From: Amoebophrya sp. A120
Taxonomy: Eukaryota > Protista > Dinoflagellata
NCBI GenBank assembly: GCA_905178155.1
Contig: CAJINV010000004.1
Coordinates: 7,096,358 to 7,160,357, forward strand
Direction: 5' to 3'
DNA: 64,000 nt
Part shown: in pieces, positions 1 to 64,000 of the stretch
How the letters are laid out: each line of letters opens with the position of its first letter
How positions within the stretch are numbered: position 1 is the stretch's first letter
Notes under the pieces: model-generated
Database searches by the model: none
What the model was told of the DNA's origin: nothing
What the model saw: the letters and a program-made list of their open reading frames with translations, nothing else
Made by a program: the position numbers and the translations under genes

Positions 1-2052
1 ACAAGCGCTTTTCGGTCTGCGTCTCGCCGTATCAAGTGTAAAAGTGTCTGGGTCTGGAAGATTGCGAGATTTGTCATGCATATTTCGGATCACGCAAATG
101 GCGTCTGATGCAGGCAAAAGCATCACAGGTTTTGAGCACGCCTCATGATGCCTCTGCCGCATGAGAAACTTCCTACTTGCGTGCCAAGAAATGGACAGCT
201 TTTGGCGCTCATGCAACACAAATTTTTGTGTGTTCCAGAGTTTGCGTCACAAGTTCCAACCCTTCCACACCCAGACATTTTTGCATTTGATACGCCGTGA
301 CTCGCTCGAGTGCATCGAGTCAAACCACTTGAAAGCAGCGGCATCGTCGTGCCGGAACAGCTGGACCCGCAGCCGTCTCGCGTATCTCTCCCGCTGCTCC
401 CACGCGAAATACCGCCCGCCGAAAAGCTTCTCGTGCTTGGCCCATTCCCGCTGCGGGAGCGAGAAGATGGCCGTCGTAATTGCCAAAATCACACCGATAT
501 GGATTGCAAATATGTCTGGGTCTGGAAGATTCCGAGATTTGTCATGCGGTTTTTACAAGCTCTGCCAAGTCTGGAATGCAGGGCGTAGCGTCACAGATTC
601 TGCAGCCCCTTGGTGATGCCTACTCTGCATGAGAAATGCCCTCTCAGCATGGCCAGAAATGGGGACCTTTTGCAAGTCATGCAACACAGATTTGTGTATG
701 ATCCGCAACACGCATCACAAGTTTGCATCCTTCCAGACCCAGACATTTTTGCGTTTGATAGCTGATCTGCTTTTTCCGGTTGTAGAGCTCGTCGATTTTA
801 TCCCGCGCAGTTTCATCGCTTTCGTATCAAGTGCAAAAAAGTCTGAATCTGGAAACTTGTAATGCTCGGTTGGGAATAGTGAATGCTCTGCAATGCACAG
901 CCCAGCATGAGAAATATCTGCGCTACTTAGTGTTGCGCTCTTCGCATGACAAGCTGCGTTTTTGCATGACACCAGGCAAAAGGCTCTCTTCTTGGACACG
1001 CATCACAAACTCCCCAGTCATGCCAGACAAGCATGACAAACTTGCATCCACATTCTTCCAGACCTCCCAGACATTTTTGCATTTGATATTTCGGCTTGTT
1101 CGGCTTGTCCCCCGAACGGCAACCACGTTTCTGGCAGAAGCTCAGGACAGTATTTCTTCGCCTCTTCGTATTCTTTCAACCCGGCGTGCGCTTTCAGCTC
1201 CAGCAGCAGGCTCTCGATGACCTCCCAGCTGCGGTCGTATAGGAAGCTTTGACCTTGTTCCAGGGTGAGGTTTTCAAAGACGTCCTGCAGCTGGTCCCCG
1301 AAAGCATCACCACTTTTGAAAACCTCCTCCGCAGGTCTTCCCGCCAAAAATTTCTCGCGGTCGAACTCCCCCGCAGAGATCACGAACTGGAAGTATGGAG
1401 TTGTAGAACGACGGGTTATTTTTCGGCGTTTTTTGTTGTTATTGTTAACGCTTGCTGCAGCAACATCCCGCTGGTCGTCATAGTCATCAGCTTCCTCAGC
1501 CTGATCTCCGTAGTAGTCAATCTCGGTTGCGGGGTCCAAAAACGCCTCTGGGTGATCATGCTCATAGGGAACAAGGCTGTCTGGTGCGGAGGTCCCACGT
1601 GTACTAGTTCCTGTGGACGAGGTAATATTTTGATTGCTCTTCCCTTCCATCGCAACTGCGAGATCATCTTCATCGTGGTAAGGCTCCTCCTGCTCAGCAT
1701 CATTATCATTTTCCCAACACTCTTCTTCATCCCCCGCCCTCCAATACAGCCACTTTAAACGATGGACCGGCGGCCGCAGCTCTTCTTCGGCCAAAATGGC
1801 GTCGAGAATGACGTCTTGGTTGCACAGATCTGCGACTGTTCTTACTTTTGTCGGGTCCACAAGCTGTTCGACGACTTTGGAGCCACTCATGTTACGAATC
1901 TTGATGGTGCGGAGCCGTTTTTTAACATTGGCTTTATTCGAGGAAGTTGTGGAGGTGGAGTTACTGGAGGTGGTTGCAGGAACTGCGTGGTTCGCTGCGT
2001 TCCCAGTCGTGTTTGAGTTTGACATTGCCGTGCCCATGGTGTTCTGGTTCAT
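1..2052 (-). CDS. Hypothetical protein (3'-partial, runs off the window), interrupted by three family A introners
   Basis: The 344-aa ORF 1018..2052 continues in frame through 761-824 (ESDETARDKIDELYNRKKQI) and 293-497 (GVILAITTAIFSLPQREW...) when each element plus one DR is removed. No family recognised. Confidence 0.7.
30..292. mobile_element. Introner family A (263 bp)
   Basis: TATCAAGTGTAAAAGTGTCTGGGTCTGGAAG...CCCAGACATTTTTGCATTTGATA; DR CGCCG. Confidence 0.9.
498..760. mobile_element. Introner family A (263 bp)
   Basis: Family A TIRs; imperfect DR ACCGA/GCTGA. Confidence 0.85.
825..1088. mobile_element. Introner family A (264 bp)
   Basis: Family A TIRs; DR TTTCG; interior closely similar to 35697-35949. 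Confidence 0.9.
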
Positions 2053-3297
2053 AATGTTAATGTCTTTGGCGGTGTAGTAGGAACTTCGAAATAAATCGGC
2101 GCTGGGGTAATTAGTTACTGCTTATGCGAGTAGTGAGGGAAAAAAAAAGGAAAAGGACCTCGTAGCTCCGATTCGAAAAAAGAAAAAGTAAAAACAAAAT
2201 ACAAATCCGCCTGGGGAGCAGGTATAATTTTTTGTGCGAATCGTGTGGGAGTCGTCAGGAGAGGGGGCAATCAAAGTGGTAAATCGAGGTGACCTGACAG
2301 AACTGCACCTGTATCTGGATCGCTATTTTTTCATACGTACATTTATATTTCAGTAAAACAAAGCCAAGAGGAGTGGTAAAAATAGATCCAGACACCAACA
2401 CCATTAGCACGGCCTATTTTGCGTTATTGTGAGAACTAGTACTTTCAGTTATGAAACTAATTCTAGATTGATACGATATCTTTTCAGGCGTTGACGAGCA
2501 AGAATTTTCGTACGTCTTCTTGGTCCTTGTTGACACCGACATGCCCAGTCAAATACCGAGAATCTATCACGACCAACCTGTTTATACTACATCCGACGCC
2601 ATCGAATAAACCGATAGAAAAAGTAGACAACAAGAAAGCTGCTCGTGCTCGTCCTAGTAGTGGTGCATTATTTCGTAAAATGACGACGACGAGGAAAACT
2701 ATTCATATATAAAGCCTGCGTCTCCTGCGCGGTGTTCAACTTGTCTTCAAGCATCCGCCACCTGATGATGTACCTTAGTACCCTGCTCACCGAGAGCTCT
2801 GACACGAAATCAAAAACTGACGAAAGACAAAGAGGGAAACGGAACGGAAACCATCAAAAATAAAATTATCATAGAACGCTACCACTTGCACTTACGTAGG
2901 TCACGGAAGGAAGGAAACGGAGGATCACAAAACTAGCCTACGATAAGACAAACAAGTAAAACAAGAACTCCCTTATGTAGTCACCAGTCTGCTCAGCTCT
3001 GAGTGCCAGCATCAGCAGACCTCCAATGCAGGAGCACGACGATGCTCCTGACGCAGACCAACGTCTCGGTCTGCTCGTACCATGTTTTTTCTTTTTCTTT
3101 TGTCGCTTTTCTTTTCTTTTATGTTGAAAAACTCGTCGTTTGTACAAGTTGACAGAGACAACAAGTTGTGCTGATGCTGCTCGAGAGCAGCAACGATGCT
3201 CTGTAGCTTGTTGAGCTCCACCAGATGCGCTCCACCAAAAGCATCATCTCCTGCACCTGCAGTCCTCTGGCCCGCTTTTTTAGTACTAAACTCAACC

Positions 3298-6200
3298 TCA
3301 GCCATCAAAGCCGTGGTGGCCGCAGAGGAGGAACAGCGGGAAATAAACCTTCTTCTCAATCTGGCTGCACCAGTTCCAGCAACTTGTCAGACGTCCGTCA
3401 ACGCAGCTGCCACCGTCGTCGCCGCTTCCATCGAAGCCGTGGCGGAAGAAGTCGCGGAGGATGAGCTTTTGTGCCGATTCGACGCCGCCAAACTTGTCGA
3501 TAAATTCTCGCACCTTCTGCTTGTCCTCCTCTTCATCCCCCACCCCCTGCTGGTAAAGGATGGGCAGCTTTTCGATGACCTTCACCAGCGGGCCAAGTAT
3601 TCTCGGCACTTGCACGTACTTGTCGATGAAGACAAGCGCATTGGGGACGTCGCGGTCACCTGAAAAATATATGGCGGTTTGTGATAGAATGATTTTTTTC
3701 GTGGTGAGGAGCATAACAACCCCTACTAAGTACCTACAGGTGGCAAGCGAATTTATCTGGATTTATTTTCGAGGCCTCCTCCTCGTTGCGGCGGAATCAA
3801 TAGGACTCGACTGTTCGTGTATGTGCCTGTGCGAATAAAAATCTATAGAACAGCACAACAATAAATATCCCTTATCAATACCTAAGTGCACGACGCTGAG
3901 CCCCACCCAGCTTTGCCCCTTTCGGCCGACATCCTGCTGGGTCATGCGGAGTATTTCTCCCATGGCGTTTCGCACCGCTGGTGACTGCTGCATGCGGTTC
4001 AAGCCCTGACCAGTGTCGGCGAGCCGGTAGCGGTTGTCCAGCATGTCTTGATCCGCGTTGTGCCACAGCTGGACCATATTCCGCATAATATTGCGCCACA
4101 GGGTCAGGGATTGGTTCACGAACCTGGGTAAACGGATTTTTCGGTTGTTTTCGACTTCTAGCTCGTTCATCGCGCCGTTCTTTTTTTGGATCATGCACGG
4201 AAGAGTCAGAGATGAGTGTGAAGCAGGAGTGCCACACTGCTCTGGCTAGCATGAGCTCCCTCGGCCTCGTGGTCCGTCAGCGCGACCAAGACCTCCAAGA
4301 GCTAATGTTATGAAAAAACCACCCAAGAAGTAGAAAAATAAAAACAGCATATAAAACTATAACTAAATCACCACCACTAGCACTAGTATAGCCAGAAGTC
4401 TTTGATACTTGTATTGCGTTTCGTGCGAGTGGCTCAAGCAACTCCCGCCCCGTCCTGAGCGTATGCTCAAGTCGTCGCTTTCGTGTCGGGGTTGTTGTGG
4501 CTTGAAGAATTTCTCCTGGAGGTCGATCATCTTTTGCACCGGCCCGGCGTGCTGGTCGACGAAGGTGTTGTGATCCTGAAGGGACTTGAGGATGCACTCG
4601 ACCTCCGCGATGGTCATCTTTTTCCTTTCGACCTTGTTCCCGCCGGTCTTCTGCTTTTCCTGTTCCTCCTCCTCTGCTTCCTCCTATACAAGAAAAAAAC
4701 TGTGTGAGTGTAGGTGTCTTGGAGAGACAGCATGACAAATTTGCTCTACATGACAGAGAAAACCTGTCATGCGCAGGCTGTTCGTGAAAACACACACGAA
4801 AACAGGAGTTGATGGCAGGCTGACCAGCATGACAGGTGTATATTGTGTTGTGTGTTTTGCATCACAGATTTACACTCACATAGTTTTTTTCTTGCATACC
4901 TCCGTTATTGTCTTCAACAGATCCGCAACGCTGCTGCCCTGGTTGGCTGGGGCGGGTTGGCGGCCATACCTGAGGTTGTAGACGTTTATTTTTTACGCGT
5001 GCCACTGTGACTAGTCTAGTATTGATCATGCGCAAGAACATTTGCCAATCAATCTAAAATCTTGTTTTGAACGCAAATCGGAGTCATGAAGCTGCTGCTG
5101 CAGTCAAAAATTATCTTTATACTTTGCTTTTATCTTTTCGACCGCGTCCTGTTTTTTCTTTTTTGCCGCGTCCAGGTCGGCTCGGGGCAGAGGATTCCCC
5201 TTCGCGTCAGTCTCGGAGATCTCGACTATTGCGTGTTTCAATAACGGCTCCTTCAAAAACGCTTCCGCGTCTTTCCGGTCCTTCTCCATCAGCAACTCGT
5301 AAACCGTCCGAACTCCGCCCCGCACGGGATCGAAGCCCAGCCAGTTCCCCGTTTGCTTGGCATCCATTAACACCCACATCATTTTTCCGTACGTCGACCG
5401 CATTTGGCTCGGGTTTAAAATTTTCGCCCGCCTCCCGAGTTCGAACACCCGCTGGAACAGCTTCTCGTTCTGGTCGTGACCGTGGTTGTGTTGTCGTTGT
5501 TTTCGGGCGCCGATTCCTCGGCCGTTTACTCTAGTATTCCCGTTAGCCATTTCGTCGTCGTTTTCTAGCAGCCGGAACTGCTTGACCGCCCTGTCGTAGC
5601 TATTGGCGACAATCATGCCGGCAATGCCGTTGCAGAGCTCGAGAATTTCCTCGACTATGGTGTCGGTCTTGTTTCCCCGAATTGCAAGCACGTCAATCTT
5701 ATCGGTGTACCTGCGAATTGAAGGACAAAATTCGTCATGTTGTGTTTCATGTTCATCTTCATGCAACACAAAATCATAACGAGAAATCCTGTCCACTTTT
5801 CCTGTTTTTGAATCTGCAAGAAGAAGACCCTTCATAAGCAAGCAACAGAACAAAACCTCCTACAACCTCTGCATCAAGACAAGAAAGCCAACCTCAAGAA
5901 CACTCAAAATTCCTCATCTAAGTAGCAAGTACTCCGAGACTTGCAGGGCCGCTTCCAGTATTTTCCAGACTTGCCGCTCCGCTTCCGTCATGCGCAAGGG
6001 CGCGTGCTTGGTCGTTTTCACGAGCTCCCGCGCGAAATCCGTAATTTCATGGTCTTCCAGAGCCTCCTGGTCTTCCGCCTGGAGTGCGGCCTGTGCGAAT
6101 TTCTCCTGAAATTCTCTCTCCTTTTGCAACACGTCCGCAAAGTGCTGGCACTCCTTTGCCACCGCCTGGTCGTCGGAGATTTTTTTCAAAATGGTGATGA

Positions 6201-6327
6201 GCTCCTCCTGCGTTATCCCGTCGTCGGTCAGCAGCATGTCCATATCGGCATCCAGCATCTCGTTCAACCTGGCGGTCGAGGAGGACGACCCGGACGTGCC
6301 GGTTTGGATACCGTTGGCGACGGCCAT
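3298..6327 (-). CDS. DUF2009/UPF0652-family protein, multi-exon
   Basis: Exon peptides [99 protein letters not shown] and FRHGFDGSGDDGGSCVDGRLTSCWNWC match DUF2009 motifs as I recall them. Confidence 0.85.
4685..4898. mobile_element. Introner family I (214 bp)
   Basis: TATACAAGAAAAAAAACTGTGTGAGTGTA...TACACTCACATAGTTTTTTTTCTTGCATA; DR CCTCC. Confidence 0.9.
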
Positions 6328-7743
6328 GTTGGCTAGTGTTGCTGTAGCTGGTGCTGCTGGTCCTCCTTCACTTCTCGGCGTGGCGGCTTTGGTTCAAGGT
6401 TTATACGACGTGTAGGGCCAGCGCCAGTTATTTTTGGCGGGGCGAGGTCTTTATTTGCTCACTTTTGCTGGTGCGAGGTCGTCGTGGTCGCTACTTTGAG
6501 TTTGACTTTTGCTTCGTAGTTCTTCTTTCAGCCTACTTTGAACATGATGTGGCGGTATCTATGAGACAAAACAACACAAAGGACTACTGCAGTTTTCTGC
6601 GGTTTTTTTGGGAGGGGGTTCGTAAAACTAGGAGGATGCCAATGCGGAGGCCAGAGGAAAAAAAAATTCAAGGATATTGAGGTCGCTGCTACAGTTTTTT
6701 TTTTGCAAGGACACCAGAGCATTGGAGGTTTCTTCACGTCATCATGTAATCCGAATTCACTGTCACTTTATTCCTTGATCCTATCATTCAAATTCGGCTC
6801 GTACTCAAATTTGCGCATTCGCCTCTGCGCTCTCCAAGAAGGATTCGAACAACGAAGAGCAAAATTTTGTGTTCTGCTGTAGTACTTTTTTGCGTAGCCT
6901 TTACAGCTGCACGATCGCAATAATTGCACCCGCTGCGAATGATGCAGTGGCTCTTGGTTAATCTTGTGGGTCTGACATTTGCATCTCGAGTTCTTTGGTT
7001 TCTTGAAAACAATTCAAGTCGTTTGTTGGTAAATTCGTCGTGATCGTACTACAATCTCTGGCTTCATCGTCCCATGTCATCTCCCATCATGCCGAGGACA
7101 TCTACTCATTTGTCGCACTGCCATGTCGGCAGGTGGCAAGTCGTACGGGATTCATTTCAAGCGCTCGACCACGAGTCCTCTTGTTTTTCAACAGATTACC
7201 ATAGTACTTCTGGGTTTTTGGTATAGACCAATTGGTGACAAATGTTGTCTCTAGATATAACTATGCCTGGCGTCTTTACTATCGCATAATTCCGGTGCAG
7301 CAACATCTCAAATTTTGAAATATTTCCGCATCGCCTCCTCCACGGCCAGTTACTATAACTAGAAGGACCTCTGTCATAGCTGGAGTTTTTTCTCACATAC
7401 TGCGTTTGGTTGGGGTCTTTATTGAGTAGTTTAGTGTACAAAAAAAAGCAGAATTGCAAAATGTATGGAAAGTACAAATCAGATGGTCCTACTGACGCGG
7501 TATTGATATCATACAAATCTTGTGAAAGAGTATACAATGATCAAAAGTTGTTTCGATTTCGTGTGTAAAAAACGTAAGACAAGTAACAAAGTATTCAAAA
7601 CTCTACTAATTGTAGTTCTCACCTTCTCGTCGCCCATTGTAAAATACTTTTCCCTCCTCCCAATTACAGTTACATCCCTTTGGAGGTCCGTAAACTACAC
7701 GAGCGCAAGTGCAAGCTCACCACACCTCGCAAGAAGAACGGGT

Positions 7744-8896
7744 TTACACCATCCCGATCAACTGAAAGAAAATTGGATAGCGAAAGTACATGAAGTCGCC
7801 CGCGCTGACCCGGAAGTTTGGGTTCCAGGCGCCACCGAAGGACGGCAGGGAGATGGAGGGCATGGAAATCGCTGGCATGGAGATCTCCGGAAGGGAAAAC
7901 GCTGGCCCGGTGTCCGCACCCAGAGCCATGTTGCTCACCCTGTGGTATGTTGATCGGCATTTTATCGAGAAGATTCTTTACGATTCAATTAGGCCACGAC
8001 CGTGCATGATCTTCAGCTAAAGTATCACAAACATAGTTGTGTTGAAATACACACATCAAACTCCGGGTTCATTGGAGGTGAACAAACAAGAACAACACAT
8101 CAAAAGCAAAATAATACAGTTCCGTCGGATCGGACTCCAACAGCAGAGCGACGATGGTCAATCCGAACATGATCTATCCACAGTAAATTTCCTGTACACG
8201 TACAAATGCAGTATCTGCAAGACAAAACTTGCCTTCAATCCTAGTGTAGCATGACAAGTTGGACACTGCAACTTAGCGAAATTTGTCATGCATTTTGTAC
8301 ATGTACAGGAAATTTACATTGCATATGATCAGCGCGAAGAGCAACATCAAGTCGCCGATGAAGGACCCAGATTCGTATTCCGAGTAGACAGATGTGCCGT
8401 CACTTCGGAGAGACATGGTAGTCCCCTGCGTCATCATCGTTCCGTCGGCGCCTGTAGTCGGTTTCGGTAGCTTTTATTTTTGCATAACAAGAACTGCAAC
8501 ACGAATTTCTCATGCCTCATCTCGTGGATAATTTCACAGATGTAGAAATTGATACGTCCTATCACAACTTCAATGATCTACAGTTTCTCATAGTCATGCT
8601 TCATTCTTCCACAATAAAGAAAGAAATAACATACGCATGCTGTTCTTCAGGTCATCCGAGCTCATCTGCATGCCAAAGATCCGCTTGAAAAAGTTCGGAA
8701 TCCGGCCGGTGCGCATGATCGGCTCCGGGGCTTCGGGCTCCTGCGAGTACAGCCCCACCTTGCCGCTCACGTCGCCACCGATGGAGCCGGCGCGGACGCC
8801 CGGGGCCGCCTTGTTGAAGGCGCCCTGCTGGAACATCTGCGCGCGGTCCTTCACGGGGGCCCGCATGGCCACGGTTGAACGGACGGGCTGCGCCAT
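7744..8896 (-). CDS. Small unknown protein with a hydrophobic segment, multi-exon, one introner
   Basis: MAQPVRSTVAMRAP... joins ADGTMMTQG...FIGDLMLLFALI, then MFGLTIVALLLESDPTEL across the 8175-8325 element, then probably IFSIKC...MALGADTGPAFSL...GMV*. The last junction is uncertain. Confidence 0.55.
8175..8325. mobile_element. Introner family B (151 bp)
   Basis: TATCCACAGTAAATTTCCTGTACA...TGTACAGGAAATTTACATTGCATA; DR TGATC. Confidence 0.9.
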
Positions 8897-9141
8897 TTTT
8901 TTGTTTTGTGGTGGTCTGAGTTCTTTTCAAAAGTTTTCGTTTTAGTTTAGCAGGATACTTCCTCGTACTTTTCTTGAGAAGATTTGTTTTGAAAGTTAAG
9001 TTTTAGAGGCGATAACGGGGTTGTTGCGTTCTTCTGACGTCACTGAAGTAGAATTAGGGATTTTATTTGGAGGCAGATTGGTTGTACAGCTGTGCTCACG
9101 ACCAGCAAAGACGGCGCCAATAGGAGTTGGTGACGGTGTGA

Positions 9142-9447
9142 TATGGAACTGTCAGGATTGAAATGGACAAAGTTGAAATGATTTGCCATGCATAAAGTGG
9201 GTGCCCGTTGGTGTCCAGTTTCTAAGTGGCACATGACAAATTTGGGAAGAGCCGAAGCCCAGTTTGTCATGCTGTTTGGGTAAGGAGGACGCCTTTTGTC
9301 ATGCTACTTTAGCAGCTCTATTGGTACCCTCAACAGGCTTGCAATCTGCTTCCCTTTCCTACTCAGCAAGACAAGCATTTTGTGGCTTGCATTTTATGCA
9401 TCACAAACTATTTCAACTTTGACGATTTCAAACCTGACACTCCCATA
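9142..9447. mobile_element. Introner family C (306 bp), not in a recognisable CDS
   Basis: TATGGAACTGTCAGGATTGAAAT...ATTTCAAACCTGACACTCCCATA; DR TGTGA. Confidence 0.9.
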
Positions 9448-12400
9448 TGTGACAGGGCGAGAATAAAGGACGATGGAGGAAAATTCTGGACGATGCTTTG
9501 AGTGCACGATGTACTAGTGGTCAGGCAGCATTTACAAAGCACAAGTAGAACGAGGACCGATTAATCACTTCATACCGCTGTTAGGACGAATACTTCCACG
9601 GTGATTTGTGAGCAAGTTACCGATACAGTTCCAGTTTTTTTCGTCTTTGTACCAGCATGACAGGCTGCCCGAGTTTCAATTTTTGCTGACCAAGCAAAGT
9701 CAGAGACAGACCGATTCAGCTGGTTTTGTTTTCCTGTGTCGCAGCTTCTTGTTGCATCATGATCAGGACCGATTATTTACGCGACGTGTAGCTCTACTTC
9801 GCGGTTCTTCTACAATGTGGAGGAACACAATATCGAACATCGGGCGCTTGAATCCAAGTGGATTCAATGCGACAGCAGCGCCTTGTATTAGGGAACACCA
9901 TGCCTGCAGTTTTGATTGCAAACTGCAGCATGGCAACCTTGACTATGATTTCTTTTTCTAGCGGAATGATTTATTCTTCATCGTATGGCCTTGGTCAGAA
10001 TCAGATTTTCATCGTTTGCTTTAAACAGGATTTTCCTTTACTTCCTCAAGCCACCCAGTCAGGAAAGGTGCACCTCAACAGTTCACTGAGTAGACTGTTG
10101 GATTTATTCTCTCGGATCAATCACAAAACGTCCTTTTATTTTGTCATGCACATCAACCTCACTCCAACTATAGTAAAGCAAGTTGAAGTTTCGCATCATG
10201 CTGCGATTATACCACCTGCAAGACAAAATAATTCTCGTCCAAACCTCCAAAAATTCTCTCCTTGTTACCAAAGCCAGTTTTCATCTTCGGCTCCTTCTTT
10301 TTTATGCATTTTCTCTTTTTGATAAAAGTCTAACTAGCTAATCGTATTCCATATGCTTAATTTTGAAAATCGTACACGCGACAGCTTAATGGCAGCACGA
10401 CTCGCCCATGTCACCTCCGTGCGCGACTACAAAATCTTAGATCGAAGCGACTGCTAGTCGTTTTTAATAAGAAAAAGATGCAAAGAGGTGAGTAAATACT
10501 GCCATCTCTACCAGCAATAAGTACTCCGCTTGGATGCTGTGGCTTCGTCTCTATTCTACAGCAGGCTCCCCGTGATCAGATCCGAGCAAGCCTGCTGAAA
10601 TGACATGAACCCAGCCCCTGCAGCCGCTATATTTGGCTTGTTTTTAATTGTGAAAGGAATCTATCCGAATAAATCAAATCAATCAGAGTGAGGGCTACTA
10701 CAACTTCGTGAGGACCTTTCGCATTGTACCCGCAAGAACTCTGCTCCAAAACGCCAAAAAAATAGAAGTCTCGTTTCTTCTCCACCACGTGTGTAATTGT
10801 ACAAACATTAACATCATCCGCCCCGATAGGCAGACAGAATCGACTCGCTCGAGCTTTCATTGTGAAAGGCGGGAACGGTCATGCCCTCTGTCAGTCGCAC
10901 GCTGGGCGAAGATAGAGATACAGCGACACTCTATTGCGGAGGACTTCTATTTCTAGTTCTACCCTTTCTTCTGTTCCAAAAAGTTTTATTATCGCAAGGC
11001 GAATACTTTTCCGCTTCATATTTTTTCTTATTGAGCAGCTAGTAGAACTATTTCGTCCTACTTCTTCTACCTTAACAGGTTGTACTATGTTGTCGTTTAG
11101 TCGCTGTCGCTGTCGATGTCGCTAGGTTTGTGTTCTTCTTGTCGTTCTTCTTGTCCTCAAATCATATTCACATTTGCCACCGTGCATAATGTCGTCGAAG
11201 GCAGCAGGGAAAAATGGTTGTAGGAGCGGTTTTTGAAGAATAGAGTCGTCTGGTCGTAGTTCTAATGAGTCGCTGAGGTTGGTGTAGACATCAGCCGGCT
11301 CTACTTCTGCAGAGAGATTTCATTCCGTAGTTAAGAGGGGTGTAGTCTTGCTTCTCTCTCTTTACTCTTCTTTTGATACGTGGTGCGGGGCGCTTTTTTC
11401 TGCTTATCACGATGTAGTCCTCTGGAGTAGCAAGTGTAGCTCTCGCTCTCGGTTGTTGTGCGGAGGTGGTAAGTAGTACACCATGACACATCGAGGGAGC
11501 AAGGCTGTCTAGGAATTTCCTATTTGAAGTAGCTTCTGTCCAAAGTTTTAGTTTTTATTTTACCGGGCAGCAAGTAGTAGCTTGATAGTAGATGCAGAGT
11601 CAGTTGTCAACAACATGTAGCCCTCTGTGCAGCTTTTTATCGAAAAATCACTGTACAGAACTACCAAGGCGCTGCGACGTCGTGCTGCTGCACCGTGAAG
11701 AAGTTTTTTACTAGATCAGGCTCAAAGGGAAAGGAATTGCATTTGCATTTGCAAGTAGTCAGGGAAAATATAACAAGCAGAGATACTTTCGTATACCTGA
11801 CATCATCAAGACATCGGGATGATGAATAGACAGCCCTCAACATAGCTGCACGAGACCCTTGATGTGAGGTACTAGTAGAGATGAAGCCAGAACTACTACG
11901 GCGATTACATAATATTAAGCTTCAGCTGGGCCTACTTCTCAACATCAAGGCTCCTGCTGCAAAATAAATGCTTGCTTCTACTCGGTAAAAGTCGACAAAG
12001 CCGTGGTCTCGTCACAATCAATGAATTTACAATACAACCCGGTGTCCAAACAGGAATTTGCTAAAAGGAAAAAGATGGTACTGGTATTGAGTAGTGGTCT
12101 CGCAGAACTATAATGTTGACCCCACAAGTTTTTATCCTTCTCAGGTGGTATCTTCATGGGGAACAAATAAAGCACTGTGGTAAAAATTCGAGAGTAGACG
12201 ATGACGAGCACAGCTTCAAACAGAGAAGAATCCTAGGGCAGTTTTTTTCGTCGTGCGGGGGTAGGTCGAAGATTTTAACAACGCTACCGCTGACGCCAGT
12301 GCTGTGTAGAAGTTGAAAATATAACAAAGATGATCGGAAATAAGCAGAGCTTACGTGCGTGTAAGTTTTGGTAAAAAGCTATTATCCATCGGCGGAGGTG

Positions 12401-13246
12401 GGGCGGGGGAGAGCAGGCAAAAGATAAAGTCATGTCACTTTTGGACACAATCAGGGAGGGAAGCATAGAATCTTCATGCTGGAAATAAATCATTTGGCGT
12501 GAAGTACTACTAAAAAACTTGGGCGAGCAGGAGGGTAAAAACACGGGATAATTAACCATGGCGGTTGTAGGCCTTCAGTGCTGCGTTTTTTCGGTGCTCA
12601 AAACGAAATGGAAATGCTTCTCATCTGCGCGGCGTGGCCGTGATTCTACGGTCGTTTATAGTATGATTAGAAATCATATACATGATATGCGTAATATAGG
12701 TAATTTGCGTCGTTTCAGAATGTCGCTTCATATTGTAGCAATTTTTCTAGCCGTTCATTTTTGTTGCATATCACTGCCCGAATTTCTCGACCTATACTAG
12801 TACGTACTCAGCTGCACTGTAGTACCCATCGAAGGCCTTCGGAGCTGTACAGATAGCAGCTTATAGTGTACAAGAATCAAAGCCTATTCCAGCTTCCTTC
12901 TATGCGTGTTTGCTTTGTCTTAGAAGTATGTCACTTTCTTCTTATTCTTGTCTATTGCATTTAAACCATATTCGAATTTATTTTGTCTCGTCTCCTCGAG
13001 GTTAATATTTTTCCGTGATTAATATATTCTTTCCTCGTTCTTCTAGTTAGGCAGAGGTGCGCCGCGCTTTTTCATACGAAAATAAACACAGCAGGCACTA
13101 CAGAATGAGAATACTTTTTCTTGCATATTTTTTCTCCTTCTCGCTATTGGTTTCTTTAGGAATTTCTTCAAATTTCTGTTTCCGCGACCTATTCATTGTT
13201 ACGACGCCAACATTGTTGAAGACGATAAGTATCACTTCGTCCTTTC

Positions 13247-16200
13247 TCACATCATTTTCCCGTCTATAAAAGTGCACAACTCCCCCTCCCCCTCATTTGT
13301 CATGCAAATTCCCAAATCCAGACTGTGCCTCTTGGCACTGTTTGCATGACAAGTTCTGGTAGCCCACAGAGCCCTACAACCCAGTGTGGATTTGTCATGC
13401 AAAACCGGCATTCTTGCTGATGCTTATATTGCCGTTCATGCTATACAAATGAGGGGGAGGGGGAGTTGTGCACTGTCATACCGTCCATGTCTTCCGAGCG
13501 TAGTTGGATCGGCGGCAACGGAGCGTCTGGGCCCGGGAACTCCGCCTCAATTCCGTATCCTGAGTAAAAACGTACCCACACCATAGTTGTCACGCAACTC
13601 TGCATGCTTAAAATGTTTCTCATGCGGAGCCCCATGAGAAGCATTTTCTAATGCGGTTTTGAAATTTGTCATGCTCCAATCAGCACGAGATACTAGATCT
13701 GTAATGCTGCTAAACTAGCTCAAACAGCACTACACTACGCGGACAAACTTGTCATGCCAAACAACCAAAGCTGGCTGATTTGTCTAGCAGATTCCCCATC
13801 CTGACTCTGGTGTGGGTACGTTTTTACTCAGGATATTCCGTTTTGGAAAATCAAGGGGCGGTACTGCTTGATGGGGATACCGTTCACCGGAGAGTTGCCT
13901 GTAGTAATATAATATTAAACACGTTGCCATTTATTTCGATAGTTAACGATCACGCACAGCTGCAGCTGAGGTGCACATTCCGGCGGATTTTTGTAGCGAA
14001 CACAAAACAAGAAAGATCAAAAAAATTCAATACGGTAAACTTCGATATTGGCCTGCAATCCCTGGACTCTTGCGTAATTCACCTCGCACACTTTCGGACT
14101 GTTGTACGCTTTCAGCTTAAACTTGTGAAAGAGCTGTAGTTTTTGTTTTCATGGTCATTTTTGTGCGTCGCAAATGAATTCTCCCATTTTTGCTGTCTTC
14201 TAACAAAATCCCCAAAATCGTCATGGCATTCTATTCTTGGCATTCGCTTTTACAGGACAAAACAAGTTCCAACAAAGGCAATTCAGTTGTACCCCGAGAA
14301 ATCTCTTGGCGTCTTCCGGCGTGACAAAGTTGACGAACGCATACCCCACGTTGCACCGGTTTCTGAAGTCGATGGGCAGGTATCAACTGCAAATGTATCT
14401 GGGTCTGGAAGAATGCAAGATTTGTGATGGAGATTTTCCATGACCCATGAGGTCTGGCATGCAGGACCTAGCATGATAGATCCTGCGAGACCTCTATCAT
14501 GCCTATCTTGCATGAGAAACTGCCTCTGAACTTGTCCAAAAGTGGACATCTTTTGGTATATCATGCAACACAAATTTTTGGCACGATCCAGATTTAGCAT
14601 GACAAGTTGCATCCTTCCAGACCCAGACATATTTGCAATGCATAGCAGGTAGAAGAAATCGAATTTGGCTTCAAAGCCGTTTTCGTTTATATCCTGTGCA
14701 AAAGTATCGTATTCGTATAAATGCAAGTCTTGCATTACAAATATTTTTCTTAAGGTAAATTAGCATGACAAATTTTATTTCTCATGCTGAGGAAATTTGT
14801 GATGCATTTCTACGAGTACGATACTTTTGCAGTTCATAATTTAGCGTTTTCAGCAACATCGGCTGCGTGTACTTGTTCGGAATATTACCTGTTTATTTTG
14901 ATGTACAGAAAAATTGGCTCGGAGCTCCTGCGACAAGTTCAGAAAGCGAAGCAAGATGGCCCAAGAAAATAAACCATAACCAAGTTGTACCCATGCTGTC
15001 AGCACGACTGCCGCGCTAGCTGTCGCTGCAACATAAAAAAATACTTGCTTAAAAAAGCATTTCGCCAGCACAGAAAAAAACTAATCAATACGCAGCATCA
15101 TCGTTGTCCTTGTGTCTTTGACATTGGGATCGCCATCCTTTCCCTGTTGCTGATCTTTCCCGCCTGTCCTCCAGGAGTTTTCGTAGTTGTGGTGATCTTT
15201 CCCGCTACCCTTACCTCCGTACCCGGAATAGCTCCCCTTTTCACTTGCGGTCCCGGGGGTCTTGCTGCCATACCCGGAGGCAGACGAGTTTTTGCTGCTG
15301 TAGCCGGAAAATTTCGGATGCTGCTGCAGTGCGGCCGACGATGGTGGAGTTGTGTACTGCTTGACGTTCGTCCCGTGATAATTATTGCCATCACCATTCC
15401 CTTGGACATTATTCACCGTCGTGGCGATTCCCTGAGCAGTAGAACTACTCCCGTTGTAGTTCCCTGCTGCACCGTGGCCTTGGTGCTGCTCCACGCCAGA
15501 TCCTGACCTTTTCATCGCGCCGGATAAGTGGATCGCGCCATAAGTTCCAGTTTCGTCGTGCATCTTGTCTAGCCGGATCTTCTGGTCCTTGTGGTGGTTC
15601 CCGTCCGGGATGTGTATCCTCGCGAACTTTTTCGGGTGCTTCTTCTTGATTTGGATGCACTGCTGCAAAAAGTCCTCATACTCCGCGACGGAAACCAACC
15701 GCACCGGGTGATCGGGCAGCGAGGTCGGGAGGGAGGAACCCGAGGCCGCGGAATCGCCGACGAGGGGCACATGGTACCCACCAGACGTCGCGAGAAGGCC
15801 GGTGGTAGCAACCGAGTTGTCGGATTTCTGTTTTTTCAAATTTGAGCAATAAAAATAGATGCAGCCAATGCCAATAAAAAACCGCAATTCCACACGACGC
15901 CGATGCCGAAAAATGCAAATCACAATAATTCGCAGAACTACTACAACGTCAAAACGTTAAGGTGGGCTCCTCCTACATGAAATCGAAAATAGACGAAAAA
16001 ATGTAAAAAAACTTTTACTTTTCCGCAAGAAAACAGAAACAGCTATAATATATGCAGTCAAAAGTACCTTCTCATTCATCTCGCCGATTTTTTGTGCTGC
16101 CAAGGCTGCGATGTGTCCGCCCGGCGGTACGGGCAGGTTGTTCAATATGGAAGCGTCAGGTTTGAAATCGACAAAGTTGAAATGATTTTTCATGCATAAA

Positions 16201-17813
16201 ATGGATGCCAAATGTAACCCAGTTTCCAAGTGGCGCATGACAAATTTGGGTAGAGCCGCAATCCAGTTTGTGATGCTGTTTCGGCATAGAAGATAGCTTT
16301 TGTTATGCTACTTTAGCAACTCTGTCCAGAGCCGTAAACAGGCTCACAATCGGCCTCCCTTGCCATCCCTGCAACGCAGGCACTTCTTTCATGCTTTGCA
16401 TTTTATGCATGACAAATCCATATTCAATTGTGACGATTTCAATCCTGACACATCCATATTCAATTGTGACGGTATATTCACGACCCCGTACGGGATGTTA
16501 CCCGGCGCCGCGTTCGGCCCCGACACCGGGGACATTTGCCCCGGGCTGGCCACTTCAATGGGCGACATCAACCCCGTGTTCTGTGCGGCGACAATCAGAT
16601 CCGCGGACAGTCCGATCTCCGCGGTGCCGAGGGGCTGCTGCTGGGTCACGCCCAATTTTTGGCCGGAATAGCTCATGTCGAGCTGCTGCTGAATGTTCAG
16701 GCTCTGCCCCGAAGTATCAATGTGTGCGGCCGAGGACATGCGGTTGGTCGCTGGTGGGGTCATAGGGACGATCTGAGTTTGTAGTGTAGTTCCTGCTCCA
16801 CCTTGGCTGCCCCGCATCAACTCCTGCAACAAAGCCAATTGCCCTGGGGTTTGCGCGCCCGCCGGGACGACCCCGGACGGGAGCCGGGACGGGTTGTTCG
16901 AGGACTGGTCCCCTGCCGCTCCTGCCGGAGCCGGACTGGTTCCCGCTAACGGGCTTAAATCCAGCGGGTGTAGTCTTGGCGTCGCGGCGTTACCTGGGAA
17001 CGACAGCTGCGACTGGTCGTTGGGGTTCTCGCTGTCGCCTCTTTGCATCCGCGCGGTCTGGAGCTGCATCAGCTGCTGCTGAAGCACCTGATTCATCTGT
17101 GCCTGCTGTGCGTTTTTCTGCTGCAGCAGGTGCGATTCCGCCTGCGAAAGGTTCAGCAACGACGGATTTACCACATTGTTCTGCTGTTGATTTGGATCAA
17201 CCACACCTAACTGCTGCGGCTGTCCCGGCACGTGGATCTGCTGCTGGTGGCCCGGGAGGTGCGGGGGGGTTGGAACGTACTCGCCGAAGCCGCTCATCAT
17301 GAACTCGGGATTAAAAAACGCCACGGGCGAGACGGTGGAAGAGCCCACGTGCACCGCTGTGAAATGCTCGGTTCCCGGGGACAGTGCACCCGAGTGGTGG
17401 TGGTATTGGTTGTGTTGCTGATGCTGCTGCCCATGAGTTGTGGTGGTCTGCTGGTGATGCTGGTGGTTCCCAACATGTGGTCCTCCAACATGCGACGTGT
17501 TGGTCACAGCGCCAGTTGTGGTCATACCTGTCGGGTCGCTCGTCGTTGTTGGTGCTGTAGCCGCTGCCGTTGCAGTCGTGCCCGCCATAGTAGTACTGGT
17601 CGTGGTCGTATCGCCACTGGCGGTCGTCCCTCTTGTCTCGTTGGAGACCCTCTCGCTCTCTACAGGGGAGGACGACAATCTTTTCGTGGTCTTATTTTCG
17701 TGCAGAGATTTCGATTTTTCAAGAGGAGCAACGTTATAATCAACCTCGCTGACTAGAGACGACGGAGCAGGAGGTTGGTTGGACTTAATTTCTCTAGGAC
17801 CCGACGATGACAT
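13247..17813 (-). CDS. Mei2-like RNA-binding protein (C-terminal RRM3/RRM_2) with a long low-complexity N-terminus; five introners
   Basis: Spliced peptide [19 protein letters not shown]...[23 protein letters not shown]...[12 protein letters not shown]...RNSPV...RPLIF is the Mei2 RRM3 signature. Stop TGA at 13249-13247. Confidence 0.9.
13265..13480. mobile_element. Introner family D (216 bp)
   Basis: TATAAAAGTGCACAACTCCCCCTC...GAGGGGGAGTTGTGCACTGTCATA; DR CCGTC. Confidence 0.9.
13556..13835. mobile_element. Introner family E (280 bp)
   Basis: Perfect TIR TATCCTGAGTAAAAACGTACCCACACCA; DR TTCCG. Confidence 0.93.
14381..14644. mobile_element. Introner family A (264 bp)
   Basis: Family A TIRs; DR GCAGG; splits YLPIDF of the RRM. 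Confidence 0.92.
14690..14838. mobile_element. Introner family F (149 bp)
   Basis: TATCCTGTGCAAAAGTATCGTA...TACGATACTTTTGCAGTTCATA; DR GTTTA/ATTTA. Confidence 0.9.
16146..16458. mobile_element. Introner family C (313 bp)
   Basis: TATGGAAGCGTCAGGTTTGAAATCG...CGATTTCAATCCTGACACATCCATA; DR TTCAA. Confidence 0.9.
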
Positions 17814-19676
17814 TGGTCTTGGTGCTAGAATATAATACAGTACAGGAGTTTTGATGATTATGTTGAGCGAAGTAGATTTGATGACCTATTTCAAAAATTG
17901 TTGTTGTATTGATATTTTGCTTGTTGTTCTCGATCTCACAAAGGTTCTTCTGACAGAAGTCGTGGCTAAGTATGAAAACCGTATGAAATTCCGTTTTGCT
18001 CGTCGTCCACGTGTGAGAGAGATTTAAATTTATTGGCGTTGTCGTAGCAAACTTGTCTGAATAAATTTACAAGTACAACTGGTGCTCTGCCTCCTAAAAA
18101 AGAAATGCCGTGTCGCCGCTCCGTTCGATGGTCAAAACTGATGAAGTTTTGATTGAAAAGTTTGTCAAAGGGAAAGATTTCGAAAAATGTTATGATTCTA
18201 GGTGAAGCAGTGCTTTACTCGTCTACGTGCTACTCAAAAGTTGTACGATCGTGTCTATGTCTACTTTGAGATCCTTGTAGCAAAAAAGGCTGATCTCTGT
18301 TTAGTCGGGTTAATTGTGACGTCTGCTCCAGTCCTGCTATCTGAGGATCTATCTAAATCTAAGAGGAACCTCTTCGCTACTTTGTGCCTGATCTAGGAAC
18401 TGAGATTATGGTTTGCAACACTTTACAAACGATGTGAGGATGTGATTTCGAATCTCCCCAAGAAAAATTGTTTTTTGGTGTACTTCTACGTAATATCGAT
18501 ATTTGATCCAAAACTAGAGCTACAAATTTGTCCAAAACTAGAGCTTGTTGCAGTGAACACCAAATCAAATACTTTTACTCCTTTCTTGGTTGTACAAAAC
18601 AAATGAAAGTTTACCGCTCCAAAACTAGATATTTTACTTTGTTTGGTAGTTTGAAGTATTTTCCTTTGGTTGTAAGTTACCAAAATATCAGAACGTGGAC
18701 AGAATGTCAAATTCACTGCAACGGGTGTAGCCGATCTGATGGGAGCCTCAGAACTAACCAAAACCCTGGTCGTGTGGACAATTGTGAATAAATCGGAATT
18801 GATGTTGGAGCGTGGTCCGACTAAAACCTACATCGGCTGTAGCAAAATTTTTTGGTGTAGGTGATCCGAAAAGCGCCAACTATGTGAGGATCAACATTTC
18901 AATTTGGCGTTGCAATGTATTGGCTTGGTTGCTGTATTCTCCACCTTGTTACCATGCAGCAACAAATTTGAAAAAACCGACATTCGTTTTTTGATGATAA
19001 ATTTTTTCATCGTCCAAGAGTAACAAGAGCGCAGATCATAGCCTCACATTTTCCTTGGACCACCGTGTAGTAAGTCCCGAAGTACTGTTGGGATAATATG
19101 GTAATTCAAAACAAAATTTTACCGACGTTGAAAGTGATCTCGTCCTGAAAGAACCGACTTTGCTAATTTGTAGTTCGTGTTCGCGCTCGATTTATGGGAA
19201 CTTGCATTGTTGTTTCGACTTCTTTATTTCATCCACGCTGACAAAATCGAAGCCTGATGGAAAAAAACTATTCGACATGGAAAAACAGACCGATTTCATC
19301 GTTCTTCTCGTGCTCATTGTCATTCTGGAGATGATCTCGCATCGATTTTCATTCGATTTTTGTCCTTCTTCTTGAACGAACACTTTTTAGCTCCTTGTAG
19401 GTGCTACCAGCTCCGAGAAGCAGAAGTTGTTCCACATTTACTACTGCCGTGCATTTGTTTCATTTACGTTCTCGACAGCACTGCGCGAAATGAATGAAAA
19501 ACGCTCCATAGGTAATCAGCTGAGAAAGAATCATTTTGTGTGACACTTACCACTATGACAGAAAATAATCATGTTTGATGCGTAAAAATTCAACATGATA
19601 CAACTACCGTTGTCGACAACTAGGATCGGTGCGGGTGCACCAACAAGCTGCTGCTCCTAAAAGTAGTATGGTGTAC

Positions 19677-20777
19677 TAGCTGCTGCCTATGAGTTCTTGC
19701 GAAAAACTCGTTGCTGTTTCGCGGTTTATACTGTGTATCAGGTAGTAGAACTACTGTGTATCAGGTAGTAGAAGCAGATACTTCAATAATTTAAGCAGAT
19801 TGCCCGGCGCCAGAGAAGCTGCGGCTGCCTTGGCGAGGGCAGGGGAGAGTGCGTCGCCGATCCATCGCACAAGGCGGCCGGCAGCTTGTAAGAAAACCGG
19901 GCGCCACTACTGCAGAGTTAACTCCATCCAACGAAGGTCGACCCCTACACCGCCAGGGGCAAAAAGTTGCCGCGTGACCATGAGTTTTGATTTTCCAGAA
20001 ACAACACAACGAAAAAAGGTAGGGCGAAACGTGGCGCGCCTCAAACAAAGACACAGCCCGTTGGTTGGCTTTGTCGTGGCGCCGGTGTCCCACGCATGCT
20101 CATGCCCTTAGTCTCTCGCGAGTCGCCACCGAGCTCCGGCCGCGGCCGCCAGCTGTTTTTTTTTATATTCCCGGCCAACACCCCTGCGCCGAAACCTTTG
20201 GCGCGCGCGAGTAAAAACGTCGCGGCGGGCTGCTTTGCTTCCTAGCGGCCGCGTGTGCCTCTACGAATGCGCCGTAAAGACTGAAAACGCGACGCCACAT
20301 CGTAAAACAGGGGCAAGGCAACGCAGGCGCACGAGGTGAGGCTGCATAGCGCAAAAATGAAGATGGAGCACCATCATGGTGAGGCTAAAGAATGCGCCTG
20401 CTCCAACAAAAATACTAGAAGCAGGTCAGAGGGCAACTGGGGCAGCAATACAGAATTTTGTTGGCTGGAGGGGCCGACCGCCCTTCTCAGTCGCCCTCTC
20501 TAATATCCCTATTTGCCCAAGCGAGTGCGTAACCCTCGCGCAAGCGAATTCAGCGGTAAGCTTCTCCAGCATGCAGCCAGGACGTCATGGGGAGTGCCAC
20601 CTGGACCTGCTACCTTGACGATCAAGGCTTGACCTTCGTCCTCACAATGCCAAAATGATAAAAAGCGGCAACTTTTGGATCTGCTTAAATTCGCGAAGTA
20701 TCTGCTACAATTTCCTTCTGGTGAGTAGCTGCTGCCTATGAGTTCTTGCGAAAAACTCGTTGCTGTTTCGCGGTTTA
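19677..20777. repeat. 52-bp exact direct repeat (19677-19728 and 20726-20777) bracketing the TIR element, plus a 22-bp tandem pair at 19729-19773
   Basis: TAGCTGCTGCCTATGAGTTCTTGCGAAAAACTCGTTGCTGTTTCGCGGTTTA occurs twice; TACTGTGTATCAGGTAGTAGAA occurs twice. Confidence 0.9.
19773..20706. mobile_element. Non-autonomous TIR element with a GC-rich interior (intergenic)
   Basis: AGCAGATACTTCAATAATTTAAGCAGAT at 19773 is inverted to ATCTGCTTAAATTCGCGAAGTATCTGCT ending at 20706 (25/28 match). No transposase recognised. Confidence 0.7.
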
Positions 20778-20982
20778 CACGAGGTACATTTTTGCGTAAC
20801 GGACCTCGACCTTCTCCATCATCAAGAAGTACACTGACTCATTATACTCGTGGGCTGCAAACTGCATTTTTACTAAAAAACTGCTCCGATTTGATGTTCC
20901 CGGGAAGAAAGTGGCTCGCGCTTGAGCGTAGAAGTTCTCGTCAAATCGGTAATATCCTCGAGAACAAGTCCTTCCAACTCAC

Positions 20983-23900
20983 TCACGCTTCCAAAAACAC
21001 AATCGTTGGCTTCGCGGGTTGCGCGACGTTGATCTTATCCGAGTTGTCCCCGTCAATTTTCCCGTCCGCGGTGAAGCGAAAGCTGATGCTGGAAATGCCC
21101 AACTGCTTCTTGATCAGTTCGATCCGCTCTGTCAGCATGTCGGCCTCATTGAAGGGGAGTTCCAGTTCCAATGCGTCCTTTCCCCGCGCGCTCATTTCGT
21201 CCTTCATCATGAAGCTGGCAAACGGCATGGCCTTCTTGGATTCTTTATGAGAGTGCACAACTCCCCCTCATTCTCATTTCTCATGCAAAATCCCAAATCG
21301 AATTGCTTCCCTGTGGCACTGTTTGCATGACAGATTGTTCCGGATGAAGCTGCCCAAACAGTACTACACTAGGTGCGTGAATTTGTCATGCACCGGCTCC
21401 ATGTATTTATAAATATTGCTGTTCATGCAATACAAATGAGGGGGAGGGGGAGTTGTGCACTCTCATATTCTTCCTTGGAAAACGACTTAAACGCCTCGGA
21501 CTGCTGCAGCCCCCGGATCCAGTTCTTTGGGTCGGCCGGAGCGTTGCCAGCCTCGTTTAGTGGAACGGTTTGGCAGTACCTGATAGTAGTTTAATATTCG
21601 GGATAAGTGTCTTAATCATCTTCATGATGAACCGTTTGCGGTCATGCTCGCAGTGCATCTGATTGAGATTGCTACATCAAATTTTCGGGCTTTATAGAAA
21701 CACAGACGGCATCCACACTACAATGAAATCTCTTTATGAATATCAGTACTCCAGAATGCTCCTTTGCCACGGTTTGTATTCCAACGCGACATACACACAA
21801 GCGGATTTCACCACGTCGTCGAAGTTCCAGTATTACAATGAAAAATGCCCCCATCCCGGAACTTGGCAGCATTTGTATTGCAAACCTTTCCAATGGAAAC
21901 ACTCCCCGTCTTGCATATCTCAGCATCACAAGTTTTCCATGCTGATGAAAAGCTGAAACTTGTGTTGCAAAGGAGTCCAACAGCAGGGGGATCTGTTATG
22001 CAGAAGATACCTTGCGCAACTAGATTCTGCATCAGAAAGGCTCGCAGTCCTTCTTCTTTCATGCAAGACAAAACATTTCATTTGGAAACTTTGCATGAGA
22101 AACTTCTGTAAATTACGGGGTGGGGACATTTTTCATTGTAATATCCAGTCCTTCTGCTTCTTTTTCTTTTCGTTCTGGAGGTTCAGTTTCGCCATGCGGA
22201 ACTCGCGGAGGTCCTTTTCCAACACTTCAAATTTCCGGTGCAGAACCTTGTCGAACGCGGGCATCACCGGCCACCGCTGCTTCCACAACGGGTCCCGCTT
22301 CTTCAAAACGGACTATCCTGAGCAAAAACGTCCCCGCCCCATGCTCAAGTTGGTAAATCTGCAACACAAATCGCCAAGCCTTGGGAGTTGTGCATGACAA
22401 GTCTCCGTCTGTAGCATAGTGGTGCTTAGCAAGGCAGGCCGCATGAGAAAGCCAATTTCTCATCCTCTTTACAGCATTACAAATGCCAAATCACGATTGG
22501 GAATACGAATACCTCTCATGGAGATGCGCATTACAAATGTTGCTGTCTTTGCACATTTGCATCACAACTCTGGGGTGGGGACGTTTTTGCTGAGGATACG
22601 GAGACCCACAGGTTCTCGCAGAAGTGTGGCGCGATCGGGGACAGGATCAAGGCTTGGATCTCCAGAAACTTGGTGATGGCTGATTTGATGTCTTAGTTTA
22701 ACTGATAAAAGCGAAAAAAATCTTCTGTGTTGAAACAATGCGACGAGTAACGAGCTGTTGCCCCTCGCAGCACGACAGGCATGTTGTTGTACTTAAGCAC
22801 TTGCTTTATGCATCAGAAACTGGAAAGCAAAAGTAAATGGCCTGTAACGCATGTTGTACATGGAGAAAACTCTCGACAGAGGACACAGAGAGCTTCTATG
22901 AAGGAAAGTGTAAGATGAAGTAGTATACATTGCGGGTGCACGTCGTCATCCGTCAGGTTGCAGTAGGTTTTCCTGAGGTTTTCCATTTCGTACCACGAAT
23001 ACTTCAGCGCGTCTTTGTACCGCATGGTCTCGTACGCCTCGAAGGACTTGGCCACCAAAGAGCACATCTCGTTCTCGAAAACCTGATCCAGGAACAACTT
23101 TTCGGTTCGGCCACCCGCAGATAGCTTCTTTAAAGTTTCCAACGCCCACTGTTCTAACGTCGTCATGCGCAGCACCGTTTGGTTAGAGATCTCCCGGCTG
23201 TAATTCGCGTCTTCTAAAGTGTCGCCCGCGTCGGCGCAGGTGAGGCGCACCACGTCGGAGGAAAACATGTCGTCCGCGTCTTGGAGCGTCATGAAATTCC
23301 CCTCGGACTTGGACATCTTTTTGTTATCGACTAACACGTGTCCGTTGGCGAAGAAAGATTTCGGCCAGTACTGCGGCTTGTTTTTCCAAATCGCGGCGTG
23401 GTTGAACAGAGACATGGTTAAGTGGTTCTGAATCAAGTCCTTGCCGGAGCAGCGGATGTCCACGGGGTACCAGTACTGGAACTCGTTTCGCAACTCCTGC
23501 AGGACGGAATCGGGTAAGGAAGTTTCTGTTGGGAGCGAATCCGTTCGATCGAAAACGTAATCGAAAACTTCATCCGTCAACTGCTCCGGCTTAATTCTTA
23601 AGGGCCCGGGCGGAATGAAGCTCTCCGTGCCGACCTGCCCGCCGTTCGGTTTCATGCCATTCAGGATGCCGCCCTGGAGCAGGTGCGCAATCGCGTAGTA
23701 GGCCATGTAGATGGTAGAATCCGAGAGCGATTCGATCAGCCACTGCTGGTCCCAGGGGAGTTTTGTACCCAGACCGAAGGTTCGGGAGCAGGCCCACTCC
23801 CTCATCCAATCGACGGTCTTTAATAAGCCGTTGCGGGTACCCTCGCCGTAAGCTGTTGTTTCGTAGGCAAGTTACTTGTTGAATCATTCTCGTACATTTT

Positions 23901-26900
23901 GTCGTGCGTTTTGTTTGAATTCAACGGATTTTTATATTAGCAGGGAGTACAACATCGTATGTATTCCTACTTCTGCAATACAAAAATCAGTAAATAGAGC
24001 AAAAAGATTTCGATTTTCATCATATTTATACTTTCAAACTGGCTCTCGTCCGCGACGTACTCCCGGACCACCTTGGTCCACTCCTCATTTCCGTAGTCAA
24101 TGAACCACTGGTCGCAGAACGCAACGATGCACTCCGCGCCGGTTCTGGCGAGCACTTCCTTTTCCGGTTCCCAGTATTTCAGAGCCTCGTTATCCTGTGC
24201 AAAAGTATCGTACTCGTTTCGTAGTAATTGCAATCATGCATGACAAATCTTGTTTCTTAGCGAAATCAGCATTACAAATTCCATTTTTCCTTCTGGAAAA
24301 ATTTGTATTGCGATTTATACTAGTACGATACTTTTGGAATGCATATTCGTTGGTAGACACCAGGAGTTCCGCGGTCTTTTTCTTTGCATCCGCGACGGCC
24401 ATGCCCTTGAACGGACCCGCGATCATTTTACCTAGAAGATGTTGATGACAGCGAGAGGTTTTCTATATATCATCGTGACTCGAAATCAATGTCGTGGCAT
24501 GCAAGATGACTGGTCAACAAGAATCGGTACTACGTGATCTGCGGCCAGACTTCTCTTCCTGTGGAACAAAATAAATTAAAATGCACCAAATAAAATAGTA
24601 ATAGCGAAAATCTTATCTAAAATCCTAAACCCTGATTTCATACCTGAGTAGAAGCCCTTTTTGTAGGCTTCTTCCTTGCACAGTTTCAGCTTATCCTTGT
24701 CTTTTTGCGATTCCACCTTGTACTGCTTGCACAGCACCGGTGCGCACGCGTCCCCGTAATCAGGCGTGTTGATCACGTTGATCACGTTAAAGCCCGCCAC
24801 CCACTCCTCCTTCACGCCCCACTGGTCGCGGAGTTTTGCCTTCGTTTTCCAGTCCATCAGCGCCGCGTAGTCATCAGGTGCATCCGCGGGCACGGAGGTG
24901 ACCACCCCCGTTCCCTTGTTCATCAGGATGGAGAAGAGCGGTAACACGTGCACGTACTCGTAGGGCGTGAGCGGGGCCTTCACCTTCAGCCCGATCATCT
25001 CCTTACCCATGGCGGTGAAGTAGGTGAGCGGTTTTTGCTTGTACAAGGCGAGTATCAAATGCAAAAATGTCTGGGTCTGGAAAAGTGCCAGGTTTGTCAT
25101 GCTTGTCTGGCCTGACTCTTAAATCTGTCATGCACGTTACCCAAGAACCCGACTTTTCTGTCATGCAGAAACGCAGTCTGTCATGCAGAGTAGGCAACAC
25201 CTAGAAGGTCAGAAGCTTGCCATGCTGAGCCAGCACTTGTGGCCTCCTCATGATACGCCACCCAGCATCACAAGTTTCCAGACCCAGACATATTTGCATT
25301 TCATAGCGAGGGCGTCGTCGGTTTGGATGCTTTCGATCAATTGCTTTGAAGCGGCGTTGGTGTCGGGTTGGAGGACCTGGCAATCGATAATGCATGTGTA
25401 GAATTGCTTACTTGCAAATTTTCTGTATTGCTGTTCGACATGCAAGCAGAAGCTGTTGTGCCGCAACGAACGAAGATATTTCTACACCTTTTCTCACACT
25501 CAGTTTTTATTTTCCCCATTACCACCTCTCATGTATCTAATCTCGCCTGGTGTCAGTACATGCAAGCAGAAGCTGTTGTGCCGCAAGTGAGGTAAACAGA
25601 AAAAAACGTTCTTTACGTGGTACTATGGCATAACCCAAACTACCTTCCAAACTACATCGTCTCCTATACCTGCTTCACAAACTCCGAGTCAAACGACGCA
25701 GCAACCGCGGATTCCTGGTACACCAGATTTCTCGCACTTCGTCCCCCGCAGACGAAAATCTCGTTGTTCTTCGCCTGCACGACGTGGTACTCCCCCTCCG
25801 GCAGCACAAAGCAGTTGGTCTGCCCGCACATGGTTTCCGCACGCAACGTGGCGGCGACCAGGAAAATTTTCTGCTCCGCGTTTGCCGTGCCGGTGTATTT
25901 ACTGATGGTTTCTCTCCACGCAGCCGGCGCGTCGAGGACTTTATCAGATGCAAAAATGTCTGGGTGTGGAAGATTGGAACACTTGTCATGCACATTTTGC
26001 ATGAACGATGATGCCTGTAATGCATGACCTAGCATCAGAAATTTTGCGAGGGCTTCCTGATGCCTATACCGCATGAGGAATTATACCCTCTCCGCGTAGC
26101 ATAAACTGGACTCCTCTTGCCCTGTACGCAATACAGATTTTTTTTGGAATCCAAAGATAGCATGGCAAGTTGCATCCTCGTCCTCGACCCAGACACTTTC
26201 GCATTTGATAGACTTCCATTTTGATCAACGTGTACTCCTGCGGGCCGATATGCATTGCAAAAGGATCGCACTCGACGTACTATTGCAGTCATGCATTACA
26301 AATTTTCTTCTTAAGTCAAATCCGCATTACAAATTTTATTTCTCATGCTATAGGAAATTTGTAATGCATTTATACGAGCACTAAGTCATTTGTAATGCAT
26401 AGCCGACGCCCTCCCCGCTGGCGCGGTCGTGGTCCGCGCACGGCTGGTCGGACACCGGGTCGAAGATGGATTATGCATTGCAAAAGCATCGTACTCGTAT
26501 TGCAGTCATGCATTACAAATTTTCTTCTTAAGTCAAATCCGCATTGCAAATTTCATTTCTCATGCTAAGGAAATTTGTAATGCATTCATACGAATACGAT
26601 ACTTTTGCAAAGGATATGGATTCCCTGGTGCCGAATTTGATGTAGTTTTCCTTCTTCAGAATGTTGAACTGCCACCGGATGAAGGCGTCGTAGTAGGGAT
26701 TTGCGTCGGTTGTGATGAACGACCGTCTCCAGTCTGTCCTTAAACCGAAGGTTTGCAGGTCCGCGATACCGTAGGGCGGGAAGTACTCCAACCAGTATTT
26801 CGGGTCGATGAAATTGGTAATTAAATGGTCAGCAACGCCGCAAGACTTCAACACCTCCGCAACGGGCTTGCCACCGGTCTTCGCAACCGCTTTGGTCTTC

Positions 26901-28238
26901 TTCGTTTTGAACTGGCCCGGGGCGGTGGGGGCATCCGCGTCCTGGGACTGCTGTTCTGGCGCGACGGCTTCCTCCGCTGCGTCCTCTTGCTCTTCTTTCA
27001 GTTGCTGGTGATAGGGGAAGATTGATTTGCGATCAAGGTGGACGGAAGTTTTTGTTTTTCATCCAAGACAAAAAGGTTTGAACTTTTTGTTAGGAACAGA
27101 TGAAGTGGGCCTGCTGTTGTACTAGGTATCGAAAACGTATAACGAAATGCAAAACTAAAACTCTAACTCCAACATGCATATAACAGTACCTTAGCCAACT
27201 TGTGTGCCGCAGCGCAGATCGGCATACCGGTGCAGTGGAAGCCGAAGGGGAAGAGGACTTTTCTGCCCTCCAGAGCCCGAAACCGCGCGGAAAACTCGGC
27301 TTTGGTCAGGGAAAACGCGTGTCCCAAGTGCAGCCGCCCGTTCATGTAGGGATATGGGATATCAACTGCAAAAATATCTGGGTCTGGAAGAATGCAGCTT
27401 TGTCATGCTTGTCTGGCATGGCTCATAAATCTGTAATGCATGAGCAGGAAAGTGGCCTCTTGCCTGTCATCATCATCATCATTGAGACGAACCCCCTGTG
27501 GTCGTCCTCACGGTGTCGTCTTGGCCCTAGGCTGTTTCGGACAGGTGTTGGTTGTGTCCGGCAAGAGGACGGCTCTGCATGGACAAATGTTGGTAATGTC
27601 CAGCAAGAGCTCTTCCGTGGCCCCATTTTCTGCCGGTTTTTGGCTTTCTGCCTGTCATGCAAAGACGCAATTTGCCATGCGGAAAACGAAACACAGCAGT
27701 AGTTGAAAAATTTGTCATGCTTGGCTGCTTATTGCAGTCCGCCCACCAGTCACATTTTAGCATCACAAGTTTCCAGACCCAGACATTTTTGCATTTTATA
27801 TGGGAAGGTGACGAGCCATTTCCCCTTGTCCTTCGAACTTTTCACTTCGCCCTCTTTCGTCAAAGCGCCTTGCCTGGGGGCGTCGACCTGATAGATGTTG
27901 GATAATTCATTCGGCATCGGAGGTCGTGCACGTATTCATTCGGACATACGACAAAGAAGAAATTCTTCGGAAACTGAAACACTCCTTAAAACATGCAAAA
28001 GGATGCATCGACAGCAGTTCTTCCCCACAACTTCCGGGTTCGTTCTTCAAAGGCTGTTCGTACAAAAATAATTTACCTCGTACGCCACATCGTGCATCCA
28101 TGCGTCCTGCGCTCGTCGTTGCAGTTCTACCAGCCGGTCCCGTCGCGCGGATCCCTGCTTCTTCGTTTCCTCCACCGACACCGGTTCGACGGCGGCGTCA
28201 GACCCCGCAACCTGCATCGCTTTCGCGGACGCCGGCAT
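20983..28238 (-). CDS. LARS1: Cytosolic leucyl-tRNA synthetase; nine introners plus GT-AG introns
   Basis: [15 protein letters not shown] (HIGH motif), [63 protein letters not shown] and KMSKSEGNF. Confidence 0.97.
21246..21467. mobile_element. Introner family D (222 bp)
   Basis: TIR TATGAGAGTGCACAACTCCCCCTC; DR TTCTT. Confidence 0.92.
21831..22143. mobile_element. Introner family H (313 bp)
   Basis: TATTACAATGAAAAATGCCCCCA...TGGGGACATTTTTCATTGTAATA; DR TCCAG. Confidence 0.92.
22314..22598. mobile_element. Introner family E (285 bp)
   Basis: TATCCTGAGCAAAAACGTCCCC...GGGGACGTTTTTGCTGAGGATA; DR CGGAC/CGGAG. Confidence 0.9.
24191..24345. mobile_element. Introner family F (155 bp)
   Basis: Family F TIRs; DR CTCGT/TTCGT. 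Confidence 0.9.
25053..25305. mobile_element. Introner family A (253 bp)
   Basis: Family A TIRs; DR GCGAG. Confidence 0.92.
25438..25586. repeat. 29-bp exact direct repeat in a LeuRS intron
   Basis: ACATGCAAGCAGAAGCTGTTGTGCCGCAA at 25438-25466 and 25558-25586. Confidence 0.9.
25942..26210. mobile_element. Introner family A (269 bp)
   Basis: Family A TIRs; DR GACTT. Confidence 0.9.
26249..26401. mobile_element. Introner family F (153 bp)
   Basis: TATGCATTGCAAA...TTTGTAATGCATA; DR GCCGA; splits GVGPQEY. Confidence 0.88.
26472..26616. mobile_element. Introner family F (145 bp)
   Basis: Family F TIRs; DR TGGAT. Confidence 0.9.
27360..27800. mobile_element. Introner family A (441 bp, with nested insertion)
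   Basis: Family A TIRs; DR TGGGA; splits TFPYPY just before the HLGH motif. Confidence 0.92.
27471..27648 (-). mobile_element. Short retroposon-like insertion (possible 3' end of a non-LTR element) nested in an introner
   Basis: Flanked by a 10-bp duplication TGCCTGTCAT (27461-27470 and 27649-27658); (ATG)n tail at the minus-strand 3' end. Removal gives a 253-bp family A copy. Confidence 0.7.
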
Positions 28239-29119
28239 TTTGCGCTTGCGGGCGGTTGTTGATAATGTGTTTTGGTTTATTTCTCCTTCCGCGTCGGAGG
28301 CGACGGTGAAGGGTGCTGTTCGGGTTGAACTAGTCGAAGCAGCTGCGCAGCTCGTCTCCACCCGGATGCAGCGTCGGACCAATGGGTTTGATTGCTTTAT
28401 AAAAGGTGGAATTTTGACGTTACGAAAAATTTTGTGGAATATGAATGAGGTCGTATGCTTGAGGTGATGCGTCGTACTAGGAATAAAGCAGATAAAGAAC
28501 TACTTCTACGTCGTCGCTGTCGGATATATTTGACTGATATCGCAGTTTAATGGAGTAATTGAGCCTCGTCTGGTGCAGTAACAGTAACAAGGTCTATTCT
28601 GGTTCGACTGCTGTTCTAGTTCTTCACACCCTTATCCGCAATACACAGGTATTCTTGGAGCAAACTTTAATGTCGACAAAAAAGTGCGGGTGCGCGTCTG
28701 CGGAAAGATCTGTCAAAGGGAGCGGCTGAGCAACAACATCTTGGTTACGATTCCAGGAACTAAATACCAACAAAGATCTTCTGGCACACGCTCATCAGAT
28801 CTTCGTAACTAATGCCAATTTCATTTTCATTTTAAGCTTGCATTTTAGTTCTTTGGGCTGGTGACACGTCGAGAGATCTTGCCTGTGATCCACCGTTGCA
28901 CACGGATGTTTAAAAAGAAGAGATCGAAGATGATACTGCAGCGCCAGCGCTGACGAGGACCAACCACAAATTATATAGATCGGGGCTATCCTTATCCCAT
29001 GAGCTGCGCATGACCAAAACTCAGCGAGCTTCGAGCACGATTTTGGCAGCGGAAACACGAGGCAAGAAAGCTTTATAACATGGCCGCTGACTACACTATC
29101 AAGTGAAAAAAAAGCCCGA

Positions 29120-30770
29120 CGGTGCGCAGGCAGGGAGGCAGCAAACCCGCCGCGGCGTTTGCGAAATCTGCGCGGGCAGCTACGCGCGCCGCGCGGTTTC
29201 GGGGTTTTGGCTCGCCGGCCGGTAGCAGCAATAACAGCCTGCGGGCCCCCTGCTGGCCCCGCCCGCGCGGCGGGAAGGGCGAATTGAAAGAAACACACCA
29301 ACGCCGGCCGCGAACATACGCCGCCCCGCCTGAAAACGCGCCACCCAAGGGGGCGCTTTCAAACTTCGAGCAAGCGACTTGTCGCAGGCGTAGGCTCTCA
29401 CGTCGCAACGAGGCGCGTAGTGCTTCAACTTCGTCTCCACTTCGGTCGGGATAGGGTGCGCCTCTCTCAGCTCCATCTCTTTGCTGCAAAGCGCGCCGAG
29501 GCTAGGGATGCCGTGAGCGTCTTCCTCGCAGTACATGTTGGCTAACTGCTGAAAGAATGGAAGATCGGGCGCGTTCCCGTTTGTTGACAGCATGTCGTCC
29601 GGAAGCGTAGCTGATAGCTGGAGAGGCCGAGACCGACCAACAGATCACCCCACTTCCCGATTGCTGTTTTCGAGAACCCTTGACACAACCACCCAAGGGC
29701 GCGCGCGCCGAAGCGCCCACAGGAACCTTTTGCGCAGTTCGCTGGCCGCGAGCGCGACGGGCCGGGGAGGTGGGGCGGGGCCCTGGGGGGCAGGCCGCAA
29801 AGCCACCCACACGAGGAAGGGCGGCCAACCACGAAGGGGCCGGCACACGGACGGGGGGGACTGGGGTCGGCGTGGCCCGCTGCCCACTTGCTTGCTGGCG
29901 CTCGACGTCCGCGGGCGCCAAGACCTGCGCCAGGCCCCCACCAGCTCGCCACTGCCGGCCGGCCCCATTGTCCGCGTCGTCTCTTTCTTCTGGGTTGCCA
30001 CAGCCCCCCAGGGCGCCGGCAGCCAAAGCCCAAAACACCGGCGCGGGGCCTGCCACCAGGCACACGAAGCCGCGCGCAGCAAGCACTCACGGGGCGGGCC
30101 CGCCGAATGGAGGCGCCGGAAACTACTGGCGCGCGCCGCCAATAGTCTTGCGGGCGCGGCCCCACAAGAGGACGGGCGGCGGCAACCCAAGGGCGGCCCC
30201 AGGGGGCGGGCGATTCTTGCCGGAAAAATGCGGGCCAATGGGGCCACCCGGGGCTATGCCTTCCAGCGCTCCCACTTGCCATCTTTCGCCCTCTATCACC
30301 TTAGCCCCGTGGCCTTCGGCCCATTCCTGCCACTCTTCGTTCGTGTGCTTATGATCGCACGCCTGCGCCCGAGCACGGAGGCCCCGCCCCCCGCTCCTCT
30401 CTGATGGCCTTGCTGCAGAACGTGCGGCGGCACACGATGGGGCTTCCGGCCGTTGGTGGGTTGCGTAGGCGCGGCAAGGTCATCCATTTGCAGGAGGGCG
30501 AGCCACATCGCAACCATCAACCGCATGAACGAACCCGGGCCCACCCGTTGCAGAACCGTGGCAGCGCCGGGCCGCGCGCCGTAAGAGCGACGGACCGGAG
30601 GGGGCGCGGAACACTTTCCGCAGCAAACAAAAGACCAGCGCGGGCGGCAGACGCCGCAGGGGCGAAAACGCTGACAAGCTCCGCCGCTATGAAGAAAACG
30701 ACATCGGGAAGGCTTATGTATCAAAACACTGCCGAGTCGTCGCGCCGCGAATGCCGAGTCCACAGCGCTT
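29120..30770. other. GC/CpG-rich intergenic island, probable decayed repeat
   Basis: Abrupt rise in GC relative to the flanks; overlapping spurious ORFs in all frames. Confidence 0.55.
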
Positions 30771-31549
30771 GTGTCACTTACTTTCCTAAATGAAGAGGCT
30801 ACTTAGAACACAACGGCTTTATCGGTGAATAGACGCTCGGAGCCGGAAAAATGCTCCATCGATCCTGTCCTTCAATTTGGCTCCCTCGGCCAATCATTCT
30901 TTCATCTTCCAGGGAAATTCGTATCGAGGTTCCTCTTCCTTAGCCGTGCATTGCTGAGTTCCTGTGAAGTGAACTGTGCGACGACCCGAACATCGCCACA
31001 GATCTACTACCTTTGGCTCCAGTTCACATGCTGTGTCTGCTGTACTACCAAAAAAAAAAATCATGAAGGAGGCCGTTGCACGCTAGTTGCATTGTAACTA
31101 GCGATCAAACGACGATCTCGCTGCTTGAATTTAAACTGTGTTTGTGACGTCTATACGGTCGTGTGATAATTATACGATGATAGTGATACGAATGAATAAA
31201 ATACGCACCGTTATTCTTTCGTCCGGTGTGGTCGTGTGATGATATTCATATTATTCAACAAAGTTTCATTGTCCTTGTTCTCAAACCTCCTTCCGCTTGT
31301 TCTCCAATCTGTTTGCCTTTGAATCAGATTGCTGCTCCTGTCGACGTGATCGCTTGTGGCCTCCGGGTTCCGTAGTTGAGGGGATGTTGATGAAAAATGA
31401 TCTTTCATGAAAAAAAGGGGAACATCAAATTACTTGATTGCACAAAGAGTGCGTCGTTTCCTTAAAACTCAAAGGTAGCGGGCGTCTGGTGCACTTGGAG
31501 AACTTGCAGCTCTTCTTCGCGAACAACATGATCGTGATCGTGTCGTGAT

Positions 31550-33601
31550 TTATGCCGCAATAGAGTCGCTCTGGTCGGTACCGCTCTCCTTCAGCCACTT
31601 CGCGAAGTCCAACGCGACCGCGGTGGCCATACCTATTGAAAAAGAGACGTTGTTCTTTTGCATCACAAATGCCAACACGCTTGCCTGTCATGCATCGCAA
31701 GTTTCCTACTTCATGCAGCACGAGGGCAACTTTAAGTACACACTGCAAGAGCAGAATCTCTCATGCGTACCAAGACTACAAAGTATCACGCAAAAATAAG
31801 TAAACACGGTTCCAATACCACTGGTGCACCCTAAGCTCTTGTCGAATTCGGCGGTGATAATGCAGGCCTTGCCCTTGAAGTCCGCATCGGTAGACATGAC
31901 GATGTGTCCCTTCTCTCCCTTCTGCGCGGCGACCATGATATGAAAGCCTCAGGTTGGAAATCCTCAAAGTGAGAAGAGTTTGTAATGCAAAAAAACACTC
32001 CGGCTGACGCGCCACTTGTAGGCGGCGCATGACAAATTTCCCGGGCGTTCAAAGCATGTCTGTCATGCTGGTCAACGTAAAGGGGCGCCCTTCTCTCGTG
32101 CTGATCAGCCTTCCAATTCTTAACCCATAGAAGGACAATAGTCGGCCTTCATTGCGTCCTCTGCAATAGTACAGTCTTTTTTGCGTCGCGTCTCATGCAT
32201 CACAAAGTTTTTCCACTTTGAGGATTTCCATTCTGAGGCTTTCATACATGAAAATGAAGTTGTACTCGTTGTTGGCCCCGGTTTCGACTTGCTTCCGTGC
32301 TATCGTGTGCCTGGTTTTTTGTCATGCAGGATGAAATGCAAATGCGCCTATGACCTGTTTCAGTTCATCGCAACTCAGGCTGCACTGCTCCTGAAACTTT
32401 TTATGCAAAACACCAATCAAAATGAGAATCTGTCATGCGGAACATGAAAGGAACCAAAAGAATTAGTACTTCTTTCCCGCGATCCAGACTCCGTTGGCCA
32501 GTGGTCCTTTTTTCAGATCGTGCAAGAAGGCGTCTACTATCGTTTGGAATTCGCAAATCCATACCTGATAGAGGATTTGTTTTTACGAGTCGACGTGTTG
32601 CAAAATTGCTGTGCGCCGCGTACTGGCTCACGATGGTGCATGAAAGAGACTACTTACAACACAAACAGTCTTCGTCAGAAGTGGCGAAAATTGCATGACA
32701 AAATCTTTCCTGACAAGCTCAAAACTATACCCCCTTCTCTGTCATGTCGTCCTGCATAATTTTCTGCTCCGCGTCCGCTGCGTAGACGTGCGCCCAAGCA
32801 TATCAAATGCAAAAGTGTCTGGGTCTGGAATGTTGCCGGGTTTGTCATGCGTATTTTGCTTGACCCAGGATGTCTGTAATGCACGGCCTAGCATCACAGA
32901 TTTTTAGGGGGCTTGCTGATGCCTTCTCCGCATGACAAATGCCCTCCCCGCGCAACACAAACTAGGCTGCTCCTCTTGCTGGTCATGCAATACAGATTTT
33001 TTTAGAGTCCAAAGTTAGCATCACGAGTTCCCAACTTCCAGACCCGGATGACATATTTGCATTTGATAAAGCAGCGTCTGTGTCAATTCCGGTGTCGCCG
33101 TCCGCTGGTCGGCACGACGCGCCCCACCATGTTGTGCCTGCTGGAACCTGATACAGAAATTTTCAACTCCTGGAAGGCTGGGTTTGCAATTGCATCAATC
33201 TTCCCAAGTACTTAATTGTTGCGGAAAAGGCAAGTTTCTCCTTCTGTTTAGCATTCAGAGGTGGACTGCAAAATTCAAGGATCGTTTAAGAAGTACCTGT
33301 TGCGCCATACCGAAGTGCTTGCCCCCAATTGCTGCGCTCAAGCAATAGTTCATCGAGTTATCTGAAATTTTTGGTGGTTTTTGATACAACTTAAAAACTT
33401 CACATTCGCATTGCGATTTCCATTTCGCTTTCACTCATTGTCATTTTTGCACCATATGTTGCATAAAGAAACTTGTTTTATCTTTATGTTTCCTCTATGC
33501 AGATGAAATAACAGCATGACAGATTTGATACTTGCGTAGGAGGCATTTTCTTCGCTGGGGTCGACCATATAGCTGCTTAGCAAAGTTGCCCACTCCGACA
33601 T
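31550..33601 (-). CDS. PFN: Profilin, alveolate/apicomplexan-like, multi-exon
   Basis: MSEWATLLSSYMVD...AWAHVYAADAEQKIMQDD...NGVWIAGKK...IITAEFDKSLGCTSGMATAVALDFAKWL resembles apicomplexan profilin (NGVWIGGQKY, ALAFAEYL). Confidence 0.85.
31634..31817. mobile_element. Degenerate introner now bounded by GT-AG
   Basis: TATTG...CAATA ends with a weak IR and a GCATCACAAA/GTCATGC core. Sense reads G|GTATTGG...CAATAG|GTATG. Confidence 0.6.
31939..32246. mobile_element. Introner family C-related (308 bp)
   Basis: TATGAAAGCCTCAG..TGGAAATCCTCAAAGTG TIR; DR CATGA. Confidence 0.92.
32801..33068. mobile_element. Introner family A (268 bp)
   Basis: Family A TIRs; DR AAGCA. Confidence 0.9.
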
Positions 33602-34513
33602 TTTCGCTTTTTCTTTTTTGTTGCTTGATTCAAAAGTGGCTACTAATACTAGAGACAGGGTCGGTCTCTTCAATTTATTTTGCTAGCGGCGTGCTAGACT
33701 ACTGTAAGTAGTCGCCTTATTTTCTTCTGTTATTTTCACGCTTGAGCTTGTTGTGGTGTGGTTCTTCTTCTTCTTACACTATTTTTTTACTATTGCGAAG
33801 TTTCAGAGTTGTTGCCAAGTACTTTATACCGATTGCTGTTTGATGAGTACAAGTTCAAGTCCTCGTGAACATGGAACAAAAAAATAAGGTAATTTACTAC
33901 GTATGTGTATGGCACGACAGACAAACTACTATGGTTTTGCTTTAAACAAAAATTTTACTGGTTCGTGCTTTTTCTTCACACCTGGTAGGACACAGAAAAT
34001 ACTAGTGCGTGGTATTTGAAAAAAACTTTGACTACCTTTTTACGTTAGAAGTGATAGTGCAGAAAAACTGATGTCCCAGCACTTTCTGATTGGTCTTTTT
34101 TTTATGGGTTTTGTTTGTCACTCGTCGTGCAATATCGTGTGTTGCAGGGAGGGGATTTCGATTTAGGTTGAATCTAGTACAACTACAACATGCTTGTGTT
34201 TCAGTGGAGGCTGATAAGAGATTCATCAAGTGATTATGATTCAGGACGGTGACCTAGTGAATGTAATACAGGTAACAGCCTGTTCGCACACTTCAGTAGT
34301 GCTGGTGGGGTCATCATCATCAAGATGCACGTTGAAAGCTGCTGCGGCTGCCTTCAAATTGGAACACACATGGAGCTCCTCATCAAATCGCTTCGTCTTG
34401 AGCACTCGCTTTCTGCATAGTCGCAAGTTTATTGTGTTTCTTTCTATTTCACAGTCCTGCTTAAAAATTTGCGTAGTCATGAATACAGGACAGCAGGAGC
34501 ATTTAACACTATT

Positions 34514-36740
34514 CTACAAAATTTCGCCCAGCGCAAATTTTAGCTGGCGTTCAAAGTATTTTCGTACTATCCAGGGCTTGTCTGCCAGCCGATCTGAATT
34601 TAATTTTCCTGAGCAAGAACTACTACCTTTTTCGTGTCGTGAAAGAGGCACTCCGGTCTTATTCATCTTCATGCTGCTCAGAGTACTAGAAGTTGTATTT
34701 GTACTGCAAGTAGAAGCATTGCCCGCAGTGTAGTTTCTTTCTTCTTCTCGGAGCCTCTCCAGCTCCGCCACCATCCCTGCGACATGAAAATCCCCAACCA
34801 CTGCGACGCACTTGCCCTCTATGAAGTTCTCAAACGTTACATTTTCAAGTGTTACATGAATTTGTCATGCAGAAGCGCCATAAACATCTACATGATCAAG
34901 CTGCTTCGCATGACAAATTTGCGAAGGGCTAAACAAGAACAGCGCCTGAATCTCTGCGGAATTTGTAATGCTACAGATGCAGCCTCCCCCTTTTGACTTT
35001 TGCCATTCTTGCATTACAAATTTCATGTAACAGTTGAGAATGTAACGTTCGAGAACGCCATACCCTCGTTGCCCGCGTTGTACCTCCTGTTCCAAAACAA
35101 CTGTTTTGCCATGTAGCCGTCCCGCCCATCCAACACAACTTTTTGCAAGCTGCGCTCCAGCTCCTCGGAGCAACACCGCACTTTTCGAAACACATGCTCC
35201 ACGTCCACCCAGCTCTGGCATTCGTGCAGCGCAATCGGCATAGACGCCAGGAAACCCCGCCAGACATTTGGGACTTTCGCGATGCGAGCTAGCTCCGACC
35301 AGGTGAGATGAGGTGGATCCTCGGTTCTTGTTGATGTTGGTGAGTTCTCACTCTGAGCGGCCTGAAAAGATTTTTGCTGGTCTTCCTTTACGCAATCGGT
35401 TGTTGATGCAGCAGGGTCTGGTGGCACTTTTACCGCATGTGCTGGCACAACTTCTGCTTTCTCTACGTTTGGACCACTTCTTCCCGCTGACCGTTGCACT
35501 ACATCGAGATCCAGCTTCCTCCTGTTCTCCCAGTACTCCTCAAACGCTAACTGCATGCGCCACACCGTCCAGGGCCAGGTCAGCGGCTGCCAGAAAAATT
35601 GCTTTTCCAGTTCTGCATACGGCACGTCATTTGCCAGTGCCTCCAAGGTCTGCGAAAACTTCCGATCCAGCAGCAACACCGGCTTCCGTAACTGAATATG
35701 AAATGCAAATATGTCTGGGTCTGGAAACTTGTAATGCTGCGTTGGAAGTGGTGAGTGCTCTGTAATGCACACCCAAGCATGAGAAATATCTGCGCTTCTT
35801 TGTGTTGCGTTTTGCGCATGACAAACTGCGTTTTTGCATGACAGGCAAAAGGGTCTCTTCTTGGACATGCATCACAAACTTTTTGGTCATGCCAGACAAG
35901 CATGACAAATCTCGCGATCTTCCAGACCCAGATACTTTTGCATTTGATACTGAAACCTGGAAAACCACGCAGCCGTCGCCATGTCCCGCCCATGCTGCAG
36001 CGTTTCGATATCAAGTGCAAAAGTGTCTGGGTCTGGAAGGATGCGAACTCGTGATGCATACTTGGATCACACAAAAATCTGTCATGCTTACACAGCAAAG
36101 GGAGCCCCTTTTCCTGTCGCCGAAAGAAGGCGTTTGCCATGCGGATTAAGCATTGGGAAACCGTCTCAAAACCTGTGACGCTAGGCCTTGCATGGCACGC
36201 CTTCCGTGTCATGCAGACACAGCATCACAAACCTCAGCAATCTTCCAGACCCAGACACTTTTGCAATGCATATTCGATCCTTTGGAAGAGTTTCTGCTCG
36301 TACCGGTGCGAGAGCTGCTCCCCACGCACCGATTGAAACCCGTTCCGCGCCTGGCCGAGAAAAAGCTGGCCAAGTCGGTCCTCACACATTTCGACGGCAA
36401 TTTCGGAGATGGGTTCCAGTTCCTTGAACTTCTCCAACAGGTCCTCGTGTGTCGTTTCGGTGTGGCTGGTGCCCAGGAGGATGATGTTGGTGTCCGGAAC
36501 CTCGGTGACCGTCATTTCGTGGCGAGGACGCGTCGTGACAATGGTTCTTCTCGTCTTATTGGAGAGAAACGAAAGCTTCATTTGGCAGAACAAATGATGT
36601 TGACGAGTCGATGAAGACGAAGATGATGCAGCTGCGGACCACGCAGATGACGATGTTGCCAAAGGTCGGCTCGAAGTACGAACGACGTGTCTGCACGGCC
36701 CCAAGCTTGGGCGAGCATGATAGGGCCAGGAGGGCATCAT
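34514..36740 (-). CDS. TraB/PrgY/GumN-domain protein; three introners
   Basis: IILLGTSH...IAVEMCEDR, PVLLLDR, LDGRDGYMAKQL and VAVVGDFHVAGM match TraB-family motifs. Confidence 0.7.
34820..35062. mobile_element. Introner family G (243 bp)
   Basis: TATGAAGTTCTCAAACGTTACATTTTCAAGTGTTACATGAA...TTCATGTAACAGTTGAGAATGTAACGTTCGAGAACGCCATA; DR CCCTC. Confidence 0.88.
35697..35949. mobile_element. Introner family A (253 bp)
   Basis: Family A TIRs; DR CTGAA. Confidence 0.92.
36009..36272. mobile_element. Introner family A (264 bp)
   Basis: Family A TIRs; DR TTCGA. Confidence 0.92.
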
Positions 36741-37375
36741 ATGTGTCTGATGCTTGTACTAGATGTAGCAGTAGCTGCCTCTAGCTCTATAGACAATTCG
36801 CAGCCTCCGTTCAGGGGTACTAGCTCGAGGCAGAGATTATTTACCACCTCCTTTTTTTACGTGACGTAAATTCTACTTATCGGCGCCCACCATTGATTCA
36901 CGTTCGCGGCGGCGATCGACAAAGACTTTACAATTGAAACGAACACAATTGGACAAATGTGCTCGCTTTTTGTTGTTCATCAGCGGATTACAATTATTAC
37001 AATTGCAATTTATTCGCGAGGGAATCTCGCGAGACTACAACCCTATTTGTTCAACAGAGGAGTCAAAGTCTGAGACTTCTACACCGGAACAACAGAGGAG
37101 GTCAATTCCAAATTAAAAAACTCGTGAAATTTATGAAAATGACTCTGAAAAAACATGAAGATTTTTTGTGCTAGTACACAACGACATACAAGGCAACAAC
37201 AACATAGATTTACTTTGACTTACGCAGAAAGAATCAACTGAGATGCTGGTGCGATGAAAGCCAGTCCCATCTTCACCCCCGGCACAGTGAAGAGCAGCGG
37301 CAAAGAAAAAGACCAGCGCCTGGCAAGAGCCAGATGGACAGTAGTTCCTCCGAAATTCGCCCGCGCCCCCGCACT

Positions 37376-38919
37376 TCAGTTGCTCTCGGAAAATACTCCG
37401 CAGACCTGATTCGCCGGCACCGCTTGGTCGATCTTTTTCGGGTACGGCAAGTTCAGATTGTCCATGATATCGACGAACTGTGCCTCCGTTTTTTCCAGAC
37501 CCAAGCGAGGATTGAACTTCTTCTCCTCCCACACGGTCGTGCTTGTCCGCCCTTGGTAGTCGTGCGCGGGGTACAGTACGCAGCTATCTGGGAGCCGGTA
37601 TTGCAGTGAAAAATGCCTCCACCCCGAGAGATGCAGTAGTTTGCGAAGTTTCCAAATGGAAACTTTTTGTCATGCATGAAAGGACTACTAGTCTTTCTAA
37701 TGCAGAGTCTAGTCGTATACAGCATTGCTTGCATGACCAGCGCCGCTCTTCCTGGGATCTACTTTTGCATGGTTTCTACTCACGATTCATTGGAAATGAC
37801 CTGTGATGCTGATAAAGGCAAGAGGGCGCATGTTTTCGCTTGAAGAAAGGTTTGCAACACAAATCAATGCTCCCAACAAGTTCTGGGATGGGGACGTTTC
37901 TCCTTAGAATAGCCGGCCGAAAATCTTTTCCCGCACTGACCGGAACAGAGTCTTTGCAGAGCCGCTCTGAAAGTCCGTCCGCCCGCAGCCGCGGATTAGC
38001 AGTGTGTCACCTGTAGAGGATCTAGTTTCGAAATGGAGAGGTTGATTTTCTGAAGCAACAATACCGAGTCAAAAGCGAACACCATCTAAAGCTACATCTT
38101 CAATCCTTAAAATCCGCATTGCAGATTCCCTACGCCGAGTCTAGTTTTTCCCAGTTTCTAATGCTATTTTCATATTCCTAACAAGCCCCATTGTGCCCGT
38201 AGCCTTGGCTCAGCTCCTTGAAAGTAGTAAAAAGGCAATTTGTCATGCTAATTCAACGTAAATCAGATCTAATTTCTTTGCTTTTCCTTATTCGGCTTTT
38301 CCCTTTCCTTTTCCTTTCGATCGTAGCAAGAATTTTCTTGCGCTTCGCGGTATTCTGGTCCTTTTCTTGCTCGATCGCTTGTCCTTATCATCCTGTTCAT
38401 TTTCTGCATTTTGATCTATGAGAAATAGCGTTCAAAACTAGTTTTCAATTACACACCTGTGAACGCCATGGTCCCCTCGTTCAGCACATACGTTAGGCAT
38501 CCCCCGGTGTGGCCCGGCGTGTGCACCGCGGTGAGAGACAAAGCGCCTCCTTCGACTCCGGACGCCCCGCCGAGCTCCAGTTTGTCGCCGTCCTTGAGCA
38601 AAATGTCCGCTTTCGATTCCGCGTGTTCCCCAATCGCGGTCCGCACCACCCCGCCAAGCTTCTCCTTGATTTTACCCGTGCCGGTGACGTGGTCTGCATG
38701 GCAGTGCGTGTTTACCGCGTACTTGAGAACGAGTCCCAGCTCCTCCACGAGCTTCAAATCGCGCTCGACCGTCTCCAGAACGGGGTCGATCAGAACCGCC
38801 TCCCCATTCGCCGCTCCAAGCAGGTAGGTGTAGGTGCTGGACTCCTTCTCAAATAGTTGCCGGAATAAAACTTGGCCCAGAGCGGCATTTACCCTGGGCG
38901 CCGTTGTGGACAAGGACAT
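37376..38919 (-). CDS. ETHE1: Persulfide dioxygenase ETHE1 (metallo-beta-lactamase fold)
   Basis: [79 protein letters not shown] and VPANQVCG. Confidence 0.95.
37599..37911. mobile_element. Introner family H (313 bp)
   Basis: TATTGCAGTGAAAAATGCC...GGGGACGTTTCTCCTTAGAATA; DR GCCGG; same length as 21831-22143. Confidence 0.85.
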
Positions 38920-39499
38920 GATATTTTGCAGTCAATATACTGAAACGCGACCACCGTTTCTTGTTTCCCGTCGGTCTGCACCGCGTGTAGTGCAACGGTT
39001 GTTGACGCGAGCTAGCTCTCGACTCGTCGACAGGCTCACGCTAAGTAGACAATTCAACTCAATAAAGTTTGTGATCCATACCTGCATGTGATTGTCTTTG
39101 TCCAAGTTCGGTTCTCTTCTCAGAAGTTGAAGTACATTATATTGCAGTGCAAAAAATAAAAAAATCCCCGAGGGACATGTGAGCTTTGCTCTGTGGCGTA
39201 AGCGAACTAAACCAATTCTGGATATGCACATCTCCACTAAGAAGCTAGCACATACCAACCGATGCCGCGCAGCAAGCTACTTGGGCGTTCGTTGTATTCT
39301 AGATCGGACGCGCGTTGACGCTGAGGAACGGTTTCGCGCACTGGAGCTGTCGCTGGATGGAGCACTGCATCAAACAGATACGAGCAACCGGCGCAACCAA
39401 ACTCCAGGAATGAAGAGCACCAACTTCAGGAACAACACAGCAGAAGCTGGGGCAACCGATGCCAAAAAGCACAGTCTACACTGCAGTGCGGTGCCCATT

Positions 39500-41060
39500 C
39501 TAGATAGATTGCGATGGGAAAAGGCGCGCCCGCGGCCGTGGGAGCAGGCCGAGCTGCAGAGCGGGGCCGCGCTTTTGTATTGTTTCCTTTGGTGCGGCAC
39601 GTCGGGAAAACAAAAAGCGCGCCCGGGGGGATGCGTGGCGCATGTTTCTATTTACCGCTCCGCCGATCCGGGCGCCCGCCCCCCCAAGGCCGGCCGGCCT
39701 TCCACTCTGCGAAGGGGCCGACGGCGCGCTTGGGAGGGGAAAAGGAATGAAGGCGGGGGCGCCCACACCGACGGGCCCCGCCCCGGCGGGCCTGATGAGC
39801 AGGGGCCCCCTTGTTCTCTTGGGGGGGGGGGGGGGGCGGCGCGGCGGGCGGCCGGCCGGCGAGTTTGCGCGCGTAGGCTTTCTCCCTCGCCCCCCGCCCC
39901 CATGCACTCGGGGCAGAGGCGCCGCGGCGTGCTTGCTGCGCTTCTTCGCCGGCTTGGATGGGGGGCGCGCGCGCGCGCCTCCCGTGGCGAGGCCGCAAGC
40001 AACTCCGCCAGCGCGGCCATTTCTGATCTCGTTGCGCGCCTCGGGGTCAATCTTGCGGGGGCACGGGCCCCGGGTTCGCTCTCCGTGGAAAAAAATCCGG
40101 GCGCCCACGCCAAAATGCTTGGAGCCACTTCGAAACACATAGCGCCCCAAAGCCCCGGGCCAGCGGCGCCGCGCGCCGCAATGCGGGCGCGGGGCGCGCC
40201 CGCCCGGCCCGCCGTGCGTGGGTGGCGCGCGCGGGCGGCCAAGAGATGGCGGCGCCTCGCGCGCCGACACCAAGGAAGCCAACGGGCTGGCCGGCTGCCA
40301 GAGGCGGGGGCGCAATCAGGGCACGCGCTGGCGGCTTGGCTGCCGCCTGTTTGTTTGTATGGTTGGCGCTAGGCCCGGCAGCCCCGGGGGGCCCGGCTGC
40401 AGCTGTGTCACCCCGCTTTTCTTCTTCCCCGCCCTGCCTTCTTAGCGTGCAAGGCCGGCTGCGCGCAGTTTGATCGCTGCCTTTCATCGAACTCGGAGGA
40501 GGGATCGCTCCTGCCCCACTTGCAGGCGGCCGCTCTCCCTCGGGCGCCTTCAAAAATTAACGCGCGCGCCCGACGGGCCGGAAATACGCGGGGGGCTCTC
40601 CCCCACCAGCATGATTAGCACGGGGGCCACCGCCCTTTCGCCCCCCTGCCTGCCGTGCGCGGCGCCGCCCGGTGGGCCGGCAAAAGGGCGGGGCCGACCA
40701 AAGGCGCAAGGCCCACGCCCGGACCCCAGGCGCGCCGTCTAGCAACTGCCTCCGCCTTCTTCAGCCATCGGCCCAATGAGCCACCACGGCAAAGATGCGC
40801 GTCGCTCGCAGTGCTTCCGCCACGCTTCCGATCGCTACCTATGCGCGCCCAAGACCTCGCCCGGGCACCTCTCTGGCCCGCGCGAATCCCGGCAGCCCAC
40901 GCACTGCGCTCCCTTGCGCGAGGACGGGGCGGCCCACTGTGCCGGCGCAGCCCCTCAGCTTGCGCAACTCAGCGCGAAGCTTGCGGGCCGGGATGTGGCT
41001 GGACATCTTTGGGAACGGCGGGCCCCGCCAAGTTCGCCATGCGAATTGTGTGGCGGCTGC
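39500..41060. other. GC/CpG-rich intergenic island, probable decayed repeat
   Basis: Abrupt rise in GC, a G16 run near 39821-39836 and GCGCGC tracts. Confidence 0.55.
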
Positions 41061-42164
41061 AATGAGAAAGGACAAGGAGCGCTCCAACTCCGAACGCTCA
41101 AGAAGCACGCAAAAATCAGGGCAAATCGGTCAACGCTAGAACACAACATCCATCAACGAGACACGCAGCGCGGCGTTCTGCATGTAGCTTCTTTCGGATC
41201 AAATATGTTTCACACCATTCATTTCTATTTTGCAAAGCGCAAGCGCGAGCACTGTGAAAGCGAAACTCAACTTCCGCGATGCGAGTCTCACATTACGGAT
41301 TGCTCCGTCTACCTGCGTGCTTGCGACGTCCTGCGCGCTCGTGAATTCGAAAAAAACTTTCCTTGGCATCTCCATGTGCAGTCAGTCGTTTTTAATGTGC
41401 TGGTATATTGCGAGTTCTTGTCAGTAGTTATGGACAGACCATTCAAGTACAAGTTCATTATTCTCCATCCCCTAGGACAGCACCGCAACAACTTCTGATG
41501 CATGTATCGCGGCGATAGAAGAAGTAAACTTTCTAGTGCGGGTAGGTTGTATTGGTCAATGAAAAACACCCGAACAAAACATTCATTTTGAATTCGTAGA
41601 CCATCACTACAAACTGTAAATTTTCCTTCAATAAAATAACCGTCGGAATCGCGCTGCGAGTAGCTTTCATATCGGAACCAGCTGTTCCGCGTAAGAGAAG
41701 TACTCTATACTCCCTGTCCCTATCGTGTCTTCGTGGTGTAAATATGAGCCACCTACTACACTACATTACAGTATTCTATTACTCGTAATTGCGTTGTTTG
41801 ATTATTGAATAAAGCACATGAGGACAATACTGCTCCACAAGACGCGGGCGCAGTTGTTCATCTCTACTAACCGCAGGTAATTGAAGCTGCGCTTGTGGTC
41901 GCTGATGATGTGATAATCTGGTAAACTTCTGCAGTTCATGGTCTGCCTCAGGTTTTTTGTTTTACATACTGCTTCTGCTTGTAAATTTGACCTTTCGCTC
42001 TCGTTCTCGTTGCTCAACAAAAAAAAAACAGAATAACAATCTGTTCGGGCCCTTTTTCGCACGCAGCCAGCACAGCGCGGCGATCGTCGCATGCTGGCGA
42101 CCGACGCTGATGTCTTCAGGAGCATGCGAGAAAAGGCATCGTCGAAGTAGCACTATCCTCCTGA

Positions 42165-45100
42165 TCAAATTCCCGCCCGCCCTCGTCTTTCCGCGGCTGC
42201 GTAAGCGGCGGAGATCGCCCCGGCGCTGCTACGCTCCTGCAGAATCATCTTCTCCAGTCGCTCCTGCTTCAATTGCAAATCCAAGTTTGCCTCGCGCGCC
42301 CGCGCTTCGGTGAGATCCAAGTCGCGGGAAAATTGTTGGGCCTGGAAGTAGGTGAAGAAAATGAAGATCTAATGATGGCAAATAATAACATTTTTGTTTA
42401 AGCACGCCACCTCATCTGGCAATCAGTTCACTGCGCCCGAAAATGAAACTCTACCCTCTATACCTGTGACCCCAGATCCCTCTTCATGTCGTGTAGTTCC
42501 CGGTCTACTCTGCTCGTAATGTCATCGCACTTTCGGTCCAACACCGACAGCTTCGTCGGTATCGCGGGGTCGATGTCGGCGATCGCTGGTCTGCTGTTGT
42601 TGTTCATCAAAGCTGCGCATCAACTGCAAAAGTGTCTGTGTCTGGGGGATTGCGAGATTTGTCATGCCCGCCGGCATGACTCTGAACTCTGTGTTGCATG
42701 GCTGCGAAGAGCTCCTCCTCCCTGTCATGCAAAAACGCGGTTTGTGTTTGTCATGCGGAGTACCCAACTCAGAACCATGAAAAAAACTCGTCATGCTTGG
42801 CAGCGCATCATAGTAAGTCAGTTCACTATTCCCTTTCTTGCATCACAAGTTTCCAGACCCAGACATATTTGCAATGCATACTGCGTTTGTCGCGACGGTT
42901 TGTTCAAACGCGCGGAGGGAGTCTTCCACTTGGTTCAGCGTTATTCCGGATTTGTCTTCCACGTGCTCGAATACCTCGTTTCGCAGCACATCCAATTCTA
43001 TCTCCGTCGCCTCTGCTACGGCGCGCAGCTCCTGCTCCAGCTGCTTCAGAATCTTGGAGAACTCCGCTTTCGAGATAGGTAACGATTTCTCGATGCTACC
43101 CGTGTTTAGGCTACTGTTGAGCATCTGCTGCGCTGGGTCGGCGAAGTTCGATGCTGTCCCATTGCTGATCACCGATTCGATTGACTGTGCCAGCGTGCTG
43201 GAGATTGACTTTCTAATAGCTTGCTGATTCGCGGCGGAACGGGACCTGCTAGAGGAGGAAGGCATTTGGTTGTTCCCGCTGTTTCGGAAGTTGTTATTCA
43301 TGCTGGATCGTTGTGGTGAGCTGGGACGCGAGCGCGTTACGTTGATCAGAGTTTCCGCATGCCGGCGCTCAGAAGCTTCGAAGCGACGCTCGGTGTCTGG
43401 GTCATAGTGGAATTGAAACAATTTCTAGTATACCGCGCAAGAACTGGTCTTTAACATTACAGTTCAACATGTTTGTTGTACTACCTCAGCACGCTGCCCT
43501 CGCTCATGCCGCATTCATTTCCGCATAAATAATACGACGACAAACAATTTCACCATGCTATCTATATACCTCTCTCCAGCTGTTCTATCCTCTTCGACAA
43601 AGTCTCTGTCGCAACTGCTCCCCCGCCCGCGTTATTCATTAAGAAGCCCTTCTGCTGTTCAAAATCCCGTAGCTGGTTGTCTAATTCGCACGCCTATCAA
43701 ATGCAAAAATGTCTGGGTCTGGAAGGTTACCAGGTTTGTCATGCAGGTTTTCTATGACTCATGAGAACTGAAATGCAGCGCCTAGCATGACAAACTCTGT
43801 GAGATCTCTAGCATGCCGATCCTGCATGAGAAATTGCCTCTCAACTTGGTAAAAAACGACGGCTGTTGGTAATCACGCAACACAGATTTCTTGCATGATT
43901 CAGATTCAGCATGACAAGTTCCAACCTTCCAGACCCAGACATTTTTACATTTGATAACGCCCACTTCTTTACTTTTTCCAGCCCGCCGCGCACCAAATCC
44001 AGGTCCTTATGCAATGCAAAAGCATTGCACTAGTATAAATTGCATCACAAATTAGCCCAGCATTACATATTGATTGAATTTGTAATGCTGATCTACCTTG
44101 AGAAAGAGATTTGTGATGCATAAATCCAATTACTACGCGTACGATACTTTTGCACAGGATAGTCCTGCTTCGACGCCATTATCCCCGACCCGAACTCCTG
44201 CCGCATGGATCCGAAGTTCTTCACGTTTTCTAGCATATGCAATACAAATCTCCCGCACATGTACAAGACGCATCACAAATTTCGCCAATTTGGAGCGTAA
44301 AACTTGCCATGCTAAACTAGGATCGAAGCCAAGTTTTGTCATGCGGAGACCGCATTTGTACGTTTACGGGAAATTTACTGTGGATACAGCACCTGAAACT
44401 TCACCTGTTCTAGCACTTCTGCATTTTGAAAAACCGTTTGTGTCAACTGTGCTATCGCCGCCTGGTTCTGGGCTGGTAGCGCCGCTGCCTCTTCCTTCTC
44501 GCGCACGGCGAGGAGATTGAACATCTTGGACTCGAACTGCTTTTGGTACTTGTCGAAATTCTCGATGAATTCCTCTTTGAGTTTGTTCACCTCGGTAGGG
44601 ACAAGCTTCTCGCGGATATCCTCTGCGTCGTTCGTGACCTTGGTGAGCCGCTGGCCGTGGGATATTTCCAGCGCGGTGTGCTTTTCTTGGAGCCTGGTAA
44701 TTGTTTGTTAGTGGTGGGTAACCGGAGAAGTTGCGGTAGATGATCTACATGCGGTTTCGCGATGCTGCAGTTGTCACAGCAAAAAAAATGGATCCAAAGT
44801 GAGAATGGATCATGACGTGCTGGGTGACGTATCCCTGCATGGTGTCGAGCGCAAGGAAATTAATCGTCAAGCGTAGCATCGTGAATGACGTTGCGCAGGA
44901 TGGACATGCGGAAGAAAACTTTTGCAACGGCGAACAAATGCGGCAGCGGCCGCCGGCACCCAGTTCTACGTTGCGGAGCAGCCGGCTCGATTGGAATAAA
45001 GTGCGCAGTGGAGGAAAAGATTCGAATGACAGCCCACTTTTTAGATTCACAAAACATAAATCCCAGTACAGGACAAGCAAGAGTGAAAAAAGCGAAGGTG

Positions 45101-48100
45101 TCGAGTGCGGGGAAAAAAGCACAACTGGTGCCTGCCGTGGCAAAGCAAAAGGCTCAACTTGAAAAGCTGAAGGGCATTCGCGTGGTATGAAATAGACGCT
45201 GATCGTTTTAATACTCCATCACAGCAGGCTGCAGAATCTTACGCACGATGTTATCACGTCTGAAGCATCTTCACAAGCAAACACCACACCACCGCGTAAC
45301 GCGTGTTGCAGGACCATATATTTCTTTTGGACAAGAACCACGTCGAAACCACACATATTTTCAAATCAGAATACTGTTCCCTGGCCACTTGAGCTTCCTT
45401 CTCCAGCTGCCGTATGCTATCCACCGTCGACCTCCTTGTCTCGGCCAGCGCTTCGACCGTTTCGTTTCGATTTCGATCTACCGTGGAATCCAGTGTCTGG
45501 AGGGAAAACTCAACCTCCTTGTTTTTCATGGCTTGCTGGTTGGAAAACCCGGAAATTTCCTTCTGAATCGGGACTAGATGGGCGACGACGAATTCCTTCA
45601 ACTTCATGTCAATGAGGGAGTCAATGTCCGCCTTTGCGTTTTTCAAGTTCTGCTGGAGCATCTGATACAATAGATTGTGTGTACCAAGCATGTTCTGCAT
45701 CACAAACGCCCAACATCTGCGTTTGAAATTCTTGCATCACAAGTTCAACGTCATCTCTGTAGTCTTCTCTGTCTTGAAAATCAGTTGGAATTCTTGGATA
45801 TTAGTTTTCGGCTGGCACCCGGTCCTCCGTAGAGGTGGACCGTACAGCTCGAGAAAGTGAGATTTTGTCATCATGATGGGAGAGCAAAAGAACAATTGGA
45901 TTTCTGCATGACAAAACACCTTTGTGCTGTCATTCTTGCATGACAAAAAAACCAGAGATTCTTACCTGCTCCGCATGTTCCCCGGTGTGCCGTATTCTGT
46001 CCTCCATCTTCGCCACGCTGGCTTTCAAGCTACCGCTCATGTTTTGAATGTTTTCGACGATTTTCAACTCATCCAATTCCTTCAGCAACGCTCGCTGCAC
46101 CCGCTCCTGCGTCGACTCATCTGACGCAAAGTCGTCCACTTTCTGCGACAGCGCGGTCACCTGCATGGCGTGCTCTTGGAGGTTTATACCTTTTTTAATT
46201 TTATTTCGCCGCTCAATGAATCAATCTTGCCATCGTCATGCACCTGCACGACAGCGAATAGAATGGAATAGTATGTCTGTCGCTGCTGCAGGAGATCGTG
46301 CATGAATTACAGAGAAAAAAGCAACATTCCTATACGCTGCGCTTGCTCCATGGACATCATCTTGTCCAGCACTTGCTCCTTCAAATTCAGCGATTCCTTT
46401 TCCAAATGCGCAATCTTGTCCCATATCCTGTGCAAAAGTATCGTATTCGTATGAGTGCAAGGCTTGCATTACAAATCTTTATCTTACGGGAAATCCGCAT
46501 TACAAATTTTCTCTCTCATGCTGAGGAAATTTGTAATGCATTTATACGAGTACGATGCTTTTGCATTTCATATCCCAGCAGAGCTCGCGAAAGGTGCGGT
46601 TTTGGTCCTCCAGGAAACCTATCAAATGTAAAAATGTCTGGGTCTGGAAGATCATGCTGTTTCTGCATGACACACAAGGTCTGGCATGGAAGCTCTAGCA
46701 TCACAGGTTTCGAGAAGCTTCCGCAATGCCGAATCCGCATGACAAATCCCCCGTTTTGGTGACAGAAAGTGAGCAGCTTTTGCTGCCTATGCATCAGAGA
46801 TTTTTGTGTGTTCTGAAATGCGCATCACAAGTTGCATTCTTCCAGACCCAGACATTTTTACATTTGATAAAACCAAGACGTTCGTTGATCACGGCGACGC
46901 GTTTGGTCTCTATTCTGTGCAAAAGTATCGCACTCGTAGTAATTGCATTTATGCATTACAAATCTCTTTCTCAAGGTAAATCAGCATTACAAATCAAATG
47001 CTGGGCTAATTTGTAATGCAATTTATAACAGTACAATGCTTTTGCAGTTCATAGTCTCCTGCTCCAAACTATTGCGGAGAAAGCTGTATAGAAAACGATT
47101 TCTTGCATTGACACTTTAATATGAAGGTGGGTCACGACGCTGCAAAATCTTCCGCGCATTTTGTGGTGCACGGAAATGACGTTGGATCGGAGTTTCTGTT
47201 CTTGCATTGTGCGACTCAGATTATCCTTGAAGCACATAGAAAAATAGCGCAACAAGGATCTTCAACTGGTCACTGATTTAGTGTAGCATTCGTAAGTTGA
47301 GCTTGCACCCAACATAGAATTGTAAATTGGAGTCTCAGGCAACGAAAGCGGATTCAAAGCATGAATGCGAAAGGACTGTGCGTGGTGCCAACAAACGCTT
47401 ACTTTTAAATCAAACAGAAACTTAATTTTGTGGTGCACGGAGATGATGTTGTAGCGGAGTTTCATTGTGCGACTCAGATTATCCTTGAAGCACATGAAAA
47501 AAAGCACAACAAGGATCTTCAACTGGTCACATATCTATTGTAGCTTTCGTAAGTTGAGCTTGCATCCAACATAAAGTTGTAAGTTGGAGTCTCAGGCAAC
47601 GAAAGCGGCTTGGTACTTAGATCACGTGGACGTGAAATGTTAAAAATGCGTACTTGCATGATGCAGGCAGAGGAGAGTACTGCGACAGAACTGTGCGTGA
47701 TGGCATCAAAACGAAGTGAAGACATCAAGCAACGATTCAAAACCATTGTAATACGCGAGATCCGTGGTCGACTGCGGTCCGCCGCCATCTTGTCCTATCC
47801 GCGGCAACGGCACCGGGGAAAATTGCCGTGGATCCGCGCCGGACAGGTAGTTGTGGACGACTTGCTTGGGCGTTTTGTTCCCGCTGGTCGAAGTCAAGCT
47901 GTTGTTCAGATACCCTCCCGGGCCGAAGCCTCCTCCACCGAACCCACCTCCACCTCCGCCCCCAGACCCGGCTGAGCCACCAAACTGCGCATCAAGGCCA
48001 ACATTCATGCCGAGCGCTGCTGGGGGAAGTGAACCACTGCCGGAGAGTGAACCGCCATTGTTCATCGCGAGCAGTGGATTTGTCGTGTTACTGGCTAAAC

Positions 48101-48275
48101 CACTTGGAGCTGTTCTGGATCCTGCTGACGAAAATTGCGGCGCTTTCATGGGAGAAGAGCTACTACTCCCCCCGCCCGCTGAATAGCCGAAGCCCGGGCT
48201 CTGGTCAGCTGCACCGTGTGACGCAAGAAAGACCGAACGGACCTCGGACGCTGGGGGACGGTACGGCGCGTCCAT
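42165..48275 (-). CDS. Large coiled-coil protein with a G/S/P-rich N-terminus; seven introners
   Basis: In-frame exon chain MDAPYRPP...TDLA|FLRNSLEQETKRVAVINERLGFLEDQNRTFRELCWDKIAHLEKES...; heptad-like E/K/L/Q composition. No family recognised. Confidence 0.7.
42618..42880. mobile_element. Introner family A (263 bp; left terminus CAT instead of TAT)
   Basis: Family A TIRs; DR CTGCG. Confidence 0.88.
43695..43956. mobile_element. Introner family A (262 bp)
   Basis: Near-perfect family A TIRs; DR ACGCC. Confidence 0.92.
44008..44161. mobile_element. Introner family F (154 bp)
   Basis: Family F TIRs; DR GTCCT. Confidence 0.9.
44236..44386. mobile_element. Introner family B (151 bp, opposite orientation to 8175-8325)
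   Basis: TATGCAATACAAATCTCCCG...CGGGAAATTTACTGTGGATA; DR TAGCA/CAGCA. Confidence 0.88.
46424..46572. mobile_element. Introner family F (149 bp)
   Basis: Family F TIRs; DR TCCCA. Confidence 0.92.
46620..46869. mobile_element. Introner family A (250 bp)
   Basis: Near-perfect family A TIRs; DR AAACC (sense GGTTT, which allows exact GT-AG removal). Confidence 0.92.
46911..47053. mobile_element. Introner family F (143 bp)
   Basis: Family F TIRs; DR GTCTC. Confidence 0.9.
47159..47610. repeat. Diverged intronic duplication of about 190 bp (47159-47352 and 47427-47610)
   Basis: Shared blocks CATTGTGCGACTCAGATTATCCTTGAAGCACAT, CAACAAGGATCTTCAACTGGTCAC and TTGGAGTCTCAGGCAACGAAAGCGG. Confidence 0.85.
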
Positions 48276-49138
48276 TTTTGCAACGACTCGTGTTGCTACA
48301 CGCACATTCTTCAGACCTAGTGACAATCTAATTTCCTGTTAATTGACTATTGCGCCTCCGGCTTCTTATCCAACTATCGCGAAGCAACACACACGCAAAA
48401 ATCCTCCCAATGACGATGGACAGTAGAATTCAAAAGGTCCTTTGTCAAAAAACACACAAGATTTCGTCGAAACGGATAAAATTCGTTTTGCAGGATGTGA
48501 TTCTCTCGGGCTATGTACGTCCTTGCTTTAGCGGGTCTCATCTCTCTCGAAAAGCGCTTCATCGTTTTGGTATGAGAAGTGCGCAAGTCTGCGCCTCGGC
48601 TAACAGGATAGGAATGAAGGCATAGCGGGCAAGAACGCCATACGAGCAAAAATACCGAGTATTCTATAGAACAGTATCATACGTAGCAAAGCGCAATTAC
48701 ATCATGCGCATCACTTCGAAGCGGCCCCACAGAGGCAGCTCTTCACGGGACTCCGCCTTTTTTAAATTCCACGGGACTCAAACCTACAGACAAAAGTGAA
48801 AAGTTCGTCAGAATCTCATCAAGTACATGATAATCACCTCTAAACTCACGACTTCTCTCCGCAGATTCAATTCGACGTCGCTGAAACCTTTTTAGAAAAA
48901 AGATTCCGCGACGTTTTCCTTTCGCCTTTAAAAGAAGGTTTGTTTTCAATACAAATGGTTGTTGTACTCTATACCGTATCAAATCGACAAGTAGAGATGA
49001 TGGTGATGATGCTCATCTTTCGTCGTGACATAGATAGTCAAAGTGTTGTCTCTCTCATCTCAACATCACCTATCATCTCCCCGTTTATTCTTTCCAAAGA
49101 ACCTGCTAAAGCTCTTTTTCAGAAGAAAAACCACCGAT

Positions 49139-49615
49139 TTAATCAGCCTCCTCATCGACGCCGGAAGCAGCCTTCTTGGCCGCGGCCTCCTTGGCCTTGC
49201 GGGCGGCGGTGCGCGGGTTCATGACCTGCTTCTTGGCGGACTTGAAGGACTTCAAGATGGCACTGTACTTCTTGGTAGCCGCGCCGATCAAATCCCGGCG
49301 GTAGCCGTTCTTGGTCAACAGCTTCTCGACCATAGCGGAACCCTTCTTCGGGTTCTTGGCGATAGCGGTGTTCAGGGAAGCGGACCCCTTCTTCACGAAC
49401 ATGGAGAGGGTGACGAGTTCCTTCTTCTCACCGGACTTCTTGACGGAAACTCCCGCGGACTTCTTGTTGGCCAAACCGGAGTATTTGAAGCTGTTCAAGC
49501 CGGTCAGGTTCTGCGGCTCGGAGGTCATGACCGGGAGCTCCTTCTGCTTCTTGATGAAGCTGGAATTGTTGCGGACCAAAGTCCACAGCAGGTCGGACGG
49601 CACTTCGCGGACCAT
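49139..49615 (-). CDS. RPL28: 60S ribosomal protein eL28, intronless
   Basis: MVREVPSDLLWTLVRNNSSFIKK...EPQNLTGLNSFKYSGLANKK...YRRDL is the eL28 signature. Confidence 0.95.
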   Translation of the reverse strand: MVREVPSDLLWTLVRNNSSFIKKQKELPVMTSEPQNLTGLNSFKYSGLANKKSAGVSVKKSGEKKELVTLSMFVKKGSASLNTAIAKNPKKGSAMVEKLLTKNGYRRDLIGAATKKYSAILKSFKSAKKQVMNPRTAARKAKEAAAKKAASGVDEEAD

Positions 49616-50062
49616 TTTGTTGTTTTTGTGGTGATTTGATATGAAATTTAGGTACAGTACAACCTCGTGATTGTAACAACCTTCTCGAAAGACTAATGTC
49701 CCGAGACTAGGTTCCCTGTGATGGTATTGGGGTAGGGAAAAGGAATTGATTTTTGCATAGAATGGCGTAAGAAACAAGGCCACCAATTCCAACATAGCGG
49801 ATCTAGATATTGAGCATGATGAGCAAATCTGCCTAAATTTACGCAACGCGCGTGCAAGATCGCGTCCTCAAGAATCCAGATATTCGATTTAGATTTCCAT
49901 TTCGTTCAGCATTTTGGATCCGAAGCATGATCTTTAGATCGTGGTTTTGGACTTGCCAGGCTGGTGAGATCGCAACATAACTTTGCCGTGGACGCAACAT
50001 CGTTGGGCTATCAGTTCGATCTACACCCCACTACAGACAGTGCTTTTACTGCACCTGGAAAA

Positions 50063-50407
50063 ACTTGTATCAGAATCTCTTTTCGACTTTTTCTGTGACA
50101 GAAACGTCAAAGAGGATGACCTCTCAGATATCCCTATCTACTAAAATTCACGAGTTTCATCCTGCTTTGCTTAGGATCGCGGACTTTTTTGTGTCGACGA
50201 GCTGCATGCATTTCTCTCGATCCAGGTGGAACTTTTTTTCGATAAGATCGCGATTTTGATCCTAGCAAAACCAAAATTTAGAAACGCGGATCATGACGTG
50301 TACTTGTTCAGAATCTCTTTTCGACATTTTTGTGACAGCGACGTCAGGGAAGGTAATCCTTCTCAGATATCCCTATCTACAAATTCACTGGACTCATCCT
50401 GCTCTTT
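50063..50407. repeat. Diverged direct repeat of about 105 bp upstream of RPL28
   Basis: TCAGAATCTCTTTTCGAC...TCTCAGATATCCCTATCTAC...TCATCCTGCT at about 50063-50172 and 50302-50407. Confidence 0.8.
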
Positions 50408-51797
50408 TTCAAAATTGATCTTCTCTGGAAGTCGATCAAACCTGCCACCGACACTTACAAATTTGTAACCTTATTTTATTACTAAGCTTCGAAAAACGCG
50501 CTAGCCAGCCGACAAAGTCGACTATGGCAGCGTTTGTACAGGTCTCACGGACGGTCTTTCTCTGCGGGTCCACCTCGGATTGAACACTGTCGAGAGGAGG
50601 GGCACGGCATCACAACTTGTGCCGGATCAGGATCTGACGTCGAAATTTCTTGTTTGCAGCTCAGCTCAAAGATTCTCGTCTACCACTCGTGCCAGACGAG
50701 GGAAGAGTTCAAAGTTTGCTCCAGAATAGGTTACATCGCTCTCAACAGAAGTGATGAAATAAAGCGCTAGAAGTAGCCCGATTGTCAAACAAAAGCTGCA
50801 TGTTACAAGAAAGTTCGAAATAACTGCAAGATGATGATGTTAGTATTATTGTCCCAAAAGCGCTTTGAAGAATAGACTGTCAGCCCGAAATTACAAACAA
50901 GTTTTGCAATAATCACCGTGGGGCTCCTCTGGTGCGGCGGTAGAAATAGCACGTATTGCATATTTAGAAATTTTGTAAACAAGAAAGGTTATACAGAGTG
51001 GTTTTTGAAACGACGAGCAGCTAGAGGAATTAAGCGCGGCTACTCAGGTGGTTAGCCCTTAGCCATCTTGTTATCATACAGTTGTGCGACGTCCTCTGAG
51101 GAGGAACAGAAAGCTCTTAGCTGCTGCATGGCGCAGATTTAGAAATTTTTCAAGAAGGAAAAGTCTGACATTTAGAAACCGAATCCGAAATAAGTAGCTG
51201 AATCTTACAACTTAAAATTCTGATATAGTGTTCTGATTTTCCTATAAAGTGTTTTCCGATAGTCTGGTCTGATTTAGATTCTGGTTCGATTTAGATTTCA
51301 TTTTCACAAATAGTAAACTCGATAGAAGACGACCTTATGATAGAAGGTTGTAAAACAATATATACCCTGACAGGAGTGATTCTGTTTGCTGTTTATCCTG
51401 AAAGAATACCCTGATTTTCAAATTACAAGTTAGGCGCGTGGTGGTCTGATTGGTGTCTGATTTTTCAACAAATGTGGTTCATTTAAAAGTTTGGCATTTT
51501 AGTGTACTTTCGCGTTTTGAATTTGATGACAGAAGGAGACGATTTGTTACAGGTCGACGTGTACTATTTTCCGCTGCAGCACTAAATTTGTACATCGGAG
51601 GGACAGAGCTGCTACAGAAGTAGTAGAGAAAGGAAGCCCGAATCTTCATACACGGTTTTTAATATTAGAGCACGTAGTAGAGTTTTAAAAGTTGCTACTA
51701 GGTAGAAGGAGTTCTTGCCGAACTAGCCCTTTGTTTGCTGCAAAATTTAGAATTTAGATATGAGGAGTTCTTGGCTGGATGTTCAGCTCTTGTTCAC

Positions 51798-54700
51798 TCA
51801 CGCTTCCTCCTCCTTCTCAAACTCCTCCGCGTACTCTTCTTCCGCAGCAGCAGCTGCTGGCGCTTCCTCCGCCGCCGGAGCAGCAGCAGCCTCCTCCTCG
51901 GCAGGAGCGGGTGCAGCAGCAGCCTCTTCTTCCGCCGCCGGAGCAGCTTCCACTTCCGCTGCAGCCGGAGCTTCTTCCGCGGCTGGGGTGGCTTCCGCTT
52001 CTGCCACCGCATCTTCCGCCGCTGGTGCGGGAGCCTCCTCTGCAGCTTCCGCAGCCGGAGAGGCCACTTCCTCCTCCGCAGCTGCTGGCGCTTCTTCTTC
52101 GGCGGCAGCAGCCGGTTCTTCTGCAGCCGCAACTGGCTCCTCCACCGCTGGCTCTGCTTCCGCGGCTGCCGGCTCTACTTCCGCAGCGGCCACTGCCTCG
52201 TCAGCCGCAGCCGGCGCCTCCTCCTCCGCCGCTGGCGTTATTTCCTCCGCAGCAGCCGGTGTTGCCTCCTCCTCTTCGGCTTGTACTTCCACAGCTTCCT
52301 CTTCTGCAGCCGGCTCGACCGGAGCCGCAGGAGCATCTTCTGCTGCTGGAGCTACTTCTACTTCGGCCGCGGCTGGGACTACTTCTTCTCCCTCCGCAGC
52401 AGGAGCACCAGCGTTCACCGGTTCTACTACTTCCTCCCCAGCACGACCAGCAACTTCTGCCTCCTCGACCACCGCAGCAGAAGTTGTCAAATCGATTTCC
52501 ACGGGACCCGTCTCTTCCTTCTCGAAGTCATCCTCTGCGTATTCGTCGACCTCTTCTTTTTTCTCACTCTCATCTGCAGTTGGCAGTAAGTGCGCGAAGG
52601 GGTTGTCCTCCTTCTCCTCTTCCACCGTCTTCAGATTGTCGTCCTCCACCTTCTCGTACACCTGCGACTTTGCCCGGCCGAACGCCGCCCCGCGCTTCGG
52701 TTTCGCGGAAGGAGCGCTAGACTGCGGCTCGGGATCCGAGTTCACCTTGGAGGTGGAAGGAGCAAATCCGACCTTACTCGATTTCCTCCCTCCGGCTTTG
52801 TCCTCGTCACTGCTTGTCGGTGGGAGGTCGTCAAACGGGGATTTGTTCTTTTTCAGATCTTCATTCGCGGCTTTTAATTTCGCCGCGATCTCCTGCTCCT
52901 CATCGACGTCTTGTCGGAGGGCGGCGTCCAGGTCGACCGTCTTTTCACTGTCAAATCGGCTGTGGGACATGGACATGGACCGCTTGTTCCGCATCGCCGG
53001 TCGCCCGTCGAGAACAGACATCGTCTGGGATTTGGAAACCTGAGATAGAATGTTTTTTACGTTGGTTTAGATGCAAAAACAACTTCTTCCTTGTATCGAT
53101 GAAGCATCAGAACAGAAACACAAGCAGGTGCAATGTTGTCACGACTTCCCGGTACGTAGGATCATGTTCACACAGCTAGGTAAGGACGCATGCATGACAC
53201 CCTCGCATCGGAAACGAAATTCAAATAAACAGCACTTCAAATCTATCCTCTACCCTTTTCTTGATTGTCTCCGTCTCCGTGTGGTCGAACATGGCCGCGT
53301 CCATGGTTTTCCTTCTTCGCAACAACTCCTTCTGCGCCCCCTTGGTCTGGTGCAGTTCGGCGGTGCCGTGGACTAACAACGCAGCGGATTTCGCCGCCTC
53401 CACCGATCCATACCACTGGATTTTGTACTGGTTCTTGTCCAACTCCACCATCAACACGTCGAGATCTTCCAAAATCAGTCGCTGCCTGCCCGGCTCCTTG
53501 ATCAGTTCCTTGTAGAAGAACTTCTTCAAGTTCGTCTTCCGGGCGAATTTGCTCCCCCCGTCCTTTTCTGATACAAACCCGATTTCCTTGCAGATCCCCT
53601 GGAAATCCTCGTAGTCGACATCCGTTTTCCTTTTATTCTGGTTCTCCTTGATCCACGCGAGCATACCGCCCCACGCCATGACCACGCAGCCCTTCCACTC
53701 GAGAAGTGCGTTTTTGAAGGAGAACACGTCGTCCCGGAGAGCCGGTTCGAACGCGGCGAGGCCGAGGAACCCGCGCTCGAGGCCGCCGAGGGCCTCCCAG
53801 AGGTTTTTGATGTTTCCGGTGTAACCGAAGGTACGGGCCGCCATGATAAACTCGTTGTAGGAAAGACGACCTTGTTTCGTGGTGAAGAGGAAATAAATTT
53901 TAGATTCAGTGACATTTTTCAATTCTCAAACCTCTCCATCAAATCGATCATGCAATTTTCCATAATGCTCATTATGCTCATACAACACGATGAAAACACA
54001 CACAATATGCTTTCTCGCATCTTCAGAACCGACATTCAGGTCCGACTACTCGCATGACGGGGGCTGGTGCACCGAAAAAAAGTAGCACTAATACTAAACG
54101 AACGCCATTGCCCAAAATAAACGAAAACCTCAAACTCTTATCCTTATGAAAATACCATTTCCGTCCGTATCCAACCCTTCTCGCCACGCGCGCAGCACCG
54201 ATCCGTACCTGTGGATGATCATCTTTTTGAACCCATCCACCGATTTTCCGATGATCGCCTGCATTTTCTTCTCGTATTCTTCCTTCTCCTTGGCCATGTC
54301 CGCCATGGCGGTTTGCGCGCGAGAAGACCCGAACGCGTGCAGTTTGTTCCAGTTCTTCGCGCGCTCGTGCGAGCCGTACCACTCGTTTTCGTAGGTTTTC
54401 TTGTCTAATTCGATCATCAAGATTTTCAAATCCGACAAAATCAGCGCTTTCCGGTGGTTGTCGGCGATCAACTGCTTGTTGAAAAACTTGAACCCGTCCT
54501 GCGACTTGGCTTCAAATATAACCCGCTCAGGTGTTACAATCTCAAGCGTTACAATAGAATATGGAAATCTGTGATGCAAGATGGCATGATCTAGCCAAGT
54601 CTCATGGGATTGCGCATGACAAGTTCGGGAGCCCTAAACCCACCGAAAATCTGGCGAAATTTGTATTGCAAAAGGTGGAACGTTGTGCGAGTCCATCATG

Positions 54701-57700
54701 CTCATCATGCAACACAAATTCCAGATTCTATTGTGACGTTTGAGATGGTAACTGATTTGAGCAAGTCATATCAAACCCGATGATCTTCGAGACCTCCTGG
54801 AACTCGCCCCAGTCAATCTCCTCGTTCTTCGTTTGTCCGGGCTGGAGGTCCAGCATCGCGGACCAGGCGTCGACGATGGTGCCGTACTTGGTCAGGAGGC
54901 ACTTTTTCAGCTCCATCAGATCGTCTTTGAGCGGCTTGTCGAGGTGTTGCATGCCGAGGAAGCCCGCCTCTTCACCACCCAGAACAACCCACAGGGTCTT
55001 CATGTTGCCGGCGTAACTGTTTTTTTTGGAGGGTTTTTGGAAGATTTTTGTGTTTCGTCCTGCTTGTGCTTTCGCATAATGATAATTGGTTTCCACTATA
55101 TAAGCTGTTGGTTTCCAACCATACTGATCTGGCTGTCGAACAACAACAGACATACAAACACAATGTCCCTTTTCTGGCCAGAAAAGTATGAATCTGGAAA
55201 GAATTGTGCAACGCCAGTGTGCGCGCTCTGACAGAATACTGCCATATCGAGCCCGCATAGCGAGGTAGTTGCCTACTTTCGTTTACCACAGATTAATTAC
55301 GGATTCTCGCACAAAAAAAGCGAGCGCCCGGCCTATTCTGTGGAGAATTTTTAACACTAACAGTACAGGAAATGAGAAGTGCAACTACGACGTGTTGGAT
55401 CTTTGCCTTTGATTTTTCTCCGAGGAATAGGTGCTCTACAACTTCACAAGGATCTCGTGGCCGCGTGCGACTGTGAAACGTACTGCTTCACAGCTGGTAC
55501 TAGACATCGCGTGTGTAGAAAGATCCTCGTGTCGTAGACACTTGCTTCCAGTACTTGGTAACCGGCACAATCTGAACCTCGCGATGAATCGGAGGACTAA
55601 GAAGCGACCGCAAAACCAAAAGCTAGTACTAGCACATCTACATCATCTTCAAAAACAAAGCTCTATCTAACTATACCCTAATGTCCTCGCCGCCTGCATG
55701 AATTCGTTAAAGGACAGCCTTCCGTTGCCATCACTATCTAACCCGAACCGCCAGGCCCGGGCCATGCTGCCGTGCCGGCGCACGATCTGCTGCTTAAAGC
55801 CCTCTTCGGATTTCGCGGCGACGATCTGCGCCTTCTTGGCCCGCTCCTCCTGCACCAGCGCTTCCCGCTTCTGCAGACCCATAAACTGCGAGATGCGGTT
55901 GGAAAAGCTCATGGACTGTCGCTCCTGGAAGGTCATTCTCGACTTTTCCGCGGAGGTAATCTTCGGCGCCAGGATCATCTCGTGGTGGCCGGACAGGTAG
56001 TTTTTCATCAGGAATGGATCCAAGTCGCCCATGGTCAGGTACTGCCGACCCTGCTCGAGCAGAAAAGTGTAGAACAGCTGCTTGGTGTCACCGGTGTACC
56101 TGATAGAAAGGATAAAGGATTCGAGGTGTTCATGAGGATCACTGAGTGATGTAGATGTGAGGTTGTAGAAGATGCATGAGAAAAAAGTTCTTGGATCGCC
56201 AAATGTGCAACACAAATTCCCATAGAACAACAAGCTGTACCCCAGCTCCTTGGCTTTCCTCTTGAACTCTTCGAGTTCTAACCGGCCGGAGCGATCCTCA
56301 TCGAGCCCTTTCTTCCAGGCGTCCACTAGGTTTCCGTATTTCTCGTTACAAAGACCCAGGAAGGTGTCGATGCGGGTTTGTGCCTTAAAGGGGAATCATT
56401 TTTTCGGTGTCAAAAGGCTGTATATGATTGAGTGGGTGTGTGGAATACACACCTATTAGTTACACATGCTGTTCCACCAACTTGACAATTTCATTGCGTA
56501 TGCGCGCACGACAACAAAGGCAAAGCATCAGTTCGTGTTGCACAAAACCAACAAAAAAAATCCTTTGTACATCCGGGTCCAGCTCTCCGAGCGAAATGTT
56601 CGCCGATTTGTCTTCATCGAGGGTTTTAAACAAAAGCGAGATGTTCCCTGTGTAACCCAAGGCTCGCGCTGCGTTGCAGAACTCGACAAAAGCGAGCTTG
56701 TTGCCCTCGTTCGTAACTTCACTGCACATCCCAGCGCGCCACCCGCGGGCGACACTGCCGTATTTTCTTCGCAGCATCTCCTTAAAACTACGCACGTCCT
56801 GGGGCCCGAGATCTTCACCCGTGTCGATGTAGGACGCCCGCTTGCGGAGCATGGCTGTTTTTTATTGAGTTTAAACTTCTTGCTGGACGAGGGAAGAATT
56901 GCTGATATCATGCGTACACTATGGAGAAACTGGAACTGCCCCGATGCACGAGACACAATCATCTTCTGAACCGCAATTTAATGATCATCATGTACACACA
57001 CTGACACACAGGTCGTGTTCTTCTTCTTACAGTAGTAAGTTCTCGTTTTACTCAACATAAAAATTCCAATACAGAATTTCCTTTGCGCCAGCAGCTTGGC
57101 CCTTTTCAGCTGATTTCTGATTGTCTCCTGCTGCCTCTCTTCAAAGGACATCTCCATCGGGCCCTTCCGTGGGCTGGTATATCAAAAGGAAAAATCCCCC
57201 CTCCCCATATCAAAAGGAGGTTTCTGATGCTGGATTTGCGTACACAAATCAGCTTTGCATTGCAGAGCGGCACTGCGAGCAGATCTCCAGGCTGAGTAGG
57301 GGCGTAAGTGTCTAGCTGCTCAGCATGGCAAACGGCTAACCTTTAGGCCCAACAGCATGACAAATCGCCTCCATAACGGGGCGGAAGCTCCTGCCCTTGT
57401 CTTCTTGCAAGACAGTTGTGATTTGTGACCTCAAATCTGCAACACAAATTTTCGAAGTCATACCTTTTCAATATGGGGAGGGGGGATTTTTCCTTTTAAT
57501 ATGGTAGCCGGGGAATTTTCCGGACTCTCCTCCGCCACCTGGTCTTTACTCGGATCCAGCAATATCCTATGCAAAAACGTCCCCGCCCCATAGTGAAGAT
57601 GGGGGATTGGCTAGACAAATCCACAAGTTTTGGGTGTCTTGCATGACAAATTTGGACTCGTAGCGTAGTGCTGTTTGAGCTAGCTCTGCAGCATTACAGA

Positions 57701-60700
57701 CTCAGTATATCCTGCTGATTGGAGCATGACAAATTGCAAAGCACGATTGAAAAATGCTTCTCATGGGGCTCCGCATGAGAAACAATTTCAGCATGCAGAT
57801 TTACAATACAATTATGGTGTGGGGACGTTTTTACATAGGATAAGCAAACCGCGGTAGTCGTCCAACCGCATGGCGGCGCCGACCTTGCTGTCGAAATCGT
57901 CCACCTGCATGAAATTCCGGTCTTCCAGAAGCAGCATTTTGAACATCTTTTCCGGCTCCATGTCCGTGTATCCGAGTTCCTTGCACTTCTGATTCCACTC
58001 GTGCAGTTCCACCCGCCCCGACTGGTTCAGGTCAAAGTGACAGATCCACGCCTCGAGGAGGGAGCCTGTGGGTTTATTTGGAGAATAAAGTTGTAGTCCT
58101 CCATGCGTTCTTTTGGATGTTGTCATGCGAAATAACTCCATTTGAAGGAAAAGGGACAAATGGAAAACTTGCTGTTGCAACCCAGAATCTGAATCATACC
58201 ACCAGCGAACTACAAACAGACATGTTTTTCGATAAAACAGGATATTGTTCTCCGCACCTTTTTTCTCGATGCAGCATCTGCGGAAATTGACGATAGCGTT
58301 AAATGTGGGCTCGTCGAGTTCTTTCAGGTATCAAATGCAAAAGTGCCTGGGTCTCGAAGATTCTGAGACTTGTCATGCACATTTTGCATGAACCACGATG
58401 TCTGTGATGCATGCCCTAGCATCCCAGGTTTTTTGAGGGATTCTCAATGCCTAATCCGCATGATAGATGCCCTCTCCGCGTAGCAAAAAACAGACTCCTT
58501 TTGCTGCTCATGCAACACAAATTTTTTAGACATCCAAATGCAGCATCACAATTTACATTGTTCCAGACCAAGACATATTTGCATTTGATATCAGGGAGAT
58601 AACACCACTTCTATCGTCGTCCATCTCCAGGAAGGTTCCTTTCACGTTACCTGGAGAAGTTGTTCGCTTTGTATGTTCGAAGAGATGATTGAGAGACGAA
58701 CGGGCGTATGTGTAAGTTGTACCTGGTCCGTGCCTCATGCTCATCATCTTTCGCACAAACACAAATTTTTCCCAAACTCTGTTTTTCATCGGATGACGGA
58801 AAAATGCAACAGCAATGAAAATCAAATCCCTCAGTACCATGAAACCCGCATTCTCTGCAAGCGGCGCAGAACTCTGTGAACGACAACTTCTTCGTTGCGT
58901 CGCAGCCCAAACCCTTTCTCCAAGCGCGCCACAAGTTGCCGTATTTTCGCTTCAGCAAGGCCTTAAAGTCGTGCACTGTGTAGGCCGACATAGTCTTCAC
59001 CAAGTGCCGACCCTGCTCGTGCGCCAGCTCCTCGCGGGCACGGACGGTCTGTTGATTTGATTTTTTGTTAATCAGAACATTTTATCATTTGTCTTGCGCG
59101 ATTGACAGCGTCACGCAGAAGTAAAATTTCCACGCGGAAGTCAGAAAAACAAAAACAACCTTACTATACCATGAGCCTTCTGTAGTCCGCCGACGTTTCC
59201 GTCAATGCGAGCATTTGGTCGTCCCCTCGGCGCAGCGCCAGCGCTGCCACGGGGTCAAACTCGTCGATCGACAAAGTTTTTTTGAAAGGCGCAAGCAAGA
59301 AGGGCCACACCTGCTCCGGGTCCCCCTGGTACTGCAACTTCTTGATGCGGGTGACAAACTGGTGTTTTTCCACTTGTTGCGTGTTGTGCGGGTCCAGGAC
59401 GCGCCAGGCGGCGAGCGTGTTCTTCGCCAGATTTGCGATGCTGTGAGATGCAGATGGATCGATTCGGCGAAGATCGATGTGTTGTTTTATGGTGCGTTTA
59501 TTTGATGTTAAGTGTTACAACATCTCGACCAGCAGCACATCAGCGACAAATTCAGCTTCACTTACAATCAAGTAGGTCAGTTCTACCACAACCGCTAGGG
59601 TCTTTAAATGCGTTCAGGATCTTAAATATTTTTTTTCATACATGGGATCCGCCCAAAGCGCCGCGCCTCCGACCGGGGTCGCCACGTTGGCCGCACAGCC
59701 CGCCGCCATGATCTGAGCCAGGGTCTTGCCGCTTTTCAAATTTAACACCGAGAACGCCGCATCTTTTTCGAAAATGCGACTGCACTCTTAGCCTGGGGCC
59801 CCTACCTTGTGGCCCGAACACCTGGACCACCAGCGGCCAGGCCCCGAGACTTCCGGCCGCCGCGGGAGCGGCGGCCGCGCGCCCACGACCGCTCGCGCCG
59901 CTCGGAATTCCGGCCTGGCGCCGCCCGCGCCGCTCGGGGCGCTTCCGGCCGCTCGGGCCCTTGCCGGCGCTCCGGGCCGCTGCCGGGAGCGGGACGGGCT
60001 CGAGCGGCGCAGCGAGCGGCCCGGGCGGCTGCGCCGCTCGGACCGCCCGGGCCGCTCGCGCCTCTTCGCTGCGTTCGCGGCGCCCCGGTGCGCTCGGTGG
60101 AGCGGAAGGCTTCCAGGGGCGCGAGCGGCACCGCCCTGCGCCCCGGCGCGGGGGCGGCCGAGCGGCCCGGACGGCTGCGCGACGGCTTCGGTCGCGCGAC
60201 AGTTTTTTTTTTTTTGCTGCTACACATTAATTTGAAAAAACGAACGCGATTTTCTTCGATCTCGCTCTCCTGCCATTTTGCGAATCCGAAAAAACGAACC
60301 GACGAGCGCGCGCGCCCCACCATCTTTGTCCCCCATGTGAGCCAGACTAGAATGATCTTGCGTCACTGGAATGCGGTTAGCCATGCAAAACCAAATGTAA
60401 GCTTTCATTTTGCGAACGCATTTAAAGCGCCGAGCGGTTGTGGTAAACTGACCTACATAATTACAAGAATCAGACAACCAATCGAAAAAAAATCCTTTTT
60501 ACTCCTCGTAAAACTGCTTCAGAGTTTGCGCTGCCATGGGGTGGACCTCTTCCAGGTGCACGGTTCCGACCTGTTTCGTGTCCAGTTCTGCCCAAATTGA
60601 CTTGATATCTCCACCAATTCCGTGCTGCCGGCAGGCGTTACAGAACTCGTTGAAGTGCAGGGCGCCACCGTAGCTGAAGCCGTACCGCCAGCCCGCGCAG

Positions 60701-62336
60701 ACCGACCCAAACTTTTGCCGCAGCATGGTTCGGAACGCCTTCTTGTGTTCGGTGGAGGTCACGGGGGACTGTGACCTCCTGCGCGTTGGCGTTGGGGCAC
60801 GGGACGCTTGCGGCGACCCCGGGGGCGGAGAACGCGCTTCGGCGACCTGGGTGATGAAACACACAAAATTCTTTCATGATTTTTATTTGGCAAACTGGTA
60901 TGTACGTAAATGCAAACCGATTCTGTACTAGTACGTGTGAGTACTTTTGAAAGAAAGAAATCGAAGTGAAAAATGCAAAGCATTCAGCATTTTCATCATT
61001 CAACAAAGGCTCAAAAATTTTTCATACCAGTTCCCGCGTCAACTTGCCCATTTCCAGCTTCCTTCTTGCGGAGAACGTGACGTGGTTTAGGGTAGAGTTT
61101 TCCCGCCTTGACTGCAGGTGCACGCTGGGGTCCTGGTAGTAGGTAAACGGACTCTTGTTGACGGCCCCCACGGAGGGTGACCGGTCGTAGGACTGGTGCA
61201 CAAAACCCTCTGCCCCCATGACCGTGTGGTTATTGTTGTTTGTGCCCATGATCTTGCCCACGTTTACCAACTTCGGGAGAACGGGCATACTGTGCGAGAA
61301 GGGGTCGGACCTGATGAAGGAAGGAAAGATTCATAAAAACCGTAAGTAAGATAAGAAAATTTTTTTTCCATGGCATGCGCCAATGACAGAGAAACACATC
61401 AGAATTATCAGTCACCAAGGTTGAGATTTTTCCTCCTCGTTCTTCCTTACGAATGCAAAAGTAAAATTGTGGTCATGGTGAAAGTCACACCAAAATATTC
61501 AATTCAGTACGTCTTTGTCGCCGGGACGCTTCCGACGGACTCATCCGGGTAGGGGTGGATGCTAAAGGGGCTGGCCGCCGCTTGTCGATGCGAGGAAGCG
61601 TAGCCCGATGGGGAATAACTGTTGTCGGACATTCGGCTTCTGCTTTGACTCCGGTGGTTCTGCGACCTTGTGTGCCTCAGGTTCGCCGCACGGCCCCGGG
61701 CTTTGTGGTACTTGTCCAGGGAACCGGGCCGTTTCACAGGTCGCGGCTTCTAATGTGTGGGTTATTGGAAAATCTAAATTTGATCTCTATGTGAAAAAAG
61801 TGTTGTGGCTAGGTTTGATGTGCCTCAAAATCAAATGGCCATCAAAGGAGGGATTGCTTCTAAGACTAAGGCTAAGCAGGGGTTCTGTCGTGATGATTGA
61901 GGCTGAAAACGCAGAATACAATAGATTTCTGTACTGAAGTGAACTGCAGCAGAACAATAGTGCTTTGTTCTAAACAAGAGCTGGTTGACATCACGATGCT
62001 GCTGGTGGCAACACCCAAGGTTTTATGGAACGAAAGACCGACTCAGACTATCCCAGGGTAACTGCCCAGTTGGCGCGTCAGTACTTGCAAGCCACAATCG
62101 CAATGCAAGTCTCTGTCTAAGTGTAAGTTCCAGAATAACAGCTCGTCTAGGTCTTAAATTTTAATTTTGGAATTCACATACCAGAGATGAACAAACAAAC
62201 AAAACTTCCATACCCCCATGTATTGGCTTTCCACATCCCGTATCATCCTGAGCCTCTTGTATGCTCCCTCGTTTTTCAGAAGCTGCTGGAACTGCCGCTC
62301 ATGCAGCGCCCGGTAGTGCATACTCGAGCTCGACAT
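51798..62336 (-). CDS. Very large multi-EF-hand-repeat protein with an Ala/Glu/Pro-rich acidic tail; four introners
   Basis: Recurrent unit FKxxLxx(K/R)YGxxxxAWRxGLDxDxxGxLxFxEFxxA(A/C)RxLGYxGNxxxLW in exons from 60850 to 53235; final exon is the 51798..53040 AEEEA-rich ORF. The 5' exons (61000-62336) are joined tentatively. Confidence 0.75.
54517..54770. mobile_element. Introner family G-related (254 bp)
   Basis: TATAACCCGCTCAG..GTTACAATCTCAAGCGTTACAATAGAAT...ATTCTATTGTGACGTTTGAGATGGTAAC..TGAGCAAGTCATA; DR TCAAA. Confidence 0.85.
57180..57501. mobile_element. Introner family J (322 bp)
   Basis: TATCAAAAGGAAAAATCCCCCCTCCCCATAT...ATATGGGGAGGGGGGATTTTTCCTTTTAATA; DR TGGTA. Confidence 0.92.
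57563..57842. mobile_element. Introner family E (280 bp, opposite orientation to 13556-13835)
   Basis: TATCCTATGCAAAAACGTCCCC...GGGGACGTTTTTACATAGGATA; DR AGCAA. Confidence 0.92.
58329..58590. mobile_element. Introner family A (262 bp)
   Basis: Family A TIRs; DR TCAGG. Confidence 0.9.
59575..60453. mobile_element. Non-autonomous TIR element with TA target duplication (Tc1/mariner-like MITE), intronic, with an extremely GC-rich core
   Basis: TA|GGTCAGTTCTACCACAACCGCTAGGGTCTTTAAATGCGTTC ... GAACGCATTTAAAGCGCCGAGCGGTTGTGGTAAACTGACC|TA, an imperfect TIR of about 40 bp. Confidence 0.75.
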
Positions 62337-63290
62337 GTTTTGTTTTCCTTTGCAGACCGTACTATAAGTGCCTAGTGTACTAAATCAATACCCACAAAAA
62401 ACAACAAAAGCACGACCTAGTAGCAGTTGTAGAAGACGAGGGGAAAAATGATCGAATAGTTGATGAAGTGGAGCTTTATCTTTTTACGCACTTCTTGCAC
62501 TAACACGACCTCACCGAACGGAGGTGCGTTTGTTGCTGTGCTCCTTCTAGCTTGCTGTGGTAAAAGCATGGATAACGTCGATTTTGTGTTGGTGTTTTTC
62601 TTTTGACTATACAAGCCTAGTATTCTTTCACACGAAGCTCACGATTATGGTGGTACAGTACTAATTATTGGCGTTGGCCCACACCCACACGTCGACGAAA
62701 AATAATAGGGATAGGCTTTTTTGCTTCTTATTTCTTCCTCTACTCCGACGTAGCTTCGACGAACGATGAGCACGTATAAAATTTTTCGCACGAAGGACAA
62801 CCAGCACGAAATAACAGCACAAATTATACGTTTGAGTTTGTCTTTTCAGGACGAGAGACGAGGAAAAGAGCCGCTTGCCAAGGAAGGCGACGATCACGCT
62901 CAAGTAGTGAAAGTAATACCAAAGGAGCCGTCATTTCAATCGGTCGTGCGTTTTTGTGTCAGTGTATAGCGTTTTTATTATACAACCAATTACACAGCGA
63001 CAGCTGCAACAGTCTCACGCTCACGGACGAAGAACAACACCCATGTGCGGAGAACACTACTTATTCACGTTTACTTCTCAGCGACGACAACGAGTTGCGA
63101 CTGTGGGCGCCACGCTCAATAAAGGTGACTTCTTTCGTCGTGCGCATGATACTCCGAGGAGTCCCCTCTCTTTGTTTGTCGCCAGTTACATGAAATGGGG
63201 TCCAGAGGAGCAGCGCGAACAGTTTTGCGCGCGCGCGCGATTTGGCGCGATTAGCGCCTGCGTACGCGCGGCGATTACGCTTTTCAGGCG

Positions 63291-63400
63291 CGCGCGCCGC
63301 GAAAGGTGTGTGCGCGCCGCGAAAGGTGTGCGCGCGCCGCGAAAGGTGTGCGCGGGCTGCGTGCGAAAGGTGTGTCTCCGCGCGCCGCGAAGGGTGTGCG
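63291..63400. repeat. 20-bp GC-rich minisatellite inside the GC island at about 63210-63690
   Basis: (C/T)GCGCGCCGCGAAAGGTGTG three times at 63291-63350, plus two degenerate units. Confidence 0.85.
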
Positions 63401-64000
63401 CGCCCGCCCTGCGCGCAGAAGGTCGGGCCCGCGCGCGCGGGCACAAACGATTCGGCCGAAAGGCGCGCGCGCGTGCGCACGCGCGCGAAAGGTCCGGCCC
63501 CCCCGCGAGCGCGCAAAAGGCTCGGCCCGCGCGCGCTTGGGATGCAGATGCGAAAACGTTCGTCGCCAGACCCGGAGGGACCACACTTGCCTCTTGCCGA
63601 CCGGCGCCGGTCCGGCGACCGCGAGCGCGCTCCTTTCATCCTTCACCAGGAGGAGCAATGCGCTCGGTATCGGTACGGGGAGCGGAGCCGTTCTGTGCCG
63701 TAAACGTGCAGGCTGTAAGTGCAGAAAATTTCATTACAGATGTGCTAGCTGTAGCACTTCGCACGAAAGAACTCGCCTCTCCACAATCCTATTTTTGATA
63801 CATAAGCAAGAGTGAATGAATGATTTACCCAGAAGATCAGCACGTCATCATAACACATCAGCGCGTGTCGCTCTTGTTTTCCGTTTGATTTCATCTTTCA
63901 CGATCACGAGCCAAAATGCGTTCCAACGCGAATCTTTACAAAACGACCCTGATGTATGATTTTTACAAACCTAGTATGGGTATGATTCATAGAACAAACT

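What the first reader, a model, noticed from the sequence alone, without database searches (positions are those of the whole stretch)
30..58590. Multi-family TAT...ATA introner system: 37 TIR elements acting as non-GT-AG introns
Seen: 37 elements in about 10 families with different TIRs. All but one run TAT...ATA, all have a 5-bp flanking DR (32 perfect), and 36 interrupt exons. Sense-strand DRs share no consensus (for example TCCCA, ATCCA, TACCA, CCTGC), so most offer no GT-AG in any register. Known: IR/DR-bounded invasive introns were described in Amoebophrya (Farhat et al. 2021), so the class is not new; as far as I know the excision machinery and the mobilising enzyme are unresolved. Inference: one transposase type making a 5-bp stagger at TAT ends mobilises all families, and a structure-guided splicing route removes them.
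Basis: partly seen in the sequence, partly recalled or inferred. Interest (0 to 1): 0.85.

Follow-up and report, generated by a model that had tools for sequence, protein, structure and literature searches.

The report
Amoebophrya transposon introns without GT-AG
These are the already described mini-transposons of a marine parasite of algae that sit inside genes and are cut out of the RNA exactly although they lack normal intron ends; new here is evidence that their TAT end is likely read as a relaxed version of the host's ordinary splice signal.

Summary
Confirmed: 37 TAT…ATA elements with 5-bp direct repeats (32 perfect), 36 in coding exons; only 2 allow GT-AG. The window encodes an Amoebophrya sp. 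A120 protein (100%), and the elements match the A120 introner elements of Farhat 2021, so the system is known. RNA reads remove element plus exactly one repeat (6 direct joints, 8 more by contig arithmetic; single joints, no retention). Families sit in both orientations. New here: in 409 transcription-oriented elements (mostly related public contigs), the 5' first T never mutates (0 versus 9 at the 3' last A), the third T tolerates C, and all 10 RNA-supported canonical donors are GTAY. The end therefore likely acts as an N|UAY spliceosomal donor without the G, cutting between repeat bases 4 and 5; RNA and the annotated protein bound the cut to after base 3 or 4. This favours a relaxed spliceosome over purely structure-guided excision. 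All families share an internal GCATGACAAAT motif (453 of 456), often 31-32 bp apart, suggesting one mobilising protein. No transposase was found; a Ginger/IS3EU-like integrase remains inference, partly anticipated by Gozashti 2025.

The parts
30..292 (-). TAT..ATA element, 263 bp, family A, sense DR CGGCG
   Evidence: absent (element+5) from annotated protein P0034
498..760 (-). element, 263 bp, family A, 2-mismatch DR (sense TCAGC / TCGGT); informative for the cut register
   Evidence: P0034 has Ser at the junction, which needs the upstream copy's base 3
825..1088 (-). element, 264 bp, family A
   Evidence: absent from P0034
4685..4898 (-). element, 214 bp, in DUF2009 gene; GT-AG possible at the predicted cut
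8175..8325 (-). element, 151 bp; excised in RNA (skip 156)
   Evidence: contigs of X1 and X4
9142..9447 (-). element, 306 bp, outside coding sequence (5' end of a transcribed region); excision not shown
   Evidence: (table 8)
13265..13480 (-). element, 216 bp; excised (skip 221)
   Evidence: 295 + 81 reads
13556..13835 (-). element, 280 bp; excised (skip 285)
   Evidence: 346 + 102 reads
14381..14644 (-). element, 264 bp, family A; excised (skip 269)
   Evidence: 276 + 82 reads
14690..14838 (-). element, 149 bp, 1-mismatch DR; excised (skip 154) keeping the downstream copy's base 5
   Evidence: 270 + 76 reads, one joint
16146..16458 (-). element, 313 bp; excised (skip 318)
   Evidence: 159 + 69 reads
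21246..21467 (-). element, 222 bp, in LeuRS gene
   Evidence: contig arithmetic
21831..22143 (-). element, 313 bp, LeuRS
   Evidence: contig arithmetic
22314..22598 (-). element, 285 bp, LeuRS, 1-mismatch DR; opposite orientation to its relative 13556
24191..24345 (-). element, 155 bp, LeuRS, 1-mismatch DR
25053..25305 (-). element, 253 bp, LeuRS
25942..26210 (-). element, 269 bp, LeuRS
26249..26401 (-). element, 153 bp, LeuRS
26472..26616 (-). element, 145 bp, LeuRS
27360..27800 (-). element, 441 bp, family-A ends with a unique interior; just before the LeuRS HLGH motif
   Evidence: no RNA joint listed
31939..32246 (-). element, 308 bp
32801..33068 (-). element, 268 bp, family A
34820..35062 (-). 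element, 243 bp
35697..35949 (-). element, 253 bp
36009..36272 (-). element, 264 bp, family A in the opposite orientation
37599..37911 (-). element, 313 bp, opposite orientation to 21831; in metallo-beta-lactamase-fold gene
42618..42880 (-). element, 263 bp, sense ends TAT..ATG
43695..43956 (-). element, 262 bp, family A
44008..44161 (-). element, 154 bp, opposite orientation to 46911
44236..44386 (-). element, 151 bp, 1-mismatch DR, opposite orientation to 8175
46424..46572 (-). element, 149 bp
46620..46869 (-). element, 250 bp; GT-AG possible in another register
46911..47053 (-). element, 143 bp
54517..54770 (-). element, 254 bp
57180..57501 (-). element, 322 bp
57563..57842 (-). element, 280 bp, opposite orientation to 13556
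58329..58590 (-). element, 262 bp, family A
20748..27915 (-). host leucyl-tRNA synthetase gene carrying 9 elements and canonical GTAY..AG introns
   Evidence: Pfam tRNA-synt_1 and RBD_LARS1; RNA contig; introns
9968..17095 (-). host gene with RRM-like C-terminal motif (recalled resemblance; no Pfam hit among exons scanned), 5 elements and 4 GT-AG introns, all seen spliced in raw reads
38012..38453 (-). 38th repeated element of another type: TGTA..TACA ends, 4-bp DR, one copy of the shared motif; not in the finding
   Evidence: 82% identical copy with other flanks in L017

Best explanation
These are non-coding TIR mini-transposons (the Amoebophrya A120 introner elements) that are removed from the RNA together with exactly one 5-bp repeat, likely by the host's own spliceosome reading the TAT end as its GTAY donor without the G. 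Shown: insertions carry a 5-bp duplication and no target preference; excision is exact and leaves no footprint; families lie in both orientations. Inferred for splicing (about 0.6): the 5' cut falls between repeat bases 4 and 5, so the intron starts N-U-A-U; because the ends are inverted repeats, either orientation offers this donor. The 3' cut falls 4 nt beyond the ATA without AG, probably set by the conserved AU at -7/-6 (possible branch site) and/or the end-to-end hairpin. Inferred for mobility (about 0.55): one integrase-like DDE transposase (Ginger/IS3EU/GingerRoot-related) acts in trans on all families, probably binding the shared GCATGACAAAT motif.
For: RNA: single joints of element+5 and zero depth in bins wholly inside 4 of 5 elements in both raw-read runs, near zero in the fifth. 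Direct joints for 6 elements and exact contig arithmetic for 8 LeuRS elements. Register: 346 reads at 14690 keep the downstream base 5, so the cut is at or before base 4; the annotated A120 protein has Ser at 498, so it is at or after base 3. Donor model: in 409 oriented elements the 5' T1 changed 0 times against 9 at the 3' last A (p=0.004); the 5' T3 changed 9 times (7 to C) against 2 (Fisher p=0.0003); orientation-blind control 5 vs 4. Against about 9.8 expected changes per position in 324 elements: 5' T 0, 5' A 1, 3' -2 T 2, 3' -3 A 2, 3' last A 8; no T>C versus A>G bias (40 vs 44). Canonical donors: 10 of 10 RNA-supported are GTAY, 38 of 54 predicted. Farhat Table S4: all 9 top A120 non-canonical types begin with N-T, all 9 of A25 with TT. 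The would-be first base is free (G127 A117 C92 T73) and AG at the acceptor is at background (31 of 409). All 15 multi-copy families occur in both orientations. Mobility: 276 of 306 unbiased 5-bp-DR hits are TAT..ATA; flat target composition; motif in 453 of 456 elements, 14 of 55 adjacent spacings at 30-33 bp with one element per cluster vs 2.5 expected, max 8 in 2000 permutations.
Against: No lariat, branch point or spliceosome dependence was observed. The asymmetry rests on 9 + 9 events, mostly from related public contigs whose strand was predicted, not from RNA. The lower bound on the cut comes from an annotated protein, not reads, and assumes one register for all elements. Canonical introns show no clear AY excess at -7 (13 of 41; neighbours 4-12), so the branch-site idea is unsupported. 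U1 snRNA was not detected in A120 (Farhat). Losing both the first G and the last AG is chemically demanding for known spliceosomes (own knowledge). Arm positions 17-22 do show a G-U excess (77 vs 41), so pairing may matter. No transposase in 55 window ORFs or 120 of 648 locus ORFs, and Farhat found none in A120. The raw-read libraries may derive from few molecules (one private insertion in 167 of 186 reads of X17 only).
Confidence: 0.6

Rival explanations
1. A non-spliceosomal, structure-guided enzyme (as proposed for Euglena nonconventional introns, or a tRNA/Ire1-type endonuclease plus ligase) cuts at fixed distances from the terminal stem and has its own sequence preference at the stem base.
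For: 35 of 37 elements are predicted to pair their first and last 20 nt (mean probability >=0.5), median z -7.3. No G or AG is needed. U1 not detected. Interiors can be replaced by large unique inserts while the ends are kept.
Against: Pairing alone does not explain the asymmetry: 5' U3>C (breaks the pair) is tolerated 7 times while 3' A>G (keeps a wobble) occurs twice. G-U vs A-C in arms 228 vs 214. The constrained bases coincide with the host's canonical donor.
Confidence: 0.3
2. The joints are reverse-transcriptase template switches across a hairpin flanked by short direct repeats, not splicing.
For: Hairpin plus direct repeat is the known substrate for such artefacts (PMC13149111 passage); all RNA data here are cDNA.
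Against: Zero or near-zero depth inside elements and one joint each. 34 of 36 coding elements would frameshift or contain stops in every frame if retained, including in LeuRS. Strand-specific selection on the ends cannot come from a library artefact.
Confidence: 0.03
3. The elements are cut out of DNA in a fraction of nuclei (IES-like), and RNA reflects that DNA.
For: Transposon ends and exact restoration of the target site.
Against: None of the 6 joints appears in the genomic-type run X13, though that run was too deep to count every joint. End constraints depend on the direction of transcription.
Confidence: 0.04
4. Mobilisation is by an LTR-retrotransposon integrase or several unrelated transposases rather than one dedicated Ginger-like enzyme.
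For: No autonomous TAT..ATA element found in 569 kb plus the window. A120 introner family 3 carries rve/Copia domain hits. LTR integrases make 3-6 bp duplications.
Against: Uniform TAT ends, 5-bp DR and one shared, phased internal motif across 11+ families; TIRs, not LTRs.
Confidence: 0.3

Closest known systems
Amoebophrya A120 introner elements (Farhat et al. 2021, PMC7789003)
   Same: Same organism label (P0034 100%). IRs start TAT + 7 nt + A-run, DRs 3-5 nt with a 5-bp example, about 240 nt, non-canonical ends.
   Different: The text read says no clear splicing signature and variable splice sites; here the DR is uniformly 5 bp, the register is bounded, and the ends show strand-specific constraint. 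The shared internal motif is not mentioned in what I read.
A120 family 38 of Gozashti et al. 2025 (PMC12130899)
   Same: [quoted passage not shown]
   Different: About 810 bp; the window's elements are 143-441 bp with no coding capacity.
IS3EU / GingerRoot DNA transposons (PMC10045372)
   Same: TA..TA termini.
   Different: TSD usually 6 bp, here 5; no transposase to compare.
Ginger2/TDD (PMC2836005)
   Same: TIRs; TDD-4/5 make 5-bp TSDs.
   Different: Termini TGTNR and AT-rich target preference; here TAT and no preference.
Fritillaria borealis non-canonical introns (PMC11282704, PMC13326754)
   Same: MITE-derived non-GT-AG introns removed by a modified U2 spliceosome.
   Different: They keep preferred ends (AG-AC, AG-AT); here both terminal bases appear free.
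Euglena nonconventional introns (PMC12501133)
   Same: TIR hairpin, DR at junctions, short motifs at fixed distance from the cuts (abstract).
   Different: Paired CDG/CHG code with a purine at the next exon and circular products; here UAY / AU, matching the host donor.

Membership tests
Amoebophrya A120 introner elements | Host is Amoebophrya A120 | tested here: met
   P0034 100% identical, named A120 by its source; L28e nearest other named relative A25, 63%
Amoebophrya A120 introner elements | IR begins TAT, 7 variable nt, then >=3 A | tested here: met
   End logo: TAT 99%, A 0.88-0.94 at 11-13; definition
Amoebophrya A120 introner elements | 3-5 nt DR at exon/intron borders, repeated, spliced in RNA, non-canonical ends | tested here: met
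MITE (non-autonomous TIR transposon) | Short, TIRs, TSD, many copies, no coding capacity | tested here: met
   36 of 37 have near-full-length copies in the loci
MITE (non-autonomous TIR transposon) | Cognate autonomous element or empty-site polymorphism | tested here: inconclusive
   None in window + 569 kb; whole genome not held
Ginger1/Ginger2 | TGTNR termini | tested here: not met
   TAT in 432 of 454 at both ends; definition
Ginger1/Ginger2 | 4-5 bp TSD | tested here: met
   5 bp
Ginger1/Ginger2 | Gypsy-integrase-like transposase | not testable with these tools
   no autonomous copy in hand
IS3EU/GingerRoot | TA..TA termini | tested here: met
IS3EU/GingerRoot | 6-bp TSD | tested here: not met
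   5 bp
U2-type spliceosomal intron | GT(GC)..AG ends | tested here: not met
   2 of 37 and 18 of 305 allow GT-AG in any register
U2-type spliceosomal intron | Donor positions +2 to +4 match host consensus and are under selection | tested here: met
U2-type spliceosomal intron | Branch-point adenosine and lariat | tested here: inconclusive
   A and U at -7/-6 constrained; no support from canonical introns; lariats not testable
Euglena-type nonconventional intron | CDG..CHG paired motif, purine at next exon start | tested here: not met
   TAT..ATA ends; next-exon base unbiased

The most novel reading that the evidence does not exclude
Amoebophrya A120 has a spliceosome that has dropped both terminal rules: it reads N|UAY as donor and places the acceptor by distance from an AU at the far end of the transposon, so any TAT..ATA insertion, in either orientation and at any site, is instantly a scarless intron; and one still-unfound integrase-like enzyme, binding a helically phased GCATGACAAAT array, spreads all families.
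Probability: 0.5. Interest if true: 0.8.

Novelty: already known. Interest (0 to 1): 0.5.

Why it matters
The elements themselves are published (29,850 copies in A120). How they are spliced and mobilised is open in the papers read. The strand-asymmetric constraint turns that question into exact predictions: cut position, invariant bases, lariat 5' end. If right, it would be among the most permissive spliceosomes known and would explain how a transposon can fill essential genes such as LeuRS (9 copies) at no coding cost. The shared motif gives a bait for finding the transposase.

Tried and rejected
Whole-genome search: no genome held. Viral-contig scan with the main TIR: 0 hits. Long elements: apparent long pairs were cross-pairings or elements with unique non-coding inserts; no transposase-like ORF. 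Pfam scans of 55 window ORFs and 120 of 648 locus ORFs: no integrase, transposase or RT. Rfam on the window: 0. Orientation bias as a sign of an internal splice signal: rejected, all 15 families occur both ways. G-U versus A-C test for RNA pairing: no overall signal. A sliding cut register, suggested by 39 of 67 DR mismatches being synonymous (p about 0.005-0.05 depending on assumptions): not supported by reads at 14690 (one joint), and GC-to-AT mutation bias could explain it. Branch site at -7 from canonical introns: not significant. Coupling of first and last intron base: no departure from exon background (p=0.32). The hexamer score preferred +5 over +4/+6 excision in only 27 of 37, so it was not used as proof. 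Run X18 held no reads of the gene. Earlier findings of this scan: none returned. Roy et al. 2023 was not held.
Full report
OBSERVATION. Inverted-repeat scans without assuming TAT and with flanking-repeat tests give 37 elements of 143-441 bp between 30 and 58590: 32 with a perfect 5-bp direct repeat (DR), 4 with one mismatch, 1 with two; 36 run TAT..ATA. Thirty Markov shuffles gave 2 perfect-DR hits in all, against 31 in the window. Genes are on the - strand. With element+5 removed, 36 of 37 junctions read through without stops, and successive peptides overlap coherently; 9142 is non-coding. Only 2 of 37 allow GT-AG in any register. If retained, 34 of the 36 coding elements would shift the frame or stop in every frame.

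IDENTITY. An exon of the first gene matches at 100% a protein named Amoebophrya sp. A120 by its source; the L28e protein's nearest other named relative is A25 (63%). Farhat et al. 2021 (PMC7789003; sections 10, 11, 12, 16, passages, supplement parts 2-3 as text) describe A120 introner elements with IRs starting TAT + 7 nt + A-run, DRs of 3-5 nt, 29,850 copies, no transposase in A120 and no U1 detected. The class is therefore known. Their logo figures (Fig. 3, S19-S25) are images I could not see and may bear on the novelty of the donor reading below.

RNA TEST. Laying RNA on 8000-27950 (16 elements) gave direct joints skipping element+5 for 6 elements, none of them in the genomic-type run X13, which was too deep for all joints to be counted. 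A LeuRS contig leaves gaps of 435, 237 and 435 nt. These are exact if 8 more elements each lose element+5 and five CT..AC introns of 170, 249, 179, 212 and 293 nt are removed (sums done by hand, and only sums are tested). 9142 and 27360 are not shown excised; 21 elements outside this stretch were not tested with RNA, of which 3 are absent from the annotated protein. Raw reads on 13000-17200 (2 of 3 runs held the gene) show one joint per element with 159-346 and 69-102 reads, no alternative joints, and zero depth in bins wholly inside elements, except traces at 13556 in X19 that carry other letters and foreign flanks. Caveat: these libraries may derive from few molecules.

LARGER SAMPLE. One end pattern hit over 150 places in public contigs (147 loci, 569 kb), with the same families up to 96% identical. 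An unbiased TIR scan found 276 of 306 5-bp-DR hits to be TAT..ATA. 419 further elements were catalogued, with flat target-site composition. All 15 multi-copy families occur in both orientations to transcription; 13556 and 22314, opposite members of one family, are both excised.

HOW THEY ARE CUT (inference). At 14690 all 346 reads keep base 5 of the downstream DR, so the cut is at or before base 4. At 498 the annotated protein has Ser, which needs base 3 of the upstream DR (annotation, not reads). In 409 of 464 elements whose strand could be called, the ends mutate asymmetrically: 5' T1 0, A2 1, T3 9 (7 to C); 3' last A 9, T 2, A 2 (p=0.004 and 0.0003). It holds in the 309 junction-confident and 373 non-window elements and vanishes when strand is ignored; background predicts about 9.8 changes per position in 324 elements, and the mutation spectrum is not strand-biased for T>C versus A>G. 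Host canonical donors are GTAY: 10 of 10 RNA-supported, 38 of 54 predicted. So DR base 5 + TAT equals N|UAY, the host donor minus its G, with the cut between DR bases 4 and 5. Farhat's Table S4 fits: every top A120 type starts N-T, every top A25 type TT, though aligner choice affects that table. The first base is free and AG is at background (31 of 409). At the 3' end the A and U at -7/-6 are constrained; a branch site is possible but canonical introns do not support that position (13 of 41). Hairpins are predicted for 35 of 37, yet G-U versus A-C arm mismatches are 228 to 214, with an excess only at positions 17-22. I commit to a relaxed spliceosome helped by end pairing (0.6) over a separate structure-guided enzyme (0.3).

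HOW THEY MOVE (inference). A motif, GCATGACAAAT, occurs in 37 of 37 elements (14.7 per kb against 0.44 elsewhere) and 453 of 456 overall. With one element per cluster, 14 of 55 adjacent spacings are 30-33 bp against 2.5 expected; about three helical turns suggests a DNA-binding array. A mild sense-strand skew (777 vs 647, copies not independent) is unexplained. The motif is also enriched in 31 selected canonical introns (14 vs 1.5 expected), which may be decayed elements. No transposase was found. TA..TA ends recall IS3EU/GingerRoot (6-bp TSD; PMC10045372 passages) and 5-bp TSDs recall TDD/Ginger2 (TGT ends; PMC2836005 passages); neither membership is met. Gozashti 2025 (PMC12130899; passages, SI legends, 50 of 58 A120 rows of supplement file 8) lists family 38 as Ginger with 5-bp TSD and TA/TA termini, and most other families as unknown superfamily.

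COMPARISON AND NOVELTY. Fritillaria (PMC13326754 passages; review PMC11282704 section 6) shows a spliceosome adapting to MITE introns but keeping preferred ends. Euglena (PMC12501133 abstract) uses a paired motif code. Other Amoebophrya strains are canonical (PMC12005148 passages). The donor reading, the fixed register and the shared motif were not in the text I read or in listings from searches; Roy et al. 2023 was not available and bioRxiv supplements were not opened.

VERDICT. Observation confirmed; system already known; mechanism refined into testable predictions. Interest 0.5.

Noticed in passing
window 38012-38453; L017 359-805: A second element type used as an intron: TGTA..TACA ends, imperfect TIR, 4-bp DR (Ginger-like hallmarks), 82% identical copy with other flanks; the window copy holds the shared motif and can be read as GT-AG.
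   Followed up: partly
L053 5001-5972: 972-bp element inside the RNA polymerase II largest-subunit gene, with perfect 24-bp TIRs and a unique insert of about 690 bp ending in an A-run between ~19-bp direct repeats, like a retro-inserted fragment; several other elements, including window 27360, carry unique interiors.
   Followed up: partly
window canonical introns, e.g. 45662-45965, 32313-32730, 31633-31818: GT-AG introns carry the element motif well above chance (14 vs 1.5), one pair 32 bp apart; possibly old elements that became canonical introns.
   Followed up: partly
window, all canonical introns: Donors are GTAY with no +5 G consensus, and acceptors are A/C-rich without a pyrimidine tract.
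   Followed up: partly
window 9968-13200: A 3' region of about 3.2 kb is continuously covered by RNA of the gene at 13200-17100: an unusually long 3' UTR.
   Followed up: no
window 15736: A one-base insertion in 167 of 186 reads of X17 but in none of X19 or the contigs: strain variant or amplified error.
   Followed up: no
window 16146-16458: The element contains an internal duplicate of its 3' end plus the DR (16422), yet RNA uses only the outer end.
   Followed up: partly
window 29100-30800, 39500-41100, 59700-60200, 63200-63600: GC-rich, intron-free intergenic blocks with GCGCGC repeats upstream of genes, no Pfam hits and no elements.
   Followed up: no
window 19681-19730 and 20721-20780; 25437-25470 and 25557-25590; 47090-47640; 50070-50410: Local direct duplications in non-coding DNA and in one LeuRS intron (seen).
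   Followed up: no
window 51750-52420: Long Ala/Glu/Pro-rich low-complexity coding repeat.
   Followed up: no
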